Positions 1 to 64,000 of a stretch of DNA of 64,000 nt are shown here, one piece after another. The notes under the pieces were generated by a model. That model was not told where the DNA came from. It ran no database searches and saw only the letters and a program-made list of their open reading frames with translations. The stretch lies in the IMG/VR virus record IMGVR_UViG_3300027757_000725, positions 32,001 to 96,000 of that record. The stretch is one strand, 5' to 3'. The translations under genes and the position numbers were made by a program. The stretch is from a virus (taxonomy: Duplodnaviria; Caudoviricetes). Position 1 is the stretch's first letter, and each line of letters starts with the position of its first letter.

Positions 1-385
1 GAGTGGCGTTAGCCACATCCTCGTAATGCACCACATTGTTATCTCCTTCATAGTTTGGAAGCCAAGCAATACGACACTTAGCGGTGACATAACCAGATTC
101 AGTGTTAGTATCAAAAGAGACGGTTTCAAAACCTCTCAGCCGAGCTAGATCTTTAATACCGCCAAGCATTATCAACAGCTGGTTATCTTTGAGTCCGTCT
201 ACGTCTTTTGGTACATCCTTTTTTCTAGCATCAAACCAACCTTTATTTGGATAAAGAAACTCATCCTTAACCATAGATCTCCAATCAATAGAACCGTCTT
301 CGTTAAAAGTGTAATCAATGTTTTCAAGTAAACCATGCTTGTTTCTCTTATAAATGTCTGGACCGTAAATCTTATCGTTGCTCAT
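1..385 (-). CDS. Partial (runs off window start) putative Rad52/Sak-like single-strand annealing protein
   Basis: Not in ORF track; hand translation from ATG at 385: MSNDKIYGPDIYKRNKHGLLENIDY...LLIMLGGIKDLARLRGFETVSF...VTAKCRIAW...YEDVANAT, open to position 1; overlaps the end of the upstream gene. Family call by pattern only. Confidence 0.5.
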   Translation of the reverse strand, partial: MSNDKIYGPDIYKRNKHGLLENIDYTFNEDGSIDWRSMVKDEFLYPNKGWFDARKKDVPKDVDGLKDNQLLIMLGGIKDLARLRGFETVSFDTNTESGYVTAKCRIAWLPNYEGDNNVVHYEDVANAT

Positions 386-1508
386 GTTCGTGATAATAAC
401 ACATTAACCAATCCAAGTCAAGGAACAAATCGTCTTTATTTTTACTTTCCTCATAATATGAATTATATATTTTGTTTTTAGAGAAAATCTTTCTTGAGGA
501 AAAAGTCTTCAATTTACTCCAATTTACATCTTCTATATCTTTTTTGTTTTCCTCTATGATTTCTTCTTTCGAAAAGTCATGTATTTTATAATCAAAAAAC
601 TTAAATCTTTGTTTTTGTAGTTTGTCTTTAGCCGAGCACAATAGTACCAGTTTTATTCCCATGTTCGATACTTTTTCTAAGAAATTCGATTCAAAATCAT
701 CAGAAATGTAATTTATACATTTAATTTTGTTTTTTATTAAGAGGTGATCTGGTATAGGGTCTGAGGTTGTTATCTCCACAGATTTGTTTTCAATCAAAGA
801 AGCAAGTTTATCGGCATCATAAAACTTATCCATTCTTACATTTATATTGTTAAATGGTATATTGTAAGAAAAATCGCAATTCGGAACAAACTCTAAAACA
901 CTCATATTGTATGAGCCGCCGAATGACAATGACTTAAAGTTGCTTTTCTTTTTTAATTTAAGTAATTCAAATACTGAGTCGGCTATCTCTTCTGGTTTTA
1001 TTTCTTTTATCCTATTCGAATTATTTCTTTTAGACAGAATAGGTTTTTCTTTGGAAAAGTTCGGGGAAATCAATTTTAAGTTCTCCTTGTCAGACCAGTA
1101 GGGTTTTGTACAGTTTTGATAAGAGTTGCCTGATATTGTTAATGTCTTTTTGTTATAACAGGAAGCTATGTGTGAAGATAGGTTGTTCAAACCAATATGA
1201 AGAATCGATTTGCTAATAATATAAGCTCTGTTTTTATAAGAAATTTTATTTAAAAATAAATCTGATGATCTTAATTTTTTTGATTTCTCTCCTCCTAATT
1301 GCAATATTTTTACGCCTTGATCCAGCAATTCTTGTTTTATTATGTGTAGTGTTATATCCCAGTGAGGATAATTTTCTGAAAAATTATCAGAATCTATATC
1401 TATTGATATAAATTTATCACAATTTATTGGATAAAAATGTTTGTTTAAGGTTGGTTTGCCTATTTTTACACCGCAACATTTAGCGTATTGTTCTAATATG
1501 TGACTCAT
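372..1508 (-). CDS. Glycosyltransferase, GT-B/GT9-like N-terminal half plus unknown C-terminal domain
   Basis: YPHW..., ILQLGG, AYIISKSILHIGLNNLSSHIAS (GT9-like x-G-x-D/N-S motif), IKEIKPEEI. Confidence 0.65.
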   Translation of the reverse strand: MSHILEQYAKCCGVKIGKPTLNKHFYPINCDKFISIDIDSDNFSENYPHWDITLHIIKQELLDQGVKILQLGGEKSKKLRSSDLFLNKISYKNRAYIISKSILHIGLNNLSSHIASCYNKKTLTISGNSYQNCTKPYWSDKENLKLISPNFSKEKPILSKRNNSNRIKEIKPEEIADSVFELLKLKKKSNFKSLSFGGSYNMSVLEFVPNCDFSYNIPFNNINVRMDKFYDADKLASLIENKSVEITTSDPIPDHLLIKNKIKCINYISDDFESNFLEKVSNMGIKLVLLCSAKDKLQKQRFKFFDYKIHDFSKEEIIEENKKDIEDVNWSKLKTFSSRKIFSKNKIYNSYYEESKNKDDLFLDLDWLMCYYHEHEQR

Positions 1509-1510
1509 TT

Positions 1511-3235
1511 TTAAAAGAATTGTATTTTTTCTTTTCCATTATGGCAATAATATCCTTCTCTGCCGTCTTCCAAGTTTGGCATAAATGCTATGTCGAAATA
1601 TCCAATATGTTTTCCTTGACCCTCAAGAAAAGACGGATTATCAAAACCATTGTGATAAGGTAAGATTTTATGTACATTTGCATTGTCTTCTACCAACTGC
1701 TTTAGTTTAGGGTTTATAGCTAAATATATTTTTTTATCTATGTAGTTTTTTTGTATGTTTTTTAATAAGCTATTTATCATTAATGTGCCAGATTCTGTTG
1801 CTGGGGACACCACAAGTATTCTGTTTTCTGCGCCTTCATCGTCCAACATATCTGAAAAATGCTTTTCTTCAACTTGCTCTTCGTCTTCCTTCTTATCTTC
1901 TTGTATTTTTTCAATTCTTTTAGATTTTTTAGAATGAATATCTAGTATCGTTTTTTTAAGTTTGAATACCGTTTCTTCTACAGAGAACTCTTTTCTTATG
2001 TTTTCTTGACCCTTTCTTATTAGTTCATTCTTCTCGGTTTGAGTCATTTTAAATACGTTGTCCAGTTCTTCGCATATGCTTTCAGGATCTGTTGACGCTT
2101 TGATAAATTGTGTAGAAGGCTCCCTATACTCATGCCAAGACAAGGGGATTCCTCCTTGGTGATTGTGACAAGAATCTTCTCCACATGAATAGTTTGTGAC
2201 TAGGGTAATTAATCCAGCGGCTTTAGCTTCTTGTATAGGTAACTCTTGACCACCACTTGTAAATGGGTGGCAGTAAACATCCATTATGTTGTAGATTTCA
2301 TTTAGTTGTTCTTCGCTTACACCCTTAGCGCTAGTTTTTGTTTTAACGGATTTTTCTGAAACACAATTTGGGCAATTTAAGTCTTCGCCTTGGTAGGGTG
2401 AAAGATAGTATGAACTGCATTCGTGACATAAATAAGTAGACAATACATCCTCTTTATTGATTTGTTTTTCATCCAAGTAACGGGGTATGTCCCAGCCGCT
2501 TTTGTTTTCTGACCAATCAGTGTGCAGCAAAAGCTTTGCTTTGATTTCTGGGTTTTTTTGCTTAAACAGTTTGAATCCTTCCAAGAGGTTGGGTACGGAT
2601 TTCCTGAGTTGGTTTTTGAAAACAAACCCAATGATAAATTCATCGTTTATTCTGTGAGAATTTCTTACTTCTTTTCTGTTTTTCAGTGGTCTAAAGTTTT
2701 GGTAACTAACAGCTCCGTGTATAGTTTCTGTATTTTTACAACCAAGGTCTTTCATTTCTCTTTCCGCAAAAGAAGCCCAAACAAGCATCTTGTCGCATTT
2801 TGAATACATGTCTTTTGCTGTATGCAAAATTGGAGAACTGTCTAGCGTTGTCCACAGGATAGTTTTGGTTTTTTTCCACCATTCTTTGTTTTCAAATTCT
2901 CTAAAAGCCCATATATCTTCTATTCCAAGGTAAATGTCTGGCTTTACTTTTTCAATTATTGAGTCTATTGTATAATACCCGTATTGAGCTACTCTTTTTT
3001 TTGCTGGGTCATTATGTATTTTGTTCAATATGACACTATCTGACGGATAAGTACCGTAACTTTCCCAAGGTGTTTGCAAATCTAAACCAAAAGAAACTCC
3101 ATTTGCGGCTTCCACAACCTCCATTTCTGGATCTTCATGGAGAGCCATGAGAATATTTCTCATGTTCTTTCCAAAGCCAGTTACTAATCTAGAATAATTA
3201 GAGTGTATTAAAACTTTTATTTTAGAACGGGACAT
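1511..3235 (-). CDS. GT4-family glycosyltransferase with zinc-ribbon insert (CHEC...CPNC) and GT9-like C-terminal fragment
   Basis: TGFGK N-terminal motif; KNQLRKS; NEIYNIMDVYCHPFTSGGQELPIQEAKAAG (GT4 signature). Confidence 0.8.
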   Translation of the reverse strand: MSRSKIKVLIHSNYSRLVTGFGKNMRNILMALHEDPEMEVVEAANGVSFGLDLQTPWESYGTYPSDSVILNKIHNDPAKKRVAQYGYYTIDSIIEKVKPDIYLGIEDIWAFREFENKEWWKKTKTILWTTLDSSPILHTAKDMYSKCDKMLVWASFAEREMKDLGCKNTETIHGAVSYQNFRPLKNRKEVRNSHRINDEFIIGFVFKNQLRKSVPNLLEGFKLFKQKNPEIKAKLLLHTDWSENKSGWDIPRYLDEKQINKEDVLSTYLCHECSSYYLSPYQGEDLNCPNCVSEKSVKTKTSAKGVSEEQLNEIYNIMDVYCHPFTSGGQELPIQEAKAAGLITLVTNYSCGEDSCHNHQGGIPLSWHEYREPSTQFIKASTDPESICEELDNVFKMTQTEKNELIRKGQENIRKEFSVEETVFKLKKTILDIHSKKSKRIEKIQEDKKEDEEQVEEKHFSDMLDDEGAENRILVVSPATESGTLMINSLLKNIQKNYIDKKIYLAINPKLKQLVEDNANVHKILPYHNGFDNPSFLEGQGKHIGYFDIAFMPNLEDGREGYYCHNGKEKIQFF

Positions 3236-3821
3236 CGTCTGAAAAAGAATCTTTTGATTTGTTTTCCTGCTCTGGTTTTTTGTATTCTTTTTGTGGAGAT
3301 TTATATTCTTTTTGTGGAGAATTTTTATTATATTCGTTCGTATTTGCCTCCAAGCATTTACGTATATATGATTTTAAAAGTTCTTCTATAACAACTGATT
3401 CTCCAGCTTCAATAGGTAGTTTGAATGTTTGAGCTGAATTTCTGATTACAGATAAACCCCAAGCTGGGGTTTCGTGCCACTCATCTCCTTCTTGCCCCAC
3501 AATTTTTCTCTTTTTATCCCAAGGGGTTAATTTTATAATGGTGGTTTCTTCTTTGTTTCTATGAAATGCTACAAAAGGCTTTCTTGATCTAAAGCTAGAT
3601 ATGAACTCTCCAGCCTCCACAAAAGACAACTTGATGGTTGCTGACTTATCTTGGTTTTTTGCATTTTCCTTGAAGGACCCATTTTTTCTTTTGTCATCCC
3701 AGCTGTGTTGTTGTATCATGGAAACAAAAAGTACATTTCTGCCTTCTTTGTCTTTAACTGAATCAAAACTAAAGGCTGAACCAGTATTTTTAGAATTTGG
3801 TTTGTATAATGTATGTTTCAT
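3222..3821 (-). CDS. Putative non-OB single-stranded DNA-binding protein (Whirly/PC4-like) with SSB-type acidic tail
   Basis: Likely start MKHTLYKP at 3821; ends ...DSFSDDVPF (SSB-Ct-like); TIKLSFVEAGEFI and FKLPIEAGESVVI resemble the two Whirly half-repeats. Confidence 0.6.
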   Translation of the reverse strand: MKHTLYKPNSKNTGSAFSFDSVKDKEGRNVLFVSMIQQHSWDDKRKNGSFKENAKNQDKSATIKLSFVEAGEFISSFRSRKPFVAFHRNKEETTIIKLTPWDKKRKIVGQEGDEWHETPAWGLSVIRNSAQTFKLPIEAGESVVIEELLKSYIRKCLEANTNEYNKNSPQKEYKSPQKEYKKPEQENKSKDSFSDDVPF

Positions 3822-3829
3822 ATTTATCT

Positions 3830-3835
3830 GTGTAA
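3830..3835 (+). promoter_or_regulatory. GTGTAA putative phage late promoter for the 3857-11870 fibre operon
   Basis: Recurrent upstream motif, 21 nt before ATG 3857. Confidence 0.6.
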
Positions 3836-3851
3836 CTCTTATAGATAACAT

Positions 3852-3880
3852 ATTGTATGATGGAATTAACAAAAATTCAA
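3852..3880 (-). promoter_or_regulatory. Sigma70-type promoter TTGAAT-17-TACAAT for the SSB/glycosyltransferase operon
   Basis: Reverse complement of attgta (3852-3857) and attcaa (3875-3880), 17-nt spacer. Confidence 0.6.
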
Positions 3881-6835
3881 ATCAATCAAGTAGAATTTCC
3901 TGTTTTTTTGAGTAGTAGTGGCGATTTTTCTATTTCGCAAGGTAAAAATGTGGACATTGAACTTGTGGAGTCGATTACTGGTGATTTTGAGATCACGGGA
4001 AGCCTGAGCCTAAATGGAGATATTGTCGACGGGTCTTCATTGGGTATTAATGACAACTATTACTTATTTGAAGATTTTGATAATGATTTATTAAACTCTT
4101 CTGGAAACGTTTTTCTTGATACCAAACATTCTTTGCCATCGAAAAATACAAATAACAATCTGCTTTGTAACGTTTCGAGCGTTTCTTTTAGGGAAAACTC
4201 GAGCAATAACACTATAATTGGGTTAAATTCATTTTACAACTTAAATATTAATGACTCTGTATTGTTTTTTGCTAAAGAGAATGGTTCGGAAGCATCTAGA
4301 TTGCACAGCAACTCAATAGTTATTGATTGTGATAACGGCAATTACTTTGATGGAGATTCTTTTTTCTTATCCAAAACAACTTTAAATAATGCAGTGTTTA
4401 AATCTGCTAATATTGGTGATTTAAGCTGCTCTTCTTTTGTGGTTAGCGGTTATTTTGAAGCTGATAGTCTAGTGTCAGAGTCCGCTTCTTTCCAGAATGG
4501 CGCTTGGGGAGGCTTAATTGAATTAAATGGCAACTCTAAAATCAGTAATGATTTTACAGATTCTAGTATAGTAACAGAAAAATGGGTTAACGAGCAAAAC
4601 TTTGCGTCTTCATCCAATCATTCTTTATCTGGAGTTGACGACTTAACATCTTCTGGTTATATTTTGATAGAGGGTTCTGAGTCACCTGTATCAAAAGTTG
4701 GAAATTTATTTTTTGACACTGGTGATATTAACGTTCCGTCAACAAGAATTAATCAATCACAAAACAAGGAAACTTTTATTGAGGGTCTGTTTTCTGGTAA
4801 TACGATCGTTTACATAGAAGATGGTTTTTTTGTTTCTGGGTTTGGGGGGGAAGAAATTAGATCAGGCGATTTTAATGTAGCGACTGAAAGTTGGGTTACG
4901 GGTCAAGGTTTTTTGACTGGACTTTTTGAGTTAAACAATAGAAATTTAATATTAAGTTCTTTAGAATTACAATCAGATATTAAATCTGAATCTTTATTCG
5001 TAAGCGGATATTATAACAACTTAAATACAGGGAGTAATAGTTTAGTAACAAATGATGTAGATATCGAAACAAACCAAGAGGTCAGCTTCGAAAATCTAGA
5101 GGTTAGCGGGTCCTTATACGTCACTAAAAACATAAATATAGGCAGTTTAAGTGATCTGGATTTTGGAGGGGGATTTTATGTAAAAGATTTAACATCTTCA
5201 AGTGCGAGCAATATAAACCTATCAAACTCGGCGCAGTTAACTGGATCTGATTTAGCTACAGAATCTTGGTTTGATACTTATCCATCAGAACTATCATCCA
5301 ACAAGGAGATTGTAGACCTAACATCAACTGGAAATGTCGGTCTTTTTGACAGCTCTATCATAGAAACTTTAACGCTTCCTTATTTAGCTGGTCCAAACCC
5401 AGATAATTATCCTTCTATAAATATAAATTCTAATTCTGTTTATTTTAATAATGTTGCAATCCCTACAAACACCCAAGTTTTAGCGCCTGATCAAAACTTT
5501 CCAAAAATAAAATCTACTGGATATAGTCCACATAATTTTATAAAAATACAAAAATCTTCTAGTCTTAATATAGGTAGTGGCAATCTTTGGAATACTTCTA
5601 TAGACTCAGGTCAGGCTCTGACAAAGATATCTAATAAGGGCTATATAACAATACCCAAAACGAATGTTGAGAGTTTGCATCAGCCTAGCGGTTTTAGGTT
5701 GGAAAAAATATCTGTTGATAATTTCAAAGTTAGCCCAGACCCAACAGCTGTAAAGCTCAATATTATATCTGGGACAAAACAAACAGATGATTATGATCCT
5801 TCTTATTTGAGGGTTTCTGATCTTAATGAAAAGTTATCAAATTGGGCTTTTGATTCACCGTTTACAGAAGTTATCCATAGAGATAAGTACATGCAAATAT
5901 GGTTAGATATATTAAATAGAGATAACCCTTATTTGAGTTGGACTTTTTTCAATAGGGTATTGCCAACAGCAAAAAATGTAAACTTATTTTGGAAACTATT
6001 TACTTATTGGTATGGTTGGGTGAATGGTCTTCAAAATACCAAACCAAATGTAAAACCTTATGTCGAGAACTTTCTGAACCTTGTTTATAATTCAAAAACA
6101 AAGGCTAATGCAGCTGGTCAATCTGGGCAAGATTGCATTGTTGGAGTTTGGCAAGATTATATACAAAATCAGGGTTTATTAGCTAATGAGGATACTAATG
6201 TAGTAGATTGGGATGATAGTGATTTAGAAGTTTACAGTAATCTTTTTTATTCCGTGTATCAAAAAACAATGTGGGACGATTTGTTGAATTACAAAAACCA
6301 ATATGCAGCTTACGATACTCCAACTTATGATAATTTTGGTTTATCTGATATATTAAAAGGTAAATTTGAAGGCGAAGAAATATATTATATGAGCTTCCCT
6401 TCTGCTTGGATTCCTCAGTCGGATTCTGATGTTAATATAGACTCTTCTAAAGAAAACAAATTCAAACATAATTTGGTTCTTTCTAAAATAGATGATTTCT
6501 CAGATTACAGGTATGATTCAAGAAAAACCGTAAGACCTTATTTTAGAACCTTCAACCCCAATGAAACATTCAACCCTCTAAATAGATATGAAACAATAAA
6601 CACTGATTGCTGGTCCGACTTTTATACTGTAGATTCATTATTGTATAAATCATCTAAAATGTTTATGAGTAAATTTCCTAACGTTTTGGATAACGGATCT
6701 AGTTGGCAAGATCAAATACCTGATTCGCACCAATATGATGGAGGCGGATGGAAAAATGGTTCTGTTCATAATAGAGTCTTTCCAGATTTAGATTTAATTC
6801 CAAGTAACTTGTCAGAAATGACTTACAGTTCATAA
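3857..6835 (+). CDS. Large virion fibre/spike-like protein, paralogue 1 of 3
   Basis: N-terminus TKIQINQ shared with the next two genes; Ser/Asn/Gly-rich beta-repeat body; ATESW-type motifs; unique C-terminus. Confidence 0.6.
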   Translation: MMELTKIQINQVEFPVFLSSSGDFSISQGKNVDIELVESITGDFEITGSLSLNGDIVDGSSLGINDNYYLFEDFDNDLLNSSGNVFLDTKHSLPSKNTNNNLLCNVSSVSFRENSSNNTIIGLNSFYNLNINDSVLFFAKENGSEASRLHSNSIVIDCDNGNYFDGDSFFLSKTTLNNAVFKSANIGDLSCSSFVVSGYFEADSLVSESASFQNGAWGGLIELNGNSKISNDFTDSSIVTEKWVNEQNFASSSNHSLSGVDDLTSSGYILIEGSESPVSKVGNLFFDTGDINVPSTRINQSQNKETFIEGLFSGNTIVYIEDGFFVSGFGGEEIRSGDFNVATESWVTGQGFLTGLFELNNRNLILSSLELQSDIKSESLFVSGYYNNLNTGSNSLVTNDVDIETNQEVSFENLEVSGSLYVTKNINIGSLSDLDFGGGFYVKDLTSSSASNINLSNSAQLTGSDLATESWFDTYPSELSSNKEIVDLTSTGNVGLFDSSIIETLTLPYLAGPNPDNYPSININSNSVYFNNVAIPTNTQVLAPDQNFPKIKSTGYSPHNFIKIQKSSSLNIGSGNLWNTSIDSGQALTKISNKGYITIPKTNVESLHQPSGFRLEKISVDNFKVSPDPTAVKLNIISGTKQTDDYDPSYLRVSDLNEKLSNWAFDSPFTEVIHRDKYMQIWLDILNRDNPYLSWTFFNRVLPTAKNVNLFWKLFTYWYGWVNGLQNTKPNVKPYVENFLNLVYNSKTKANAAGQSGQDCIVGVWQDYIQNQGLLANEDTNVVDWDDSDLEVYSNLFYSVYQKTMWDDLLNYKNQYAAYDTPTYDNFGLSDILKGKFEGEEIYYMSFPSAWIPQSDSDVNIDSSKENKFKHNLVLSKIDDFSDYRYDSRKTVRPYFRTFNPNETFNPLNRYETINTDCWSDFYTVDSLLYKSSKMFMSKFPNVLDNGSSWQDQIPDSHQYDGGGWKNGSVHNRVFPDLDLIPSNLSEMTYSS

Positions 6836-6841
6836 TATATA

Positions 6842-9091
6842 ATGGCTTACAATAAAATAAAAATAAATCAAATAGATATGCCAGAGGTTATATCTAACGA
6901 CCTAACTGTATCAGAAACAAGTTCTGGTTATCATTTCGGTCTTGGTTTTCCCATAAATCATGACATAAATATAAGTGGATCACTTACAGTCAACGGTGTT
7001 GAAATATATGGAAATAAATCGTATTATGATCCATATGTTAACTCTGTATTATGTGGTTATGAAAATATTATATCTGGCGGAAATAATTCTGTAATAAGAG
7101 GTAATGAAAATTTAATATCTGGCGAAAAAAATATTATTTTAAACGGGGATAACAATTCTTTCTATTATTCTGATTTCAACGCTGTTATTGCTGGGTCTAA
7201 TGTAACTTTTTCAAATTCAAAAGGAAGTGTTGTTATAGCATCTAACAATGAAGAGATTAAAGAAGTAAAAGAGAGTAGTTCTCTATACCTTTACCACGAA
7301 AACATATATGTTTACGGAGATACTCATTTTGAAAAAAGTGTTTCTTTTAATGAAAAGACAGAACTATCAAAGCTAGTTGTTTCAAATTCTTTAGTTGCTA
7401 GTTCAATAAAATCATCAAACTCGTCTATTTTTTATGATAAATCAAAATTCACTTCAAACTCTCAAATTAATGGAGAAACTTTTTTTGGTGAATATACTCT
7501 AAGGGATCTTACAAGAAAGAATCAATCTAATAAATTTAGTGAAGTAAAAATAAGTGGCGAAAACGTAGCTACAAAGCAGTGGATTGAAGATAAAAACTTT
7601 ACGACTGGACTCATTGTAATGCGTTTTGACGAGGTTGATGTGTCTGGAGATTTTGTTTTGGATCATGGAAACTTAATTGAATACAATTCTGTTTTAAACG
7701 TCACGGGAGACGTTATAGCTTATGGTAGTACTGGAGAAGAAACTTTTTTGCTTAATGATTCGACACTAACAGCAAATAATTTTTCTTGTGTATCTGGATA
7801 TGTTTTAGATAAAGACTCAAGCGAATATATTAATATTGCTTCTGCTGACTGGTTATCTGGTCAAGGTTACTCTAGTTCAGATGAGGGTATATCAGCTGGC
7901 TTTTATACAGAAGGTAATATAAATATATCTAAAGATTTGTATTTAACTGGTCAATTAAATGTTAATTCTGGGTTTGATTTGCATGGAAATTATACAAATA
8001 GCGGCGCAAGCTTTATTGGTGGCAATTTAAATGTATCTGGAGATTCTTATATTAAAAATATTTATATAACTGGTAGCTTAAGTGGACAAAGCTTATATAA
8101 TGAAAGTTCATTATATAATATAAGTGGCGTTTCATTAACTGGTGAGTCTATGGATTTAAAAGATTCTACGTTCATGGTTACTGGAAGTGAGGTTATAAGA
8201 GAATCTTATTTGTTAGAAAACTATCTTTTATATTCAGGCATTTCAAACTTTAAAAATTGCAAGTTTAATGGGGTAAGTTTAATTTCTGGGGTTTTAAACT
8301 TTTATGGTAATACCAAGGTCAGCGATTTTTATCTTAATGGTCACTGCGAGTTTAGTTCAGATCAAGTAGAATTAAATAATATATCTGGAGATTTTCATGT
8401 TGAAGATGTTCTTGGAGAATTGAATTTCAATGTAGAACAATGTAATCTCGCAGATTTGCAAGGGGTTGTAGACGTAACCATTAAAGAAAGTTTTGTGGAT
8501 ACTGGAATTAATTCATACTACAAGCAGAATGATATCATAGATATTAATCTATATTTAACTGGAAAAAACGAAATAAAAAAAGTTTGGGAAAGGTCTAGCT
8601 CATACTCACCATATAATCAAACATTTAACTATTTAGAAGATTCTGGAGATTGGTGGAAGTCAATGTATCACGGATTGACTGGCTATGAAACTGAAAAGTT
8701 TGAAAACAAGATAAAAGAAATTAGCCCGTCTTTGTACAAATACGATGAAGCTTGTCTCGAAGGTTGGATCGAGTGGTTGGCAATAAATGAACCATTAAAA
8801 AATAATGATGTTACTGGCTATATGACTACAGAAAGCCAAGTAAAATGTGCTATAGATCAGGAGCTTGAGAGTTTGTCTTTAATTGGCTTGGAATTAGAAA
8901 ATCTTGTTTTACTTGAGTCAAATCAAGATGTTCAAGAACAGGCTGACTGGCTTGTTTCTGGTTGCGATATAGAACTTAAAAATAAGCAAGTTGTTGAATA
9001 TAGAGTGGATTGGTTTAACAACCCATCAGCCAATAATATCAATAATAATTTTGGAGGAAGAAATTACTATCCAAGAATAAGAATAAAATAA
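6842..9091 (+). CDS. Large virion fibre/spike-like protein, paralogue 2 of 3
   Basis: NKIKINQ N-terminus; GxxNxIxG head-like repeats; VATKQWIEDKNFTTGLI. Confidence 0.6.
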   Translation: MAYNKIKINQIDMPEVISNDLTVSETSSGYHFGLGFPINHDINISGSLTVNGVEIYGNKSYYDPYVNSVLCGYENIISGGNNSVIRGNENLISGEKNIILNGDNNSFYYSDFNAVIAGSNVTFSNSKGSVVIASNNEEIKEVKESSSLYLYHENIYVYGDTHFEKSVSFNEKTELSKLVVSNSLVASSIKSSNSSIFYDKSKFTSNSQINGETFFGEYTLRDLTRKNQSNKFSEVKISGENVATKQWIEDKNFTTGLIVMRFDEVDVSGDFVLDHGNLIEYNSVLNVTGDVIAYGSTGEETFLLNDSTLTANNFSCVSGYVLDKDSSEYINIASADWLSGQGYSSSDEGISAGFYTEGNINISKDLYLTGQLNVNSGFDLHGNYTNSGASFIGGNLNVSGDSYIKNIYITGSLSGQSLYNESSLYNISGVSLTGESMDLKDSTFMVTGSEVIRESYLLENYLLYSGISNFKNCKFNGVSLISGVLNFYGNTKVSDFYLNGHCEFSSDQVELNNISGDFHVEDVLGELNFNVEQCNLADLQGVVDVTIKESFVDTGINSYYKQNDIIDINLYLTGKNEIKKVWERSSSYSPYNQTFNYLEDSGDWWKSMYHGLTGYETEKFENKIKEISPSLYKYDEACLEGWIEWLAINEPLKNNDVTGYMTTESQVKCAIDQELESLSLIGLELENLVLLESNQDVQEQADWLVSGCDIELKNKQVVEYRVDWFNNPSANNINNNFGGRNYYPRIRIK

Positions 9092-9092
9092 C

Positions 9093-11870
9093 ATGAGTTA
9101 TCAAAAAATAAAATCAAATCAATTTGAAAACATAATTTTAGGTTCTAACAGCCAAAATTTATTATTATCTAATAATAACAATTCCGAATTAGATATAAGT
9201 TTAAATCGTTTTTTATCGGGAGACATTTCTGTCAGCGGCTCCATATCTGTAAATGACAAAGAGGTTGTAGTTGAAAAACAACAAACCGACAATTCCTCTT
9301 ACTTTGTTTTCCAAGGGGAAAAAAATATTATTAATGGAGAGAACGTTTTTATACAAGGCTATTCAAATAATGTAAATTCAAATTCTGTATTTTTATTTGG
9401 AAGTGAATCAATGACAATGGAAAAAGGTGCTGACAATATCTTTTCTGTAGGTTCAATGAGTGCAAATGCCACAAGTAATAACATAATATCTGTCTCTAAT
9501 CTTCTTGGCAGTAAGAGTATTGTAGACAAATCTTTTGTTTCTTTGTTTTCATTTAGTAATAATTTCTTCAATGGAGAATCGTATTTTGATAATATAAACG
9601 GGGATACAGTTTTTGCTGACGAAACTTTGTCTTGTTCTGATTTGAAATTGCAAAAAGCGAATGTTAGTGGGGCTTTTATATCTGATTACAGGAGCGAATT
9701 TAACGGTAAAGTAGATTTTGATTCTGATTTAAGAATAATGGGTAATAGTTCTTTTTATGACTTATATAAGGGTGAGAGTCAAGTAGCGGATGAACTTTGG
9801 GTTGAATCTAAAAATTATACAACTGGATTAATAACGGGGGATTCAGAATTATCTGATGGGTTTTCATCTTTGGATTTCAATGTATCTGGTGATGCCATCA
9901 TGAGTGGTCAATCGTTAGTGCTGTTAAACGAAGATTTTTTTGTTGATGGAGATTTTATTATAGACCAAAACTTGGATGTAGGGGATAGGTTTTTTAAAAA
10001 AATAACCATAACTGGAGATATAGCAAAAACTTCTAACTCAGATATTTTAAATAGAGCTTCTATTTTTAATTTAAATTATATTATTACAGGTGATTCTTAT
10101 GTTCAGGTTTTTGGAGAAAGTTATATAACGGGAGAAATTACTGGGCAAGATTCCAGTATACAAAATATATTGCACTACTCTGGGGATATGTTTTCAGATA
10201 ATTTATCTTGCAAGGAGGGTTCTTTTCACAGTAATGATTTAAAGGTAGGAGGTGACTCTCATTTTACAGGTTCGGTTAATTTTTTGGATCAGACGAATAC
10301 TGGTTTCGATGTTGTTGGCGCGGTTAACCTGAGTAGTCTTGATGCAAGCATACTTAATGTGAATGCTGAAGATCTAAACTTTACCAATTTTATTAAGTTG
10401 GGTGGGTCGAACTTAGCTACAGAAAGTTGGATTCAAAATAATTTAATGACTGGTTTTGATCAAAACAGATTAAATGGTGGCTTCAATTCTAGTGATTCTT
10501 ACTTCAATAAAATTGATTGTTTTAGTGGAGTCAATATTGAAGGTTATGGTCTTGATGTCGAAAACCTATATATAGATACTGGAGCTGGTTCAGGAGAATA
10601 CAGGACAAGAATAAAATCAAATAAGAGGGTCGATATAAACAATTCATATGGGAATATATCTTACGGTAATGGAAGCTTTTCTGATCTTATTGGTTATTGT
10701 GATAATTTGCAAATTGAAAATGCTGATCAGATTAATTTAAGTTTTATTAATGGAGCTTCAGAAAAAAACTGGGTTTTTGGGACTAACATTATATTAGACA
10801 TAGATGATTCACAATTAAGTGGCATATTAGTTGATAGTGGTGTTATGAATCAACTTTTTGAAAATCAAAATTTAGGCGAGATTGCTCAATTTGCAAATAG
10901 GGAAGTTATACAGAGAAAAACTCGTAACACAATGATACCAAAGCAAAATAATAAAAGCATTAACGTCGAGATATCTTTGAAAAACGATCTTTCTTCTAAT
11001 ACTTCTAAGTATATAAATTCCTCTTCAGTTGGTCTTTCTAAAGGATGTTTGAGGTTTTCCAACATACAAAACAAATATAGAGCATCAGAAGAAAAGAATG
11101 TTGACTTTGCCACTTCTTTGAGGGATAACCTAGTAAAATGGTATGAGTTTGGTTACGATACAAACAAATATAGTATTGTCGATGGCGATATAACAGGTTC
11201 AAGCAGCTTCCAAAAAGTTACTTTCGAAAGTATTAATGGTCATTGGGATGATAATAAAATTGCATTTTGGGAAAGTGATACGTCATCTTCTTCGGAATAC
11301 TTTTCCCTAAGAGACTCTACATCATCAGAACAAGATGTTTTTAATAACAACAGTACTGTTGCCGCTTCTTATATAAGAAGAAATGCAAACTTATCTAATT
11401 CTGGTCTTTCTCAGCTTATTGCTCCATCAAATGGAGGAACCCCTTCTTATGAGGAGGGTTGTTATTTTATTTACGAAAGTGGTAGTTGGCATTTCCAGCC
11501 TAGATTTTGGGGCGTAGATAATACAATATCATCTACTAGCACATTAGATATTGGTTGGGAATTTGAACAATTTCCAGAGTTTGTGACTGTAGTTGGAACG
11601 TCGCAATTTTATGCAAACCAAGACATAGGGCAAGGATTTAAAAATTATTATACTTATAAGACATATCTGAATGGGGGTTTAGTTCATGAAGAGGTTGATA
11701 CAACCGACACAAACTATAATCAAGTTATGTTTATAAATGAACACAATAACCCAAGACAAGCCATGGCTGTGCAAAATGCTGTGATATCATCAAGACCTTG
11801 GGGTCAGTCGGAGATAGATGCTTACTCTAACTCTGGTCAAAGCATTCCTTATTGGAATATTTACCAATAA
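9093..11870 (+). CDS. Large virion fibre/spike-like protein, paralogue 3 of 3, with C-terminal LamG-like lectin domain
   Basis: QKIKSNQ N-terminus; VADELWVESKNYTTGLI; C-terminal LVKWYEF...KTYLNG...ISSRPWGQSEIDAYSN. Confidence 0.6.
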   Translation: MSYQKIKSNQFENIILGSNSQNLLLSNNNNSELDISLNRFLSGDISVSGSISVNDKEVVVEKQQTDNSSYFVFQGEKNIINGENVFIQGYSNNVNSNSVFLFGSESMTMEKGADNIFSVGSMSANATSNNIISVSNLLGSKSIVDKSFVSLFSFSNNFFNGESYFDNINGDTVFADETLSCSDLKLQKANVSGAFISDYRSEFNGKVDFDSDLRIMGNSSFYDLYKGESQVADELWVESKNYTTGLITGDSELSDGFSSLDFNVSGDAIMSGQSLVLLNEDFFVDGDFIIDQNLDVGDRFFKKITITGDIAKTSNSDILNRASIFNLNYIITGDSYVQVFGESYITGEITGQDSSIQNILHYSGDMFSDNLSCKEGSFHSNDLKVGGDSHFTGSVNFLDQTNTGFDVVGAVNLSSLDASILNVNAEDLNFTNFIKLGGSNLATESWIQNNLMTGFDQNRLNGGFNSSDSYFNKIDCFSGVNIEGYGLDVENLYIDTGAGSGEYRTRIKSNKRVDINNSYGNISYGNGSFSDLIGYCDNLQIENADQINLSFINGASEKNWVFGTNIILDIDDSQLSGILVDSGVMNQLFENQNLGEIAQFANREVIQRKTRNTMIPKQNNKSINVEISLKNDLSSNTSKYINSSSVGLSKGCLRFSNIQNKYRASEEKNVDFATSLRDNLVKWYEFGYDTNKYSIVDGDITGSSSFQKVTFESINGHWDDNKIAFWESDTSSSSEYFSLRDSTSSEQDVFNNNSTVAASYIRRNANLSNSGLSQLIAPSNGGTPSYEEGCYFIYESGSWHFQPRFWGVDNTISSTSTLDIGWEFEQFPEFVTVVGTSQFYANQDIGQGFKNYYTYKTYLNGGLVHEEVDTTDTNYNQVMFINEHNNPRQAMAVQNAVISSRPWGQSEIDAYSNSGQSIPYWNIYQ

Positions 11871-11874
11871 GAAA

Positions 11875-12258
11875 TTAATCTATGTCTATTCTGACGTTGG
11901 AGTTCTCAAAGGTTTTCTTTTGATCTCTGAGGTGCTTTTTACCCGTTTTCTTTTTGTAATCTTTAAAAAGCTTCTTCTTAACAGGATCTTCTCCGTCTGA
12001 TGATTTAGAAGCTCTTTCTTCAGAAAGTTCTGCAGAATAGTCCATCATATCGCCCACTGTACCCTTCATATTACCTGTTTTTTCTATGAATCCAGCCCTG
12101 TTGTCTGCATCTAGCTTACTATCAATTGATGCGTTAGGCTTGGTAAAGACTCTTTCCCATTTTAATCCGTCCTCTTCATAAATATGTTCGTCATTCATTT
12201 TTTGAATAACTTCTTTAGAGACTCCAGTTTTAGGATTTTTGTATAAGTAAATAGGCAT
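11875..12258 (-). CDS. FmdB-like small regulatory protein, zinc ligands lost
   Basis: MPIYLY start typical of FmdB zinc ribbons, but CxxCG replaced by NPKTG. Confidence 0.55.
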   Translation of the reverse strand: MPIYLYKNPKTGVSKEVIQKMNDEHIYEEDGLKWERVFTKPNASIDSKLDADNRAGFIEKTGNMKGTVGDMMDYSAELSEERASKSSDGEDPVKKKLFKDYKKKTGKKHLRDQKKTFENSNVRIDID

Positions 12259-12259
12259 A

Positions 12260-13345
12260 TTAAAATATTTTGTTTAGGATTTTATTGGCTGTGTTTGAAT
12301 ATAAAAACTCATCCTGAAGTTTTAGTCCTTCTTTATTTTCTGTTTTCGATAATTTCAAAGCTCTGTCAATACCATCATTTACACTATTTATATCAATTTT
12401 GGAATATTGACCCTGATTAAATGGAAGACCTTCTTTAAAAAACATATTATCATAGCATGGTTGTTTTCCCGTAGGGTTTACAATTACAGAGTTTTTCTCA
12501 TTTGCCCAGTCTTTGTGAGATGAACAGTTAGTAACAATTGACCACTTACCCAAGGAGGTTGCATTAAATGCGGGAAGATTCCAGCCTTCTCCATTAGAGA
12601 GTCCAGATAAATCAATATCTACAGCATTCATTAATTCATTAACCTCTTCATTTGTTTTTAATCTTGGCAGAAAATTAACATTGGACCAAGACTTTCCTCC
12701 AAGAGATTCTTGTATTAATGAATTGAGTTGTTTTTCTTCAAAAAATGGATTGTGAACTAGACATGTAAGCTGATATTTTGGATTATCCCCAAACCTTCTT
12801 ACCCAAAGGTTTATTAATGCTGCTGTGTTTTTTCTTTTTTCAAATTTTCCTATAAGACCAAAATGAGTTATATCTTCGTCCATATATTTTTTACCTGTTC
12901 TATGAAAGTCTGAATCAAAACCCAATGGTATGTAAGATACATTTTCGCAACCTTTATCAGCGAAAAACTTGGCAGATTCAGATGATGAAAAGAAAACATG
13001 CTCTTGAGATTTAACTATATTAATTTCTTCTTCTGTGGGTGAATCAACCTCGTAGAAAGTATAAAGGTATTGTTTGTCGCCAATTTTTCTTTCCGAACCA
13101 TTTATGTGCCAAACTTTTAAAGTTGGTGTGTTTTTGTTAAGGTTTTTAAGAGCATTCCTTTGTGAATTTTTTAACCATTCTACAAAATCATCATCTACAT
13201 TATTAAATGCGGATAATTCAATAGAATTTCCTGTAGGGAATAGGTTTACTTTTACGCCTTGCTTATAAAGCTCCCTTAATATATTTAGTGATACGTTACC
13301 AAAACTCAAAGAGTTTAATGGACCGTCAAAGTTTAATTCTTTCAT
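12260..13345 (-). CDS. GT4-family glycosyltransferase
   Basis: GKFEKRKN; SNGEGWNLPAFNATSLGK. Confidence 0.8.
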   Translation of the reverse strand: MKELNFDGPLNSLSFGNVSLNILRELYKQGVKVNLFPTGNSIELSAFNNVDDDFVEWLKNSQRNALKNLNKNTPTLKVWHINGSERKIGDKQYLYTFYEVDSPTEEEINIVKSQEHVFFSSSESAKFFADKGCENVSYIPLGFDSDFHRTGKKYMDEDITHFGLIGKFEKRKNTAALINLWVRRFGDNPKYQLTCLVHNPFFEEKQLNSLIQESLGGKSWSNVNFLPRLKTNEEVNELMNAVDIDLSGLSNGEGWNLPAFNATSLGKWSIVTNCSSHKDWANEKNSVIVNPTGKQPCYDNMFFKEGLPFNQGQYSKIDINSVNDGIDRALKLSKTENKEGLKLQDEFLYSNTANKILNKIF

Positions 13346-13916
13346 TGCTTACTTTTTTTCTAAAATTTTCTATTGTTCTGTTGTGTATATTTATACATCC
13401 TTGGTGTGAAAGATTAGTTTTCTCTGCAACTTTGTTCCAAGGTTTTAGTTTGTTTGATTCACCACCAAAATATCTTTCATTGAATATCAGCCTGACCCTT
13501 TCGTCTTCGTGATCTGATATCATATTTAGTATTCTGTTTAATGTCTCTTCGTAGATACATGTCTCTTCAGGAGTATTATCAGGAGTCTCAATGAAAAAAT
13601 CAACATAATCGTAATTAATTGAAGAGTTTTTTTTGTTTTTTGTCTTTTCAGTTAAGCAAATATACTTAGCTTTGTTGGCTATGTGTGTGGAAAACTTTGC
13701 TCTTGATTCATCATAGTCTAGTGCGGCTTCATATATATTATAATCTTTTTCATCTAAAATTTGCCCCATTTGCGTATAAGATAGGCTTTTAGATCCAAAC
13801 TTTCTGACCATATTTACATATATACCAGAATGTCTGCTTATCAATTCAATTAAAGCCACCTCGTCTCCGAATTCCTTAACCTTTTCTGTTAATTGAGTAT
13901 CGCTAAAAGTGTTCAT
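13326..13916 (-). CDS. Phage-encoded sigma70-family RNA polymerase sigma factor
   Basis: Region 2 IYEAALDYDESRAKFSTHI; region 4 HTH ERVRLIFNERYF...PWNKVAEKTNLSHQGCINIH. Confidence 0.8.
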   Translation of the reverse strand: MNTFSDTQLTEKVKEFGDEVALIELISRHSGIYVNMVRKFGSKSLSYTQMGQILDEKDYNIYEAALDYDESRAKFSTHIANKAKYICLTEKTKNKKNSSINYDYVDFFIETPDNTPEETCIYEETLNRILNMISDHEDERVRLIFNERYFGGESNKLKPWNKVAEKTNLSHQGCINIHNRTIENFRKKVSNERIKL

Positions 13917-13924
13917 TATTTAAT

Positions 13925-13953
13925 AAAATACCAGAGACAGGCAGTAAAGTCAA
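13925..13953 (-). promoter_or_regulatory. Sigma70-type promoter (TTGACT-17-TATTTT) directly before the sigma gene, near-leaderless
   Basis: Reverse strand TTGACT ttactgcctgtctctgg TATTTT attaaata ATG. Confidence 0.5.
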
Positions 13954-13967
13954 TCTTTATTTTTTTG

Positions 13968-13996
13968 TTGACATGCCCGTATAAAGTTATTATAAT
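13968..13996 (+). promoter_or_regulatory. Perfect consensus sigma70 promoter TTGACA-17-TATAAT with no ORF directly downstream
   Basis: TTGACA 13968-13973, TATAAT 13991-13996. Confidence 0.8.
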
Positions 13997-14001
13997 AATT
14001 C

Positions 14002-14110
14002 ATAACGAAACGGTTCCGCCTCACAAGAGTTTCGCCCTTGAAGGTTTCGCTTTAGTGAAGGTTACGTATTATTAATACTCTCTACGTTCGTATTAATAAT
14101 GGTTTTTTTT
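14002..14110 (+). ncRNA. Candidate ~105-nt structured non-coding transcript or promoter-primed origin element
   Basis: Follows a consensus promoter; repeated GTTTCGC...TGAAG units; 11-bp perfect inverted repeat 14068-14078/14090-14100 followed by a T8 run. Confidence 0.4.
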
Positions 14111-14278
14111 AGAAAAAAACATTAATTTGGGGAAGTTTTATTTCGATATTTTTTATGCGTTTTATTCTTGATTTATTAGAATAATTCCGTATGCTCAGTG
14201 TAAATTAAGTCAGCGAACACCCTTGAGAGCATTTTTAGCTATATTCGCTTTATTAACCTACAAATTAAATATTAAAAC

Positions 14279-15256
14279 ATGAGCATATTCGAAGAGCAAG
14301 TATCAAGAAAACCTAATAATTACCCGTGGGCTGAAGAATTTATTGAAGTTATGCATAATGGCTTCTGGACTGACAAAGAATTCAGTTTTTCTTCTGATGT
14401 TCAAGACTTCCATATAACAATGGACGATCAACAAAGGGAAATAATTATAAGAACTCTTTCTGCTATTGGTCAAATCGAAGTTGCTGTTAAAAAATTCTGG
14501 GCTAAACTGGGAGATAATTTACCACACCCATCTCTTACTGACCTTGGTTATGTGATGGCTAACACGGAGGTTATTCATAACAATGCTTATGAAAGACTGC
14601 TTAAGGTTCTTGGTTTGGAAGATGTTTTCGAAGAAAACTTAAAGTTGGATTTTATTGAGGGTCGTGTTAATTATTTGCGTAAATATACACATAGGTTCTA
14701 CAAGGATTCTAAGAAGCAGTATTTGTATGCGCTTATTTTGTTTACGTTGTTCGTGGAGAATGTTTCTTTAATGAGCCAGTTTTACGTTATTAATTGGTTC
14801 TCCAGAAACAAAAACGTACTCAAGGATACAGAACAGCAGGTAAGATATACAAGAAACGAAGAAAACATTCATGCTCAAGTAGGAATTAAGATCATTAATA
14901 CCATAAGAGAAGAGCATCCAGAGCTTTTCGACGAGGAGCTTGAAGAGCGTATTATGCAAGAGGCTGAACAAGCTTATGTTGCAGAAGCTAAAATTATTGA
15001 TTGGATGGTTAACGGAATTAATGAAGAAGGATTAAGCGCTCCACTACTAAAAGAGTTTATTAAATCTAGGATTAATGATTCACTTGAACAAATTTCATTT
15101 AAGAAGGCTTTTGATGTTGACAATAATGTGATTAAAGATACAATGTGGTTTGAAGAGGAGTTAATGGGAAACAATTCCACAGACTTTTTCCACTCTCGTC
15201 CTGTAGAGTATTCAAAGAAATCACAAACATTCGATCTAGAAAGCGTATTTGCATGA
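14279..15256 (+). CDS. nrdB: Ribonucleotide reductase beta subunit, class Id (NrdBi)-like
   Basis: AIGQIEVAVKKFW (Glu first ligand plus Lys), EVIHNNAY, LFVENVSL, EENIH, C-terminal DFFHSRPVEY. Confidence 0.93.
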   Translation: MSIFEEQVSRKPNNYPWAEEFIEVMHNGFWTDKEFSFSSDVQDFHITMDDQQREIIIRTLSAIGQIEVAVKKFWAKLGDNLPHPSLTDLGYVMANTEVIHNNAYERLLKVLGLEDVFEENLKLDFIEGRVNYLRKYTHRFYKDSKKQYLYALILFTLFVENVSLMSQFYVINWFSRNKNVLKDTEQQVRYTRNEENIHAQVGIKIINTIREEHPELFDEELEERIMQEAEQAYVAEAKIIDWMVNGINEEGLSAPLLKEFIKSRINDSLEQISFKKAFDVDNNVIKDTMWFEEELMGNNSTDFFHSRPVEYSKKSQTFDLESVFA

Positions 15257-16923
15257 AAAAATATTATTGGAACAACAAAACATCACAACAAATTTTAAAC
15301 AGAGGTTATCTTGACGGCGAAAGCTTAATTAGTCGGGTATTGAGCGTCGGGGAATCATTTCAGAAAGACTTCCAGTCTAGAGCTCCCGCCGAACACAAAG
15401 GTAAGTTTTCCGACCTGTGTGAAAAGTTTGAGCATTACATGTCTCTTGGATTCTTTTCTTTATCTAGCCCTGTTTGGGCTAATTATGGAAGAGATAGGGG
15501 TTTGCCTGTTTCTTGTAATGGCGTTTTTGTGCCTGATACAATGGAGGGAATTTTGACAAAGCAGTCCGAAGTCGGTATGCAAACTAAGCATGGTGCTGGA
15601 ACTTCTGGTTATTTTGGTGATCTCAGAGGCAGGGGTAAGTCAATTAGCACAGGAGGAAGCTCATCTGGCTCGGTTCACTTCATGGAGTTGTTTGACAAGG
15701 TGACTTCAGTGGTATCTCAGAGTAGTGTGCGAAGAGGTTCTTTCGCTGCCTATCTCCCTGTCGATCACCCAGATATCGAAGAGTTTCTCCGTATTAGATC
15801 TGATGGACATCCTATTCAGGATTTATCGTTTGCTGTCACCATTACAGACGAATGGATGGAGGATATGAAAGGCGGAGACATTGATAAGCGAAAGATCTGG
15901 GCTAAGATTGTTCAGAAGAAGTTTGAATCAGGCTACCCCTATTTATTTTTCCAAGATACCGCGAACAAGAACGCTCCTCAAGTCTATAAAGATAAAAACA
16001 TGAAGATTTATGCTTCTAATCTTTGTAACGAAATTGCGCTACCTTCCTCACCAGAAGAGTCGTTTGTCTGTTGTTTATCTTCTCTTAATTTGGAGAGGTG
16101 GGATGAGATTGTTAAGACCGATGCTATTGAAACAATGGTTTACTTTCTTGATTCGGTAATGGAGGAGTATATCAATAAGACTGAGGATATTCCTTATATG
16201 GAATTTGACCACAACTTTGCAAAACGCCATAGGGCTTTGGGAATGGGTGTTCTTGGTTGGCATTCTTATTTGCAAGACAATATGGTTTCTTTTGAAAGCA
16301 TGGAAGCAAAGATGAAAAATGCTGAAATTTTTAGAACAATCAGAGAAAGAGCGGACAAAGCCACCGAAGAACTAGCCAAGGTCTTTGGAGAACCAGAAGT
16401 ATTGAAAGGTTATGGTCGCAGAAATACAACAACAATGGCTGTTGCTCCTACAACTACAAGTTCACTTATACTAGGTCAAGTATCTCAAGGGATTGAGCCT
16501 ACTGTCAATTATTATACAAAGAATTCTGCAAAAGGAAAATTTACAATTAGAAGTCCTCACCTAGAGAGATTACTTGAATCTAAAGGTAAAAATACGGAAG
16601 CTGTATGGAAATCTATTCTTGTTAAGGACGGTTCAGTTCAACACTTGGGCTTTCTCGACGAACACGAAAAAGATGTATTTAAAACATTTTCAGAAGTATC
16701 CCAGAAAGAGATTGTAATACAAGCCTCCCAACGCCAGAAATATATTGATCAAGGACAGTCGTTGAACTTAATGGTTCACCCTAAAGCTTCTCCAAAGGAA
16801 GTTAGTGATCTTATGATTTTAGGTTGGGAGATGGGTCTTAAAGGGTTTTATTATCAAAGAAGCACAAATCCAAGTCAGGCTCTCGCTCAATCCATCATGG
16901 AATGTCAGTCCTGCGAGGGTTGA
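15253..16923 (+). CDS. nrdA: Ribonucleotide reductase alpha subunit, compact 556 aa, no ATP cone
   Basis: LSSPVWAN, PVSC, SNLCNEI, APTTTSS, IDQGQSLN, GFYY, C-terminal CQSCEG. Confidence 0.95.
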   Translation: MKKYYWNNKTSQQILNRGYLDGESLISRVLSVGESFQKDFQSRAPAEHKGKFSDLCEKFEHYMSLGFFSLSSPVWANYGRDRGLPVSCNGVFVPDTMEGILTKQSEVGMQTKHGAGTSGYFGDLRGRGKSISTGGSSSGSVHFMELFDKVTSVVSQSSVRRGSFAAYLPVDHPDIEEFLRIRSDGHPIQDLSFAVTITDEWMEDMKGGDIDKRKIWAKIVQKKFESGYPYLFFQDTANKNAPQVYKDKNMKIYASNLCNEIALPSSPEESFVCCLSSLNLERWDEIVKTDAIETMVYFLDSVMEEYINKTEDIPYMEFDHNFAKRHRALGMGVLGWHSYLQDNMVSFESMEAKMKNAEIFRTIRERADKATEELAKVFGEPEVLKGYGRRNTTTMAVAPTTTSSLILGQVSQGIEPTVNYYTKNSAKGKFTIRSPHLERLLESKGKNTEAVWKSILVKDGSVQHLGFLDEHEKDVFKTFSEVSQKEIVIQASQRQKYIDQGQSLNLMVHPKASPKEVSDLMILGWEMGLKGFYYQRSTNPSQALAQSIMECQSCEG

Positions 16924-16943
16924 TTCCCTAAACAAATCAATCA

Positions 16944-16977
16944 GTGTATAAGAATTTTGCAATCCAATTGGATGCAT
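16944..16977 (+). promoter_or_regulatory. GTGTAT motif followed by a 12-bp palindrome ATCCAATTGGAT upstream of hsp20
   Basis: GTGTAT 16944-16949; perfect palindrome 16962-16973. Confidence 0.45.
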
Positions 16978-17007
16978 ATTATAAAAATAACTAACTAAAA
17001 AGTAGAT

Positions 17008-17445
17008 ATGACAACATTAATAAAAAAACAGTGGCCTAAAAACCGACCTCATATATTTGAGGGTGATATATTCAACAGAATGTTTGACTTCATTGACGAT
17101 GGATCTATTCACAATGCGTGGAGTTCTGATCCTTGCAATGTTTATACAACAAAAGAAGGTAAAACCATCCTTGAATTTGCTCTTGTCGGAGCAGATAAAG
17201 AAGATATTAGCATTACTATTTCTGGTCAAAGCTTGAAAATAGAAGCTTCTCCAAAAAGTTTGAGAGAAGAAGATAACGAGTTTTACCAAAAGAAAATTGC
17301 TCAGAGAACACTCAAGAAGATATATACTCTTCATGAAAGAGTTGACAAAGAAGGAATAACTTCTTTTTATAAAAACGGTTTGTTAAAAATAACAATTCCA
17401 GTTGAAAAAGAAGAAGTTAGAGATATAGTAGTTCACATAGAATAA
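17008..17445 (+). CDS. Small heat-shock protein (Hsp20/alpha-crystallin)
   Basis: LEFALVGADKEDISI; YKNGLLKITIP. Confidence 0.92.
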   Translation: MTTLIKKQWPKNRPHIFEGDIFNRMFDFIDDGSIHNAWSSDPCNVYTTKEGKTILEFALVGADKEDISITISGQSLKIEASPKSLREEDNEFYQKKIAQRTLKKIYTLHERVDKEGITSFYKNGLLKITIPVEKEEVRDIVVHIE

Positions 17446-17463
17446 CTTTTCTTGAGAAAATTT

Positions 17464-17498
17464 AACCTCTCTAAGTTTTATTCTTAGAGGGGTTTTTT
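17464..17498 (+). terminator. Intrinsic terminator after hsp20
   Basis: AACCTCTCTAAG-loop-CTTAGAGGGGTT then T run. Confidence 0.8.
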
Positions 17499-17538
17499 AT
17501 TATGTATTTATATCTTTGAATATTAATTAATATACAAC

Positions 17539-18225
17539 ATGTCGCTGCTAGATCAGTTTACAGATTACAAAAAAAACAACACAAAAACAAAATGCTTAAT
17601 TTTGAGTTGTGGTCCATCTTTAAATGGAATAACAAAAGAAAAAGTCAAAGAACTATCTAAAGATCACGTTATAGTAACAATAAAACAATCTTATATAGAG
17701 TTTGGCGACTATAGTGATTTCCAATTTTTTAACTGCAACAATATAATTAAATACGAAAGAAATAAGGCAAAGTTTATTTATTGCTCTCCATCTATGTCAT
17801 CCAATCTTAAAAATCAAAACATAGATATGTACTTTCCAATGTCAGAGTATAACCTTAAAAAAAGACTCTGCCATTTTGAAAATTTAGAAGAATATTTTTC
17901 AATGAATAACATTGGTAAATTTTTTGGGGCTGGTATTATGTTTGAAATAGTACTTCCTTTTGTTTATAATCTTGGAGTGAATGAGATACTAACAGTAGGA
18001 TGGGATTATCACAAAAAAGATGGTAAATACAGTCATTTTTATAAAAATTCTGATAGTAATTCTTTTTTAAATCCAGCTAATCCTCTATTTCTGGGAGAAA
18101 ATGAAGAGTCAATCAACAACAGCAGCAGAGTAAATTCATTTTTTTTATTAAATGGAGTTAATTTATCTTGTGTTGAAAGCAAAGAATGTTTTTTGCATGA
18201 ATCTATAACTAGAGTTTCTTTATGA
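17539..18225 (+). CDS. DUF115/Maf (GT29-like fold) putative CMP-sugar transferase
   Basis: CLILSCGPSLN; LGVNEILTVGWDY; SHFY. Confidence 0.6.
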   Translation: MSLLDQFTDYKKNNTKTKCLILSCGPSLNGITKEKVKELSKDHVIVTIKQSYIEFGDYSDFQFFNCNNIIKYERNKAKFIYCSPSMSSNLKNQNIDMYFPMSEYNLKKRLCHFENLEEYFSMNNIGKFFGAGIMFEIVLPFVYNLGVNEILTVGWDYHKKDGKYSHFYKNSDSNSFLNPANPLFLGENEESINNSSRVNSFFLLNGVNLSCVESKECFLHESITRVSL

Positions 18226-18977
18226 GTGATAATAAATTTAATATACAAGACACAATCAAACGTCTGTTTCATAAAAACCTAATTGGAATCAAACAATCAT
18301 TTGAAGATGAAGGTGGTCTCCTAGAAGATATAAGGGAAATCAGAAAAGTAACTCAGGTAAATGAATTAAAACTAAGTGTCAAAATAGGTGGCTGCGAGGC
18401 AAAATCTGACATATATCAATGTAAACTAATGGGTGTCGACGGAATTGTTGCTCCTATGATTGAAACAGAATTTGCATTACAAAAATTCACAGAAGCCGTA
18501 TCAAACATTGCCAATATTAAATTTTATATAAACATTGAGAGTAAGACTGGCTATGAAAACATAGATAAAATATTAGATTCTCCATCATCAAAAATGTTGT
18601 CAGGCGTAGTGGTTGGAAGATCCGATCTAGTTAAATCATACGGACATGATAAATCATTTGTTAATTCAGATTTTATCTTTGATAAAACTCATGAGATAAT
18701 GAAAAAAGCAAAGTCTTACGGACTGGAAACCCTAATGGGAGGTAACCTATCACCTGACAGTTTTGATTTTATTTCTAAGCTTAAAAAAGAAGAATTGATT
18801 GATTACGTAGAAACAAGAAATACAATTATTAAGGTTGATAACATTTCTGAATTAAAGGATGACATAATTTCAGCGCTTGAATTTGAATCTATTTTGTTGG
18901 ATTTCAAATACAGAAAATACAAAGAAATTTCAGAAGAGTATTATTCCCGTTCTGAGACTCTAAAACAAAGACTGTAA
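18222..18977 (+). CDS. HpcH/HpaI aldolase-citrate lyase family protein
   Basis: VKIGGCEA, GIVAPMIET, INIES, VVGRSDL. Confidence 0.8.
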   Translation: MSDNKFNIQDTIKRLFHKNLIGIKQSFEDEGGLLEDIREIRKVTQVNELKLSVKIGGCEAKSDIYQCKLMGVDGIVAPMIETEFALQKFTEAVSNIANIKFYINIESKTGYENIDKILDSPSSKMLSGVVVGRSDLVKSYGHDKSFVNSDFIFDKTHEIMKKAKSYGLETLMGGNLSPDSFDFISKLKKEELIDYVETRNTIIKVDNISELKDDIISALEFESILLDFKYRKYKEISEEYYSRSETLKQRL

Positions 18978-18991
18978 ATTAAACAATTGCC

Positions 18992-19651
18992 ATGAGTAGA
19001 AAAAAAATAACTGCAGTAATACCCATCAGGAAAGGTTCCCAAAGAGTTCCTTACAAAAATTTTAAAAACTTTCACAAAGGTAAGTCTTTATTGCAGATCA
19101 AAATAGAATTTTTAAAAGAAATAGATTTAATCGACAATATTACTGTTAATACAGATTCAGATGTAGCAATCGATATAGCAAAAAACCTCGGCGTTTCATA
19201 TTTTCTCAGAGATGATTATTATGCAAGTTCAGAATGCTCTCAATCAGAATTTTTTAGTAACCTAGCGGAGACAACAGATACAGACATTATAATTCATGCG
19301 CCTTGTACTTCTCCTATGATTAAAAAACAAACAATTATAGATGCTATTAATAGATTCAATATTTCAAAAAATGATTCTTGTAATTCTGTAGGCTTGGTAA
19401 AAGAGTATTTATGGAGAGATGGTAAACCTCTAAACTATAATATAGAAAAAGGTCAAGTTCCAAATAGTCAAAATTTACCTGACATTAAAAAACTTACTTT
19501 TGGGTTTGGTATTATTGGGAAAGAAACTATGCTTGATAGGCAGAACGTTGTCGGTGAAAACCCCCTTCTGTATATATTAGATGAAGACGAGCAAATTGAT
19601 ATTGATACTAAAATTGATTTTGAGTTTGCTAAATTTTTATATAAAAAGTAA
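18992..19651 (+). CDS. Acylneuraminate/ulosonate cytidylyltransferase (NeuA/KdsB family)
   Basis: AVIPIRKGSQRVPYKN; TSPMI; IDIDTKIDF. Confidence 0.9.
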   Translation: MSRKKITAVIPIRKGSQRVPYKNFKNFHKGKSLLQIKIEFLKEIDLIDNITVNTDSDVAIDIAKNLGVSYFLRDDYYASSECSQSEFFSNLAETTDTDIIIHAPCTSPMIKKQTIIDAINRFNISKNDSCNSVGLVKEYLWRDGKPLNYNIEKGQVPNSQNLPDIKKLTFGFGIIGKETMLDRQNVVGENPLLYILDEDEQIDIDTKIDFEFAKFLYKK

Positions 19652-20046
19652 TGACCTTAAAAGAATATACAAAGCTGCAAGAGATTGAAAACAATAATCA
19701 GATAGCTATAGATTTTGATGGAGTAATACACAAAAATTCCAAAGGTTTTTTCGACGGTACTGTATATGATAATCCCATTGAAGGTTCTCTTGATGCAATC
19801 AAAGAGATAAGCAAAAGGTTTGATATAATTATATTTACAGCCAAGGCTTCCAAAGACAGACCTTTAATCAATGGAAAGACGGGTAAAGAGCATGTTGTTG
19901 ATTGGCTAAAGGAAAATGGTTTTTATAAATATATTAAAGATGTAGTTGTAGAAAAACCTAGAGCTGTTTTGTATATAGATGACAAAGCTTTTAGATTTGA
20001 AAATTGGGTTAAAACCAATGATTTTGTTTCTAGTATAAATACTTGA
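19651..20046 (+). CDS. Capless HAD-family phosphatase
   Basis: IAIDFDGVIH; IFTA; KP...YIDDKA. Confidence 0.85.
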   Translation: MTLKEYTKLQEIENNNQIAIDFDGVIHKNSKGFFDGTVYDNPIEGSLDAIKEISKRFDIIIFTAKASKDRPLINGKTGKEHVVDWLKENGFYKYIKDVVVEKPRAVLYIDDKAFRFENWVKTNDFVSSINT

Positions 20047-20083
20047 AAAACACATCATACATTCTTATATTATAAGTAGTACA

Positions 20084-20908
20084 ATGGAAACAATAGTATC
20101 AGTATTTTGCATTTGGAGGGACAGCGAAGAAAATATATTAAGAACCCTAAAACAGTTAGAAGACTTAGAAAAATTAAGCACTTTTTCTTTTTCTTACTTT
20201 TTTTATGAGAATGATTCTAAAGATAAAACTAGAGAAATTTTAGAGAACTGGATGAAAAAAAGGTCAGGTGTTTTTTTATCTGAAGATTTAAATGAAGTAA
20301 AATTTGGCAGCACAACAGATCCACAAAGAATGAAACTTCTTTGTGAATGTAGGAACAAGTGCAAAAATTTAGCGGGAGAAAATAATTCTAATATCTCATT
20401 AATTATAGATTCAGACATAAAGTTTGATACTGATAATTTTCTCATGCAAATTTCGGATTTAAACAAACTTGATTCTGCAGTAATGATTACAGCAAATGTT
20501 AGGCAAAACATAAAAGACTTAGTTTTTAATGAGTCAGAAGACTCTTATTATGATGTTTATGCATTCAGAGATGAGCACGGCACTAATGGTATGTATTTCT
20601 CCGACTGTCCATCTTATAAAAGTTCAGATCAAAAATCTTGGAGTGAAGGTCGTCCAATCATTACAATGTCTTCATTCGGCGGTTTTGCTGTTTTAAAATC
20701 AGAAGTTTTTAATAAAGTACGTTGGTACTCTGACATACATTGCGATCACGTTAACATGTGTTTTGATATATCTAAACATGGCAGAATATATTGCGAACCC
20801 AAAAGCAAGGTGTATGTAGAAATTGATTTGTCTAATCTAAACCTAGATTCGTGTAAACAAATAGGTATACAACAAAGACAAAAATATGAACAGTTTTTTA
20901 AAACCTAA
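20084..20908 (+). CDS. GT-A fold glycosyltransferase (Anp1/CAP59-like)
   Basis: FYENDSKDKT; IIDSDI; YYDVYAFRD; SSFGGFAV; CDHV. Confidence 0.75.
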   Translation: METIVSVFCIWRDSEENILRTLKQLEDLEKLSTFSFSYFFYENDSKDKTREILENWMKKRSGVFLSEDLNEVKFGSTTDPQRMKLLCECRNKCKNLAGENNSNISLIIDSDIKFDTDNFLMQISDLNKLDSAVMITANVRQNIKDLVFNESEDSYYDVYAFRDEHGTNGMYFSDCPSYKSSDQKSWSEGRPIITMSSFGGFAVLKSEVFNKVRWYSDIHCDHVNMCFDISKHGRIYCEPKSKVYVEIDLSNLNLDSCKQIGIQQRQKYEQFFKT

Positions 20909-21539
20909 GTTGGTTATAGTCACTTCAGTAATAGATCCAGTATTGTCAAATCTTCGCAGTAGCAATAGAAGCCTTTTTAAAAAAGAGAAGCGCTTTGAGC
21001 AAACAAAAGTTACCTTGGGTAGTTTATCGGCAATTAAAAACAAAAAAATTTTATTTATAGAAGCCACTGATATAGATGAGTACATGGAAGAATATATATT
21101 AGATCATGTAGATTACTATGTAAACACAAAAAATGTAGACTGGGTCACAGGCGGTGTTAACTCTCCGTGGAAATGTATTGGCGAAGCTAGAATGATAGAA
21201 CACGGGTTAAAGTTTCATAGTTTAACTGAATATAATTCTGTTTTCAAAATAAGCGGAAGATATTATATTAGTAAGGACTTTCAAGCCGAGAGGCAAAACG
21301 TACAAAATTCGGTATTTTCACACCAAAATAAAGGAGCACATTGGAATTCAACTTTTTTTTATAAAATTTGTGAAGAACATTTTGAGGTTTACCAACAATG
21401 CCTTGCTCATTGTTCTAATGCGAGAGGTGTAATGGAAAGGCGTTTTTTCAATTTTTTTAGAGACACTGATTGTATATATGTCCCAAAATTTGGTGTTTGC
21501 GGTTGGGCAGGACCAACAGGAGGATTTTACTGTTGGTAA
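20886..21539 (+). CDS. Putative glycosyltransferase-like protein
   Basis: IVTSVI...RFEQT...VFKISGRY...MER pattern; lies in glycan cluster. Confidence 0.5.
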   Translation: MNSFLKPKLVIVTSVIDPVLSNLRSSNRSLFKKEKRFEQTKVTLGSLSAIKNKKILFIEATDIDEYMEEYILDHVDYYVNTKNVDWVTGGVNSPWKCIGEARMIEHGLKFHSLTEYNSVFKISGRYYISKDFQAERQNVQNSVFSHQNKGAHWNSTFFYKICEEHFEVYQQCLAHCSNARGVMERRFFNFFRDTDCIYVPKFGVCGWAGPTGGFYCW

Positions 21540-21547
21540 AGTATTTT

Positions 21548-21576
21548 TTGATTTTTGTTACTTTAATACTTATGAT
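21548..21576 (+). promoter_or_regulatory. Sigma70-type promoter TTGATT-17-TATGAT before gmd
   Basis: Spacing read directly from the sequence. Confidence 0.55.
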
Positions 21577-21600
21577 ATAAATAAATAAGCCACTCATTAA

Positions 21601-22629
21601 ATGAAGAAAGTAATAATCACAGGAGTAACAGGTCAAGATGGAAGTCACATGGCGGACTATTTGCTGGCGAACACCGACATCGAGATCATTGCGGGTGTAC
21701 GACGACTTTCTGTAAAGAACCACGAAAATATTGAGCACCTAGAAGAGAACCCAAGATTCAAACTAATTGATCTTGATGTTACAGATCAGCATAATGTAAA
21801 CAGGGTAATCTTGCAAGAAAAACCAGATTACTTTATCAACTTCGCCGCCAATTCATTTGTTGGTACTAGCTGGAAAATGCCAGTCAACCACATGGAAACA
21901 AACTGCATGGCGGTTTTATATCAACTTTGTGCTATTGCTGAACATGCTCCTAATTGCCGTTACTACAATGCTGGAAGCTCGGAAGAGTTTGGTGACGTTG
22001 TTACTTCTCCGCAGGATGAGACGCATCCACTGCGCCCCAGAAGCCCTTACGGAGCATCTAAGGCTGCAGCTAGACACTTAGTAAAAGTGTGGCGTGAAAG
22101 TTACAATTTATACGCCATTCAGGGATGGTTATTTAATCACGAAGGCGTTCGTCGTGGAGAAGAGTTTCTTACCCGCAAAGTAACAAAAGGAGTCGCAGAT
22201 ATTTTTTGTAAAGACAGTATCGGAGATAAATTCAAACCCCTTCAACTTGGAAACCTTGAAGCAAAGCGAGACTGGTCTGATGCGGAGGACTTTATTGATG
22301 GTATTTGGAAAATGTTAAATAAAGAAGAACCAAAAGAATACGTTCTAGCTTCTGGCAAAACACATACCATTCGAGAATTTGTAGAAGCAGCTTTTGCTTG
22401 CGCTGGCTATGGAGCAGAGGAGTGTCATTGGGAAGGCGAGTCAGTCCATGAAGAATATCTTCATGGCGACAAAATACTCGTTCAAGTAAATTCAGAATTT
22501 TACAGACCTGCAGAGGTTGAACTTTTACTCGGTGACCCTACCTTGGCAGAAAGAGAGCTTGGCTGGGAAAGGAAAACAGATTTCTACGGCTTAGTCAAAA
22601 AGATGGTTGACAACGATATCAATTTATGA
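21601..22629 (+). CDS. gmd: GDP-mannose 4,6-dehydratase
   Basis: ITGVTGQDGS; AGSSEEFG; PRSPYGASK; LFNHEG; LGNLEAKRDW; YRPAEVELLLGD. Confidence 0.96.
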   Translation: MKKVIITGVTGQDGSHMADYLLANTDIEIIAGVRRLSVKNHENIEHLEENPRFKLIDLDVTDQHNVNRVILQEKPDYFINFAANSFVGTSWKMPVNHMETNCMAVLYQLCAIAEHAPNCRYYNAGSSEEFGDVVTSPQDETHPLRPRSPYGASKAAARHLVKVWRESYNLYAIQGWLFNHEGVRRGEEFLTRKVTKGVADIFCKDSIGDKFKPLQLGNLEAKRDWSDAEDFIDGIWKMLNKEEPKEYVLASGKTHTIREFVEAAFACAGYGAEECHWEGESVHEEYLHGDKILVQVNSEFYRPAEVELLLGDPTLAERELGWERKTDFYGLVKKMVDNDINL

Positions 22630-22635
22630 TATTGT
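22607..22635 (+). promoter_or_regulatory. Sigma70-type promoter TTGACA-17-TATTGT, leaderless for 22642
   Basis: ATG 6 nt after the -10 hexamer; TGn extension. Confidence 0.65.
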
Positions 22636-22641
22636 TATTAC

Positions 22642-23097
22642 ATGCCCAGAGGTAAAAAGAAGTGTGGAAACTGCGGTGAGTTTGTTGGCTCCAGAGTTCA
22701 GGAGTGCTCTTGTGGTTTTGTGTTCGGTAAGCCTAAGCCTAAAAAGAAGGCGAAGCCCTTCTTTAAAGAGAGAAAGGACTTTGTAAAAAGAATGCTTGGA
22801 GGTGAAAAGTCCGACTCCATGCAGCTAGACATGATGACATCTACCAAAGTTTTTGAATTGTTCGACAATGACATAAACTTTTTGTCAAAAGTAAAACCTC
22901 CTTTTAAACTAAAGGGTAGCATTCGTTATTTTCTTACAGAAGATGGTAAAAAATATCTAAACAAGAAAAAACTAGAGTTTGACTTCGTGCCAGATTTTTC
23001 TGAGAAAATTGTTGACTATAATGACAAAGTAGGTGATGATATACTTAAATCAGATACAAAACCCAAAACAATTAGAAACTTTTTAAACAATGAGTAA
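22642..23097 (+). CDS. Hypothetical protein with N-terminal zinc ribbon
   Basis: CGNC...CSCG, Lys-rich. Confidence 0.6.
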   Translation: MPRGKKKCGNCGEFVGSRVQECSCGFVFGKPKPKKKAKPFFKERKDFVKRMLGGEKSDSMQLDMMTSTKVFELFDNDINFLSKVKPPFKLKGSIRYFLTEDGKKYLNKKKLEFDFVPDFSEKIVDYNDKVGDDILKSDTKPKTIRNFLNNE

Positions 23098-24202
23098 TAC
23101 AGAAACACAAGAGTTCACAAAGAGCTTCTTAAAAACACACAAAGAATTCCACTACAATCTAGACCAACAAGCTGAAGATTATGTGGTGTCTAGCGGGTCT
23201 ATGATTTTAGACTCTTATCTTGACGGTGGATTTTCAGCAGGAGTACACCGTTTCGTTGGAGCTAACGAAGGTGGGAAAACCAACGAAGCCCTTCATGTTA
23301 TGCTTAACATGATGAAAACAGTAGATAATTCGAAGGGAATTTATATCAAAGCAGAGGGTCGTCTATCTAAATCAATCAAAGAGAGGTCGGGTCTTACTTT
23401 TGTAACAGATGCTGATGAGTGGGTTGCTGGCACATGCCTTGTTTTTGAGTGCAACGTATTTGATGTTGTTTTCGACTTTTTAAGGGGTCTTCTTAAAAAC
23501 AATCCAAACAGGGAAAGGTTTGGCATAGTAATTGATAGTATGGACGGATTACTTCCTCAATCAGAACTTGAGAAAAGAACGAGCGATGCTGCTAAGGTAG
23601 CCGCAGGTGCATTGATGACTTCCGACTTTTTGAAGAGGGTTAGCCTCGGAATGTCTAAGTTTGGACACTTGCTTATTCTAATCTCCCAGATAAGAGCGAA
23701 GGTTGATATTAACCCTTATGCGAAGGGAGACCCAAATAATCAAACTAATTCAAGTGGAGGCAATGCAGCCTTGCACTACCCCGATTGGATTTTGGAGTTT
23801 CAAAAACAATTTAAATCAGATAAAATTCTAGAAAAACCCAAGGAACAAATAGGACCAAATAACAAACCTTATGGTCACATGGCTAAAGTTTTAATTTGCA
23901 AATCAACAAATGAGAACACAGGAAACGTAGTAAAGTATCCGATTAGATATGGTCGTATTAATGGCAAGTCTGTTTGGGTAGAAAGAGAAATTGTAGACCT
24001 TCTTCTTATGTGGGATTACATGGATAAAAAAGGATCATGGTTTACTTGCGACGAAGAGGTTATAGATTTTTTGAAGAAGGACGGTATTGAATGCCAATCT
24101 AAATTTCAAGGTATAGCTTCAATACAAGAATACCTAGAAGAAAACTCAGATGTTGCCGAAAGCCTGAAAAACTTTGTAAAAGAAAAAATTCTTTCACAGT
24201 GA
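23090..24202 (+). CDS. recA: RecA/UvsX-like recombinase
   Basis: SSGSMILD..LDGG; GANEGGKT; IVIDSMDGL; ISQIR; SGGNAALHY; KKGSWF. Confidence 0.9.
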   Translation: MSNTETQEFTKSFLKTHKEFHYNLDQQAEDYVVSSGSMILDSYLDGGFSAGVHRFVGANEGGKTNEALHVMLNMMKTVDNSKGIYIKAEGRLSKSIKERSGLTFVTDADEWVAGTCLVFECNVFDVVFDFLRGLLKNNPNRERFGIVIDSMDGLLPQSELEKRTSDAAKVAAGALMTSDFLKRVSLGMSKFGHLLILISQIRAKVDINPYAKGDPNNQTNSSGGNAALHYPDWILEFQKQFKSDKILEKPKEQIGPNNKPYGHMAKVLICKSTNENTGNVVKYPIRYGRINGKSVWVEREIVDLLLMWDYMDKKGSWFTCDEEVIDFLKKDGIECQSKFQGIASIQEYLEENSDVAESLKNFVKEKILSQ

Positions 24203-24606
24203 TATTTACATCAATAAATGGAAGAACTCAAAAAATGAGGAACCCAACCAAGTATTTAATTAAGTGGGATAAAAAATGCAGAAGCAAAATACAAAAAAGA
24301 GTAAAAGATTTATTATTTGATCATTGGAGTGGGGATGTTGTTTTCGAAGAATTTCCTGTATTAGGATCTAGAATGACCATTGACTTTTTTAACGCAAATA
24401 AAAGATTGGCAATAGAGGTTGATGGAGGTCAACACTATAAATACAATAAATTTTTTCACTCAAACAACAGACTCAATTTTCTAGAACAACTAAAACGAGA
24501 TGAAAAAAAAGAAAACTTTTGCGAAATGAATAAAATAACTTTAGTTAGAATAATAGAATCTGACGAGTTAAATTGCGAACTATTAAAAAAACTTAAAATA
24601 ATATGA
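24199..24606 (+). CDS. DUF559/Vsr-like endonuclease
   Basis: EEFP...IDFF...AIEVDGGQH...RDEKK...LVRI. Confidence 0.8.
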   Translation: MIFTSINGRTQKMRNPTKYLIKWDKKCRSKIQKRVKDLLFDHWSGDVVFEEFPVLGSRMTIDFFNANKRLAIEVDGGQHYKYNKFFHSNNRLNFLEQLKRDEKKENFCEMNKITLVRIIESDELNCELLKKLKII

Positions 24607-24839
24607 TTAACCCTCAAAAAACTGCAGAAGGGCTACCAACAAGCTTAGTGACTAGACTTTATGATTGCACTGGATCATGTTCAGACGGAACTAAGGGTTT
24701 TCTTTTATTTTTTATAAACGAAGATGGAAACCCATCAATACATACCCAAACAAGCAATGGTTGTGTTGATATGGCTCTTCATAAATTAATTGAAGTATAC
24801 ATATCTCAACCGACACAAAAAACAAAAACAGACCAATGA
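24603..24839 (+). CDS. Hypothetical protein
   Basis: ATGA-coupled on both sides. Confidence 0.7.
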   Translation: MINPQKTAEGLPTSLVTRLYDCTGSCSDGTKGFLLFFINEDGNPSIHTQTSNGCVDMALHKLIEVYISQPTQKTKTDQ

Positions 24840-25147
24840 AAAAAATAGTATTTATAATTTATTTAATAACATCTTCAAGTTTATTCGCATCAGATGATAT
24901 GTATAAAAAAATAGGCAAAGTTGTTAGTTCGACTGTCGATTCTCATGGCTATAAACATGAGACAAGAATAGCTTCGGTTTATGTTGACAAATACGGCAAA
25001 AAGAGGTATAACTACCAAAGCTTCAAAACTGACAGGATAACAATACCCAAAAAACAGAGATGGAGATACAACAAATGTTCGGACAAAGCTCGAATAATTA
25101 GCTACTACCATAAAGGTAAGAGATACTATACATACTATAACAAATAA
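24836..25147 (+). CDS. Small basic protein with Sec signal peptide
   Basis: MKKIVFIIYLITSSSLFA-S signal pattern; Tyr/Lys-rich mature part. Confidence 0.6.
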   Translation: MKKIVFIIYLITSSSLFASDDMYKKIGKVVSSTVDSHGYKHETRIASVYVDKYGKKRYNYQSFKTDRITIPKKQRWRYNKCSDKARIISYYHKGKRYYTYYNK

Positions 25148-26697
25148 TGATTTTTTCATACGAAATAGAAAAGAAGGTTTTAAGTGGTTTACTTCAACAT
25201 CCAAACAAGTGGGGTGAAATATCCTGTTTCCTGTGTGACAGGGATTTTTACAGCGAAGATTCAAAGGTTAATATATCAATATTTAAGCTGATAAGAAACG
25301 CTTTAGATAATGCTGAAGTTATTGACGAGACAATTCTCATACAAAGACTGGATCAACTAAAAGTATCTTTTCCAGACAGCATTGACGTTTCAGAATACAT
25401 TTTCTCTTTAGCTTTCTTTAAGGTTTCTGAAGACATATTCTTATCTTCAATTAGAGAGCTTAAAAAATTTACAGCTAGGAGAGAAATTTATGAATCATGC
25501 AAAGACGTTGCTTCTTTTGTTAAGAAAGCTGACCCAAGCTTGAAGTATAGCGAGATAGTCGATCGTGCTGATAAATTATATAACGACAGCATTCAAAATT
25601 TTGAGATATCAGACTCTGGACCAGTAAACTTATTCGAGATCATGGAAGATGTGATTGAAGAAAGGGGCAACAATCCAGTGGAAGAGTTTGGTTTAATGGG
25701 TCCTCATCAGAGGGTTAATGACCTTTATGGTTCCTTACTTCTTGCTGGTAACATTTCTGTTATAGTAGCTCGTTCTGGTGTCGGAAAAACTCAATTTGTT
25801 ATGGACTACACGACAAGAGTTTCTGCAGAGACTGGAGTCCCAGTTCTTCATTTTGATAATGGGGAAATGAGTGAGGAGGAACTTATATTTAGGCAATGTT
25901 CTGCTATGACAGGTATACCTATGTGGTTACTCCAAACAGGAAAGTGGAGGACATCTAGCTATAAGGATTTTTCTCCAGAGCAAGTAGTCGCAAAAGTTAG
26001 GTCAGCTTGGGATAAAATAAAAAACATGGAATTTTATTACGAGAATGTCGCTGGCATGTCTCCAGAAGAAATGTGTTCATTCTTAAAAAGATTTTATTAT
26101 TCTAAAATAGGCAGAGGCAACCCACTTATTTTTAGCTTTGATTATATTAAAAGTGATTATGGTAATCTAGGTAAAGCAGATGGTTGGCAACAAGTCGGTA
26201 AAATGGTGGATCAATTCAAGCAGACAATCCATAAAGAATTAAAATTCGATGGAAAGTCAGTCGTTTCAATGATGACATCAGTCCAATCTAACAGGCTGGG
26301 GATAACAAACAATAGACAACCAGAAAACATTGTCGACGATGAAAGCGTTGTTTCTCTATCCGATAACATAACACAATTTTGTTCTCATCTCTTCTTATTA
26401 CGCAAGAAAGTAGCAGAAGAAATTCACGAAGAAGGAGAGAGATTTGGCACCCACAAGTTGGTAAATTTAAAATCAAGACACTTGGGCAAGAATGCACTTA
26501 GGGCTATAAATCCAGTTCAAATGCCTGATGGTTCAAACAAGAATAATTTTATTAACCTTAATATAGAAAACTTTAGAATTGAAGAAAGAGGTGATTTGCA
26601 AGACTTGGTTGACTCAATTAACCATCGAGATGTTAGGGTTGAACAAAGCGGTGAAATAAATGACTCCAGCGATATACCAGCAATTCTCTCAACATGA
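25147..26697 (+). CDS. dnaB: Replicative DNA helicase
   Basis: EKKVLSGLL N-domain; ARSGVGKT; EMS; FDYIK; QSNR; KSRH. Confidence 0.9.
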   Translation: MIFSYEIEKKVLSGLLQHPNKWGEISCFLCDRDFYSEDSKVNISIFKLIRNALDNAEVIDETILIQRLDQLKVSFPDSIDVSEYIFSLAFFKVSEDIFLSSIRELKKFTARREIYESCKDVASFVKKADPSLKYSEIVDRADKLYNDSIQNFEISDSGPVNLFEIMEDVIEERGNNPVEEFGLMGPHQRVNDLYGSLLLAGNISVIVARSGVGKTQFVMDYTTRVSAETGVPVLHFDNGEMSEEELIFRQCSAMTGIPMWLLQTGKWRTSSYKDFSPEQVVAKVRSAWDKIKNMEFYYENVAGMSPEEMCSFLKRFYYSKIGRGNPLIFSFDYIKSDYGNLGKADGWQQVGKMVDQFKQTIHKELKFDGKSVVSMMTSVQSNRLGITNNRQPENIVDDESVVSLSDNITQFCSHLFLLRKKVAEEIHEEGERFGTHKLVNLKSRHLGKNALRAINPVQMPDGSNKNNFINLNIENFRIEERGDLQDLVDSINHRDVRVEQSGEINDSSDIPAILST

Positions 26698-27743
26698 TTG
26701 AATATAAGAAAATTTTAGAAGAGCTTGGATATCGCTTAAAAGATCATGGATTATACTGGCGTACAAATGCTGTGTATAGATCTGGTAATAATGGTTCAGC
26801 TTTACAGATTTACAAAGACACTGGTGTATGGAAGGATTATGTCGAAGATAGCTTATTTTTACCTTTCGAAGCTCTAGTTGAAAAAACATTAGGTACAAAG
26901 GATGGATCAGTAATTAAATCTTATTTAAATAATAATGACCCATCAGAAACATACAAACCAGCATCAAGAAAATTATTGAAAGAAGAAAAAACATATTCGC
27001 AAGACTCTTTGTCTAGGCTACTACCTCATTACGATTTTTACCTTGACAAAGGCATATCTAAATCCACTATAGAGGAATTTAAATGCGGTCTAGCAATGTC
27101 GAACAAAATGTATCAACGTTTAGTTTTTCCAATACTTAGAGAAGATGGGAAGATACACGGCTTTTCTGGAAGAAAGGTTACAGAAGATGAGAAGCCAAAG
27201 TGGCTTCATTCTGGGAGGTGTTCAGATTGGTTTTATCCATATCACACAACATCAGGCACAAAAAAAGCCATAGAAGAATCTAATTCTGTTCATATTGTAG
27301 AGTCAATTGGTGATTGTATATCTTTATATGACAACGGAGTAAAAAATGTTTTGGTATCCTTTGGCTTAAACGTTTCACCTAAGTTTATATCTAGACTGAG
27401 TAGCCTTAGGGTTGATAAGATATTTGTTTCGTTTAACAATGATTTCAACTCAGAAAAGAATAGGGGTTTTGAGGGCGCAATTAAATCTGTATTTAAGTTG
27501 ATTCAAAGCTTAGATTTCAAGAAAATATATTTCTCCCCGCCTTCGACTAATGACTTTGGAGACATGACAGAAAAAGATATTAAAACTTACATGACTCATT
27601 GTAAAAATATGGAGCACAAATCTTCTTCTTCTGATATCTTATCTATAGCTACAGAAATGGAAGCTAAAGGCGTAAACAAGTCTTTTACTGCAAGTTTAAA
27701 AAAATACAAAAAAACATACGATTTTAATTATGGAAACATCTAA
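26694..27743 (+). CDS. dnaG: DnaG-like primase with Cys-free N-terminal domain
   Basis: RLVFPI...GFSGR; PKW; TOPRIM IVESIGD; FNND; NDFGDM. Confidence 0.85.
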   Translation: MIEYKKILEELGYRLKDHGLYWRTNAVYRSGNNGSALQIYKDTGVWKDYVEDSLFLPFEALVEKTLGTKDGSVIKSYLNNNDPSETYKPASRKLLKEEKTYSQDSLSRLLPHYDFYLDKGISKSTIEEFKCGLAMSNKMYQRLVFPILREDGKIHGFSGRKVTEDEKPKWLHSGRCSDWFYPYHTTSGTKKAIEESNSVHIVESIGDCISLYDNGVKNVLVSFGLNVSPKFISRLSSLRVDKIFVSFNNDFNSEKNRGFEGAIKSVFKLIQSLDFKKIYFSPPSTNDFGDMTEKDIKTYMTHCKNMEHKSSSSDILSIATEMEAKGVNKSFTASLKKYKKTYDFNYGNI

Positions 27744-28773
27744 CAAACCATTATCAGCCTCAAGAATAAAAACGTTACAAACTTGTTCTTGGCAGTATTG
27801 GAGCAAATATCATCTACGCTTGCCTGATAAATCTAACCACGGATCTTTACGTGGTACTATATGTCACGCAGTCTTTGAGTTGCTCGGAGATCCCAAGCAT
27901 AGGCATCACTATACAAAAATTGTCAAGAAGCAAAACATACAGGCATCTCCAGCTATTGACAGGATGGTTTTAGCTTATGCTAAAAAATACGAAATTGATG
28001 ATTTTGAAAACCTAGACCTTGTAAACGAAATGATACTTGAAGGTTTAAATTACGATTTTTTTGGCGATAAAGATGGGAAACCTACCAAAAGTATCTCGGA
28101 AGAAAAGTTTGATATATGTGTAGAAGAGGACGAAAAATCTTATAGGATTCTTGGCTTTATTGATAAATTGTATTTGTTTAAAAGAAAGAAGACGGCTCTT
28201 ATAAGAGACTTCAAAACTTCAAAAGCTATTTTCTCAGGCAAAGAGTATGATGATAATATACAGGACTTAATGTATTGTTTGGCTATTAAACACCTTTACC
28301 CTGAATATATAAAAAGAAAAATGGAGTTTCTTTTTCTTAAATTTGATTGTAATAACGAGGGTTTGTTACAGATGGAAGAGATTGATACAGATGAGCTTGA
28401 AGGCTTCGAGTACTTTCTAACAGAAGTTCAAAAAACGATAAACAACTTTAACGAAGAGACGGCAAAAAGTAATCTTGCAAAAGATATGGGCTTTCCCAAA
28501 AAAGAAGATGGATTTGCTGGAAAGATTGTTTGCGGTTTTGCTGATTATGCTGGTAAACTAAAAAAAGATGGAACCCCAATGTGGCATTGTCCTTTTAAGT
28601 TTGCTTTTGATTATTACCACCTTCTTGATGAGGATGGAAACTACTTATCTTCTGCTTACGACAAAGAAACTCTTGAAGAACGTTTAGAAGATGGGTTTGG
28701 GTCTAAGATTAAAAAACTCAGGTATAAAGGTTGCCCAGCTTTTAGGGTTGACAACGTCAGCAACTTATTATAA
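27730..28773 (+). CDS. PD-(D/E)xK RecB/AddB-family exonuclease, possible Fe-S cluster
   Basis: LSASRI...C; RGTICH; GFIDKL; DFKTS; Q..MY; C-terminal Cys residues. Confidence 0.85.
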   Translation: METSNKPLSASRIKTLQTCSWQYWSKYHLRLPDKSNHGSLRGTICHAVFELLGDPKHRHHYTKIVKKQNIQASPAIDRMVLAYAKKYEIDDFENLDLVNEMILEGLNYDFFGDKDGKPTKSISEEKFDICVEEDEKSYRILGFIDKLYLFKRKKTALIRDFKTSKAIFSGKEYDDNIQDLMYCLAIKHLYPEYIKRKMEFLFLKFDCNNEGLLQMEEIDTDELEGFEYFLTEVQKTINNFNEETAKSNLAKDMGFPKKEDGFAGKIVCGFADYAGKLKKDGTPMWHCPFKFAFDYYHLLDEDGNYLSSAYDKETLEERLEDGFGSKIKKLRYKGCPAFRVDNVSNLL

Positions 28774-28776
28774 GAT
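28748..28776 (+). promoter_or_regulatory. Sigma70-type promoter TTGACA-17-TAAGAT before the PHP gene
   Basis: ATG 8 nt after the -10 hexamer. Confidence 0.6.
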
Positions 28777-28784
28777 GGTGAATC

Positions 28785-29483
28785 ATGATACCATTATTTA
28801 AAACTCATTACAGTATAGGTAAGTCAATACTTACGGCTGAATCTATTTTGAACATAGCTAAAGATAATAACTTAAAAGAAGTTGTTGTTGTTGAGGATTC
28901 TTTCTATGGATTTAGATCTTTAAACAAGACATTTAAAGAAGAAAATATAAAATTCATTTTTGGGATTAGACTGCCCGTTGTTCAGAATCATAACGATTCT
29001 GAATCCAGACCAAGTAAGCTTATATTTTTTGCTAAAAACAACAACGGTGTCAAAAAAATAAAAAAGCTCTATACAGACGCTTTTACAAGCGATTATAAAT
29101 CAGTGTCTATTTCAGATTATGATATTGATTTTTTTAAAGACGTTAAAGTTTCTGTTCCTTTTTATGATTCTTACATTTATGAAAACCTATTTCATTTTGG
29201 TATGTCTTCTATAGATTTGTCTTCAATAGATCATTCATTTTTCGTAGAAGATAACGACCACCCGTTTGACTTTCAAATAAAAAGAGCTATAGAAGGCTTA
29301 AGTGAGAATACCTTAAAGGTTAAGAGTATTTACTATGAGAAAAAAGAGGATTTCCATGCCTTTCAGATGTACAAGTCAGTTTGTTCTCGCAAGCAAGGTA
29401 GACCACCCACTTTTAGTAATCCAAATATAAATCACTTTTGTTCAGAAGAGTTTTGTTGGGAGTCTTACTTAGAAAGAAATTAA
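28785..29483 (+). CDS. Stand-alone PHP domain of DNA polymerase III alpha (degenerate metal sites)
   Basis: THYSIGKSIL, IKFIFGIRL, LIFFAKNNNG..IKKL match the DnaE N-terminus. Confidence 0.8.
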   Translation: MIPLFKTHYSIGKSILTAESILNIAKDNNLKEVVVVEDSFYGFRSLNKTFKEENIKFIFGIRLPVVQNHNDSESRPSKLIFFAKNNNGVKKIKKLYTDAFTSDYKSVSISDYDIDFFKDVKVSVPFYDSYIYENLFHFGMSSIDLSSIDHSFFVEDNDHPFDFQIKRAIEGLSENTLKVKSIYYEKKEDFHAFQMYKSVCSRKQGRPPTFSNPNINHFCSEEFCWESYLERN

Positions 29484-29484
29484 A

Positions 29485-30129
29485 ATGAAGAAAGTAGCTT
29501 TTGTTGGTCACTGCCATTGCTTTGGTTTTGCTTACTATTTTAGTAAGCTATTTCCAGATGTTGAGGTTGCTTGCATCTTACCTAAAATTTACAGAAAAGA
29601 TAAATGGTATAGCTTTGTGCCAAAATCTTTGCTAATAGAAAATTTAATAATAGAAGATTTTCATGAAGCAACTCGCTATTTAAAAGATTGTGACCATGTA
29701 TTTACTGCGAATATAGGAGAGCCAGAATGTTCTCTTTACACAACTGATATAATTAGAGATTACTTAAATAAAAATGCAAAACTAATAATAATTACTGGCA
29801 TTATGTGGAATAAATCTGACACAATTAGGAAACTACGTCTTTTGGAACACTCTGCTAAATTTAAAAATAGAAATATTCACATGTCAGAACAAATCGATTT
29901 TGATTCTTTTTTTGGTTTGTGGAACATTGTTAATAAATTTCCAAGAAGTAAGATTATGCAGGACTATGACGAAAGTTTAAACCCAACCTCAAGTTGGTGT
30001 ACGCCCTTGTTTTATTTAGAATCATTGAGAGAGTTTTGTCAAGTCTACAACAAGCCGTTTTTTGACCAAGAGACTTATAATTCCTTGGTTGACAATATCT
30101 TTCCATACAACCATAAGTGTTTAAATTAG
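29485..30129 (+). CDS. Hypothetical protein, WcbI-like polysaccharide biosynthesis protein
   Basis: KVAFVGHCH resembles the WcbI xxxxGNCQ start; weak. Confidence 0.4.
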   Translation: MKKVAFVGHCHCFGFAYYFSKLFPDVEVACILPKIYRKDKWYSFVPKSLLIENLIIEDFHEATRYLKDCDHVFTANIGEPECSLYTTDIIRDYLNKNAKLIIITGIMWNKSDTIRKLRLLEHSAKFKNRNIHMSEQIDFDSFFGLWNIVNKFPRSKIMQDYDESLNPTSSWCTPLFYLESLREFCQVYNKPFFDQETYNSLVDNIFPYNHKCLN

Positions 30130-30205
30130 TAAAAAACCGTGGTTAATTTTTATACATAATGTCTCTTGACTTAATGTATTTTCTTGCTATTATTTGGTTA
30201 GCAAG

Positions 30206-30820
30206 ATGCTTAAATACAATCAAAAATATATAGTATTCGATACTGAAACAGAAGGTCTAAACTTACACTCTTCCAAGCCTTGGCAGGTCGCTTGGATAGT
30301 ATGTCAAGGTGAAAGGGTAATCGAAACACACAACAGGTTTGTTGATTTTCCAGATTTAGATGTTCCAGATATAGTAAAAAAACTAACAGGTTTTTCTTGG
30401 TCGACTTATAATGAAAAAAAGGAACCGCTGGAAGATGTTTGGTCTGATTTTAAAAGCTACCTTTATGATCCTCAATATAAGATAGTTGGTCAGAACTTAT
30501 TAGGTTTTGATGTCTACATGGTCTCTGAAATGCAAAGAATACTGGGTGAAAAACCAGATTACTCTTATATGGAAAGAATTTATGACACTCGTCCTTTAGG
30601 TAAGGCTTATAGAGAAAACATAGACAAACCTAAAGGAGACATGCTTAGTTGGCAATATAAAATGATGCATGATAGAAGCTTAAAAGCCAAAGTTTCACAA
30701 CTACAATTACTCAAGTTTTTCGACATCGATTTTGATGAAGCGAAGCTTCATGACGCTCTTTATGATATACAAATGTGCTACAAGGTTTTTTCTTCAATAA
30801 AGAAAGGAATGAATTTATGA
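30206..30820 (+). CDS. dnaQ: DEDDh 3'-5' exonuclease (Pol III epsilon-like)
   Basis: Likely ATG at 30206; FDTETEG; GQNLLGFD; HDALYD. Confidence 0.88.
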   Translation: MLKYNQKYIVFDTETEGLNLHSSKPWQVAWIVCQGERVIETHNRFVDFPDLDVPDIVKKLTGFSWSTYNEKKEPLEDVWSDFKSYLYDPQYKIVGQNLLGFDVYMVSEMQRILGEKPDYSYMERIYDTRPLGKAYRENIDKPKGDMLSWQYKMMHDRSLKAKVSQLQLLKFFDIDFDEAKLHDALYDIQMCYKVFSSIKKGMNL

Positions 30821-33381
30821 TTTTTGATGATTTTTCTGATTATGACGACTGTGAGCCAGCTGGGGTTGAACTCCCGCACACTCCAGTAGATAGCAAGGTT
30901 TTAGCTGGTTTGGGATTAAGTGATGACAGCTCAAACAAAGAAATAATGTTCGAACTTGCTCGCAAAGGTCTTCGTGATAAAGGTATTAGTAAATTCGATA
31001 ATAAAAAGGTTTACTACGATAGAACTAAAAAGGAGTTAGAGACCCTTGATGAATTAGGATTTACAGACTACATACTTTTAAATTGGGACATCTTAAATTA
31101 TTGCCATGATAATGACATACCAGTTGGTGCTGGTAGGGGTAGTGCTGCTGGTTCCTTAGTTTTATTCTTATTGGGTGTAACCAACATCGACCCAATACCT
31201 CATGATTTATTTTTTGAAAGATTTGTTTCCAAAAGTAGAGCAAAGAAAGTTTTTGACAAGCGTGGCAAAGAATTTCTAGTGGGTAGTTTGCTTCCAGATG
31301 TTGACTCAGATATATCTTACGAAAAAAGACAACAGGTAATTAACTATATCGAAAAAGTTCACAAAGGTAAAACGGCAAAAATATTAACATTCAATACATT
31401 CAGTTCTAAGCTCTGTATAAGAGAATGCGTAAAATATTTTAATAACGCCAAAGAAGAGGAGGCTGGTAGAATCAGCGACATGATTCCGAAGATGCACGGC
31501 AAAGTTTCACTCCTTAAGGATGCCAGAGAGGAGAACCAAAAGTTTATGGAGTGGTCTGTTGACCACCGAGAAACTTTCGAAAACGCTTTAAAGATTCAAG
31601 GTTTAAATAAAAACTCTGGAGTTCATCCGTCTGGTATTGCCATATGTTCTCAAAGCATAGGCGATGTTGTTCCCCTACAGAAAACAAAAGACGGAGATTT
31701 AGTTACAGCTTATGACATGAACGATGTAGCGGACCTGATGGTAAAGTTTGATATTTTAGGACTAAGAACTTTGACAATTGCTCATAAAGCTTGCGAAAAA
31801 ATAGGTATAAATTTTGAAGACGTAGATGAGAATGATAGCTCAATTTATGAAACACTTCAAAATTTCAATTATCCAGTTGGTCTTTTTCAAATTTCTGCAG
31901 AAACTAACTTCAGGGTTTGTCAGCAAGTCAAGCCCTGCAACTTAGACGAATTATCTGATGTTGTAGCTCTTGCAAGACCAGGGGCCTTACAATTCACTGA
32001 TGATTATATTAACCAAAAACATTCGCCAACAGAGCTAAACCTACACGACGAACTAGACAAGATATTATCTTGGTCTAAAAATGTTATACTTTATCAGGAG
32101 CAGTTGATGCAAATCGCCAACAAAGTGTTTGGTTTGACTTTAGATGAGGCTGAAACTCTTCGCAGGATAGTCGGAAAAAAGAAAGCTGACCAAATGGCTG
32201 AGTGGAAAGATAGGGTTTACGAGTCTGGTGCTAATAATGGTATTAGCGATGCTATTTGTGATTTTTATTGGGGAGCCTTACAGGCTTCGGCTGATTATTC
32301 TTTTAATAAGTCTCATAGTTTTGCTTATGCTAACTTAGCTGCTAAAACAGTTTATTTAAAATATAATTATCCAAAAGAGTTTTTCTTGAGTGTTCTTGAG
32401 TGCTCTGAGTTCGAACCCGAACCCCTTAATACAATAAATGATGTTAACGAAGAACTATCTTCATTTGGTATTAAATTACTTCCACCAAGTTTATTTAAGT
32501 CTGGTATAAATTTTCAAATTGAAGGTAAAAATATCCGTTATGGTTTGAATAGCATAAAGGGGATATCTCAAAAAGCTTTAGAAAGCCTTGTTGACTTTAG
32601 AGGTTGTGAATTTAATAATAAGTATGAAGTTTTTTCTGCTGCCAAACAATGTAAAATAAACATATCAGTATTGTCAGCCCTAATTCAAGCTGGAACAATG
32701 GAAGAAGAACGAAGTAGTCGGAGTAGATTAGTTCTTGAAGCTCAGGCTTTTAATTTACTTACAGACAGAGAGAAAAGAAATTTTGTTAAAATAGGTGATC
32801 GATTTGGTTACGATATTTTAAATTCAATATCAGAAGTGGTTACTAAATTAGTTGTTGGAGATGACAATAGACCAATAATGTCCGAGAAAAGATTTGGGAC
32901 ATTTAAAAGCAAGTTTTTAAAATATAGAGTTATATATAATGAAAACACAAAACATGAAAAGTTTACAAACTGGTGGTATGAAAATAGCTTGTTGGGTTAT
33001 TCTTATTCTTATTCTTTAAGAGAATGCTTTGAAGACGATTACGGCATGCTTAATTCCTTGAGAGATGCTTCTGATTTATCAAATACAGATAATTTTAAAT
33101 GTGTATGTCAGGTTAAAGATTTTTTTGTTAGGATATCATTGAGTGGTAATAAATACATGATAGTTGATGTTTCTGACAACACAGCATCAACAAAACTTTT
33201 ATTGATGGATAATTCCAGAGAAGATAAGTTGACAAACTTTTTAGAACATAGTAAGCTCAAGAAAGACGATATTGTAGTTGTTAACGCCACCAAAAGCGAT
33301 GGAGATTCTAGCTTCATAAACACAATTAAAATAATTGACACTAAAATACTAATGAAACTTAGAGACATAAAAAAGAAATGA
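30817..33381 (+). CDS. dnaE: DNA polymerase III alpha catalytic core lacking the PHP domain
   Basis: Likely start MIFDDF at 30817 (ATGA overlap); GRGSAAGSLV; FERF; PDVDSD; KFDILGL; YQEQLM; FNKSHS; C-terminal OB fold. Confidence 0.93.
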   Translation: MIFDDFSDYDDCEPAGVELPHTPVDSKVLAGLGLSDDSSNKEIMFELARKGLRDKGISKFDNKKVYYDRTKKELETLDELGFTDYILLNWDILNYCHDNDIPVGAGRGSAAGSLVLFLLGVTNIDPIPHDLFFERFVSKSRAKKVFDKRGKEFLVGSLLPDVDSDISYEKRQQVINYIEKVHKGKTAKILTFNTFSSKLCIRECVKYFNNAKEEEAGRISDMIPKMHGKVSLLKDAREENQKFMEWSVDHRETFENALKIQGLNKNSGVHPSGIAICSQSIGDVVPLQKTKDGDLVTAYDMNDVADLMVKFDILGLRTLTIAHKACEKIGINFEDVDENDSSIYETLQNFNYPVGLFQISAETNFRVCQQVKPCNLDELSDVVALARPGALQFTDDYINQKHSPTELNLHDELDKILSWSKNVILYQEQLMQIANKVFGLTLDEAETLRRIVGKKKADQMAEWKDRVYESGANNGISDAICDFYWGALQASADYSFNKSHSFAYANLAAKTVYLKYNYPKEFFLSVLECSEFEPEPLNTINDVNEELSSFGIKLLPPSLFKSGINFQIEGKNIRYGLNSIKGISQKALESLVDFRGCEFNNKYEVFSAAKQCKINISVLSALIQAGTMEEERSSRSRLVLEAQAFNLLTDREKRNFVKIGDRFGYDILNSISEVVTKLVVGDDNRPIMSEKRFGTFKSKFLKYRVIYNENTKHEKFTNWWYENSLLGYSYSYSLRECFEDDYGMLNSLRDASDLSNTDNFKCVCQVKDFFVRISLSGNKYMIVDVSDNTASTKLLLMDNSREDKLTNFLEHSKLKKDDIVVVNATKSDGDSSFINTIKIIDTKILMKLRDIKKK

Positions 33382-35588
33382 ATATAAACGCCTTTACTCC
33401 TCAGATACAATCCGTTCTGCAAGAAGCTGAGAATACCGCAATAAAAATGCATCGTCACTGTGTTGATATGGACTTATTTTTTGATAACTTCTTAGACAAT
33501 TTAAGTTTGTCTTGTCAGAATATACTCGAAGACAACAATTTAAAACAATCTTTATATAATGCAAGTGATGAGGTCATTTCCAAGAAAAAGAAAACAAAGA
33601 ATTGTTCATCTAATCACTGCAAAGACTTGGTACAATTTTTTAACAACTGTTGCGAATCAGCAAGTGAAATGTTTGGTCTTGACTATGTTCCCCCAGAAAT
33701 TGTTTTTCTTAATTTTTTAGATATAGACTTAGCCCCCAAAGCTGTAAGTTCTGTAATATTAAAAGATAAAGATTTAGTTGATAAATTAATAACAGAAATA
33801 ACATTTTCTTTAAGCGATGTTGATATATCTATGCTCTCATTACTTGAAGAGGAGATAAGTAATAGTTTGCTAACTGCAAATAACGAATCGAAAAAACTAG
33901 AAATGTTTAAAGATAATGAAGTGCTTTCTCAATTTGCAGAAAACTTAAACATAAAAGCTTCCAATAATAAATTTGATAAAATTGTTGATTTTGATGATAA
34001 AATTTCAGAAATAGCTACTATATTATGTAGGAAAAAGAAGCCTAATGTAATTTTAGTTGGCACCGCTGGAACTGGTAAAACATCTTTAGTGGAGGGTCTT
34101 GTAAATAAAATAGTTAATGGAGAAGCCCCAGAGCTTCTTTCTGATAAAGTTATTTATTCCGTAAGTTTGTCTAGCATGGTTGCAGGAACAACCTATAGAG
34201 GGCAGTTCGAGCAACGTCTAGAAGAATTCGTCAATGAAGCTAAAAAATATGATAACGTTGTATTATTTATAGACGAGATTCATACCCTTGTTGGTGCAGG
34301 TGGTTCTGGGGGCTCTAACGAGTCTCTCGAGGCTTCTAACATATTAAAGCCAGAATTAGCAAGGGGTACTATTAGTTGCATTGGAGCTACTACAATAAAA
34401 GAGTATAACGCTACTATTAAAAAGGATAGCGCCTTAGACAGGAGATTTGAAAGAGTTATAGTGAGAGAACCTTCTAAATTTCAAATGAAAAAAATATTAC
34501 CAACAATAATGTCTCACTACGAAGATTTCCATAATGTTAAGTACTCTACCGAGTTTACTGAAAATGTTATAGAATATTGTGAAAAATTCAGCCCCAACAA
34601 GCACTATCCAGATAAAGCTGTTGATGTTGTTGACCACTGTGGAGCTCAAGCTAAGGTTTCTTATTTTGGATTAATCTCGGAAAAAAATAACGATGTTCCT
34701 TTGGTCGAGCTTAATCATCTATCATCTTTCTTCTCTAGAAAAGAAAGCCCTTTATCAGATATTTCGCGTTTAGACGAAATGTTTTTTGATTTAGGTAAAA
34801 AATTTGCTGGTCACAATAAATTAATAAACCAATTAAAAGAAAAAATAATAATTTCAAATTACAATATAAGTTCAAATGGTCTTAGCCCTAGCGTTTTTTG
34901 TATTAACGGAGGAGCGAAAAGAGGAAAAACACATCTTATGTCGACTTTCAAAGAAAACTTTGAGCGTTCTGGGGCTAACGTATTAAAATATAATGGAATT
35001 CATTTTTCAGACCCCTATTCAATTAATAAAATAGTATCAGTCGAAAATGGAGCTTCTTCATTGTGTCAAAAAATATTAATGTATCCTAATAGTATTATCA
35101 TTATTGATGACTTTGATTGTATACACCAATCATCTTTGGCTTTGTTTGCTCAGATATTTAAAGATGGCAAACTAGAACTCGAAAACGGAGATTGTGCAGA
35201 CTTTTCTCATTGCCGTTTCTTTATAACAAGCAAAATACTTTCTGAGAACAAACTTGGCTTTGGTAGTTCCGAAGAAAACCAAAAGTCAGCCATAATACCA
35301 GAGCTTGCATCCAAGTTCAGCGCCAACCTCTTTCTTCATGGTTTGAATGAGAAAGCTCTTCGCAGAGTCTTGTGGAACAAACTCAACAGAATAAAAAGTG
35401 GTCTATCAGTAAAGAGTGTTGACCTTGATTTTAATTTTGATTTTATTAAAAAATTTACAAGAGCCCAATCTAAAAGCAAACCAAAAATTGAGAGCTTGTC
35501 TGAATCCTTTGATTCCAAGATTAACAAATATGTTCAAAACAGGCTAATTAAGGGTGACAAAAAAATAAAGCTAAAAAACATCAAATAA
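33378..35588 (+). CDS. ClpA/ClpC-like AAA+ ATPase with degenerate second AAA module
   Basis: GTAGTGKT, FIDEIHTLVGAG, GATT, ALDRRF, PDKAVD; second module GGAKRGKT/IIDDFD; LGF loop. Confidence 0.88.
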   Translation: MNINAFTPQIQSVLQEAENTAIKMHRHCVDMDLFFDNFLDNLSLSCQNILEDNNLKQSLYNASDEVISKKKKTKNCSSNHCKDLVQFFNNCCESASEMFGLDYVPPEIVFLNFLDIDLAPKAVSSVILKDKDLVDKLITEITFSLSDVDISMLSLLEEEISNSLLTANNESKKLEMFKDNEVLSQFAENLNIKASNNKFDKIVDFDDKISEIATILCRKKKPNVILVGTAGTGKTSLVEGLVNKIVNGEAPELLSDKVIYSVSLSSMVAGTTYRGQFEQRLEEFVNEAKKYDNVVLFIDEIHTLVGAGGSGGSNESLEASNILKPELARGTISCIGATTIKEYNATIKKDSALDRRFERVIVREPSKFQMKKILPTIMSHYEDFHNVKYSTEFTENVIEYCEKFSPNKHYPDKAVDVVDHCGAQAKVSYFGLISEKNNDVPLVELNHLSSFFSRKESPLSDISRLDEMFFDLGKKFAGHNKLINQLKEKIIISNYNISSNGLSPSVFCINGGAKRGKTHLMSTFKENFERSGANVLKYNGIHFSDPYSINKIVSVENGASSLCQKILMYPNSIIIIDDFDCIHQSSLALFAQIFKDGKLELENGDCADFSHCRFFITSKILSENKLGFGSSEENQKSAIIPELASKFSANLFLHGLNEKALRRVLWNKLNRIKSGLSVKSVDLDFNFDFIKKFTRAQSKSKPKIESLSESFDSKINKYVQNRLIKGDKKIKLKNIK

Positions 35589-35592
35589 GTCA

Positions 35593-35621
35593 TTGACAAA
35601 TATACCATTTCAGACTATAAT
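35593..35621 (+). promoter_or_regulatory. Perfect TTGACA-17-TATAAT promoter, leaderless for 35629
   Basis: ATG 7 nt after TATAAT. Confidence 0.8.
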
Positions 35622-35628
35622 GACATTT

Positions 35629-35838
35629 ATGAAAGCAACAACAAAACAACAACGTTCCGCCCTCAAATCAATCACCAATTCAAAAGGTCGTTTTTTCGGG
35701 CTGTATACAAACCAAGGTAGTGTTCATAACGCCCAGTTTATTGGGCAAACGGATAACTACATTACAGTTTATGATCGCAACCTAGGTCGTAATATCAAGC
35801 TAGCTAAGACTAGTGTTAAGTCTGTTAATATTGGGTAG
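35629..35838 (+). CDS. Small basic hypothetical protein
   Basis: Start MKATTKQ inferred from promoter position. Confidence 0.7.
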   Translation: MKATTKQQRSALKSITNSKGRFFGLYTNQGSVHNAQFIGQTDNYITVYDRNLGRNIKLAKTSVKSVNIG

Positions 35839-35840
35839 AC

Positions 35841-35999
35841 ATGAGCGGCAGAAGATCTAAATATCTAAGAAAAATTCTTGGCATTGAAATCAATGACACT
35901 AACTCAATTTCTAGACGAGTTTATCGTAGAGTTAAAAAGAAATATACAAAACTAAACAAAAACGAAAAATCAAAATTCAAAATTAAAGATTATGTTTGA
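35841..35999 (+). CDS. 52-aa highly basic hypothetical protein (absent from ORF track)
   Basis: MSGRRSKYLRKILGIEINDTNSISRRVYRRVKKKYTKLNKNEKSKFKIKDYV; fills the gap exactly and overlaps the next start. Confidence 0.7.
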   Translation: MSGRRSKYLRKILGIEINDTNSISRRVYRRVKKKYTKLNKNEKSKFKIKDYV

Positions 36000-36222
36000 C
36001 GAAGAAACAACAACACAACCAGCTGAAAAAAAAGCTGAAAACAAATGGACCGAGCGTGAGCTTGGAGCGCTTTGGCGAGTAGACGGAAAAAACCAGTCTT
36101 TTTATTCTGGCAATATCAAGGTAAACGGAGATGAGTACAAGATTGTATGCTTCCCTAATAAACACAAGGAGGAGGGTTCTAATCAGCCAGATATTCGGAT
36201 CTACAAAAGTGAAGAACAATAA
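35992..36222 (+). CDS. DUF736-like small protein
   Basis: ELGALW...FYSG...N..K...QPDIRIY. Confidence 0.65.
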   Translation: MFDEETTTQPAEKKAENKWTERELGALWRVDGKNQSFYSGNIKVNGDEYKIVCFPNKHKEEGSNQPDIRIYKSEEQ

Positions 36223-36230
36223 AACGAGTT

Positions 36231-36452
36231 ATGTCAGAAGAAAAAGATATTGAAAACGAAAAAGTCGAAGAGCTTAAAGCTAAGATACACGAAGGTTTAG
36301 TAGCTTCTCTTTCTTTTGCTGAAGTCGTTCAAGTAATGAATGGTATGCTGGTAAAGGAATCTCAACAAAGGGTTGAGAACATGTCTGAAGATGAATTGAG
36401 CCAAGCTATTAGCGAGCTCGAACAGACTGCATCAGAAAATACTACTGCTTAA
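36231..36452 (+). CDS. Small acidic hypothetical protein
   Basis: ORF in operon context. Confidence 0.65.
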   Translation: MSEEKDIENEKVEELKAKIHEGLVASLSFAEVVQVMNGMLVKESQQRVENMSEDELSQAISELEQTASENTTA

Positions 36453-36458
36453 TTAAAC

Positions 36459-36495
36459 AAAAAGCCCCCAAGCAACAATTCTTGGGGGCTTTTTT
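36459..36495 (+). terminator. Intrinsic (potentially bidirectional) terminator
   Basis: AAAAAGCCCCCAAG-8 nt loop-CTTGGGGGCTTTTT. Confidence 0.9.
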
Positions 36496-36519
36496 AAAAA
36501 ACAGGTGTAATAATTTCAA

Positions 36520-37485
36520 ATGGAATACGATTTTTCAAAACAAGCAAGAGATTTTTTAGAAACTCAATCAGCTAAAAGATCTGGTCCTAAAAGCTCATCA
36601 CAAACTGCTTCTAAACCTAGCGAGAAAAAAAGTGGCTCAGATAAAAACGAAAAAGGAAGCGCTGGTAAAAAAGGCGAGAAGATAACTTTTTCTGAAAAAG
36701 TCGAACAGTCTTTGAAAAACAAAGTCAAAGAGCATAACGATAAGCAATCTAAAAAAGTAACCCTATCTCAATTAAAAAAGATTTACAGAAGAGGTGCTGG
36801 GGCATTTAGTTCTAGTCACAGACCAAATAAAACTAGAGGTCAGTGGGCTATGGCTAGGGTTAATATGTTTTTGAAAATGATGAAAGGAGATAAGGTTAAA
36901 GACTCTTATCGTAAAGCAGATCAAGATGTGGCTAAAGCTAGTGAAGACTATTATGTTGAGAAGGAGGGCGAGGCATTTATCTTCTTTGAAGAGATAGATT
37001 TTGCTCTTGCTCGTTTAGACTTAGTTAGAGTTGATGCTTTGGAAGAATCAAACTCAGAAGCAGAGGACTTAGAATATTCTGAAGCTGAAAAGAAAACTTT
37101 AAACAAACCTTTCAGACTTAAAGGTGGAAAGAAAAAGTTTGGAGTTTATGTTAAAAATCCTAAAACAGGTAATATAATAATGGTTAAATTTGGCGACCCA
37201 AATATGGAAATCAAAAGAGACAACCCTGATCGTCGTCGCAGCTTTAGGGCTAGACATAAGTGTGATACAGCTAAGGATAAAACATCTCCTCGTTATTGGT
37301 CTTGTAAAATGTGGAGCAAAAAGCCCGTGAATAAATCTGTATCTTCTGAAGCTCTTGAGTGGGATGAAGAAGAGGTGTTAAGTGAGTGGGGCTGGGATGA
37401 GTCATCTGTTATAGAAAACGAAGACTATTTCAAAGGCTACGATCACTTAAAAGACTGTAAGGTAGTTGAAGACCTAGAATTTTAA
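36520..37485 (+). CDS. Conserved phage protein with two basic domains (possible internal head protein)
   Basis: RRGAGAF..SHRP...QWAMARVN and KFGDPNM.IKRD...RRSFRARHKC...YWSCKMW motifs familiar from large phages; GTGTAA 9 nt upstream. Confidence 0.6.
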   Translation: MEYDFSKQARDFLETQSAKRSGPKSSSQTASKPSEKKSGSDKNEKGSAGKKGEKITFSEKVEQSLKNKVKEHNDKQSKKVTLSQLKKIYRRGAGAFSSSHRPNKTRGQWAMARVNMFLKMMKGDKVKDSYRKADQDVAKASEDYYVEKEGEAFIFFEEIDFALARLDLVRVDALEESNSEAEDLEYSEAEKKTLNKPFRLKGGKKKFGVYVKNPKTGNIIMVKFGDPNMEIKRDNPDRRRSFRARHKCDTAKDKTSPRYWSCKMWSKKPVNKSVSSEALEWDEEEVLSEWGWDESSVIENEDYFKGYDHLKDCKVVEDLEF

Positions 37486-37491
37486 TTTTTC

Positions 37492-37677
37492 ATGAGTAAA
37501 TTTGTAAAACCAAAGATTAGTTCTCACATTAAAGAGGGTAAGCCTTGCTATAAAGCTTCTTATTCAGATGATAATGGTGATGTATATGAACTTTATTCTA
37601 ATTCAGCCGATAACGCAATAAGAGATTGGTTTTCTAAGTTTGGAAGACTGCTCAACGTTGAAAAACAAAAGGGCTGA
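37492..37677 (+). CDS. Hypothetical protein
   Basis: ORF in operon context. Confidence 0.55.
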   Translation: MSKFVKPKISSHIKEGKPCYKASYSDDNGDVYELYSNSADNAIRDWFSKFGRLLNVEKQKG

Positions 37678-37713
37678 TGTTAATTTTATTTTAAACCCGT
37701 GCGGTTTATTTTG

Positions 37714-37742
37714 TTGACAATTCTAAAAATTCTTCATATAAT
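37714..37742 (+). promoter_or_regulatory. Perfect TTGACA-17-TATAAT promoter, leaderless for 37749
   Basis: ATG 6 nt after TATAAT. Confidence 0.8.
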
Positions 37743-37748
37743 ACCAAT

Positions 37749-38051
37749 ATGATGAATTCATACGAGACCATTAATATTAAAATAAGCATTGATGATATTT
37801 TCGAATATGCAGTTGGCAATTCCGTTTTTTGCCCTATAGAGAGACAAATAGATTCTGAGAGGTACGCCACTTACGACCCTTTTATTTACGACTCTATTGA
37901 AAAGAGAATGATAGATCAGGACCCTTTTTATAAATATTTTTCTGAGCAAGTTTCCAAACTAAGGAGCTTATCTAGCGATATGAGTGCAGAGGAAGTTTAT
38001 AGAGTCTGCGAAGAACTAGAGGAAATCGCACCGAGAACAATAAAACTTTAA
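37749..38051 (+). CDS. Hypothetical protein
   Basis: ORF with its own promoter. Confidence 0.7.
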   Translation: MMNSYETINIKISIDDIFEYAVGNSVFCPIERQIDSERYATYDPFIYDSIEKRMIDQDPFYKYFSEQVSKLRSLSSDMSAEEVYRVCEELEEIAPRTIKL

Positions 38052-38084
38052 TTTCTTTATTGAACCTGCGGATCTATTATAACC

Positions 38085-38828
38085 TTAAGGAGAGTGACCT
38101 ATGTCCATTCTTAGTGCTGGCACACCATGACCTATAACAGCTAAGTTCCTGAAGGAGGATGGACCCCCCAAAGTTATTATAAAGTTCGATTTTGTCAGGA
38201 TCATCATGTCTATGGCTGCATCTTCTTGGGATATTAAATCTCTATTCATATAGTCTCCATTTGACTTCGGTCTTGACGAATGCCATATTTTAAATTTAGA
38301 ATTTTCAATTAAATAATTAAACACTTCTTTGTTGTCTGTAGACAGGAAAACATCTTCAATTTTAAAATTGACTATCTGATTTATCATCTCGGGAGCTGGA
38401 GCTCTTGTTTGCCAATTACCTCTTACGTGTATAGATGTAAAATTATTTCTCTTCGGCATTCTATCCTCTAAAGATTGTTTTAGTTTTATTTTTTGAGCAC
38501 ACTCCTTGTAAAGCTGCCAATATTCGTCGGTGAAGCCTTTATCTAACCATTTCAAATGTTTCTGTAGACATCGTTTAACGCTAAAATCCCAACCAGTGAA
38601 AGTCTCATCTTCATCAATATTTCTTGCATAGCTTGGGTCGATTAAATCCAAACCTTCTATAGGCTTATATAATTGTTCAAAACTTGCTCTACATCCAAAA
38701 GTAGGTTCCCAAAGCAAAAGTGGTTTCATATTATTTATTTTAGATATAGCATATCCAGAACAAATTGTTGTCAACCTATTACCTAATCCATTTTTTTTAA
38801 TTCCGCAATTTAAAATAATTTCTTTCAT
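38085..38828 (-). CDS. Fucosyltransferase-like protein (NodZ/GT23/GT11 superfamily)
   Basis: GLGNRL; SIHVRG; VFLSTDN; AAIDMMIL; SSF. Confidence 0.75.
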   Translation of the reverse strand: MKEIILNCGIKKNGLGNRLTTICSGYAISKINNMKPLLLWEPTFGCRASFEQLYKPIEGLDLIDPSYARNIDEDETFTGWDFSVKRCLQKHLKWLDKGFTDEYWQLYKECAQKIKLKQSLEDRMPKRNNFTSIHVRGNWQTRAPAPEMINQIVNFKIEDVFLSTDNKEVFNYLIENSKFKIWHSSRPKSNGDYMNRDLISQEDAAIDMMILTKSNFIITLGGPSSFRNLAVIGHGVPALRMDIGHSP

Positions 38829-38831
38829 TTT

Positions 38832-40136
38832 TTATTTCAATGCATAAAGATACCTTCCATTTAAACAGTTAATTTCTTTATAGTTGTTTTTTTCTAACCA
38901 TAAATCTATTTCTTTTTCATGTTTAGTTTTTTTTGTTTGTATTATTTTTGGCTTACTTATTAAACTCTCCAATACATTAAACTCTTGACCTTCGGAGTTT
39001 ATACTTAGTAAGTCGATTTTTTCATTGTCAAAAACCACAAAAGGAAAACATTTTATGTATTGATTATCTTTCGTCAACTTTCTATCTATTTTTTTTGCAT
39101 TCTTAGTTAAACTCATTTTAACCAAATCATTATCTAAGCTGGACTCATTTTTTTTGTTTTTCAAAAAGAACCCGTCAGTCTCATATAAACCTATCGCTGC
39201 ATTGCACAAGCTTCCCTCGAACCTTTTTTGAGTCATGCCAAAAACCTCTATATTTGGTTCTATATAAATTTTATTTTTTGCTTTTATATTTTGTATCTCT
39301 GAATTCAACCCAACGCCTACCTCGCAAGCCGTATCTATATCTAAATTATATTCTTCACAATATTTTGATATTTGATCTTTTACTATATTGGTATCATATT
39401 TTAAGCCTATAAAGTCTTTACCATTGTCTTTCTCAAATCTTGTAGCTACTTCAAATCTGTTGTTTAAATACTTTATAGTTTCTTTTGTGAAGTTCCCATC
39501 ACTATAGTTTATATAATATAGGTGATCTTTATCTTTTTCAGCTATGTTGACTGCAGAATTAGCTATTACTTTTCTTAAATGATCAACACAATTCATTCTT
39601 CTTGGCCAGTCTAATTTACTTAATATCCAAGTTTCAAATGGCTTCTTATTTGTCATTTCTCCACGTATATCTCCAAGATCATTTCTGGACTCTTGTATAA
39701 TATCATAATTATACCAGTAAGGTCCATGAGGGGTAGAATAATCCCAAGCTTTTATACCTTCAACGGAGAGATTTGCTCCTATTTCTTTTAACCATCTACC
39801 CCAAACAGAATCAGGAGTATGGTTGAAACTTTTGCATGGAGTTATTTTCATCTCCTCTTCGCTGTTTTTTCTTGTTAGACAGCAATCATCATAAAACCAA
39901 AAAAATCCCTTAGGGTTCTTTTTAGAAGCTAGATAAACACATTCCTTTAAATCAGCATTTGTTTCTATTAACTCAACACCATGTAACCAATCTGGTATTT
40001 TTCTTCCAATTATTTGTACTTTGTATTTTCCTTTAAAATATTTATTTATACTCCTCAAGGCATACCTTAACTCAGTATCGTTGCCATCTTTTCCTCCGCC
40101 ATGATGAAGTGGTATTACTATTTTAGTAATATTCAT
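38832..40136 (-). CDS. Glycosyl/phosphotransferase-like domain fused to an FkbM-like methyltransferase
   Basis: Likely start MNITKIVIP at 40136; ELRYALRSI and WFYDD (Stealth-like); EVGVG, IEPN, IDLLSINSEGQEF. Confidence 0.65.
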   Translation of the reverse strand: MNITKIVIPLHHGGGKDGNDTELRYALRSINKYFKGKYKVQIIGRKIPDWLHGVELIETNADLKECVYLASKKNPKGFFWFYDDCCLTRKNSEEEMKITPCKSFNHTPDSVWGRWLKEIGANLSVEGIKAWDYSTPHGPYWYNYDIIQESRNDLGDIRGEMTNKKPFETWILSKLDWPRRMNCVDHLRKVIANSAVNIAEKDKDHLYYINYSDGNFTKETIKYLNNRFEVATRFEKDNGKDFIGLKYDTNIVKDQISKYCEEYNLDIDTACEVGVGLNSEIQNIKAKNKIYIEPNIEVFGMTQKRFEGSLCNAAIGLYETDGFFLKNKKNESSLDNDLVKMSLTKNAKKIDRKLTKDNQYIKCFPFVVFDNEKIDLLSINSEGQEFNVLESLISKPKIIQTKKTKHEKEIDLWLEKNNYKEINCLNGRYLYALK

Positions 40137-40147
40137 TTTTAATAAAT

Positions 40148-40660
40148 TTAAGAAGAAACCGTTACCGTTAAATTTGCCCCAGAATATATTCCTCTGACAT
40201 CGCACGGATCATCACTACCAAAAAACTCTTCTGCTTGACTCCACGTATTTGAGGCTCCCATGAAATACCACAAACCCTTATCGTTATCCCAATCTAAAAT
40301 AAACTGGAAGTATTCTTCTTCTGGATCACTTTCATTAACGCTTGTTTTGGAATAGCTGCAGTCTTGCCTTATTTCGTGCCAGCCATCCCAAGGTTGCCCA
40401 GAAGAAATTAATATTCGCTGTTGGTTGCAACAGGCGACTTGTGATAAGCTAACGCTAGGCAGTGAAAACATATTCATATAAACAGAAGAAGAAGAAGGAG
40501 TATAGCTCGAAGAGGAACTGGAAGCAGAACTGGAAGCAGAACTAGAAGCAGAGCTAGAAGCAGAGCTAGAAGCAGAACTAGAAGCGGAGCTAGAACCAGA
40601 GCTAGAACTAGAGCTAGAGAGGCTACTAGAGCTTTTTGATGATCCGTGATGATTTGCCAT
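40148..40660 (-). CDS. Protein with ~50-residue Ser-rich tract and small Cys/Trp C-terminal domain
   Basis: (SSSA)n tract. Confidence 0.7.
   Translation of the reverse strand: MANHHGSSKSSSSLSSSSSSSGSSSASSSASSSASSSASSSASSSASSSSSSYTPSSSSVYMNMFSLPSVSLSQVACCNQQRILISSGQPWDGWHEIRQDCSYSKTSVNESDPEEEYFQFILDWDNDKGLWYFMGASNTWSQAEEFFGSDDPCDVRGIYSGANLTVTVSS
40485..40640. repeat. Degenerate 12-bp tandem repeat (GCTAGAAGCAGA-like) encoding poly-Ser/SSSA
   Basis: Repeats visible directly. Confidence 0.85.
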
Positions 40661-40673
40661 ATCTGAAACTCTA

Positions 40674-41789
40674 TTATTTGTCTCTCAAATATTCATCTTC
40701 CTCTTTAAAGTGGTCCATGAAGTTTAGCATTCTCTCATTTGCTAAAAAGTCATCTTCCGATTTTTGTTCGAACTTTAAATCTAGAAATCCTTTTCTTATA
40801 CCAGTTATTTTGACTACTATTCTATTTGGTCTATTCCAAGGGAATAATGAAGAATTGACTTTAATACTTGCGTTGTCATCTATACTTAAACCTACAGCAC
40901 AAGGTTTATCTGTTGAATAACCTATTATTTCCAATGTACCTTTTTCACAAACCGATCTGAATTTTTGGCAAGTTTCCACACTCCAGTTTTTCTTATATTT
41001 TGGTCTTTCTATAATAACAACATCTTCAAACCTAACATCTGGAGCTTCCATACAGTAAAGCGCGGCAAACCCACTCTTGTACCAGTTGACGGGGACTATA
41101 CATGATTTAGAGCTGGAAGAAGAACCACCACTTGATGATGATGATGATGGACATTCTTCTACACTAAGCACAATTTCGGAATCACCATCTTCTACTAAAA
41201 CTCTATATTTCATTTCCCCACTACATTCACCCCCAGCAATAGCCTTGATCCCTAGAACAGGATTGTCGCCAGTATAACTCGCATAATCTAATATGGCAGC
41301 ATTATTATCCCCCTGACTCGACAGTTGTTTGAATTTTCTACCCCAAAATTGTATATTATCTCTTATGTAAAATTCGTCAATACTCGCCCCCTTCATCTTT
41401 AAAACCTTAAAGCCGAATTCTGTCATTCCATCTGCACTACTCTCCCATTCTCCTCCGCAAGAAAATTCTGCTTTATCATTTGTTGGCTCCTCCTCTTCTT
41501 CTAATTTAGCGCTTTCTATTTTGCCGTATTCATCTTCTGTTTTAATTAGAACACAAAATGTTTTTTCTTCTGTTTTGGCAATAGTGTATACCTCACCCTC
41601 CATATTTTCGATTGCAATCGGCTGGTTTCTTGATTCAACAGACCTACAGTCAAGGACATAAGCTTGAGTAAGACCAAATGTTATTTCTGTTCCGTCATTA
41701 CTAATTATATAAGGCTCGAACGGGAAAGCTAATGTTATTGGATCGTTTGATCCTCTTAGATTGCTGATGTTGTTAACAGATAATTCCAT
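40674..41789 (-). CDS. Putative virion protein with Cys-flanked Ser tract and tail-type C-terminal domain
   Basis: CPSSSSSSGGSSSSSKSC; LYCMEAPDVRFEDV...GIRKGF resembles fibre C-terminal domains. Confidence 0.5.
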   Translation of the reverse strand: MELSVNNISNLRGSNDPITLAFPFEPYIISNDGTEITFGLTQAYVLDCRSVESRNQPIAIENMEGEVYTIAKTEEKTFCVLIKTEDEYGKIESAKLEEEEEPTNDKAEFSCGGEWESSADGMTEFGFKVLKMKGASIDEFYIRDNIQFWGRKFKQLSSQGDNNAAILDYASYTGDNPVLGIKAIAGGECSGEMKYRVLVEDGDSEIVLSVEECPSSSSSSGGSSSSSKSCIVPVNWYKSGFAALYCMEAPDVRFEDVVIIERPKYKKNWSVETCQKFRSVCEKGTLEIIGYSTDKPCAVGLSIDDNASIKVNSSLFPWNRPNRIVVKITGIRKGFLDLKFEQKSEDDFLANERMLNFMDHFKEEDEYLRDK

Positions 41790-41790
41790 A

Positions 41791-42090
41791 TTATATTTCC
41801 TTTATATTTATAATTTCTCCTCTTTCGTCATAAAAATACAAATTATCAAAATCAGAGAAATTTATATAATTTACTTGCTTTATTCTTTTCTCTACAGCAG
41901 TTGAAGCTAAACTATAAAAATATTTTCTACCACCAGATCTTATGGTGCCATCTGGGTATAAAAATTCTTTTTCTGCAAAATAACAATCTTTCATTTTGGT
42001 ACCAGACCATACTTCTATGTAAGCAAATTCGTTATCAAAATCATGCTTTTTGGTTTCTAATTTTATTGTTTTTTTAAGTACAGTTTTCAT
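41791..42090 (-). CDS. Hypothetical protein
   Basis: ORF in operon context. Confidence 0.6.
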   Translation of the reverse strand: MKTVLKKTIKLETKKHDFDNEFAYIEVWSGTKMKDCYFAEKEFLYPDGTIRSGGRKYFYSLASTAVEKRIKQVNYINFSDFDNLYFYDERGEIINIKEI

Positions 42091-42409
42091 TTTCTTTTCT
42101 TTTCTGTATAAACATAGCTTTTGCTAGTATCATGTAGTTAACTACATCTTCACATGCATCATACACACTTTCATCGCTAACTTTTAATTCGCCGTCTTCT
42201 GTAAAGCTTCTTATCCTTTGTATCTTATCCATGACTCGCATCATTATCCCTAAAATTGGGTCTACACCTAATATTTTAGAGCTTTTGAAGTTGGCAAATA
42301 TATCACTGCTCTTTTCTCCACCAGTATAGTCGGAGTTTTTCTTGAGCATGATTTCTAGACATTTTTTTGAAGTTTCTTCGTGTATTTTTTTTAGTTCTTT
42401 TAAATCCAT
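42074..42409 (-). CDS. DUF1599 / nucleotide-modification-associated domain protein (MazG-like fold)
   Basis: KKNSDY...DIFANF...MRVMDKIQRI...ESVYD..EDVVNY. Confidence 0.75.
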   Translation of the reverse strand: MDLKELKKIHEETSKKCLEIMLKKNSDYTGGEKSSDIFANFKSSKILGVDPILGIMMRVMDKIQRIRSFTEDGELKVSDESVYDACEDVVNYMILAKAMFIQKRKENENCT

Positions 42410-42415
42410 ATAACA

Positions 42416-42456
42416 ATTATAACATAAAAATAACTGTATTCAACAATAATATACAC
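42416..42456 (-). promoter_or_regulatory. Tandem promoters: GTGTAT motif plus TTGAAT-16-TATAAT with TGn extension (leaderless)
   Basis: atacac 42451-42456; attcaa 42438-42443; attata 42416-42421; ATG 6 nt downstream. Confidence 0.65.
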
Positions 42457-42635
42457 TGATTTTTAATTTCCAGTTCTCCAAATATAATACCTCATATTTC
42501 TTCTGATGCATTGTTTAAAGAGCGAATTTTAGTTTGATTAATTGCAAATTATTTTTTAAACAAAAACAATAAAATATATTAAATGCCAGCGTCGTTTATG
42601 TTCCCATATAGTATGTGGCTGTGTATAAGATTTAT

Positions 42636-42890
42636 ATGACAGATTCATCTACACAGACAAGCCTATTAAAGACTATAGGAGCCCTTGGAGCTATAAGAGT
42701 TTCCAGCGCTGATGAAACAATAACTGGAAGCTTTATGGCTATCCATGCACTTGCAGATACAACAATTTTAACTAATACAGAGGGTAATATAGATAACTTT
42801 GTAGGCACTGTTATTTCTACTGGAGACGTTATAGTCGGTGAATGGACTACTTTGAGGATTTCAGGAGAAGCCATCATATACAAGGGGTAA
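42636..42890 (+). CDS. Small beta-rich virion protein
   Basis: Likely start MTDSS 9 nt after GTGTAT; GSFMAIHAL...GDVIVGEWT...SG.AIIY. Confidence 0.6.
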   Translation: MTDSSTQTSLLKTIGALGAIRVSSADETITGSFMAIHALADTTILTNTEGNIDNFVGTVISTGDVIVGEWTTLRISGEAIIYKG

Positions 42891-42893
42891 AAA

Positions 42894-43025
42894 ATGAGAT
42901 TTTTAAATTTATCTCTCAATTGCATACAAAGGCACATAAGATCAACAGTTTCTGTTATTTGCTGCGACTACCTTTGGCAGGATAATATATTATGGAAAGA
43001 TAATTGCTCTTGGAGCGAATCATAA
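42894..43025 (+). CDS. 43-aa Trp-periodic micro-protein (absent from ORF track), paralogue of 51643-51906
   Basis: MRFLNLSLNCIQRHIRSTVSVICCDYLWQDNILWKDNCSWSES. Confidence 0.75.
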   Translation: MRFLNLSLNCIQRHIRSTVSVICCDYLWQDNILWKDNCSWSES

Positions 43026-43059
43026 ACAACAACACTAAATAAAAACAAATTTTTAAAAA

Positions 43060-43647
43060 ATGTCTCAACAAAACTTTACACCAACTGGGGGCTCCACTCA
43101 CTTAGACGCAAGAACCATTTATAACGCCAATGCTGATGATGCAGAATCTAGGTTGGCTATCTTGGAATCATCAACAGTTATAGCCTCTGACATAGACTCA
43201 GAGACAGCCCCAGACAATTATGTTTTAACAGCAGATGGAGCTGGTAACACAGCTTGGGAAGCTGGTGGAGGTGGAGGAGCGCTTTTTAATGTTGCTCTTG
43301 TTACTGGAGTTACACACACACAAGTAAACACCGATAGTCACCACTTATACGATGACACTCTTTTGGGAGATGACAATGGTGGCAGTGGTAGCGGTAGTGG
43401 TAGCGGTAGTGGCAGCGGTGGAAGTAGCGGACCCTGTATAGTTGTAGATCTATTACCTACAGCTCAACATATTGGAGTTACACATCATAAAAAAATAGGC
43501 GACTCCTGCGACATTCTACTTTTACCACCAAGTGGAGTTTTGTTCGATGGCTTGGAAAGTGATGGTCTTGTTAGCGGTTATTCTTTAACTTCGCAACATG
43601 AGTCAATATCAATATTTACTGACGGCACAGATTACTTTATACAATAA
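43060..43647 (+). CDS. Short fibre/adaptor protein with (Ser-Gly)n insert
   Basis: N-terminus shared with 58097; YVLTADGAG..AW fibre motif; GGSGSGSGSGSGSGG; C-terminal LP...KKI...FDG...SISIFTDG fibre domain. Confidence 0.65.
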   Translation: MSQQNFTPTGGSTHLDARTIYNANADDAESRLAILESSTVIASDIDSETAPDNYVLTADGAGNTAWEAGGGGGALFNVALVTGVTHTQVNTDSHHLYDDTLLGDDNGGSGSGSGSGSGSGGSSGPCIVVDLLPTAQHIGVTHHKKIGDSCDILLLPPSGVLFDGLESDGLVSGYSLTSQHESISIFTDGTDYFIQ

Positions 43648-44612
43648 TGAGTCACACACCAAAAGTTCCACCTATAGCAAAATCAACAGCAGAATTACCT
43701 TTAAATGCTGATGATGGAACTATTGCTTTTGATACATCCAAAGAAAAAACTGTAGTAATCAAGAACAATAGCGTAGAAGACATCTCTGGTGGAGATCCTA
43801 GTGTTGTAGGGACGCCATCAATTGTGTTTTTTCAAGGTGGTCGTGTAGAAACAGTACAAGGAGACTTTGTCGGACTGGACAAAATATATAATAATCCAAC
43901 ATTAGGAGACAAGGTTAATTATTTGGTTATAGGATCATCTTGCACAGAGATACAAAATCAATGTTTTTTATTTAACGCATTTGGAGAAGGAACTACAGGA
44001 GACTTTACACTGACTATACCACCAAATTTAAAGAAGATTGGAAATGGTTCTTTTAACAATATCGATGATGTGGCAACTACTTGCGGGATAAAATTAAAAT
44101 TTACCGAAGGCTTAGAATATATTGGCTTATCTGGATTTTCTAATAATGAGAGAATAACAGGAGAAATAAAATTACCAGATAGTTTAACTTTTATTGGTGC
44201 TTTTGCTTTTTCACAAATAGGAAATGCTACAAACCCTATTAATAAATTTACATTTGGCTCTGGTCTTACGGCAATAAGCTGGAGATGTCTTGCATCTTCG
44301 TATATAACTGATATAGTAATACCAAACGGAGTAAAGACGCTCGAAAATTCATGCTTCATGAATATTACTGTATTAGCAAACCTTACAATACCTTCTAGTG
44401 TTGATAATATTGAAAACGAATTCATAGCTTATAGCTCCTCTCTTACATCACTGAACTGTTATGCCGTGAAAGAGGCTTTTGAAAGCCAATCTCTTTTAAA
44501 CTCTTCTATCATAACTATTCACGCTAGAATAAACGATAGCTCATGGACTGCTGGCTCTGGTCAAACAATTGGTGGTAAATCAGGAATTGAAGTAATTAAA
44601 GATTTAACTTAA
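43647..44612 (+). CDS. BspA-type leucine-rich-repeat adhesin, MSHT paralogue 1
   Basis: IPxxxxxIGxxxF repeats; N-terminal LP....GTIAFDT; C-terminal QTIGGKSGIEVIKDL. Confidence 0.75.
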   Translation: MSHTPKVPPIAKSTAELPLNADDGTIAFDTSKEKTVVIKNNSVEDISGGDPSVVGTPSIVFFQGGRVETVQGDFVGLDKIYNNPTLGDKVNYLVIGSSCTEIQNQCFLFNAFGEGTTGDFTLTIPPNLKKIGNGSFNNIDDVATTCGIKLKFTEGLEYIGLSGFSNNERITGEIKLPDSLTFIGAFAFSQIGNATNPINKFTFGSGLTAISWRCLASSYITDIVIPNGVKTLENSCFMNITVLANLTIPSSVDNIENEFIAYSSSLTSLNCYAVKEAFESQSLLNSSIITIHARINDSSWTAGSGQTIGGKSGIEVIKDLT

Positions 44613-44628
44613 AAATAAAAAATAAAAA

Positions 44629-45216
44629 ATGAAATATGCAATTTTATATAGATCTGGGTACATCTTAGAAATAAGAGATACAGAACCCACCGAAGAAGAT
44701 CTTGCACCAGAATATTTAACATTTGAAGAAATTTCAGATGAGGATGCGGTAACATTTGAATCTTCAAGTGAATCAATGCATTATATCAATGGTTCTTTGA
44801 TGGATGAAAAATCATACAGAGACTACATTGAAGTCAGAGCTTTAAATGAAAAAATAGACAAGGATTTTCCCGAAGATCTTGAAGGTGCAAAAAAAGTTTC
44901 AAGAAAGTATTTTGCGAATAAAAGGTATCAATTTGAAGTTGGTGGTATTGATGTGGGTGGTCTTGAAGTTAGAACTGACAGACTTACAGTTTCAAGAATT
45001 TATCAAGCAGACCATCTTGCTTCAGCTGATCCAACTTTTGCTACAGAGTGGAAGCTTGGTGATGGTTCGTTTATTACTGTAGATGCAACTTTAATTGGTC
45101 AGCTTTCAGCATCAATAACTTCGCACATTCAAAACTCTTTTTCTAGAGAGAGAATCGCAAATCAAGGTGTAGATGCCGCCACAACAATCGAAGAACTAAA
45201 AGCTGTAGAGTGGTAA
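44629..45216 (+). CDS. DUF4376-like tail fibre assembly protein
   Basis: RYQFEVGGI...RTDR...WKLGDGSF...ATTIEELKAVEW. Confidence 0.75.
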   Translation: MKYAILYRSGYILEIRDTEPTEEDLAPEYLTFEEISDEDAVTFESSSESMHYINGSLMDEKSYRDYIEVRALNEKIDKDFPEDLEGAKKVSRKYFANKRYQFEVGGIDVGGLEVRTDRLTVSRIYQADHLASADPTFATEWKLGDGSFITVDATLIGQLSASITSHIQNSFSRERIANQGVDAATTIEELKAVEW

Positions 45217-45217
45217 A

Positions 45218-45952
45218 ATGAGTCACACTTCACAAAGTCCCGTATCAAAATATTCAACCGCAAATCTTCCGACTACTGCGGATATTGGAGCTATTGCTTA
45301 CGACACTGATAAAGAGCAACTTGTTTTTTTTGAGTCTGGCGGCTTCTGGAATAGTCTTGGAGGTGCTGGCGTCGATGCGCTTACTGATACGTATATTATA
45401 AACGCCACTACAAATGAAATAAAATCAATATCTGGAGATGTACCCCAAGATTGGGGTGTTAGCAGTATAGATTTTAGGAGTTTAATAGTTGGAAGTAGCG
45501 CTGAAACTATTGGCAGAGATGCTTTTAACAGGCAATCATGGTATGGATATGAATTTACAGGTAATTTAAATATACCGATTGGGGTAAAGTATATTAAACA
45601 AGGTGCGTTTTTTTCAAATGACTTTACTGGTAAGCTTATTTTGCCAGAAGGTCTTATAGAGATAGAAAGTTATGGTTTAGGGCTTTTGCAGGATATGGAT
45701 GCTGGATCACTAGACGAAGCGGGTATGGTTATACCTTCTAGCGTTACCAGTATTGATTCATGGGCTTTTGCAAGTAACCCTATAGTGAGAATTGATTGTT
45801 ATGCACCAAAATACGCGTTTAAAGTAAATTCCTTGAGTACCAATACCGTTTTGCAAACTATTCATGTTCCAATTAATGATACTACATTCACAGCAGGACC
45901 AAATCAAACAGTTGGCGATAAAACAGGACTAGAAATAATTAAAGATTTATAA
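45218..45952 (+). CDS. BspA-type LRR adhesin, MSHT paralogue 2
   Basis: Same termini (QTVGDKTGLEIIKDL); LRR repeats. Confidence 0.75.
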   Translation: MSHTSQSPVSKYSTANLPTTADIGAIAYDTDKEQLVFFESGGFWNSLGGAGVDALTDTYIINATTNEIKSISGDVPQDWGVSSIDFRSLIVGSSAETIGRDAFNRQSWYGYEFTGNLNIPIGVKYIKQGAFFSNDFTGKLILPEGLIEIESYGLGLLQDMDAGSLDEAGMVIPSSVTSIDSWAFASNPIVRIDCYAPKYAFKVNSLSTNTVLQTIHVPINDTTFTAGPNQTVGDKTGLEIIKDL

Positions 45953-45954
45953 TA

Positions 45955-46641
45955 ATGTCTCACACAACTAAAAATCCAGCACTAAAATATACAACAAGTG
46001 ATTTACCTTTAGACTCACCTGTCGGGACTTTAGCTTACGATACAACCGAAAATGTTTACAAATCCTTTGGAGGTTCTTCATGGAGTAAGCTACAGGGAGG
46101 TGCTGGAAGCTCTTCTTATTCTATTCATAGTGACGGTAAGATTGATACTATTTACGGAGATATTCCACAACAATATTATAGAATTTCAAATGATATCGAC
46201 TCTATGATAATAGGATCATCATGCACTAGCATATCTAAGCAAGCTTTTGATAGTTCTAGTCTTTCTAAAATAATTATACCTAGTACTGTAACTACAATAG
46301 GTGAGGAGAGCTTTTCATATTGTTCCTTTGATAGCAATGGTCTTAATCTCACAGAAGGTTTATTAACAATTGAAACATTCGCGTTTTTTCAGGTTACTTA
46401 CCCAGACCAATCCATAGATATACCAAGTACTGTTATTGAAATAGGTAGTAGCGCGTTTTCCTCCTCTAATATTACGAATTTAAATTGTTATGTTGAGTTT
46501 GATGTTATAAATTCATCAAATAGCTTAAGCGCCTCAAATGTAACAGCCATCCACGTTCGCTCAACCGACTCAACTTGGACGGCTGGGGGTGGTCAAACCA
46601 TTGGAGGTAAGACAGGTATTACCGTAATTAAAGATTTATAA
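45955..46641 (+). CDS. BspA-type LRR adhesin, MSHT paralogue 3
   Basis: Same termini (QTIGGKTGITVIKDL); LRR repeats. Confidence 0.75.
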   Translation: MSHTTKNPALKYTTSDLPLDSPVGTLAYDTTENVYKSFGGSSWSKLQGGAGSSSYSIHSDGKIDTIYGDIPQQYYRISNDIDSMIIGSSCTSISKQAFDSSSLSKIIIPSTVTTIGEESFSYCSFDSNGLNLTEGLLTIETFAFFQVTYPDQSIDIPSTVIEIGSSAFSSSNITNLNCYVEFDVINSSNSLSASNVTAIHVRSTDSTWTAGGGQTIGGKTGITVIKDL

Positions 46642-46642
46642 G

Positions 46643-46671
46643 TTGAGAAGCTACGCTTTCTTGGTTATAAT
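46643..46671 (+). promoter_or_regulatory. Sigma70-type promoter TTGAGA-17-TATAAT, leaderless for 46677
   Basis: ATG 5 nt after TATAAT. Confidence 0.7.
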
Positions 46672-46676
46672 TAGTA

Positions 46677-48431
46677 ATGAATAAAGCTAGAAAGATACCT
46701 GTATTTTTCCATATTCCAAAAAACGCTGGTACTTTTGTGTTGAATAGGCTTTTTGCCTACGGCATGGCTTTAAATAAAAAGGACCATGAAAGAACTTCTA
46801 ATAAAAGAATACATATATTAAATGATGGCGATATAGCTTACAGGTTAATTGTTTTTGACCTGAATGACACATGCAATACAGACGATAGATTTAATCAAGT
46901 CTCAGAGCGTCTTTTCGAAATAGACATAAAAAAAATAACACAAGAACTAATAGAAAGTTTTTGTGTTTTTGCTTTAGTTGTTACTGATATAAGTTTTAAT
47001 AAATACGAAGAAGAGATTTTTCCATTTATGCCCAAAGAAGCTGAACTTTATAAGCTTATTCCTTTAAGAGATGCTTTTTCTAGAGCTGTATCTATTTTCA
47101 ATTATTCCAACAGCAAGAAATCTTCTCACGAAAAAATACACGGCTTATATAAAGACTATTCCCTTGAAGAGTATTTGCGTTCAGGAGAAGTCGAAGAATC
47201 TTGGCTAATAAGAAAGTTATTAGGATTATCTGATGATCATTACATAAGCCAGAAAAACTTTAACGAGGCTTGCAAAATACTTGATGATTTTGAGGTTTTT
47301 GATTACAAGGACTCACAGAAACTTATCGAAAACTTCTTTTTAAATTTTTATAACTTCAAACAAGAAAATATGCAGTGGATATTTGACTTGTGGTGTCCAA
47401 TTTATAATAAAAACAAAAAAAAATCTACTTGCTCGATAGAAGATTTTAGTGATGAGGTTAAAGAATTGTTTCTTGAGAAAACCTTCTGGGATAATAAATT
47501 ATATAAAAAATACAAATACATAGAAAAGCAATCAAAAAACGGCAAGATTGTAAACTGTTTTTATAATGGTTCCACAAGCGGGTTTGGAGATTTTTTAAGA
47601 GGCTCGATCCATTTATATAATCATTGCAAAAGTAAAAACTTAGATTTTGATGTAGATATAAGTAACCACCCAATAAAAAGATATTTCAATTTTAATAATG
47701 ACCAGAAGATACCATACTTCATGATAAATGACTACCAAGCTTTGGCTTTGAACTCAGCTAATTTTTTACACTCTCTTAAATCACAAGTGACAAGCTGCCT
47801 TAATTCAACAAAAAAAGGAGAAGTAAAATATATATTCTCGAACCTTCATCAGTGTGTTTTAAGTGGCAACAACATAATTAAATATCAAAACAAGATGCCT
47901 AAACTTAACAAAAAATGTTCAGAGTGGTTTCAAAATAAATTTACTTTTTGCAAGGAGGTTGAGGATTCTTCTTCGTTGATAATGAATCAAAACAATATAA
48001 AAAAGGGGGGATTTGATATTTTACACTTTAGGTTAGGTGATATAGAATCCTTTTCAGAAGATTTTGATAAAGAGGAATTGCTACCTAGATACAAAGAATT
48101 ACTTAAGAAATGCTTGGATTACAAAAAGGAAAACAAAAAACCGACTATGATAATTTCTGATTCAAATCACTTCAAAGAATACATAAAAAATAAAACTGAC
48201 GATTTTATTATACCTCATTTAAAAAGTAATCACACCCAACAATCTCCGTGTGGGTTCAATGGATCAACAAACTTTAACGAAGAAAGTCTTTTCCATACTG
48301 CTTTAGATATGAAACTACTTAGTTCCGCCAGAAACGTAGAATCAAGAAGTATATACTATCATGGTTCTGGTTTCGCATTTTGGATTTGCAAAATTCATAA
48401 CGTGCCTTTTAAAATGAAAATAATAAAATGA
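46677..48431 (+). CDS. Sulfotransferase fused to a fucosyltransferase-like domain
   Basis: FFHIPKNAGT and LRDAFSRAVS (PAPS-binding motifs); GFGDFLRG, HFRLGD, ISDS, TALDMKLL, SGF. Confidence 0.75.
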   Translation: MNKARKIPVFFHIPKNAGTFVLNRLFAYGMALNKKDHERTSNKRIHILNDGDIAYRLIVFDLNDTCNTDDRFNQVSERLFEIDIKKITQELIESFCVFALVVTDISFNKYEEEIFPFMPKEAELYKLIPLRDAFSRAVSIFNYSNSKKSSHEKIHGLYKDYSLEEYLRSGEVEESWLIRKLLGLSDDHYISQKNFNEACKILDDFEVFDYKDSQKLIENFFLNFYNFKQENMQWIFDLWCPIYNKNKKKSTCSIEDFSDEVKELFLEKTFWDNKLYKKYKYIEKQSKNGKIVNCFYNGSTSGFGDFLRGSIHLYNHCKSKNLDFDVDISNHPIKRYFNFNNDQKIPYFMINDYQALALNSANFLHSLKSQVTSCLNSTKKGEVKYIFSNLHQCVLSGNNIIKYQNKMPKLNKKCSEWFQNKFTFCKEVEDSSSLIMNQNNIKKGGFDILHFRLGDIESFSEDFDKEELLPRYKELLKKCLDYKKENKKPTMIISDSNHFKEYIKNKTDDFIIPHLKSNHTQQSPCGFNGSTNFNEESLFHTALDMKLLSSARNVESRSIYYHGSGFAFWICKIHNVPFKMKIIK

Positions 48432-49033
48432 ATAACGACATACATGAAAATGATTATTCAGAATTTATTTATGATTATATAAATAAAGATGTCGGATTTT
48501 ATGTTGATATTGGAGCTTTTGACGGGATCAAAAACAGCAAAACTCTTTTGTTTGAAAAAAAGGGATGGGGTGGTTTATGTATAGAGCCTCAACCAACAAG
48601 CTTTAAAAAACTGGAGAAAAATAGATCTTGTGAAAAGAAAAACTTACTGATAAGTTATTACAATGGTTATAGCGATTTTTTCTATTCAGAAAAAGCTCCA
48701 ATGACAAGTAGGGTTAGTCTTGAGGGAGTTACAAAAAGAATACACCGCATGGATGATGTTAAAAAATTAAATATTAAGTGTTGTAAATTAAATTGTTTGT
48801 GCAAAGAACTAAAAATATCAACAATAGATTTTTTGAAGTTAGACACAGAAGGGCATGATGCTAAAATAATTAATTCTTTAGACTTTGCCGAACTTAATAT
48901 TTCTGTGATAATGTACGAACAGTGGGTTAGACAAGAAGAAAAGGAATATAAAAACGCCGAAATAAAACTTGCAAGAAGTGGGTATAAATTAATTCATTAT
49001 AACCAAGAGAATAAAATATGGAGCAAGATTTAA
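48428..49033 (+). CDS. FkbM-family methyltransferase
   Basis: YVDIGAFDG; GWGGLCIEP; IDFLKLDTEG. Confidence 0.9.
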   Translation: MNNDIHENDYSEFIYDYINKDVGFYVDIGAFDGIKNSKTLLFEKKGWGGLCIEPQPTSFKKLEKNRSCEKKNLLISYYNGYSDFFYSEKAPMTSRVSLEGVTKRIHRMDDVKKLNIKCCKLNCLCKELKISTIDFLKLDTEGHDAKIINSLDFAELNISVIMYEQWVRQEEKEYKNAEIKLARSGYKLIHYNQENKIWSKI

Positions 49034-49782
49034 AAACATCTATAGTAATTATAACTTACGACAAGGATCTGGAATTTCTTAAGTATAGCTTGAAATCAAT
49101 AGCTAAATTTTGTCGCTTTTACAATGAAGTTGTTGTCGTTATAGATCAACACGAAAATGATTGTTTGCAAACTCAGAAATACCTTGAATCTATTGGGCAG
49201 AAATACTTCATAAACAATGACGCAAAGCATATACCCATAGGTTACATAAGGCAGCAGCATATGAAATATTTTATGGAAGAATACTTAGATGATGCTGATT
49301 ATGTTTGTTCTGTTGATAGTGATAATATTTTTTATGGCGACAATAAACCGTCTTGTTTTTTTAAAAATGGGTTACCAATAATTGGCATGCAAAAATGGTC
49401 TGATATGCCAAATAAGTCTTTTAAACAATGCACAAACGAAACTCTTGGTTTTAATTCTGATTATAACTTCATGAGAAGAATGCCTCTTGTTTACCCTTTA
49501 TGGCTTTTTAAAGAGGTTAGAGATTACATTGAAGCTAAACATAGTCAAGGTTTTTTAAGTTATTTTAAAAACCTAAAATATACATCAGAATACAATATAT
49601 TAGGAGCTTATGCTTATAGATTCCATAGAGACTCTTTTTATTGGGTAGATGTAATTAAGAATAAAGAGGAGTGGACAGGGCTTTCGGTGCCATGCACTCA
49701 ATACAGTAATAGAGAAAAAGCTCAACCGAATCGTTATGTAGACTTGTCTAAAAAAGGCAATGTAATAGAAAAAATATTTTAA
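49018..49782 (+). CDS. GT-A fold glycosyltransferase (DUF6492-like)
   Basis: TYDKDL...SI; GYIRQQHMK; VDSD; SEYNILGAY. Confidence 0.7.
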   Translation: MEQDLKTSIVIITYDKDLEFLKYSLKSIAKFCRFYNEVVVVIDQHENDCLQTQKYLESIGQKYFINNDAKHIPIGYIRQQHMKYFMEEYLDDADYVCSVDSDNIFYGDNKPSCFFKNGLPIIGMQKWSDMPNKSFKQCTNETLGFNSDYNFMRRMPLVYPLWLFKEVRDYIEAKHSQGFLSYFKNLKYTSEYNILGAYAYRFHRDSFYWVDVIKNKEEWTGLSVPCTQYSNREKAQPNRYVDLSKKGNVIEKIF

Positions 49783-49785
49783 AAA

Positions 49786-50445
49786 ATGTTAATATCACAT
49801 AAAAATAATTTTGTTACCATAGACATACCCAAGACAGGAACAAGAAGTTTAAGGCAGTCTTTAGAGCCATTGGGAGTAGTTGATATTACAGGATCTCCAA
49901 CTGGAGAATTTAAACAACATGGGGATATAAGATCCTGCGAACAAGCTTTTAAAAGAAACAACTGGGATTTAGATAAATACCTTAAATTTTCGGTAGTTAG
50001 AAACCCTTGGAAAAGATACGTCTCCTATTTAAATTATTATTTTGATGATATAAATGATCTTAAAAAGAAAACACCTGAGTCAAAGGATTGGAGCGATGAA
50101 AGGACCCAGCAAGCATACAAACAAACAGACATATTTAATAGTCTAAATGGTTGCAAAACTTCTTATTTAGAGTATATAATTAACTCTAAAGATTCGCAAG
50201 ATTTTTATATTTTGGACTCTAACGGATGTTTAGCAGTAGATTTTTTAGGAAAAACAGAGTCACTAAATAAATATTTTAATCTTTTTTGTAAAAGAGTTGG
50301 TATAAAGGAATCTGCAGAGTTGGTTATCGGAAACAAAAGCAAATACTACAGAGATTACACAGACTATTATTCAGAAGAATTAGTTAAAATCGTAGAAGAC
50401 AAGGAAGAGTGGGTTTTAAGCAATTTTGATTACAAGTTTGAATAA
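49786..50445 (+). CDS. Sulfotransferase family 2 protein
   Basis: IDIPKTGTRS; FSVVRNPWKRYVS; DFLGKTE; YTDYY. Confidence 0.88.
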   Translation: MLISHKNNFVTIDIPKTGTRSLRQSLEPLGVVDITGSPTGEFKQHGDIRSCEQAFKRNNWDLDKYLKFSVVRNPWKRYVSYLNYYFDDINDLKKKTPESKDWSDERTQQAYKQTDIFNSLNGCKTSYLEYIINSKDSQDFYILDSNGCLAVDFLGKTESLNKYFNLFCKRVGIKESAELVIGNKSKYYRDYTDYYSEELVKIVEDKEEWVLSNFDYKFE

Positions 50446-50480
50446 TAAGTTGTGATTGCAAGTGTAATATATAATATACT

Positions 50481-50816
50481 ATGTCTATTTTTAATGAGGT
50501 GAACAGCACTGAAGAACAATCAAGAAAAAAAGCTGAAAGAATCAAATTTTTAGCCCAGAATTTTTCTAAACAAGCTGTAAGATGTTGGGAAGAAATACAT
50601 GAAACTTTTTATATGAGCAAAAACTGCGACCATATACTTGATTTTCTTGGCGAAGATGCATCTTCAGTAATAGAGTTCAACGAACAGCTGTTTGCTTTTA
50701 TTCATGAATCTTTGTCAGGTAAACAACAATCATTGATTGACAAACTATTACTAAAGCGTACAGAAGAGCCAGATTTCGAAGTTAGTGATGACGGAAATGT
50801 ATCAAGATCACAGTAA
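50481..50816 (+). CDS. Hypothetical protein
   Basis: GTGTAA 13 nt upstream. Confidence 0.65.
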   Translation: MSIFNEVNSTEEQSRKKAERIKFLAQNFSKQAVRCWEEIHETFYMSKNCDHILDFLGEDASSVIEFNEQLFAFIHESLSGKQQSLIDKLLLKRTEEPDFEVSDDGNVSRSQ

Positions 50817-50859
50817 TCATCTAAAGGGGTGTTTTTTGTGTATTATCTTGTAATATCTT

Positions 50860-51561
50860 ATGCAGAATCAAGAGATGGAAAACAAGTTCGAAAATTTTTT
50901 TTACAAAGTCAAAAAAAAATGCTCAATGCACAAACATAAACATTTTTTTGATATATATGAAACACACTTCAATCAATTTTTAGGTAAAAACCCAAAAATT
51001 CTAGAAATAGGAGTTGGGCAAGGAGGCTCTCTTGAAATGTGGAATTATTACTTTGATGGGGAATGTGAAATATATGGTATTGATATAGATCCAGATTGTT
51101 TAAAGCATCAAGATACTCTTGGATTGAAAAACGTAGATATAACTATTGGGGATCAAGAAAGCAATGAATTTTGGGATAATTATCTTTTTGACAAGCCGAA
51201 ATTTGACATAATCATAGATGACGGTGGACATACAATGAATCAACAAATCGTTACTTTCGAAAACACTTATGAAAAAATGTCAGAATCTGGAGTTTATTTA
51301 TGCGAAGACGTTCAAACAAGTTATTTCCATGCTTTTGGAGGAGGATATAAATCAGAAGGTACGTTTTTAGAATATAGTAAGAACCTCATCGACGGTCTAA
51401 ACAGCAACTATAGTGATCATTCTGGTGGAAATTTCATACCTTATAATGAAGATCGCTTAACGGCTATACACAAGTCTACAAAATCCCTTACATATTATAA
51501 TGCCGTTTTGGTTTTTCAGCGGCAAAAGTACACAGAATATAAAGATGTTTTTTCAGTTTGA
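50860..51561 (+). CDS. Class I SAM-dependent (sugar O-)methyltransferase
   Basis: ILEIGVGQGGS; YGIDID; GDQ; DIIIDDGGH; YLCED. Confidence 0.88.
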   Translation: MQNQEMENKFENFFYKVKKKCSMHKHKHFFDIYETHFNQFLGKNPKILEIGVGQGGSLEMWNYYFDGECEIYGIDIDPDCLKHQDTLGLKNVDITIGDQESNEFWDNYLFDKPKFDIIIDDGGHTMNQQIVTFENTYEKMSESGVYLCEDVQTSYFHAFGGGYKSEGTFLEYSKNLIDGLNSNYSDHSGGNFIPYNEDRLTAIHKSTKSLTYYNAVLVFQRQKYTEYKDVFSV

Positions 51562-51642
51562 ATAAATATTGAAATAAAACAGTAAGGTTGTTTCTTTTTT
51601 TAAATAGTATTCCCTGAATCACAAGAATGTGTATACATAAAT

Positions 51643-51906
51643 ATGGGCATGAAGCTTTTGACTATATTCGGGAACACTATAAGGGGCGGTCACGTTACAT
51701 CCACAACTATCGGTTGCTGTTACGAACTTTGGAAAGATACTCAGGTTTGGCTTGATAATTGTAAATGGAAAGAGCCTGATGAAGTCGTTGGGGATTGTGT
51801 TGTTTGGTCAGAATCAGAACTCTGGGTTGAATCAGACCCCTTCTTAGTACAAGGAGTTTGGAATGCATCTGAAATTTGGGATCAAAGTTCAAACTGGTGT
51901 AATTGA
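51643..51906 (+). CDS. 87-aa Trp-periodic micro-protein
   Basis: Three W-x5-W clusters; N-terminal half paralogous to 42894; own GTGTAT motif. Confidence 0.75.
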   Translation: MGMKLLTIFGNTIRGGHVTSTTIGCCYELWKDTQVWLDNCKWKEPDEVVGDCVVWSESELWVESDPFLVQGVWNASEIWDQSSNWCN

Positions 51907-51976
51907 TTTTTCTTACTTTGCACTCAAGAACTTATTGATATTTTTGCGTAAAAAGAAAAATGGGTGATAGATAAGT

Positions 51977-52972
51977 TTGGTTGTGATTTCAATTTACATA
52001 GAACATTTCTTAAAGAAACGATTTATCGGAAATGTATCTTTTGATAATGTTGAATTTGTTGATTCAAAAGATGAGGCGGATTTCTGCATAAAAAAAGTTT
52101 TTTTTGATGATATAAATTCTGAGTTTTTTAAGAATAATTCAAAAACAATTTGTCTTATGCAAAGTATACCACATAAAAAAAGAGTTGATATCAGAAAAGG
52201 TTATTGCGTCGACAACAGAGTAGATATACCAACTATCAAGAACTTTTGCTTTAGTACTAATGATTTTTGTAATATACCATATCTCATCCCAACCCCAAGT
52301 GGTCCGATACGAAGCGGGTTTATATCACAAAAACCAAAATACTGGTTAGATTATAATATTAAAAATACAGATTTTTATAATAAAGTTTATTGGTGTGGTA
52401 GTAATTCTACACACGCAACACGAAAAGAGTTCTATGATTTTTACAATACTTTTGATGACGATAGATTTAATATAATTAAGTTTACGTCAAATGTCTATCA
52501 AACCGAAACATCACCAAGTATATATACAGATTACATTGAAGAGTTATCTAAATCTGATATATCCTTTGTTCTAAGAGGAGACAAAACTTTTGCAAACAGT
52601 TTTTTCGATGTTATTATGGCGGGATGCATACCAGTTATGATTTCGTCTATGAATTATTTTGGCTGGGAAAACATATTTGAGAATGTAGATGATTACATGT
52701 TGAGGTTTGATTTAAGAGAACATTCTATGGAATATATTCATGAGCAAGTGGTGCTTCTCTTAGAGGATAAGGAACGAGTTCTTCGCATGAAAGCAAATAT
52801 TGCAAACTTTTATAATAAATTCTTCAAACATTCTGCAAATTTTGGATTTGCGGAATTCCTTATAGCAAAGTGTATAGAGATATACAAAAACGATTTTGAT
52901 ATTGAGAAGATAGATAATGAGTTTATTTGTTCAGAGTTCTTAAAGCTTAAGGGCATAGATGGCAAGTTATAA
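51977..52972 (+). CDS. Exostosin-family (GT47-like) protein
   Basis: YWCGS..TH..R; YIEELSKS..FVLRGD; FFDVIMAGCIPV. Confidence 0.8.
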   Translation: MVVISIYIEHFLKKRFIGNVSFDNVEFVDSKDEADFCIKKVFFDDINSEFFKNNSKTICLMQSIPHKKRVDIRKGYCVDNRVDIPTIKNFCFSTNDFCNIPYLIPTPSGPIRSGFISQKPKYWLDYNIKNTDFYNKVYWCGSNSTHATRKEFYDFYNTFDDDRFNIIKFTSNVYQTETSPSIYTDYIEELSKSDISFVLRGDKTFANSFFDVIMAGCIPVMISSMNYFGWENIFENVDDYMLRFDLREHSMEYIHEQVVLLLEDKERVLRMKANIANFYNKFFKHSANFGFAEFLIAKCIEIYKNDFDIEKIDNEFICSEFLKLKGIDGKL

Positions 52973-53028
52973 TTATAGAAGTAAAGTATAGAGGTCCTTT
53001 GAATAAATTCTGTGTATTATACTATAAG

Positions 53029-53373
53029 ATGTCATGTGATACAGAAAAAACTATAACAGAAATCAAAAGAGGCTCCACTTTTGAGCAATCTTTGAGTTTT
53101 CTAGATGAAAACGAAGACGCAGTTAGCATAAGTGGTTGGACAGCAGAGAGTGATCTAAAAGTTTCTGTAGATCAAGATCCCTTATTATCTTTTGACATAG
53201 ATGATTCTCTTTTTGTTAGTGGTTTGATTACAATATCAGCGGATTCATCTGAAACACTATCTTTACCAGCTAACTTTAATTTAGAGTATGATGTAAAATT
53301 AACTGACCCAAGTGGTTCTGTTTATTATACCGACACAATGTATCTTAAAACAAGCAGACATATAACAGACTAA
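53029..53373 (+). CDS. Small Ig-like/BppU-like virion adaptor
   Basis: Likely start MSCDTE after GTGTAT; IKRGSTF...ISGW...YDVKL. Confidence 0.6.
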   Translation: MSCDTEKTITEIKRGSTFEQSLSFLDENEDAVSISGWTAESDLKVSVDQDPLLSFDIDDSLFVSGLITISADSSETLSLPANFNLEYDVKLTDPSGSVYYTDTMYLKTSRHITD

Positions 53374-54863
53374 TGTCAGAGCCAATTAAAGTAAAAATTC
53401 AAAACTTAAATGGTTCGATTAAGACTGTTAAAGTTCAAAATAAATTAGCAGAAAGCGCAGTCACCTCTGTTGCGGGTAGAATTGGTGACGTTATTCTTAG
53501 TCGTAATGATGTCGGTCTTAGCAATGTCAACAACACATCTGACTTAAACAAGCCTGTAAGTACAGCTACTCAAGACGCTATAGACGCAATAACTTTAACT
53601 GGTGATTACGCAGAAGTTGATCATCAACACTTTTTGGCTGACATTACCAACGCTGGCACTGCCGCTGCTGCCGATACGGGAGACTTCGCTACCGCCTCCC
53701 ACACGCATTTTTTGGGTGATATAAATGATGCTGGCACAGCGGCAGGATCAGACATTACTGACTTTGCCCCAGCCATACACACTCATTTGATGAGTGATGT
53801 CACTGACCTTACTGATGGTCCTATTGCGTTCACGAATAAAACACTAACAGATGCAAGTAACCTAATACATGCCGACCAGTTACATTTCAGGATTAAAGCA
53901 GACGAAAATTTACTTAAAGGTCAGCCAGTTAAATATGACAGCTTCAACGTAGGACAAAATGCTATTAATGTCAGCCTTTCTAATCAACTGACAGACGTTT
54001 CAATAGGTTTGGCTGAAGAGGATATACCTCAAGGGTCTTTTGGTAATATAATTACAGCTGGTGTTTTAGATCATGTAGATACTAGAGATTTCAACGAAGG
54101 CGAGATACTTTATGTTGATGGTCTTGGGCAACTTACTGGAGTCGAGCCTACAGGTGGATATTCTCAACCAATAGCTATATGCTTAAAAAGCCAACAAAAC
54201 AATGGAGCTTTACAGGTTTTAGCTTCTTATCCCAAACAGCCATCTACGGATGTAAGAAACGATTCTACTGTTTCAGGTTTAAATGTCACAGAAGCTCTTA
54301 ATAATTTAAACACATCAATACAAAGCATCGATATTGATAGCTTTTCCATAACAGGACACGAACACTTTGTATCAGATATAACTGATTTATTTACGGGAGA
54401 GTTTTCGCAAACTGGTCACGACCACGTTGTCGCAGACATCACGGATCTCAATACGGGAGCGTTTGCTCTCAGCGGTCACAATCATGTTGTTGGTGATGTT
54501 AGCGGAATTAAAGATAGTATTGGATTTGCCTGTAGTGATGAAACATCACCCTTATCTGTCGGGCAAGCTATAGCTACAGACATGCCTTATGACATGCTTG
54601 TAAGCAGAGTTTATGCAAGTTTAACTGCTACTGGATCATTAAGTGCTACCACTATAGATATTAAACAAGAAGGCTCTTCCATATTGAATTCAACGCTATC
54701 TATAAGTGCTGGAGCTAACAATGGAGAAACCAACCTATTTAGCGGCGCTGCTTCTACATTTTCTTTATCTAAAGGTGATCTACTCACCATAGATATAACA
54801 GCTATAGATGCAGCAGGAACAGATGCAGGATTAAAAGTTTACCTAGAAGGGGAAATTAATTAA
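53373..54863 (+). CDS. Tail fibre protein with HxH repeats and C-terminal adaptor domain
   Basis: VTSVAGRIGDV, VGLSNVNNTSDLNKPVS, six HxHxxxDI/V repeats, C-terminal ACSDET...MPY...AGLKVYLEG. Confidence 0.8.
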   Translation: MSEPIKVKIQNLNGSIKTVKVQNKLAESAVTSVAGRIGDVILSRNDVGLSNVNNTSDLNKPVSTATQDAIDAITLTGDYAEVDHQHFLADITNAGTAAAADTGDFATASHTHFLGDINDAGTAAGSDITDFAPAIHTHLMSDVTDLTDGPIAFTNKTLTDASNLIHADQLHFRIKADENLLKGQPVKYDSFNVGQNAINVSLSNQLTDVSIGLAEEDIPQGSFGNIITAGVLDHVDTRDFNEGEILYVDGLGQLTGVEPTGGYSQPIAICLKSQQNNGALQVLASYPKQPSTDVRNDSTVSGLNVTEALNNLNTSIQSIDIDSFSITGHEHFVSDITDLFTGEFSQTGHDHVVADITDLNTGAFALSGHNHVVGDVSGIKDSIGFACSDETSPLSVGQAIATDMPYDMLVSRVYASLTATGSLSATTIDIKQEGSSILNSTLSISAGANNGETNLFSGAASTFSLSKGDLLTIDITAIDAAGTDAGLKVYLEGEIN

Positions 54864-54864
54864 A

Positions 54865-55383
54865 ATGAATTTATATACAATATATGACTCCAACAATCAA
54901 AAAGCTATAGCCAAGGATCGACCTTGGCCTACTGCTGACGGAGTTACTGTCCCAGATATGGAAGAGGGTATTTATATACTATTTCAGGTCACAGAGGTTA
55001 GACCTTTACATGATCCTGCTACGCAAAAACTTAAAAGACTTCCTGTTAGTTATGATATAGCAAACAAAACAGCGACAATAAAAAGCTGGGAGGTTGTCGA
55101 TCTAACACAAGATGAAATTGATGCTAAAATTCCTGCTCATGTTGACATTGGAGGTATCAAGTATGATGTCTCAGAGCAAGCTCAGAACGCCTTTACTCGT
55201 ATGACTAGTCTGATAGATCATGCAGGGATGGATTTAACGGACGAGGTTTCTGTTAAAGATGTATTTGGTGTTAGTCATACAATCACCGTCGAGGTGTATA
55301 ATTCAGATATGATTCAATATGGTCTTCATTGCTATTCCTTGTTTTTTGTAGAGCCAGAGCCAGTTGATCCAGACATTATTTAA
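54865..55383 (+). CDS. Putative tail fibre assembly/accessory protein
   Basis: P.HDPATQKL...WEVVDL..DEI motif; position between fibre and lectin genes. Confidence 0.6.
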   Translation: MNLYTIYDSNNQKAIAKDRPWPTADGVTVPDMEEGIYILFQVTEVRPLHDPATQKLKRLPVSYDIANKTATIKSWEVVDLTQDEIDAKIPAHVDIGGIKYDVSEQAQNAFTRMTSLIDHAGMDLTDEVSVKDVFGVSHTITVEVYNSDMIQYGLHCYSLFFVEPEPVDPDII

Positions 55384-57428
55384 TGGACATAATCAATCCA
55401 TATATTCACGGAGGCGAGTCTGTAGCATTTGACGGCTTTGGTAATAGAAGCCGTAGCTTGGATGGTTCTAGCGATTATATTTCTATCCCAGATATTAATG
55501 AAAGCACTACTAATTTAAGTGTAGCTCTTTGGTTAAAAACTACGGATTTAAATTGGACAACATCTCATCTCGCTCATTGGAAAAATGCAGGTAACAATAG
55601 GGCTTGGAATATAGGTCCTTCTAAAACATCAGACACAAATGGCAAAAAACTGATGATTTATTTGTCGGCTGATGGTGACGGATTAAACCCAATTAAAAGA
55701 TATTACGGCACTACTGATGTTAGTGATGGGACATGGCATCATGTAGCGTTTACTTGGGATAACGGAACTCTTAAATTATTTGTTGATGGTTCAGAGGAAA
55801 CAACCATAAAGGAAGTAGATCATTCTATGACAACAATCCTCAACAGTGATGGACTTATAACAGTTGGATGCACATTTGCAAATGGTGTCCCTGCAAACTT
55901 TGGAAGTGGTGGTAGAGCAGATATAAGAATCTATAACTCCACATTAACCGCTACTGATATCTCAGATATCTACAACGGCACAAACATTACAACAAATCTT
56001 GTAGGACACTGGCTAACAGATGCGGATAACTTGCTAGATGCTGCGGGAACAAATCACGGCACTAACTACGGCACAAAATATTCTTATGATAACCCATCAC
56101 CACCTGTAGAGTTTGGAAGGGCTTCTAGAAGCTTTGATGGTGTTGATGATACTATAAATTTAGGACAGACAGCAGATAATGCCATATTCAGCGTATCCTC
56201 ATGGTTCAAATTAAATACAGTTAATTCAAATGGTTCTGGTATTATTGGTAAGTGGCATAATAATACAAGTGCTTCATGGCTTTTATATGTAAGATCTGCC
56301 TCGTCATCAGGTAATATGACTTTTATTGTGAGAAATGGAGCAGATAATGGGCATTCCATACTTGACAGCGGCGTTTCTGCATCTTCACTTATAGGTGAAT
56401 GGACTTACATCGTCGGAGTTGCGGACGGTAATAATTTAACCATGTATATCAATGGCGTAAGTGTAGCATCTAGATCATATGACGGAACTATAAATAACCC
56501 TGCATCAGATGCTCACATTGGATCTTATAATGCCGATATAAATAATAACCATCGCACGAACGGCAAGATTGCAGATGTTAGAATCTACGATGCAGAACTA
56601 ACAGCATCCCAAATCTCTGACCTATACGCTGGCACAGATGTTCAAACCAACCTTATTGGACATTGGCTAACAGATAACGATGACGTAGAAGATAAAGCTG
56701 GAACTAATGATGGAACTAACTTTGGCTCTGTTTACTCATATGATAACCCTCCTATGGATTTGATTCCATTTGGTCAGAGATCCAGAACTTTTACTGGTGA
56801 TTACATTAACACAAACACAGGATTTCAAAGTGTTTTTCAATCATCTTTCAGTATATCCACTTGGGTTAGATTTGATGAGGGTAATCCATCAGCAGCACAG
56901 GCTATTTTTGGTAATCAAAGTGCTACCCCAGTTAGCAGAGTTTTAATCTTTCTAGATACTTCTGGTGGCTTAACCTTTAGTTACTTCGCTAACGGAATCC
57001 AAGCAAGAGCAGAAATAGATCAGAATTTTGCTAACGGAGACACAGGATGGTTTCATTATACAGCGGTAGTTGAGCCTACAGGAATTACAATTTACAAAGA
57101 TGGATTTGTTCAGACTTTAGATGCTACTGATGACGGGGATATGTCGGCTGTAACTATGGGTGATTATGGCACTGACATAGATTGTTATATTGGAGCAAGA
57201 AACTTTAATGGAAGCACCGATCTAAAAATGAATGGTAACATTGCAGACTTTAGAATTTACGATAGCGCACTAAGCGCAAGCGATGTTACAAAGATCTATA
57301 ATAGAACAGATGATAAATCTAACATTCACGCTTGGTATTTAACTAACAGCGATGACGTTCTAGATCATGCGGGAACTAACGATGGAACTAACAATGGTTC
57401 TACTTACTCAAGTGATAGCCCTTCTTAA
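55383..57428 (+). CDS. Triple LamG/concanavalin-like lectin-domain protein
   Basis: Three tandem units, each FG..SR...ADxRIY...L....I..IY...HWLT. Confidence 0.88.
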   Translation: MDIINPYIHGGESVAFDGFGNRSRSLDGSSDYISIPDINESTTNLSVALWLKTTDLNWTTSHLAHWKNAGNNRAWNIGPSKTSDTNGKKLMIYLSADGDGLNPIKRYYGTTDVSDGTWHHVAFTWDNGTLKLFVDGSEETTIKEVDHSMTTILNSDGLITVGCTFANGVPANFGSGGRADIRIYNSTLTATDISDIYNGTNITTNLVGHWLTDADNLLDAAGTNHGTNYGTKYSYDNPSPPVEFGRASRSFDGVDDTINLGQTADNAIFSVSSWFKLNTVNSNGSGIIGKWHNNTSASWLLYVRSASSSGNMTFIVRNGADNGHSILDSGVSASSLIGEWTYIVGVADGNNLTMYINGVSVASRSYDGTINNPASDAHIGSYNADINNNHRTNGKIADVRIYDAELTASQISDLYAGTDVQTNLIGHWLTDNDDVEDKAGTNDGTNFGSVYSYDNPPMDLIPFGQRSRTFTGDYINTNTGFQSVFQSSFSISTWVRFDEGNPSAAQAIFGNQSATPVSRVLIFLDTSGGLTFSYFANGIQARAEIDQNFANGDTGWFHYTAVVEPTGITIYKDGFVQTLDATDDGDMSAVTMGDYGTDIDCYIGARNFNGSTDLKMNGNIADFRIYDSALSASDVTKIYNRTDDKSNIHAWYLTNSDDVLDHAGTNDGTNNGSTYSSDSPS

Positions 57429-57433
57429 AAGAA

Positions 57434-58003
57434 TCACCAATTTTGATTCTCACCTCTTGTGTCTATATGTATGAATGAACTATAGAGACCTACGCCGCCT
57501 TTAAATATTTTTTTGTTATCTCTGTAATTTTTTACTACCTTGGATGCTTTCCAAGAGGACAGGTTGTTGAACCTTAGGTCTATTGCTTGGTTTTGCATAT
57601 GAAAAGAGCCTCTATTACCACGAACAGCTCTGTTATACTTGGGTGATCTGTATGCAGATAGAATTTCTTTGACGCTTATGCCTGTTTCTTTACAGATTTT
57701 GTCTATAGCTTTGAGCGTGGGTGCTATATTTTTCCACATTTTCTTAGGTGGTAATTCGTTCACAACTCCTCTTCTAGATTTAAAATGAGGGGCTAGAACC
57801 ATTCTTGGGGTAATGTTTCTTAAATTTAATCCCTGAATAAACAAAGCATAATCTAAAACCTCATCACCTTTGAGTTTTATCCAAGATTGAGGAATAGATT
57901 TCACCTCTTGTTTTGTTTTGAATATAAAATTTGCATTTGCGATGTTTTCTGAAAGGTGAATAAATGATCCTACAATTGAACCAATGAAATGTCTTTTAGT
58001 CAT
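57434..58003 (-). CDS. Peptidase M15A (YcbK-like) zinc cell-wall peptidase with Tat-like N-terminus; candidate endolysin
   Basis: SAYRS..YN; SFHMQNQAIDL; GGVGLY; FIHIDTRG; N-terminal TKRHFIG. Confidence 0.82.
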   Translation of the reverse strand: MTKRHFIGSIVGSFIHLSENIANANFIFKTKQEVKSIPQSWIKLKGDEVLDYALFIQGLNLRNITPRMVLAPHFKSRRGVVNELPPKKMWKNIAPTLKAIDKICKETGISVKEILSAYRSPKYNRAVRGNRGSFHMQNQAIDLRFNNLSSWKASKVVKNYRDNKKIFKGGVGLYSSFIHIDTRGENQNW

Positions 58004-58033
58004 TTTTTTATTATAGGGTATTGTTATTGTATA

Positions 58034-58072
58034 TTACACTTTATTCCATCACAAAATCAGAAACCAGTGTAA
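58034..58072. promoter_or_regulatory. Back-to-back GTGTAA motifs serving divergent genes 58003(-) and 58097(+)
   Basis: ttacac 58034-58039 and gtgtaa 58067-58072. Confidence 0.65.
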
Positions 58073-58096
58073 TCTTTAAAAACAATACATATTAAT

Positions 58097-58525
58097 ATGG
58101 CACAGACTAATTTTTCTCCTACACCAAATGTTTCTACTCATGCAGATGCTACAGCCGTTATTAATGATAACGCGAACGACGCTGAATCAAGATTAGTTTC
58201 AATAGAAGCCAAATTCACACAGCAAACAATTACTTCTTCCTCTGGGATTCTTGGGTTAAATACTGATGATGGTAATCACGCAATAGTTACTTTAACCGAA
58301 AACATATCTGATTTCGCTATTTCAAACGCTTCAGCTGGAGATAACGGCTTGATTGTTGTTAGGCAAGATGGAACAGGAGGTTGGACTTTTGCAACATCTC
58401 ATGAAGTAGCTGGAGGCTTTATTTCTGATATAAGTACTGTAACAATTAATAGCGTTGGCTACATAACTATTAGTTGGTATTTTGATGGATCTAATTACTA
58501 CTTGTTTATATCAGAACCAAAATAA
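58097..58525 (+). CDS. Short fibre/adaptor protein, N-terminal paralogue of 43060
   Basis: NF.PT...STH.DA....N.NA.DAESRL; C-terminal VTLTENI...VRQDGTGG...YFDG domain. Confidence 0.65.
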   Translation: MAQTNFSPTPNVSTHADATAVINDNANDAESRLVSIEAKFTQQTITSSSGILGLNTDDGNHAIVTLTENISDFAISNASAGDNGLIVVRQDGTGGWTFATSHEVAGGFISDISTVTINSVGYITISWYFDGSNYYLFISEPK

Positions 58526-58531
58526 AAAAAA

Positions 58532-60286
58532 ATGATAATACAATCATTTAGAAGCGATAATGATTTAACTTTATTATATTCATCGCAAACTCAACTATAC
58601 CCTTTTCTAACAGGTTCTGGATTTGATACAGTATCTTATCAAAAAGATTCTATAGATGGTGATATACCATCAAGCGGATACAACAACACTGGAATTAATT
58701 CTGTTAGAGTTGGGGCATCTTGTGGTTTTATAGGAGATGAGGCTTTTGAATCTTGTAGTATTTCAGAATTGAACTTCCAAGAAGGTGTCACAGGGATTGG
58801 TGCTTTTTCCTTTGCAGATAACAGAATAAGTTATTTAAAAATGCCAGAATCATTAGTCGAAATTGATTCTGGTTGTTTTTCAAATGCTCTTTCTCAAGCT
58901 TCTGTCGAATTTAACTCAACTTTAACTTCTATTCCAGAACGTGCTTTTTTCAATTGTTCTTTTTCAACATTGTTGGATATACCTTCTAATATAACTAGTC
59001 TATCTGAAGAAAGTTTTGGCTATTGTTTTTTTGGGAGTGGTTTTAATATTCCTTCTAGTATAGATAAACTACCTCTGCGTTGCTTTATAGAATGCAATAT
59101 AACCGACAATGATTTAAATATAGACACTCAAATAATAGGGTCTGGAGCTTTTTTAGGTTTTGTTTCAGATGGAGCAGATATAACAGTTTCAACTGGGGTG
59201 ACTTCTATTGAAGATTTTGCATTTTCTAACGTCTATATAGAAAATGGGCAGCTAAACTTCAATCCAAGTAATAACTATATACCAAAAGACTGTTTTAACA
59301 GTTCTTACATAGACAAGCTTGTTATAGGTGATAATATAACAAACATAAAACCTTCTGCTTTTTATAAATTCAATCCATCTGCAGAATTTCTTTCTGGTAA
59401 TGAAAGAACCGAATATATAACAGACGAATCTAAAATTGTTTTAGGTAATTCTATCACAGGAATTGAAAGCGGAGCTTTTGAAGATTGTTTTGCTGGTCAA
59501 CTTTATATTTACAACATTCCAGCTTCTGGATTCCACGATAATTGTTTTGATCCTGAAATTATGCCCAACTGCTTTACTGCAAGCTCTATTTCAATACCTT
59601 CACTTCAATACTCTACTGGTATAATACCAACTGGAGAAAGGTTAGGTTGCTATAAATATGAAACAAATTATACAGGAACTTCTGATTTTTCAAACTTAGA
59701 CGCTTACTCTATAAGTATTGATTGGTGGGATGGTTGTAAAATCACACAATACTGTGTTGAAAATAATTTAGATTCACCATTTTCTGGAAATGTAATTCTG
59801 CAAGAGGATTGTCAATATTGGCCTAACTCTGGGAATCATCCTTGGACAGGTTATGCTTGGACTGGACTAATTAATGAAACAGATAATGATTACGCACTAG
59901 GTGGCTGGGTTCTTAATGCTTCTGGTGATAGTTTATCAGAATCCCACCCTTGGATTTTACCGAAGACAACTAAAGAAAAAGATATATTTAATGAGTATAG
60001 TGAAACATTAAAACCTAAATTTTATGATAGAATTAATGGAGAAATTTTTTGGGTTGGCGATGTATCAGGAAACTACATAAACTTAGATAGTGGAGCCTCC
60101 AATCTAAACATAGAAGTAATGCAATCTGGAGAAACTCTCGCAGAAACAGATTGGTTTTCGCCTTATGGAATAATTTTTGCTCATCCCGATATTGTAAATC
60201 AATATGATGACGATTGGGTTAGTAGGGTTAAATATGCAGGTAGAGTCTTAGAGTGGGAAACAGGAACTTATCCAGAAACTTACTAA
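58532..60286 (+). CDS. BspA-type LRR protein
   Basis: Multiple VTxIGxxAF/IPxxxTxI repeats. Confidence 0.8.
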   Translation: MIIQSFRSDNDLTLLYSSQTQLYPFLTGSGFDTVSYQKDSIDGDIPSSGYNNTGINSVRVGASCGFIGDEAFESCSISELNFQEGVTGIGAFSFADNRISYLKMPESLVEIDSGCFSNALSQASVEFNSTLTSIPERAFFNCSFSTLLDIPSNITSLSEESFGYCFFGSGFNIPSSIDKLPLRCFIECNITDNDLNIDTQIIGSGAFLGFVSDGADITVSTGVTSIEDFAFSNVYIENGQLNFNPSNNYIPKDCFNSSYIDKLVIGDNITNIKPSAFYKFNPSAEFLSGNERTEYITDESKIVLGNSITGIESGAFEDCFAGQLYIYNIPASGFHDNCFDPEIMPNCFTASSISIPSLQYSTGIIPTGERLGCYKYETNYTGTSDFSNLDAYSISIDWWDGCKITQYCVENNLDSPFSGNVILQEDCQYWPNSGNHPWTGYAWTGLINETDNDYALGGWVLNASGDSLSESHPWILPKTTKEKDIFNEYSETLKPKFYDRINGEIFWVGDVSGNYINLDSGASNLNIEVMQSGETLAETDWFSPYGIIFAHPDIVNQYDDDWVSRVKYAGRVLEWETGTYPETY

Positions 60287-60289
60287 AAA

Positions 60290-63200
60290 ATGATAAACAA
60301 CAGTTACAGAAGAGGCTATAGTTATGGTCCATTAGGGTTGCATTATAATGAAAATGTATATCCAAATACAATTAAAACAAATCTTGTAGAATCAGAAGGA
60401 GACGACCCACTATCTATTCCAGATAATTGGCATAGTTTACTAAACCCACCATATGACCCTAATTATATTGAAAATGGAAGCGGGTTTATTGGTTATAATT
60501 ATTTAAACACTGCTAGAGTTTACGGAGAAAGGTGCTTCCTAAATGTTCCTAACTTTCTTGTTAGAGATCGTGTTGATTTTAATTTGCTTAATGCTGTTAC
60601 AGTTGAAGATTATGCATTTGCTGGTTTTGCTACTTCAAATAATAGATTATTAAATTTCAGTGATAAAATAGAATACATTGGAGATTATGCTTTTGCGCAA
60701 GCTGGTTTTAGTTTTGCTAATGAATTTGTTTTGGAAAATATTCCAGAATTAACTTATATAGGCAAGAACGCATTTATGCGTATTGAACCCGCTTCCATTA
60801 TATATGATAGTGGTAATTCTAAATTTGATTATCTTCCATTAAATTTAGTTTTAGACAACCCAGACTTGACAATTGAAGAGTCACCTTTCGATCAAGCTTT
60901 TGGATTTAGACAGGCTTCTTCTTACCCTTTTTTGTTAGAACAAGATGGCTCTTACAGCATGAGATTGCCTGAGTCAAAAAAGGATGAGCTTAAAGCTATT
61001 AAATTAGGTTCTTTTGAATATATGGCAGGTGGTCTATTTAAGAATTTAGAATACAAAGGATCAACCTTTAGATTTTTAGAAAGCTATCCTAAAAATACCA
61101 TATTTAAAAGTATGTTTGAATCGTACGAAGGTCTTGCAACAGTAACTGTTGAAAACTCTGGTATACAAACAATTGAAGATTATGCTTTTAAAAATTTCGG
61201 CAGTTATAAATACAATAGATTTGACAAATATTTTGGTGTTCAAGAAATTGCAATTACAAATCCACAAAACCCCACATTCACAAGTGGCGCTCACCATTAC
61301 AAAGATCTTATAAGAAATCTATCATCTCAAAATCAAATAGATGATATACCTTATCACAAAGAAACTAATATTTCCAGAATTGATTTTCATCCAGAAACAA
61401 TATTGACAGAAATAAGTCCCAGAGCATTTGAAAATTCTGATTTTTTATATTTGAATGTAGGTAAGACTCCACCAACATCATTTCCTAGAGGATCTTTTGG
61501 ACCAAAAACAGCATCAAATATGAGGTGTGCTTTTCCTTGGATCTCTCTTTCTGCTAGAACTGCTCCAAAGATAGAGGTTGGAGTTGATTGGTCAGATTCT
61601 CATAAAAGAAAACTAGAACAAGAAGATAGAAATAATGGTCTTTATCATTATGTAACTAATGAGTTAGACCAATTTACAATGGATCTTGCAGACCAAATTA
61701 ACGAAAATACTGATGGTCAGATTTTCTCAGAAGATTCTGGTAACGTTTCCTTTGAATATTGTAACATAGAGGAATTAGAATTCACGCCATTTTACGATAA
61801 TAGTCCAGTGCCTGATGGTCTTGCAGGTTATGTTACTTTTGATTTTGCAGGTACAGAATATGAACAAGAGTCTGGAACTAATACTGCTGTATATAGTTTT
61901 GATATGCCTTCTGCCTTCGATACAAGAGATATTTGCAGTAATGGTATATTGTCTTATTCCACAGGTTCGGGTTGGGGGGTAGAAGGTACAGAATCCGAAG
62001 GAGGTTGGGATGTATCAATTTCTCTTGACCAATCTGGCAATGAAACTTCTTCTGTCGGTTATTATTACGATAATGCTGGAAGTGCAATAGATGGTGATGT
62101 TACAATTAATCTAACACGTTTTTCATCAAAAACACAGCCTCCGAGTTTTACTGGTATCGCAAGAACAACAGCAACTCTTGCGCTAGAAAGTTTTGAGAAA
62201 CAATCTTTTCCATTAGAAGAGTTTACCTATTATGATGAAGTATTCAATGGTTTTGACCCAGAAGGTAATCCAACTTTTCTTACTGGCGATGTTTTCGTAG
62301 AAGGACCATCGTTCGAACTACCAGAAGGTTTTGAAGAAGTAGAATTTCAATATGACACAAAGCTTTGGCGCTGGAAATTAAATGTTGAATGCGATGTTGA
62401 TTTTGATGAAGTTTTTAACAGCCAAGGTGGTGCGGGAACTGGTTACTTTAGCGGTTTAAGCACTAGTTGCTGGACAGATCAAATAAATCCATTAAAAGCT
62501 TGTTATGTATCAGATTTCTTGGACTCAAAATATTATTCACCCCCTCAAAATGCAAGAAACTTACCAGAAAAATTATGGTTCCAAGAAGGTATTCAAGAAT
62601 TACTGTCTCCATTTTCTAATACGAATAGCAAAGACCCAAAATTTGATTGGTTCGCCAATATGCATAATGAGAGCGGTTATGTTTATGACTATACGGTAGG
62701 TGATAGTAGTCGAGTTTATTATGACGTAATTATAGGTCCAAATGATTTTGGACCAGCCGAAAACTATGAGTTGGAAACTGCCACTGACTTAGCAACAGAA
62801 AATAAATATAGGCAAAGTGTACCTTGTGGTGGAGATCGTGGTCACGCTTGGTTATGGGAAGTTGATCTAAGAGATAAATTTTCATATTTATTTAATGATG
62901 AAAAATCTAGAAATAGAAGATTCCGTTATGGTCATGTTAATCAACTTTTTCAACAATCAATCTTTGGCGAAATAGCAAATTCTAAATTAATTACAGGAAG
63001 AGAATTTGACCAAAACTTCTCGCCGATTTCATTAGCAGATCAGCAAAAAACGAGTCAAATATTCAGAGAGACGCTACCAATGCTAGGAAGTTCTACAAAA
63101 GCTCCAGAAATGGGCATGGAATACTCGCAATACTTTGCTAAACATAATAGATTGTTTGAAAGAGATTATAATATTAATCAAGATAAGCTTTCTGAAAATC

Positions 63201-64000
63201 TTGTTGAAGTTATAGAAGCTCAAAATCATAATATTGAAGAATGCAATAGTGGACATTTAGTAAAGAACTCTGTTACTTGCGAATATCTTCACTATAACGA
63301 AATGACTGATTTCTTTTTAAATCGTTTTAATTATTCAGAACTAGATAGCTTGCAATTTGTTCCAGAAAGTGGTGAATTAGGAGTTAACAACCAACTACTT
63401 CAAAACAGAGTTTACAATAACGATTATCTTATAGAAAGATTAAGATTAAAACTTGACGAACCCCATTTTAACGACCTAATAGAAACAGATGGGAAAAATT
63501 CTTATGGATCAAGTTGCTTAGGAAGAGCTGGATCAAAACAAGTTCCTTATACGATTGGTGGAGCATGGGTTCTAAGATTTCATCATACTCATCCAGATAA
63601 TTATGAAGTTGATGATTCTGGGGAATTTACCACAGGAGCTACGCCAGATCTTCACGCACACCAAGAGTTAGACGGTATATATATTAAATGGGATTATGTA
63701 AGAGATGGTTTTGGTCCTGCGGAATACATTATAGATGTAGAAAATGATGAAGCTATAGATATATTACAGGGTAGATTAGATGTTAGTGGTACTTTTAGCA
63801 ATCTCGCTCGATTCGAGAATTCTTCAATTGGAGATTACACTTACCAAGATCGCACGGGATTCCGTAGTGAGAGTGGTTTTAATCCTCTGTATGAAAGTAA
63901 GGGGGTTTTTGGCACAGGTGAAGATTTCTTATCTTTTGAAAGACCATTGATTTATCAATCACAAGACCTTACAGGGGTAGTTGGAGAAACTACAGGGGTA
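60290..64000 (+). CDS. Partial very large (>1200 aa) protein with N-terminal BspA-type LRRs, runs off window end
   Basis: Not in ORF track (no stop); ATG 60290 MINNSYRRG...VTVEDYAF...IEYIGDYAF...; same frame reads ...QDLTGVVGETTGV at window end; middle not fully hand-translated. Confidence 0.75.
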   Translation, partial: MINNSYRRGYSYGPLGLHYNENVYPNTIKTNLVESEGDDPLSIPDNWHSLLNPPYDPNYIENGSGFIGYNYLNTARVYGERCFLNVPNFLVRDRVDFNLLNAVTVEDYAFAGFATSNNRLLNFSDKIEYIGDYAFAQAGFSFANEFVLENIPELTYIGKNAFMRIEPASIIYDSGNSKFDYLPLNLVLDNPDLTIEESPFDQAFGFRQASSYPFLLEQDGSYSMRLPESKKDELKAIKLGSFEYMAGGLFKNLEYKGSTFRFLESYPKNTIFKSMFESYEGLATVTVENSGIQTIEDYAFKNFGSYKYNRFDKYFGVQEIAITNPQNPTFTSGAHHYKDLIRNLSSQNQIDDIPYHKETNISRIDFHPETILTEISPRAFENSDFLYLNVGKTPPTSFPRGSFGPKTASNMRCAFPWISLSARTAPKIEVGVDWSDSHKRKLEQEDRNNGLYHYVTNELDQFTMDLADQINENTDGQIFSEDSGNVSFEYCNIEELEFTPFYDNSPVPDGLAGYVTFDFAGTEYEQESGTNTAVYSFDMPSAFDTRDICSNGILSYSTGSGWGVEGTESEGGWDVSISLDQSGNETSSVGYYYDNAGSAIDGDVTINLTRFSSKTQPPSFTGIARTTATLALESFEKQSFPLEEFTYYDEVFNGFDPEGNPTFLTGDVFVEGPSFELPEGFEEVEFQYDTKLWRWKLNVECDVDFDEVFNSQGGAGTGYFSGLSTSCWTDQINPLKACYVSDFLDSKYYSPPQNARNLPEKLWFQEGIQELLSPFSNTNSKDPKFDWFANMHNESGYVYDYTVGDSSRVYYDVIIGPNDFGPAENYELETATDLATENKYRQSVPCGGDRGHAWLWEVDLRDKFSYLFNDEKSRNRRFRYGHVNQLFQQSIFGEIANSKLITGREFDQNFSPISLADQQKTSQIFRETLPMLGSSTKAPEMGMEYSQYFAKHNRLFERDYNINQDKLSENLVEVIEAQNHNIEECNSGHLVKNSVTCEYLHYNEMTDFFLNRFNYSELDSLQFVPESGELGVNNQLLQNRVYNNDYLIERLRLKLDEPHFNDLIETDGKNSYGSSCLGRAGSKQVPYTIGGAWVLRFHHTHPDNYEVDDSGEFTTGATPDLHAHQELDGIYIKWDYVRDGFGPAEYIIDVENDEAIDILQGRLDVSGTFSNLARFENSSIGDYTYQDRTGFRSESGFNPLYESKGVFGTGEDFLSFERPLIYQSQDLTGVVGETTGV

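Follow-up and report, generated by a model that had tools for sequence, protein, structure and literature searches.

Does an uncultured aquatic phage O-glycosylate its own tail? In its outer tail proteins, as in those of its relatives, about half of the glycines are preceded by Ser or Thr, and three genes for soluble glycosyltransferases (GTs) lie around its fibers. Because of these two features we consider it plausible, at a probability of roughly 40%, that within the host cytoplasm the phage O-glycosylates its distal tail proteins, with [S/T]G as the acceptor. The window analyzed here is the whole 64,000-nucleotide stretch of DNA; genes are referred to by their start coordinates (Table 1).

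Table 1. Tail and glycan-related features of the window. Counts are glycines preceded by Ser or Thr; O/E, observed over expected [S/T]G.
Coordinates	Strand	Feature	Remarks
372..1508	-	GT9-like protein	residues 1-187: nucleotide-sugar C-lobe Rossmann domain of heptosyltransferases
1511..3235	-	GT4-type glycosyltransferase, core	PF00534, 31.2 bits (cut-off 26.4)
3222..3872	-	possibly SSB-like protein, acidic ...DDVPF tail	first gene of minus-strand island; not a glycan gene
3857..6835	+	fiber paralog 1, 992 aa	24/65, O/E 1.93, z 3.8; concentrated in residues 1-640
6842..9091	+	fiber paralog 2, 749 aa	29/61, O/E 2.78, z 6.8; residues 67-136: beta-roll like LpIBP and UspA1 head
9093..11870	+	fiber paralog 3, 925 aa	24/75, O/E 1.72, z 3.1; shaft 2.06, C-terminal domain 0.97
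11875..12258	-	small conserved protein	always after 12260-type GT
12260..13345	-	GT-B (GT4-like) glycosyltransferase, core	directly downstream of fiber block
17539..22629	+	variable sugar cassette	
17539		MptE/Maf-like protein, 228 aa	weak, below cut-off
18222		HpcH aldolase	solid
18992		cytidylyltransferase, PseF/KdsB-like	solid; top NCBIfam match PseF
19651		HAD-like protein	weak, below cut-off
20084		CAP59/GT-A	solid
21601		GDP-mannose 4,6-dehydratase (GMD)	solid, 338 bits
38085..40660	-	three-gene group	
38085		fucosyltransferase-superfamily-like protein	lead only
38832		FkbM-domain two-domain protein	solid
40148		170-aa protein	~50-residue poly-Ser/Ala N-terminus
46677..52972	+	second accessory glycan cluster	between fiber-tip genes and fiber genes
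46677		584-aa protein, fucosyltransferase-like C-terminal half	lead only
48428		FkbM	solid
49018		Stealth-like protein	weak, below cut-off
49786		sulfotransferase (Sulfotransfer_2)	solid
50860		SAM methyltransferase	solid
51977		GT47-like protein	weak, below cut-off
53373..54863	+	His-x-His repeat fiber protein	marginal, O/E 1.58, z 1.9
58532..60286	+	BspA-type LRR protein	25/48, O/E 2.84, z 6.4
60290..64000	+	large LRR-containing fiber protein	25/95, O/E 1.83, z 3.5; continues past window end

Ser/Thr-Gly bias of the tail proteins

[S/T]G O/E values were obtained per protein against 2000 shuffles of each protein, a comparison proposed in the preliminary description of this locus. Five proteins (3857, 6842, 9093, 58532 and 60290) are enriched, with O/E of 1.7-2.8 and z of 3.1-6.8. 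For these five, SG reaches 1.85 and TG 2.78; the non-fiber proteins pooled give 1.02 and 1.14, respectively. The earlier hand count for protein 6842 (29 of 61 glycines) was exact on recount. The pattern described for fibers and not for replication enzymes was recovered in 3857, 9093, 58532 and 60290, with the enzymes of the window at about 1.0, whereas 53373 is only marginal. The broader statement that fiber-type proteins are [S/T]G-rich applies to the five proteins but not to the LamG protein 55383 (0.65), the LRR tip proteins 43647, 45218 and 45955 (0.18-1.19) or the C-terminal domains of 3857 (0.49) and 9093.

The evidence supports a bias that is real, hydroxyl-specific and selected on the protein. 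In the five enriched proteins neither NG (0.87) nor DG (0.70) is enriched, so the bias is specific to Ser and Thr, and the reverse dipeptide G[S/T] shows no enrichment. Thr is as frequent as Ser before Gly, and the residue preceding them is hydrophobic ([VIL][ST]G: 52 observed, 12.1 expected, z 12.5), which gives the motif hydrophobic-[S/T]-G. Since all Gly codons and both Ser codon families are used at these sites, the bias acts at the protein level and is not a DNA motif. In the non-repetitive C-terminal half of 58532, 13 of 21 glycines follow Ser or Thr (O/E 3.74).

The bias is not a generic fiber trait. In 13 fibers and tailspikes of phages T4, lambda, T7, K1F, P22 and phi29, the pooled [S/T]G O/E is 1.03 and the favored pairs before Gly are NG (1.35) and DG (1.70). 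Within the lineage it is widespread, covering the fiber family as well as unrelated, non-repetitive tail proteins of relatives (29/45, 15/24 and 16/21 glycines after Ser or Thr). In G003, a complete relative of 148 kb, only a few tail proteins are enriched; its enzymes are not, nor are its presumed capsid, portal and tape measure proteins, whose assignment is based on gene order and size alone, without a family match. The view of the enriched proteins as a coat is not supported, as the bias marks a few distal tail proteins.

Ser or Thr before Gly is kept as Ser or Thr in 70-74% of aligned homolog residues, versus 36-47% at other Ser/Thr positions, and is replaced by Asn or Asp more rarely than at those other sites. 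This supports the dipeptide being conserved as one unit in outer tail proteins of the lineage that are unrelated to each other. Extreme fibers (90/129 glycines) are found in ~200-kb relatives, where they adjoin a 12260-type GT. Some GT-bearing relatives have neighboring large fiber-like proteins that are unenriched (L136, 0.97; L147, 0.71), and a GT-less relative for comparison was not found in the collections searched.

Glycosyltransferases and sugar genes

Across 51 related contigs, homologs of 372, 1511 and 12260 bracket the fiber gene in every case in which the flank is included. The homolog of 372 lies upstream of the fiber gene in 49/51 loci, that of 1511 (55-62% identity) is present in 49/51 and that of 12260 in 48/51; because all loci belong to one lineage, they do not represent 51 independent events. 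Relatives of 12260 are encoded on 458 IMG/VR stretches, and homologs of 11875 adjoin the fibers even in the ~200-kb relatives L061 and L062.

The three assignments made initially were all borne out. For 372, sequence matches are weak, and the GT9 C-lobe is shown by fold: its AF2 model (pLDDT 85) aligns in VIA-align with WaaF (1PSW, Z 16.4), WaaC (Z 15.3-16.0) and TibC (4RAP/4RB4, Z 14.3-14.4), slightly closer to WaaC/WaaF than to TibC. Only the C-lobe of GT9 is present in this protein, which also has a second domain. The GT4 assignment of 1511, whose stop overlaps the start of 372, lies above the family cut-off (Table 1); the protein carries in an insert a ribbon, C270-x2-C273-x14-C288-x2-C291, with all four Cys invariant in 44/44 sequences. 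The AF2 model of 12260 (pLDDT 91.8) has a GT-B, GT4-like fold with 3OY2, a putative GT of chlorovirus NY-2A, as top Foldseek match (E 5e-16, TM 0.70), followed by MshA, BshA and WaaG. These GT genes lie on the strand opposite to the fibers, in islands with co-oriented SSB-like and sigma-like genes, and their adjacency to the fibers may reflect a fixed genome architecture. The SSB-like 3222, which matches no Pfam family, has a homolog in G003.

Around this core lie accessory sugar genes (Table 1). The initial count of at least 18 glycan genes is slightly generous, because about 15 have some family or fold evidence; 20886 and 50481 lack support as glycan genes. The FkbM assignment of 38832 was confirmed, and the fucosyltransferase likeness of 38085 is kept as a superfamily-level lead. 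The Maf-like gene 17539 occurs in few relatives, and a search of bacterial and archaeal genomes gave no relative. We rejected it as a Maf flagellin nonulosonate transferase (25.1 bits versus a cut-off of 34.6; 228 aa versus ~600 aa for the multidomain type), and likewise a Maf-type locus: its neighbor is an HpcH aldolase and not NeuB, although a PseF-like cytidylyltransferase is present. The 46677..52972 cluster is mostly absent from G003. None of the glycan genes shows transmembrane-like hydropathy, and no flippase, polymerase or ligase gene was found in the window.

Possible route of tail glycosylation

If the tail is glycosylated, the core soluble GT-Bs, of the 12260, 1511 (with its four-Cys finger) and GT9-like 372 types, would attach sugars to Ser/Thr in hydrophobic-[S/T]-G turns of the fibers and a few baseplate-side proteins. 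Swappable cassettes would then supply and add type-specific decorations: GMD with fucosyltransferase-like enzymes, a CMP-ulosonate-type cassette, FkbM and SAM methyltransferases, and sulfotransferases. From the genes we infer that the GTs act on tail proteins and that [S/T]G is their acceptor, and likewise the identity of the sugars and any link between the virion and the enzymes for fucose, sulfate, methyl and ulosonate groups. The original proposal of virion self-glycosylation is partly supported: the bias and its conservation, the soluble GT-Bs beside the fibers and the absence of membrane and export components speak for it, whereas a structural explanation of the turn and the co-orientation of the GTs with SSB- and sigma-like genes speak against it.

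In chloroviruses the capsid is glycosylated by cytoplasmic GTs that the virus encodes, and the major capsid protein carries N-linked glycans. Like chlorovirus NY-2A, the phage has its own soluble GTs and a GMD, and 3OY2 is the nearest structure to 12260; chloroviruses are, however, eukaryotic viruses, and the function of 3OY2 is itself putative. A bacterial counterpart is the pair of autotransporter heptosyltransferases (BAHT) TibC/Aah acting on TibA/AIDA-I, in which a soluble cytoplasmic GT9-fold enzyme encoded beside its beta-helical substrate hyper-O-glycosylates Ser. TibC combines a GT9 fold with a four-Cys finger and heptosylates Ser residues in the beta-helix of TibA, among them Ser-313 within N-S-G-G (PMC4358343); the metal finger has a role in substrate recognition. 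The phage has a GT9 C-lobe in 372 (Z 14.4 to TibC) and an invariant four-Cys ribbon in the neighboring 1511. The BAHT type, however, unites a four-Cys iron finger, an N-terminal beta-barrel and dodecamer assembly in one enzyme, whereas the GT9-like part of 372 is only a C-lobe, 372 has no Cys finger, and the ribbon belongs to another protein, of GT4 type. Further differences are that Thr is as common as Ser at the candidate sites whereas TibC acts on Ser alone, that the candidate acceptors are phage tail proteins and that no ADP-heptose pathway was identified.

Mycobacteriophage virions are glycosylated by phage-encoded GTs on the C-termini of capsid and tail-tube subunits (Freeman et al. 2023, as cited in PMC12619734). 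The present phage likewise encodes soluble GTs, but the candidate sites differ: here they are hydrophobic-[S/T]-G turns in the interior of distal tail proteins. The head genes of the phage lie outside the window; the presumed head proteins of G003 (gene order and size only) lack the bias.

Structural motif and possible host envelope modification

The bias and the GTs could also be two unrelated features, a reading that we consider only somewhat less probable than self-glycosylation. Hydrophobic-[S/T]-G would then be an element of fold or stability, a strand end with a tight turn in which Ser/Thr takes the place held by Asn/Asp in other phage fibers, and the NG/DG preference of the model phages fits such a substitution. 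The beta-roll of the Lolium perenne ice-binding protein (LpIBP; 3ULT, Pfam PF21300), to which residues 75-127 of 6842 align, has repeats with V/I-S/T-G turns like those of 6842, without any phage GT. The signal is therefore in part structural, and of the proposed x[S/T]G sequon the hydroxyl-specific bias stands while its motif doubles as a beta-roll turn. LpIBP accounts, however, only for N-terminal beta-roll segments and leaves the non-repetitive proteins and the C-terminal half of 58532 unexplained. Moreover, fold alone does not dictate the bias, because LRR_5 proteins of the same phage and fold are unenriched. Site turnover points both ways: about half of the [S/T]G sites are positionally conserved, as expected of structural residues, but the other half occupy variable positions, with a steady number of sites in each protein.

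In the second part of this reading, the GTs and cassettes would act at the cytoplasmic face on envelope precursors of the host (LPS core, O-antigen or capsule units), blocking superinfection or stopping progeny from sticking to debris. Cyanophage 'LPS' clusters have been proposed to act in this way, and P22 gtr has been shown to do so. GT9 and GT4 are LPS-core families, 372 is closest to WaaF/WaaC, and the sugar cassettes vary between relatives like serotype loci. As here, P22 gtrABC and cyanomyovirus 'LPS' clusters have their glycan genes next to the tailspike or fiber gene and on the opposite strand, in P22 right beside the tailspike gene, and marine phages carry large variable sugar-gene sets including GMD. 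Against this, the GT trio is core to the lineage and 55-64% identical across it, unlike typical accessory host-modifying genes, and the membrane proteins GtrA, GtrB and GtrC have no counterpart. A Gtr-type O-antigen conversion module (GtrA flippase, GtrB bactoprenol GT, GtrC) was rejected: no glycan ORF is transmembrane-like and no such Pfam families were found.

Improbable alternatives: DNA glycosylation and other readers of the motif

It is improbable that the three core GT-Bs glycosylate phage DNA, like the T4 alpha- and beta-glucosyltransferases, with the [S/T]G bias unrelated. Their GT-B fold, the strand and operon they share with a sigma-like gene and with the SSB-like gene, whose product ends in the acidic DDVPF tail, and a DUF1599 'nucleotide modification associated' domain at 42074 would suit it. 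However, no base-hydroxymethylation gene was found in the window, neither PF00303 (thymidylate-synthase-type hydroxymethylase) nor PF02511 (ThyX) is matched in the complete relatives G003 and G001, and DNA glycosylation leaves the dipeptide bias unexplained. A search with PF12851 (TET/JBP) gave 0 matches, its own control being likewise unmatched.

A kinase, cross-linking or proteolytic maturation, or a turn-recognizing assembly chaperone would also suit a dipeptide that is conserved as a unit, hydroxyl-specific and confined to few tail proteins, but such a reader is very improbable, as Pfam scans of all 60 ORFs gave no kinase, protease or cross-linking family near the fibers, and no enzymes other than GTs accompany the fibers consistently. 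Proteoglycan-type Ser-Gly xylosylation was rejected: the position before Ser/Thr is hydrophobic and not acidic, Thr is as common as Ser, and no GT14-type xylosyltransferase family was found. The Serglycin Pfam match of 43060 merely reflects its (SG)6 linker.

Ser/Thr-Gly bias in the outer tail proteins

Sixty ORFs of the window, named here by their start positions, were translated, and the count of Ser or Thr directly before Gly ([S/T]G) was compared with 2000 shuffles per protein. The hand count in the preliminary description for 6842, the 749-aa member of three paralogous fibers (3857, 6842 and 9093), was exact: 29 of its 61 Gly follow Ser or Thr (observed/expected (O/E) 2.78, z 6.8). The extension of this pattern to further fiber-type proteins holds for 3857 (O/E 1.93, z 3.8), 9093 (1.72, z 3.1) and the leucine-rich repeat (LRR) proteins 58532 (2.84, z 6.4) and 60290 (1.83, z 3.5), and is only marginal for fiber 53373 (1.58, z 1.9). 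Enzymes do not display it, as had been suggested for those of replication; pooled with the other non-fiber proteins, they give 1.02 for SG and 1.14 for TG. In the five enriched proteins, SG and TG reach 1.85 and 2.78, versus 0.87 for NG and 0.70 for DG, and the reverse pair G[S/T] occurs at expectation.

The x[S/T]G motif originally suggested as a possible O-glycosylation sequon can be sharpened to hydrophobic-[S/T]-G. The preceding residue is mostly I, V or L: [VIL][ST]G is observed 52 times versus 12.1 expected (z 12.5), and 36 times versus 5.0 when a polar residue comes next. Extending the motif to [ST]G.[ST] (z 3.5) or T.[ST]G (z 2.6) gave a far weaker signal. The bias is located in the shafts of the three paralogous fibers; 58532 and 60290 carry it in their C-terminal halves (13 of 21 Gly in that of 58532). 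No [S/T]G bias was found in the C-terminal domains of 3857 and 9093, the LamG protein 55383 or the three LRR tip proteins.

Four simpler origins were rejected or found unsupported. A DNA-level motif does not apply, as the codon pairs combine TCT, ACT, AGT, ACA and AGC with all four Gly codons, a diversity that points to selection at the protein level. Repeats alone do not account for the bias, since it extends to non-repetitive proteins and to the C-terminal half of 58532. Avoidance of deamidation-prone NG and DG is unsupported as the driver, with NG near 0.9 everywhere and low DG values also among the lineage's enzymes. A generic trait of fibers or β-helical tailspikes was rejected because 13 fibers, tailspikes and tail proteins of phages T4, lambda, T7, K1F, P22 and phi29 pool to 1.03 (maximum 1.45). 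The favored pre-Gly pairs of that set are NG (1.35) and DG (1.70), with TG at 0.83; the place before Gly is held by Ser/Thr in this lineage and by Asn/Asp in model-phage fibers.

Phage lineage and conservation of the dipeptide

The window (33% GC) derives from a large uncultured tailed phage and encodes a DnaE-type polymerase with a separate PHP gene, DnaB, a primase, a ribonucleotide reductase (RNR), a RecA-like protein, a ClpB-like ATPase, Hsp20 and an M15 peptidase; no tRNAs were found in it. Megablast of its first 25 kb against 50,697 phage records returned no nucleotide match, nor did tblastn of 6842 and 1511 against these records. Among cultured phages, 12260 has a single weak match (Microcystis phage Mel-JY01). 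The LRR protein 58532 has eight weak matches, all uncultured gut or rumen phage records, and 53373 matches 398 phage records, cultured phages of Arthrobacter, Gordonia and Synechococcus among them, with no match covering more than 38% of its length. A word-based homolog search with 6842 retrieved only itself, a search of viral contigs with 58532 retrieved nothing, and the Maf-like family had no relative in bacterial and archaeal genomes. The Moraphages (PMC12619734) were rejected as this lineage, as they carry PolB and T4-like structural genes.

Of 1.8 billion proteins, only 65 matched a profile built from the three fiber paralogs, and the N-terminus M-A-F-x-K-I-Q-P is conserved in nearly all of them. 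Their pooled [S/T]G O/E is 2.16, with many sites within conserved alignment columns. Scanning IMG/VR with the alignment of this family yielded 51 loci. Two relatives of ~200 kb have extreme fibers, in which 22 of 42 and 90 of 129 Gly follow Ser or Thr. In relatives, three non-repetitive proteins upstream of the glycosyltransferase (GT) island are biased as strongly as the fibers, for example a 279-aa protein with 16 of 21 Gly.

The preliminary description suggested a glycosylated coat, but in the complete relative G003 (147,748 bp, CheckV 100%) the bias does not extend to the coat as a whole. Only five of its ORFs reach z ≥ 3, namely proteins of 154 aa, 447 aa (29 of 45 Gly) and 257 aa (15 of 24), the fiber and an LRR protein; the signal therefore marks a few distal tail proteins. 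Its putative terminase, portal, capsid and tape measure proteins give 0.3-1.2, and its enzymes about 1; with no PHROG family matched by any of the enriched tail proteins tested, these roles were assigned solely from gene order and size.

In three unrelated families, Ser or Thr before Gly stays Ser or Thr in 70-74% of aligned homolog residues, versus 36-47% for other Ser/Thr, and is more rarely replaced by Asn or Asp; Gly after Ser or Thr is conserved at 69-78% versus 47-64%. About half of the [S/T]G sites of each protein lie at positions common to ≥ 80% of homologs. The remainder are scattered over many low-occupancy columns, an apparent turnover inflated by alignment error at 30-40% identity, and the count per protein varies little. 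The hydrophobic-[S/T]-G bias of the distal tail proteins is confirmed as lineage-wide.

Core glycosyltransferases at the fiber locus

Homologs of 372 (GT9-like) and 1511 (GT4-type) lie directly upstream of the fiber gene on the opposite strand in 49 of the 51 loci, and a homolog of 12260 (GT-B) directly downstream in 48; all loci without a flanking homolog are cut by a contig end, and the GTs are present in every relative found. Homologs share 55-62% identity for 1511, 49-64% for 12260 and 33-37% for 372, versus only 30-40% for the fibers. The 12260 type matches 458 stretches in IMG/VR, and near its distant members the neighboring fiber-like genes are usually enriched (1.5-2.7; exceptions L136, 0.97, and L147, 0.71). 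In the two ~200-kb relatives, the extreme fibers are followed by homologs of the small protein 11875, of 12260 and of the sigma-like 13326, and their records hold further GT1 and GT2 matches.

The model of 12260 (pLDDT 91.8) has a GT-B fold, best matched by a GT of chlorovirus NY-2A (E 5e-16), followed by MshA, BshA and WaaG. Residues 1-187 of the 372 model (pLDDT 85) correspond to the C-lobe of GT9 heptosyltransferases (WaaF Z 16.4, WaaC ~16, TibC 14.4; next group ~12). 1511 has an inserted C-x2-C-x14-C-x2-C ribbon (residues 270-291) immediately ahead of its C-terminal Rossmann domain; this ribbon does not vary among 44 of 44 homologs and is reminiscent of the 4-Cys iron finger in TibC.

The adjacency of GTs and fibers may be a matter of genome architecture, since the GT genes run opposite to the fibers and are co-oriented with 3222, whose acidic DDVPF tail is SSB-like, and with 13326. 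As all loci belong to one lineage, their co-occurrence amounts to little more than one evolutionary event. The late-promoter motif GTGTA[A/T] occurs at expectation (54 matches versus 57.7) and is therefore unusable as a timing clue; sigma-70-like promoter scans stayed at chance level.

Other glycan genes

Of at least 18 glycan genes previously counted, nine have clear family matches (1511, 18222, 18992, 20084, 21601, 38832, 48428, 49786 and 50860), two are assigned by fold (372 and 12260) and four have weak family support (17539, 19651, 49018 and 51977). Gene 38085 and the C-terminal half of 46677 are leads only, fucosyltransferase-like by Atlas features and structure; 20886 and 50481 are unsupported. 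The glycan enzymes all lack membrane-like segments, and the scan of the window revealed no flippase, polymerase or ligase. The cassette slot looks swappable, because ORFs of G003 occupy the place of the window's Maf/aldolase/cytidylyltransferase cassette, next to a divergent GMD-like gene (phmmer E 1e-34 versus 21601). Swappable sugar cassettes without export parts imply a cytoplasmic acceptor, a point in favor of glycosylation of the tail.

Possible self-glycosylation of the tail and its alternatives

Chemical proof that phage enzymes glycosylate virions is known from only a few actinobacteriophages, and the process is not known to follow any sequon. Self-glycosylation of the phage tail, with hydrophobic-[S/T]-G as putative sequon, is partly supported here, and we put its probability at about 0.4. 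It is favored by a requirement that is hydroxyl-specific, conserved and present in unrelated outer tail proteins, and by the constant presence of soluble core GT-B enzymes at the fiber locus. GT9 and GT4 are also families of LPS-core synthesis, which weakens this reading. A close mechanistic precedent strengthens it: TibC, of GT9 fold with a 4-Cys finger and encoded beside its substrate, heptosylates Ser of the TibA β-helix, and one modified residue, Ser-313, sits in N-S-G-G (PMC4358343).

It is also quite possible that the motif is structural and unrelated to the GTs, which would then be directed at the host. Residues 75-127 of 6842 align to the β-roll of LpIBP (3ULT), whose own turns read V/I-S/T-G without any phage enzyme; half of the [S/T]G sites behave as structural positions; and the host-glycan genes of P22 adjoin its tailspike gene. 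Each of these weakens self-glycosylation. The lineage would then be marked by a structural signature of its own, in which Ser/Thr stand before Gly in place of Asn/Asp, and its core GT set would act on the host envelope. DNA modification by the GTs is unlikely, as thymidylate-synthase-type hydroxymethylases and ThyX are absent from two complete relatives (a TET/JBP search gave no match, but its control gave none either and is uninformative), and that something else reads the motif is very unlikely.

If hydrophobic-[S/T]-G were an acceptor code, glycosylated tail proteins would be predictable from sequence across metagenomes. It would explain the large soluble sugar-gene sets without export machinery in many aquatic phages, and it would mean that a layer of glycans takes part in host recognition, particle stability or the evasion of grazers and defenses. 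A fuller version, somewhat doubtful as a whole, is a two-residue code in a widespread uncultured aquatic lineage. Ser/Thr plus Gly at strand ends would direct hyper-O-glycosylation of fibers and outer baseplate proteins by the conserved GT4, 4-Cys GT4 and split GT9-like set, and swappable cassettes would provide a tail glycan particular to each phage type, whether fucosylated, methylated, sulfated or ulosonate-bearing. The organ with which the phage recognizes its host would thereby carry a sugar coat akin to a serotype.

Further loci

Features of the window and of related loci
Location	Strand	Feature	Observation
372-1508	-	GT9-like	GT9 C-lobe at very start; start overlaps stop of 1511
1511-3235	-	4-Cys GT4-type
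3222-3872	-	SSB-like-tailed protein	C-terminus DSFSDDVPF, resembling the acidic SSB tip of bacteria; heads operon with 1511 and 372
3857-11870	+	Three large fiber paralogs	749-992 aa, 22-25% identical; fill 8 kb at the relatives' single-fiber place
28785-33381		DnaE-type polymerase	PHP domain is its own gene (28785); two ORFs, including a DnaQ-like exonuclease (30194), lie between it and the polymerase core (30775)
40148-40660	-	170-aa protein	~50-residue poly-Ser/Ala N-terminus
40674-41789	-	Neighbor of 40148	Internal S6-GG-S5 tract; with 40148 directly upstream of FkbM-domain protein and fucosyltransferase-like gene
43060-43647; 58097-58525		Small proteins	Common N-terminus M-x-Q-x-N-F-x-P-T...D-A-E-S-R-L
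43647, 45218, 45955 (starts)		LRR tip proteins	Common N-terminus M-S-H-T
53373-54863		Fiber	T-G-x-F-x(4)-H-x-H repeat units with the His-x-His motif of T4-type fibers; minor tail proteins from many actinobacteriophages match it weakly
55383-57428		Triple LamG-domain protein	Opposite bias: [S/T]G 9 observed versus 13.8 expected; G[S/T] 22 times
L010-L060, ~10001-11000		Fiber locus of relatives	One small fiber gene (230-485 aa) between two GT islands in most relatives
G003, 72980-80191 (L066, L067)		Cassette slot	About ten different ORFs of 195-307 aa between RNR genes and divergent GMD-like gene

A Serglycin Pfam match of 43060 was spurious and stems from its G-G-(S-G)6 linker. The poly-Ser tracts of 40148 and 40674 are a candidate O-glycosylation target at least as obvious as [S/T]G.

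Follow-up and report, generated by a model that had tools for sequence, protein, structure and literature searches.

Tryptophan-rich peptides of tailed phages, which form one undescribed family in uncultured and mostly marine members, may well serve the fibre apparatus as modular docking strips or adaptors, each tryptophan cluster holding one fibre species (rough probability of 55%, from sequence comparison). This reading is put forward because the number of clusters tracks the number of tail-fibre types that a phage encodes. The carriage of several receptor-binding fibres at once decides phage host range and is understood in only a few cultured podoviruses and Ackermannviridae, which employ folded gp10-like domains for this purpose. 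An abundant group of uncultured marine phages appears to accomplish fibre branching with a peptide of 43–184 residues.

Two members of the family are found in the window, i.e., the whole stretch of 64,000 nucleotides that was analyzed, and all coordinates given here are on its + strand. The shorter ORF (42894..43025, family HMM E=1.5e-15) encodes a 43-aa peptide with a Cys-Cys pair at positions 23-24, an additional cysteine (C38), and a single cluster composed of W28, W34, and W40. The longer ORF (51643..51906, family HMM E=4.7e-22) encodes an 87-aa peptide, the first cluster of which is the triad W29, W35, and W41. Its second part, which together with the triad had been divided in the preliminary description into clusters of three, two, and three tryptophans, is in fact a continuous run of six hexads (W55, W61, F67, W73, W79, and W85) with phenylalanine as the third member. 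The paralogy that the same description proposed for the two ORFs is borne out; both are present, and BLASTP aligns them over all 43 residues of the shorter one with 35% identity (E=4e-10, single comparison). Their shared cysteines and tryptophans are encoded in part by different synonymous codons. In six-frame translation, the window contains the pattern W-x5-W-x5-W six times versus 0.085 times in shuffles, and three of these six occurrences fall within the two ORFs. Both are real, paralogous micro-protein genes, which are mostly unannotated.

The genomic settings of the two copies are distinct. The 43-aa ORF lies, as previously described, between a small beta-protein gene (42636..42890) and a fibre gene (43060..43647); its start codon is located 3 nt past the stop of the former, a Shine-Dalgarno-like AAGGGG motif is present 8 nt upstream, and a gap of 34 nt separates it from the latter. 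The 87-aa ORF, alone among the copies seen, has no beta gene beside it and is surrounded by glycan-modifying genes. The exact 87-aa protein is found on 14 public contigs, and it is this copy, not the 43-aa one, that the peptides of related phages resemble more closely.

The loci examined contain 41 distinct family members, which are 43-184 aa long. When 1.84 billion proteins are searched with the family profile, 19 matches are obtained, all with E <= 1e-13, all of 59-137 aa, and none weaker, representing 19 clusters at 50% identity; the 43-aa form is not present in a collection of 15 billion proteins. All carriers are uncultured phage contigs, mostly marine, and the family has no match, i.e., no cultured relative, among GenBank phages. 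Likewise, neither the two window peptides nor the family profile match Pfam, PHROG, or PDB sequences. The dN/dS values, which are 0.08-0.3 among relatives and 0.05-0.14 for the 43-aa form and its orthologues in two loci (L095 and L068), show that the genes are coding and subject to purifying selection. Gene callers often miss the gene.

The peptides share a common layout of three parts. A basic N-terminal segment of ~22 residues (M-R-x-L-R-I-x-G-N-x-I-x-R-R) is followed by an invariant Cys-Cys pair and then by acidic clusters, one to four in number, that conform to the hexad consensus W-[DKE]-[DN]-[SND]-[EC]-[ILV]. The first 22 residues and the first cluster are conserved to the same degree, while the C-terminus is variable. 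Among 35 distinct peptides, tryptophan runs have a length of three (61 times), six (8), two (7), or one (2), and never of four, five, or seven. The AF2 model of the 87-aa monomer (28-sequence alignment) has a pLDDT of 55.6 and is devoid of secondary structure.

Two other functions could be read from this layout. The combination of a conserved N-terminus with a variable, repeated, Trp/Cys-rich C-terminus resembles multi-core precursors of ribosomally made, post-translationally modified peptides, in which a leader precedes repeated Trp/Cys cores. However, the gene is tied to fibre genes rather than to enzymes, and large proteins contain the cluster as well (see below). Among 50 ORFs of the window and 10 of relatives, Pfam scans recover only tail, fibre, replication, and glycan enzymes, with no radical-SAM, YcaO, lanthionine (LanB/C/M), P450, or leader-peptidase protein. 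The absence of a maturase from these window and relatives' ORFs further weakens the precursor reading, which had been less favored from the outset and is now improbable. Even less credible is a secreted lipoprotein or membrane peptide, acting for example in superinfection exclusion or lysis, with a signal peptide and a lipobox ending at the first cysteine. Some members do read RRRFVAVVLATGCC, which superficially resembles a twin-arginine or lipobox signal, but the hydrophobic stretch spans 4-9 residues and is missing in several clades as well as in the two copies of the window (GGHVTSTTIGCC and HIRSTVSVICC); these same sequences have no h-region of >= 7 hydrophobic residues before the lipobox cysteine. 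In addition, the gene resides in a fibre operon and not in a lysis cassette.

The Trp peptide has an obligate upstream partner gene, which encodes the beta protein. This gene is found immediately 5′ of the peptide gene in 86/88 copies, heading a fibre operon that continues past the peptide with fibres, LRR proteins, and DUF4376 proteins. In the window, it encodes an 84-aa conserved protein (homologues of 83-84 aa) with a putative jelly-roll or cupin-like fold, and its true start is the ATG at 42636, at which the homologues also begin. The beta proteins have a mean column identity of 75% and are similar to many uncharacterised phage proteins of 80-95 aa. The AF2 model (pLDDT 78.9) gives weak Foldseek matches to cupins and double-stranded beta-helices (E about 0.04, TM 0.45-0.5), and comparison by VIA to cupin-like folds gives Z <= 6.4, which is weak and within the range of common arrangements. 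The cupin metal motif G(X)5HXH(X)3-4E(X)6G is absent from the beta protein, which has a single invariant histidine (H37) and a leucine at the position of the second. In several relatives, the gene immediately 3′ of the peptide gene encodes a homologue of a 111-aa helical protein of the window (50481..50816; BLASTP to ORFs of L014 and L016, 32-34% identity, E 1e-18 to 4e-22), for which no Pfam or PHROG match is found.

The fibres of these phages carry a common 38-aa N-terminal module, anchor A (M[AS]Q..F.PT.G.STH.DAR..NAN..DAESRL.ALE; mean column identity 60%), which is present in two window proteins and in one to three fibre genes per relative. The first window protein, of 195 aa (43060..43647, anchor HMM E=1.4e-21), is encoded immediately 3′ of the short peptide, and the second is a short fibre of 142 aa (58097..58525, identified by alignment and the anchor profile) that belongs to the ‘PTPNVSTH’ subtype. 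The PTPN-type anchor goes with six-hexad runs (7/8 vs 1/26 distinct peptide sets, Fisher p=1.2e-5). Only weak scores against the anchor profile (17.8 and 8.5 bits) are obtained for the fibre N-termini of a clade that has FP-rich tails.

In 7/7 whole records searched, there are as many anchor-A fibre genes as Trp clusters, a rule that holds only when a run of six is counted as one unit, the unit having been chosen after the data were seen. The counts are 1/1 in G001, 2/2 in G003, G004, and G006, and 3/3 in G002 and G005, as well as in G010, which has a different peptide lineage and was examined after the rule was set. Loci with long flanks give 2/2 (L042, L065, L112, L116, and L077) or 1/1 (L057); most data points are 2/2 and phylogenetically related. 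A pair of near-identical phages forms a natural experiment. Up to a 66-nt, one-cluster indel, the DNA of L006 (one cluster) and L086 (two clusters) is 98.8% identical, and a 142-aa anchor-A gene lies beyond the indel in L086 only. There are also deviations. The window has three clusters in two peptides versus two anchor-A genes in 64 kb, and the 1.6-kb fragment L094 has one cluster versus two anchor-A genes. The provirus L137 (37.8 kb, 93% complete) has an anchor-A-like fibre and no Trp cluster. Thus, the preliminary proposal that peptide length sets fibre valency is strongly supported at the comparative level by the whole records and the indel, while the window and L094 deviate from it, and the unit it assumed, the Trp triad, has to be replaced by a contiguous run of three or six tryptophans.

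These counts bear on the rather unlikely reading of the peptide as a self-standing micro-fibre or adhesin, in which the peptides would trimerise via Cys-Cys (as in an interchain cystine knot) and their acidic Trp hexads would build a short rod, beta-helical or of the Trp-ladder type, with affinity for host glycans or calcium. The invariant Cys-Cys motif and the odd cysteine count of some minimal members are in line with such a trimer, the 18-residue quantisation would correspond to the three faces of a beta-helix turn, and the phage harbors many glycan enzymes. Moreover, divergence is faster in the clusters than in the beta protein, as is usual for parts in contact with the host. However, a micro-fibre predicts neither the equality of cluster and anchor-A gene numbers nor the pairing of subtypes; no Pfam hexapeptide-repeat or lectin match was obtained and no fold is predicted. 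The Pfam Hexapep signature [LIV]-[GAED]-x2-[STAV]-x is not found in the Trp peptides, which share with it just the 18-residue periodicity.

Co-variation of clusters and anchor-A genes is predicted identically if the peptide is a fibre-specific assembly factor that templates or chaperones the trimerisation of anchor-A fibres in the cytoplasm, with one cluster per species, and is absent from the virion. Small fibre chaperones are often encoded beside fibre genes, and the disordered AF2 monomer is compatible with this role. The evidence that weighs against it comes from clusters within other proteins. A 22-aa cluster is inserted in a 563-aa protein, the gene of which is located just past the 1608-aa ORF of a tail-tip gene row; the insert is identical to the 3′ end of a peptide gene at 57/66 nt, and a 40%-identical homologue of the protein is devoid of the cluster. 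In an unrelated myovirus (L135), found by searching from the anchor, a baseplate wedge subunit (phrog_203) has four hexad-spaced tryptophans in its C-terminal tail, and its gene ends 25 nt ahead of an anchor-A fibre gene. The same search recovers, in a second unrelated phage (L139), a 42-aa ORF that combines a Trp triad with a basic N-terminus containing GN and is located 20 nt ahead of an anchor-A fibre; a paralogue of this ORF has the same amino acid at 23 positions, although about 14 synonymous changes have accumulated. On these sequences, the Trp cluster is portable into virion proteins. Since the large proteins that bear it, the tail-tip neighbor and the wedge subunit, are probably structural, a docking site fits better than a chaperone. 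A chaperone is also less needed because the operon already contains DUF4376 and other small genes resembling assembly factors, among which we would count a 154-aa gene of the fibre operon. An assembly factor is therefore a minority reading, albeit the strongest of the four alternatives considered here.

If the peptides are docking strips, the conserved N-terminus and the co-translated, jelly-roll-like 83-aa protein would fix the peptide to the virion; this attachment is suggested because the N-terminus is conserved and coupled to the beta protein. Each Trp cluster would then grip one fibre species via its 38-aa anchor-A module, such that the fibre set of a phage, in both the number and the identity of its species, would be dictated by how many clusters are present and of which type. 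Applied to the window, this model would pair the 43-aa peptide with the fibre encoded at 43060 and the six-hexad run of the 87-aa peptide with the 142-aa fibre encoded at 58097. We infer physical binding, presence in the virion, and the matching of three hexads to the threefold symmetry of a trimeric fibre N-terminus. A more specific and only tentative proposal is that this N-terminus docks on a portable, pseudo-threefold site formed by a cluster of three or six hexads. The fibre repertoire would then be encoded as a string of sites on the micro-protein, or a single site would be grafted onto a baseplate or tail-tip protein.

Known adaptors for multiple receptor-binding proteins (RBPs) include the gp37-type of K1-5/K1E/SP6, the T4 gp10-like branching domain of G7C gp66 and KP32-type RBP1, and the TSP complex of Ackermannviridae (PMC6872550, PMC13352976, PMC11414711). 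As proposed here, their RBPs have a common short N-terminal docking peptide by which they hang on a single adaptor, the number of RBP species carried is set by that of the docking sites, and sites and RBPs are swapped as modules. In contrast, the known adaptors are folded T4 gp10-like domains of >= 100 residues, while the candidate sites are acidic Trp-hexad clusters of 18-36 residues with no predicted fold or gp10 sequence relation; the branching domain was not detected in the Trp peptides by Pfam, PHROG, PDB sequences, or AF2. The cluster, unlike gp10-type adaptors, can be grafted into other virion proteins, and its binding is putative. The phages also differ, as those described here include siphovirus-type relatives with lambda-like tail-tip genes, whereas the known adaptors belong to podoviruses and Ackermannviridae.

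In PAAR-repeat proteins and T4 gp5.4, a homotrimer is bound by one chain that repeats internally with pseudo-threefold symmetry, and a comparable arrangement would explain the occurrence of tryptophans in threes. However, PAAR is a folded cone that caps the tip of a beta-helix, while the Trp peptides have no PAAR motif or Pfam match and would form a string of sites. In cellulosome scaffoldins (cohesin-dockerin), the number of repeated sites sets the valency of subunits with a common docking module; this is an analogy only, with unrelated folds, sizes, and biology.

Should the pairing of clusters and fibres be physical, clusters that are countable from sequence would provide a read-out of fibre valency in metagenomes, as well as a very small, portable docking module. 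A true pseudo-threefold site would mean that multivalent host-recognition organelles can be built on a new structural principle, and would offer a ready-made fibre-attachment module. More generally, micro-ORFs in fibre operons may be structural organisers and not noise.

The start signal of the fibre operon is a leader (42620..42635) that consists of TGTGTAT and 9 nt ahead of the beta-protein ATG; the TGTGTAT part is invariant in nine aligned upstream regions. The GTGTAT motifs initially noticed upstream of both ORFs hold and are extended by these comparisons to a TGTGTAT leader; TGTGTAT, 8-9 nt, and ATG are invariant ahead of the beta-protein gene in every related locus, and TGTGTAT-N8-10-ATG also heads a divergent tail-tip operon in L011-L013 and L017. 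As a bare 8-mer, the element is not enriched in the window. A second copy, TGTGTAT and 8 nt (51628..51642), abuts the 87-aa ORF with the spacing observed in relatives. Because this spacing matches that of the relatives' beta genes, the ATG at 51643 is favored over position 51649 as the start of the 87-aa peptide.

On the sequence evidence, the Trp-cluster micro-proteins are best read as modular adaptors of fibres. The conserved N-terminus of the peptide, together with the beta protein (the 84-aa jelly-roll/cupin-like product of ORF 42636-42890, + strand), would fix the peptide in place, and every Trp cluster would bind a single species of fibre via that fibre's anchor A, a 38-aa N-terminal module common to the fibre proteins. 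The observation made in the preliminary description stands, and its reading as a scaffold for fibres is partly supported.

Both ORFs are found in the window as described. The 43-aa ORF (42894-43025) starts 3 nt past the stop of the beta gene, has an AAGGGG motif ahead of it, and ends 34 nt before 43060, the gene of a 195-aa fibre. The 87-aa ORF (51643-51906) is flanked on one side by a methyltransferase gene and on the other by a gene for a GT47-like glycosyltransferase. The proposed paralogy of the two ORFs is borne out, as 43 of 43 residues of the short ORF align with the beginning of the long one (35% identity, E=4e-10, BLASTP, single comparison), and at the DNA level their conserved Cys and Glu residues use differing synonymous codons. 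The spacing W-x5-W-x5-W occurs six times in the window vs 0.085 times per shuffled window, with three of the six inside the two ORFs. The long ORF had been read as clusters of 3, 2, and 3 Trp; instead, it harbors a triad followed by an unbroken six-hexad run (W55-W61-F67-W73-W79-W85). The source phage is uncultured and low in GC (~33%), and its contig of ~119 kb encodes a DnaE-type polymerase, a ribonucleotide reductase, numerous glycan enzymes, and an extensive fibre region. The 87-aa protein is present in 14 public contigs; the 43-aa protein has no entry among the 15 billion proteins of one collection.

A search of IMG/VR with the beta protein as query returns 18 loci, and in all 17 that reach past the beta gene a Trp-hexad ORF follows 0-3 nt behind it. 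Profile searching of 1.84 billion representatives retrieves 19 proteins, all of 59-137 aa and with E <= 1e-13. No weaker matches exist beyond these 19; thus, the family is isolated. A degenerate DNA pattern built from the invariant Cys, Trp, and Asp codons identifies 27 true loci in IMG/VR and ~50 in JGI metagenomes, and the distinct peptides number 41 in total (43-184 aa). The gene neighbourhood of the family is conserved, with the beta gene upstream and fibres downstream. The dN/dS values are 0.08-0.3 among relatives and 0.05-0.14 when the 43-aa form is compared with its orthologues from two related loci (L095 and L068); this range of 0.05-0.3 indicates that the Trp-peptide genes are translated and under constraint.

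No meaningful match to either peptide is obtained by tblastn in 50,697 GenBank phage records, and relatives of any other component were likewise not found among GenBank phages. Searches of Pfam, PHROGs, and PDB sequences give no match, the ESM Atlas no usable match, and a literature search no description of such a peptide family. The 87-aa peptide alone retrieves no related loci from IMG/VR, nor does a related-locus search with its GT47-like neighbour. False positives of the DNA pattern were dropped. Those in L020, L031, L034, and L036 are long TGG/TGY-rich tandem arrays that read as W-C-D-W repeats, on contigs that include a giant-virus MAG, and are chance matches unrelated to the family; L026 has no open reading frame at the matched site.

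The family consensus is MRLLRIxGNxIxRRxxxxVxxxGCCxxLWKDxxxWDDDCxWKE, followed by zero to three more clusters. Residues M1, C23, C24, W28, C38, and W40 are invariant, and L4, N9, D30, W34, D36, and E42 almost so. The peptides are basic in their N-terminal part (+2 to +5) and acidic in the remainder (-2 to -31). With regard to the rival reading of the product as a lipoprotein, a twin-arginine or lipobox signal peptide is rejected, since many members have no hydrophobic region. N-x-C/S glycosylation sequons and a calcium-binding loop were also considered and find no support. The AF2 model of the 87-aa peptide, built with 28 sequences, has a pLDDT of 55.6 and no secondary structure. A further rival takes the product as the precursor of a modified peptide.

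Peptide length varies by whole modules. The hexad consensus is W-[DKE]-[DN]-[SND]-[EC]-[ILV], and contiguous runs of hexad-spaced Trp have lengths of 3 (61 times), 6 (8 times), 2 (7 times), and 1 (twice), with lengths of 4, 5, and 7 never seen among the peptides counted; loci found later follow the same pattern. A duplicated six-hexad unit of 47 aa sets the 184-aa peptide of L063 apart from the 137-aa peptide of L090, and some members end in an FP-rich tail (e.g., ...NFPIILE). A rival reading makes the peptide a trimeric Trp rod or adhesin that stands by itself. In the adaptor reading, runs of three and six would be accounted for if three hexads correspond to the three chains in a trimeric fibre.

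The beta gene lies directly 5' of the Trp-peptide gene in 86 of 88 copies, the exceptions being the window's 87-aa copy and L094. The latter is the only locus in which beta and peptide genes are separated: a gene for a 152-aa anchor-A protein, with the anchor subtype of 58097 (979-1437, - strand), intervenes, and the peptide gene there has one cluster. The mean column identity of the beta protein is 75%, far above the conservation of the Trp peptide. Its model is a small jelly-roll or cupin-like barrel (pLDDT 79) that lacks the cupin metal motif; fold searches of the PDB give generic cupin/jelly-roll matches only, and there are many uncharacterised look-alikes among phage proteins. A 101-aa antisense ORF overlapping the beta gene (42632-42937, - strand) appears conserved in relatives; it is almost certainly no gene but a mere reflection of strong conservation in the sense frame.

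An invariant TGTGTAT-N8-9-ATG leads into the beta gene (window 42583-42635; L001-L054), and in relatives a TGAAATATTTGCCAT box lies ~13 nt above TGTGTAT, duplicated in L008-L010 and L040. As a bare 8-mer, TGTGTATA shows no significant enrichment across the window (6 vs 2.4 expected); what is conserved is only its position ahead of start codons. TGTGTAT also precedes the 87-aa ORF (51600-51642) and, in L011-L013 and L017, heads a divergent operon that in the relatives encodes lambda-like tail-tip proteins (Phage_tail_L, JAB); therefore, the long copy has its own late-operon start signal. The leader has no resemblance to sigma-70 and is probably a late promoter or leader of these phages. The order 3' of the peptide gene is a helical protein of 97-111 aa, short and long fibres, LRR proteins, and DUF4376 proteins. 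The helical protein is present in some lineages only, and its homologue in the window is 50481.

Trp clusters also occur on other proteins. In L040, the row of tail-tip genes closes with a 1608-aa ORF, and just behind it lies the gene of a 563-aa protein (11586-13277, + strand) with a 22-aa Trp-cluster insertion, DGCDGVWYNNEIWDNNEIWP, at residues ~163-184. The DNA of this insertion agrees at 57 of 66 nt (86%) with the 3' end of that phage's own Trp-peptide gene, and a 40%-identical homologue in L052 lacks exactly the 22 inserted residues. A reverse search starting from anchor A leads to L135, an unrelated high-GC contig of myovirus type that carries a Baseplate_J gene. The baseplate wedge subunit of L135 (3208-3975, + strand) matches the phrog_203 and phrog_4920 profiles up to residue 226 and then carries a C-terminal tail with four hexad-spaced Trp (W234, W240, W246, and W252); an anchor-A fibre gene lies 25 nt past it. 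These cases indicate that the cluster is portable and carried on proteins that are probably part of the virion.

L139 encodes two paralogous micro-ORFs of 42 and 50 aa (1052-1180 and 2498-2650, + strand), each just upstream of a different fibre-like gene. The first has a basic N-terminus with a GN motif and a triad, IWVDASIWNDVEIW, and lies 20 nt before an anchor-A fibre gene; the second follows that gene and has a different tail without Trp. Their first 23 residues are identical despite ~14 synonymous differences. Because the GN-containing basic N-terminus is held in common, these micro-ORFs may be distant relatives of the family. The 37.8-kb provirus that encodes the anchor-like fibre of L137 is devoid of Trp clusters. 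Phage H105/1 of Pseudoalteromonas and its relatives were rejected as further members, as their similarity to the L139 fibre is confined to its C-terminal domain and they lack both the anchor and a Trp micro-ORF.

Anchor A is found in 43060, in 58097 (a 142-aa fibre), and in one to three genes per relative. When one contiguous Trp run is counted as one cluster, a unit picked after the data had been seen, clusters and anchor-A genes agree in six records searched whole: 1 and 1 in G001 (98.5 kb), 2 and 2 in G003, G004, and G006, and 3 and 3 in G002 and G005, the last two being one lineage with nearly the same peptide. Among loci with long flanks, L042, L065, L112, L116, and L077 are 2/2 and L057 is 1/1; the counts are mostly 2/2 and come from phylogenetically related data points. 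G010, a contig reached through the anchor search and examined after the rule had been stated, has a canonical beta gene and a peptide missed by the DNA pattern, with clusters of 3, 3, and 6 and exactly three anchor-A genes. The DNA of L006 matches that of L086 at 98.8% identity as far as a 66-nt indel of one cluster, and a 142-aa anchor-A gene follows the indel only in the two-cluster L086.

Six-hexad runs co-occur with the anchor subtype P[TI]PN[VQ][ST]TH (58097 type), which is present in 7 of the 8 peptide sets that contain a six-hexad run vs 1 of the 26 that do not (Fisher p=1.2e-5, for a motif picked post hoc). The window fits this pairing despite the 6 kb between the 87-aa gene and 58097. 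A rival reading of the peptide, as a fibre-specific assembly factor, would predict equal co-variation of clusters and anchor-A genes. The earlier proposal that the peptide sets fibre valency agrees with the counts in G001-G006, G010, and the long-flank loci, with deviations in two places: the window has three clusters on two peptides vs only two anchor-A genes in 64 kb, and L094 has one cluster vs two anchor-A genes in a 1.6-kb fragment. In the clade with FP-rich tails, anchor matches are only weak.

Branched receptor-binding complexes are established, in which secondary receptor-binding proteins dock by a short conserved N-terminal peptide on an adapter or a T4 gp10-like branching domain, as in K1-5 gp37, G7C gp66, KP32-type phages, and Ackermannviridae (PMC6872550, PMC13352976, PMC11414711). 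The Trp-peptide system would work similarly on the evidence available. However, the Trp peptide has no gp10-like domain and, by AF2, no fold at all, and is therefore outside the gp10-type adaptor family. In further contrast to those adaptors, its candidate docking sites are Trp clusters of 18-36 residues on a micro-protein, and these can be grafted into other virion proteins.

Other features of the region concern the fibres and their surroundings. BspA-type LRR proteins are encoded at 43647-46641 and 58532-60286, with one such gene after each anchor-A fibre gene, and a second conserved N-terminus (MSHT.K.P..K..T..LP...G..A.DT) is common to 43647, 45218, and 45955. The LRR proteins may form a second docking tier of the same apparatus. 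A glycan-modifying island lies among the fibre genes (46677-52972) and includes a sulfotransferase-like gene, FkbM and other methyltransferases, a weak Stealth-like match, and the GT47-like gene; islands homologous to it are found at the equivalent site in L037, L057, L065, L112, and L116, which suggests that the fibres are glycosylated. Three consecutive, very large ORFs (992, 749, and 925 aa) at 3857-11870 (+ strand) may encode a further group of proteins of fibre or surface type. The N-termini of the second and third resemble each other (..KIK.NQ...), and the middle one matches a grass antifreeze beta-roll domain.
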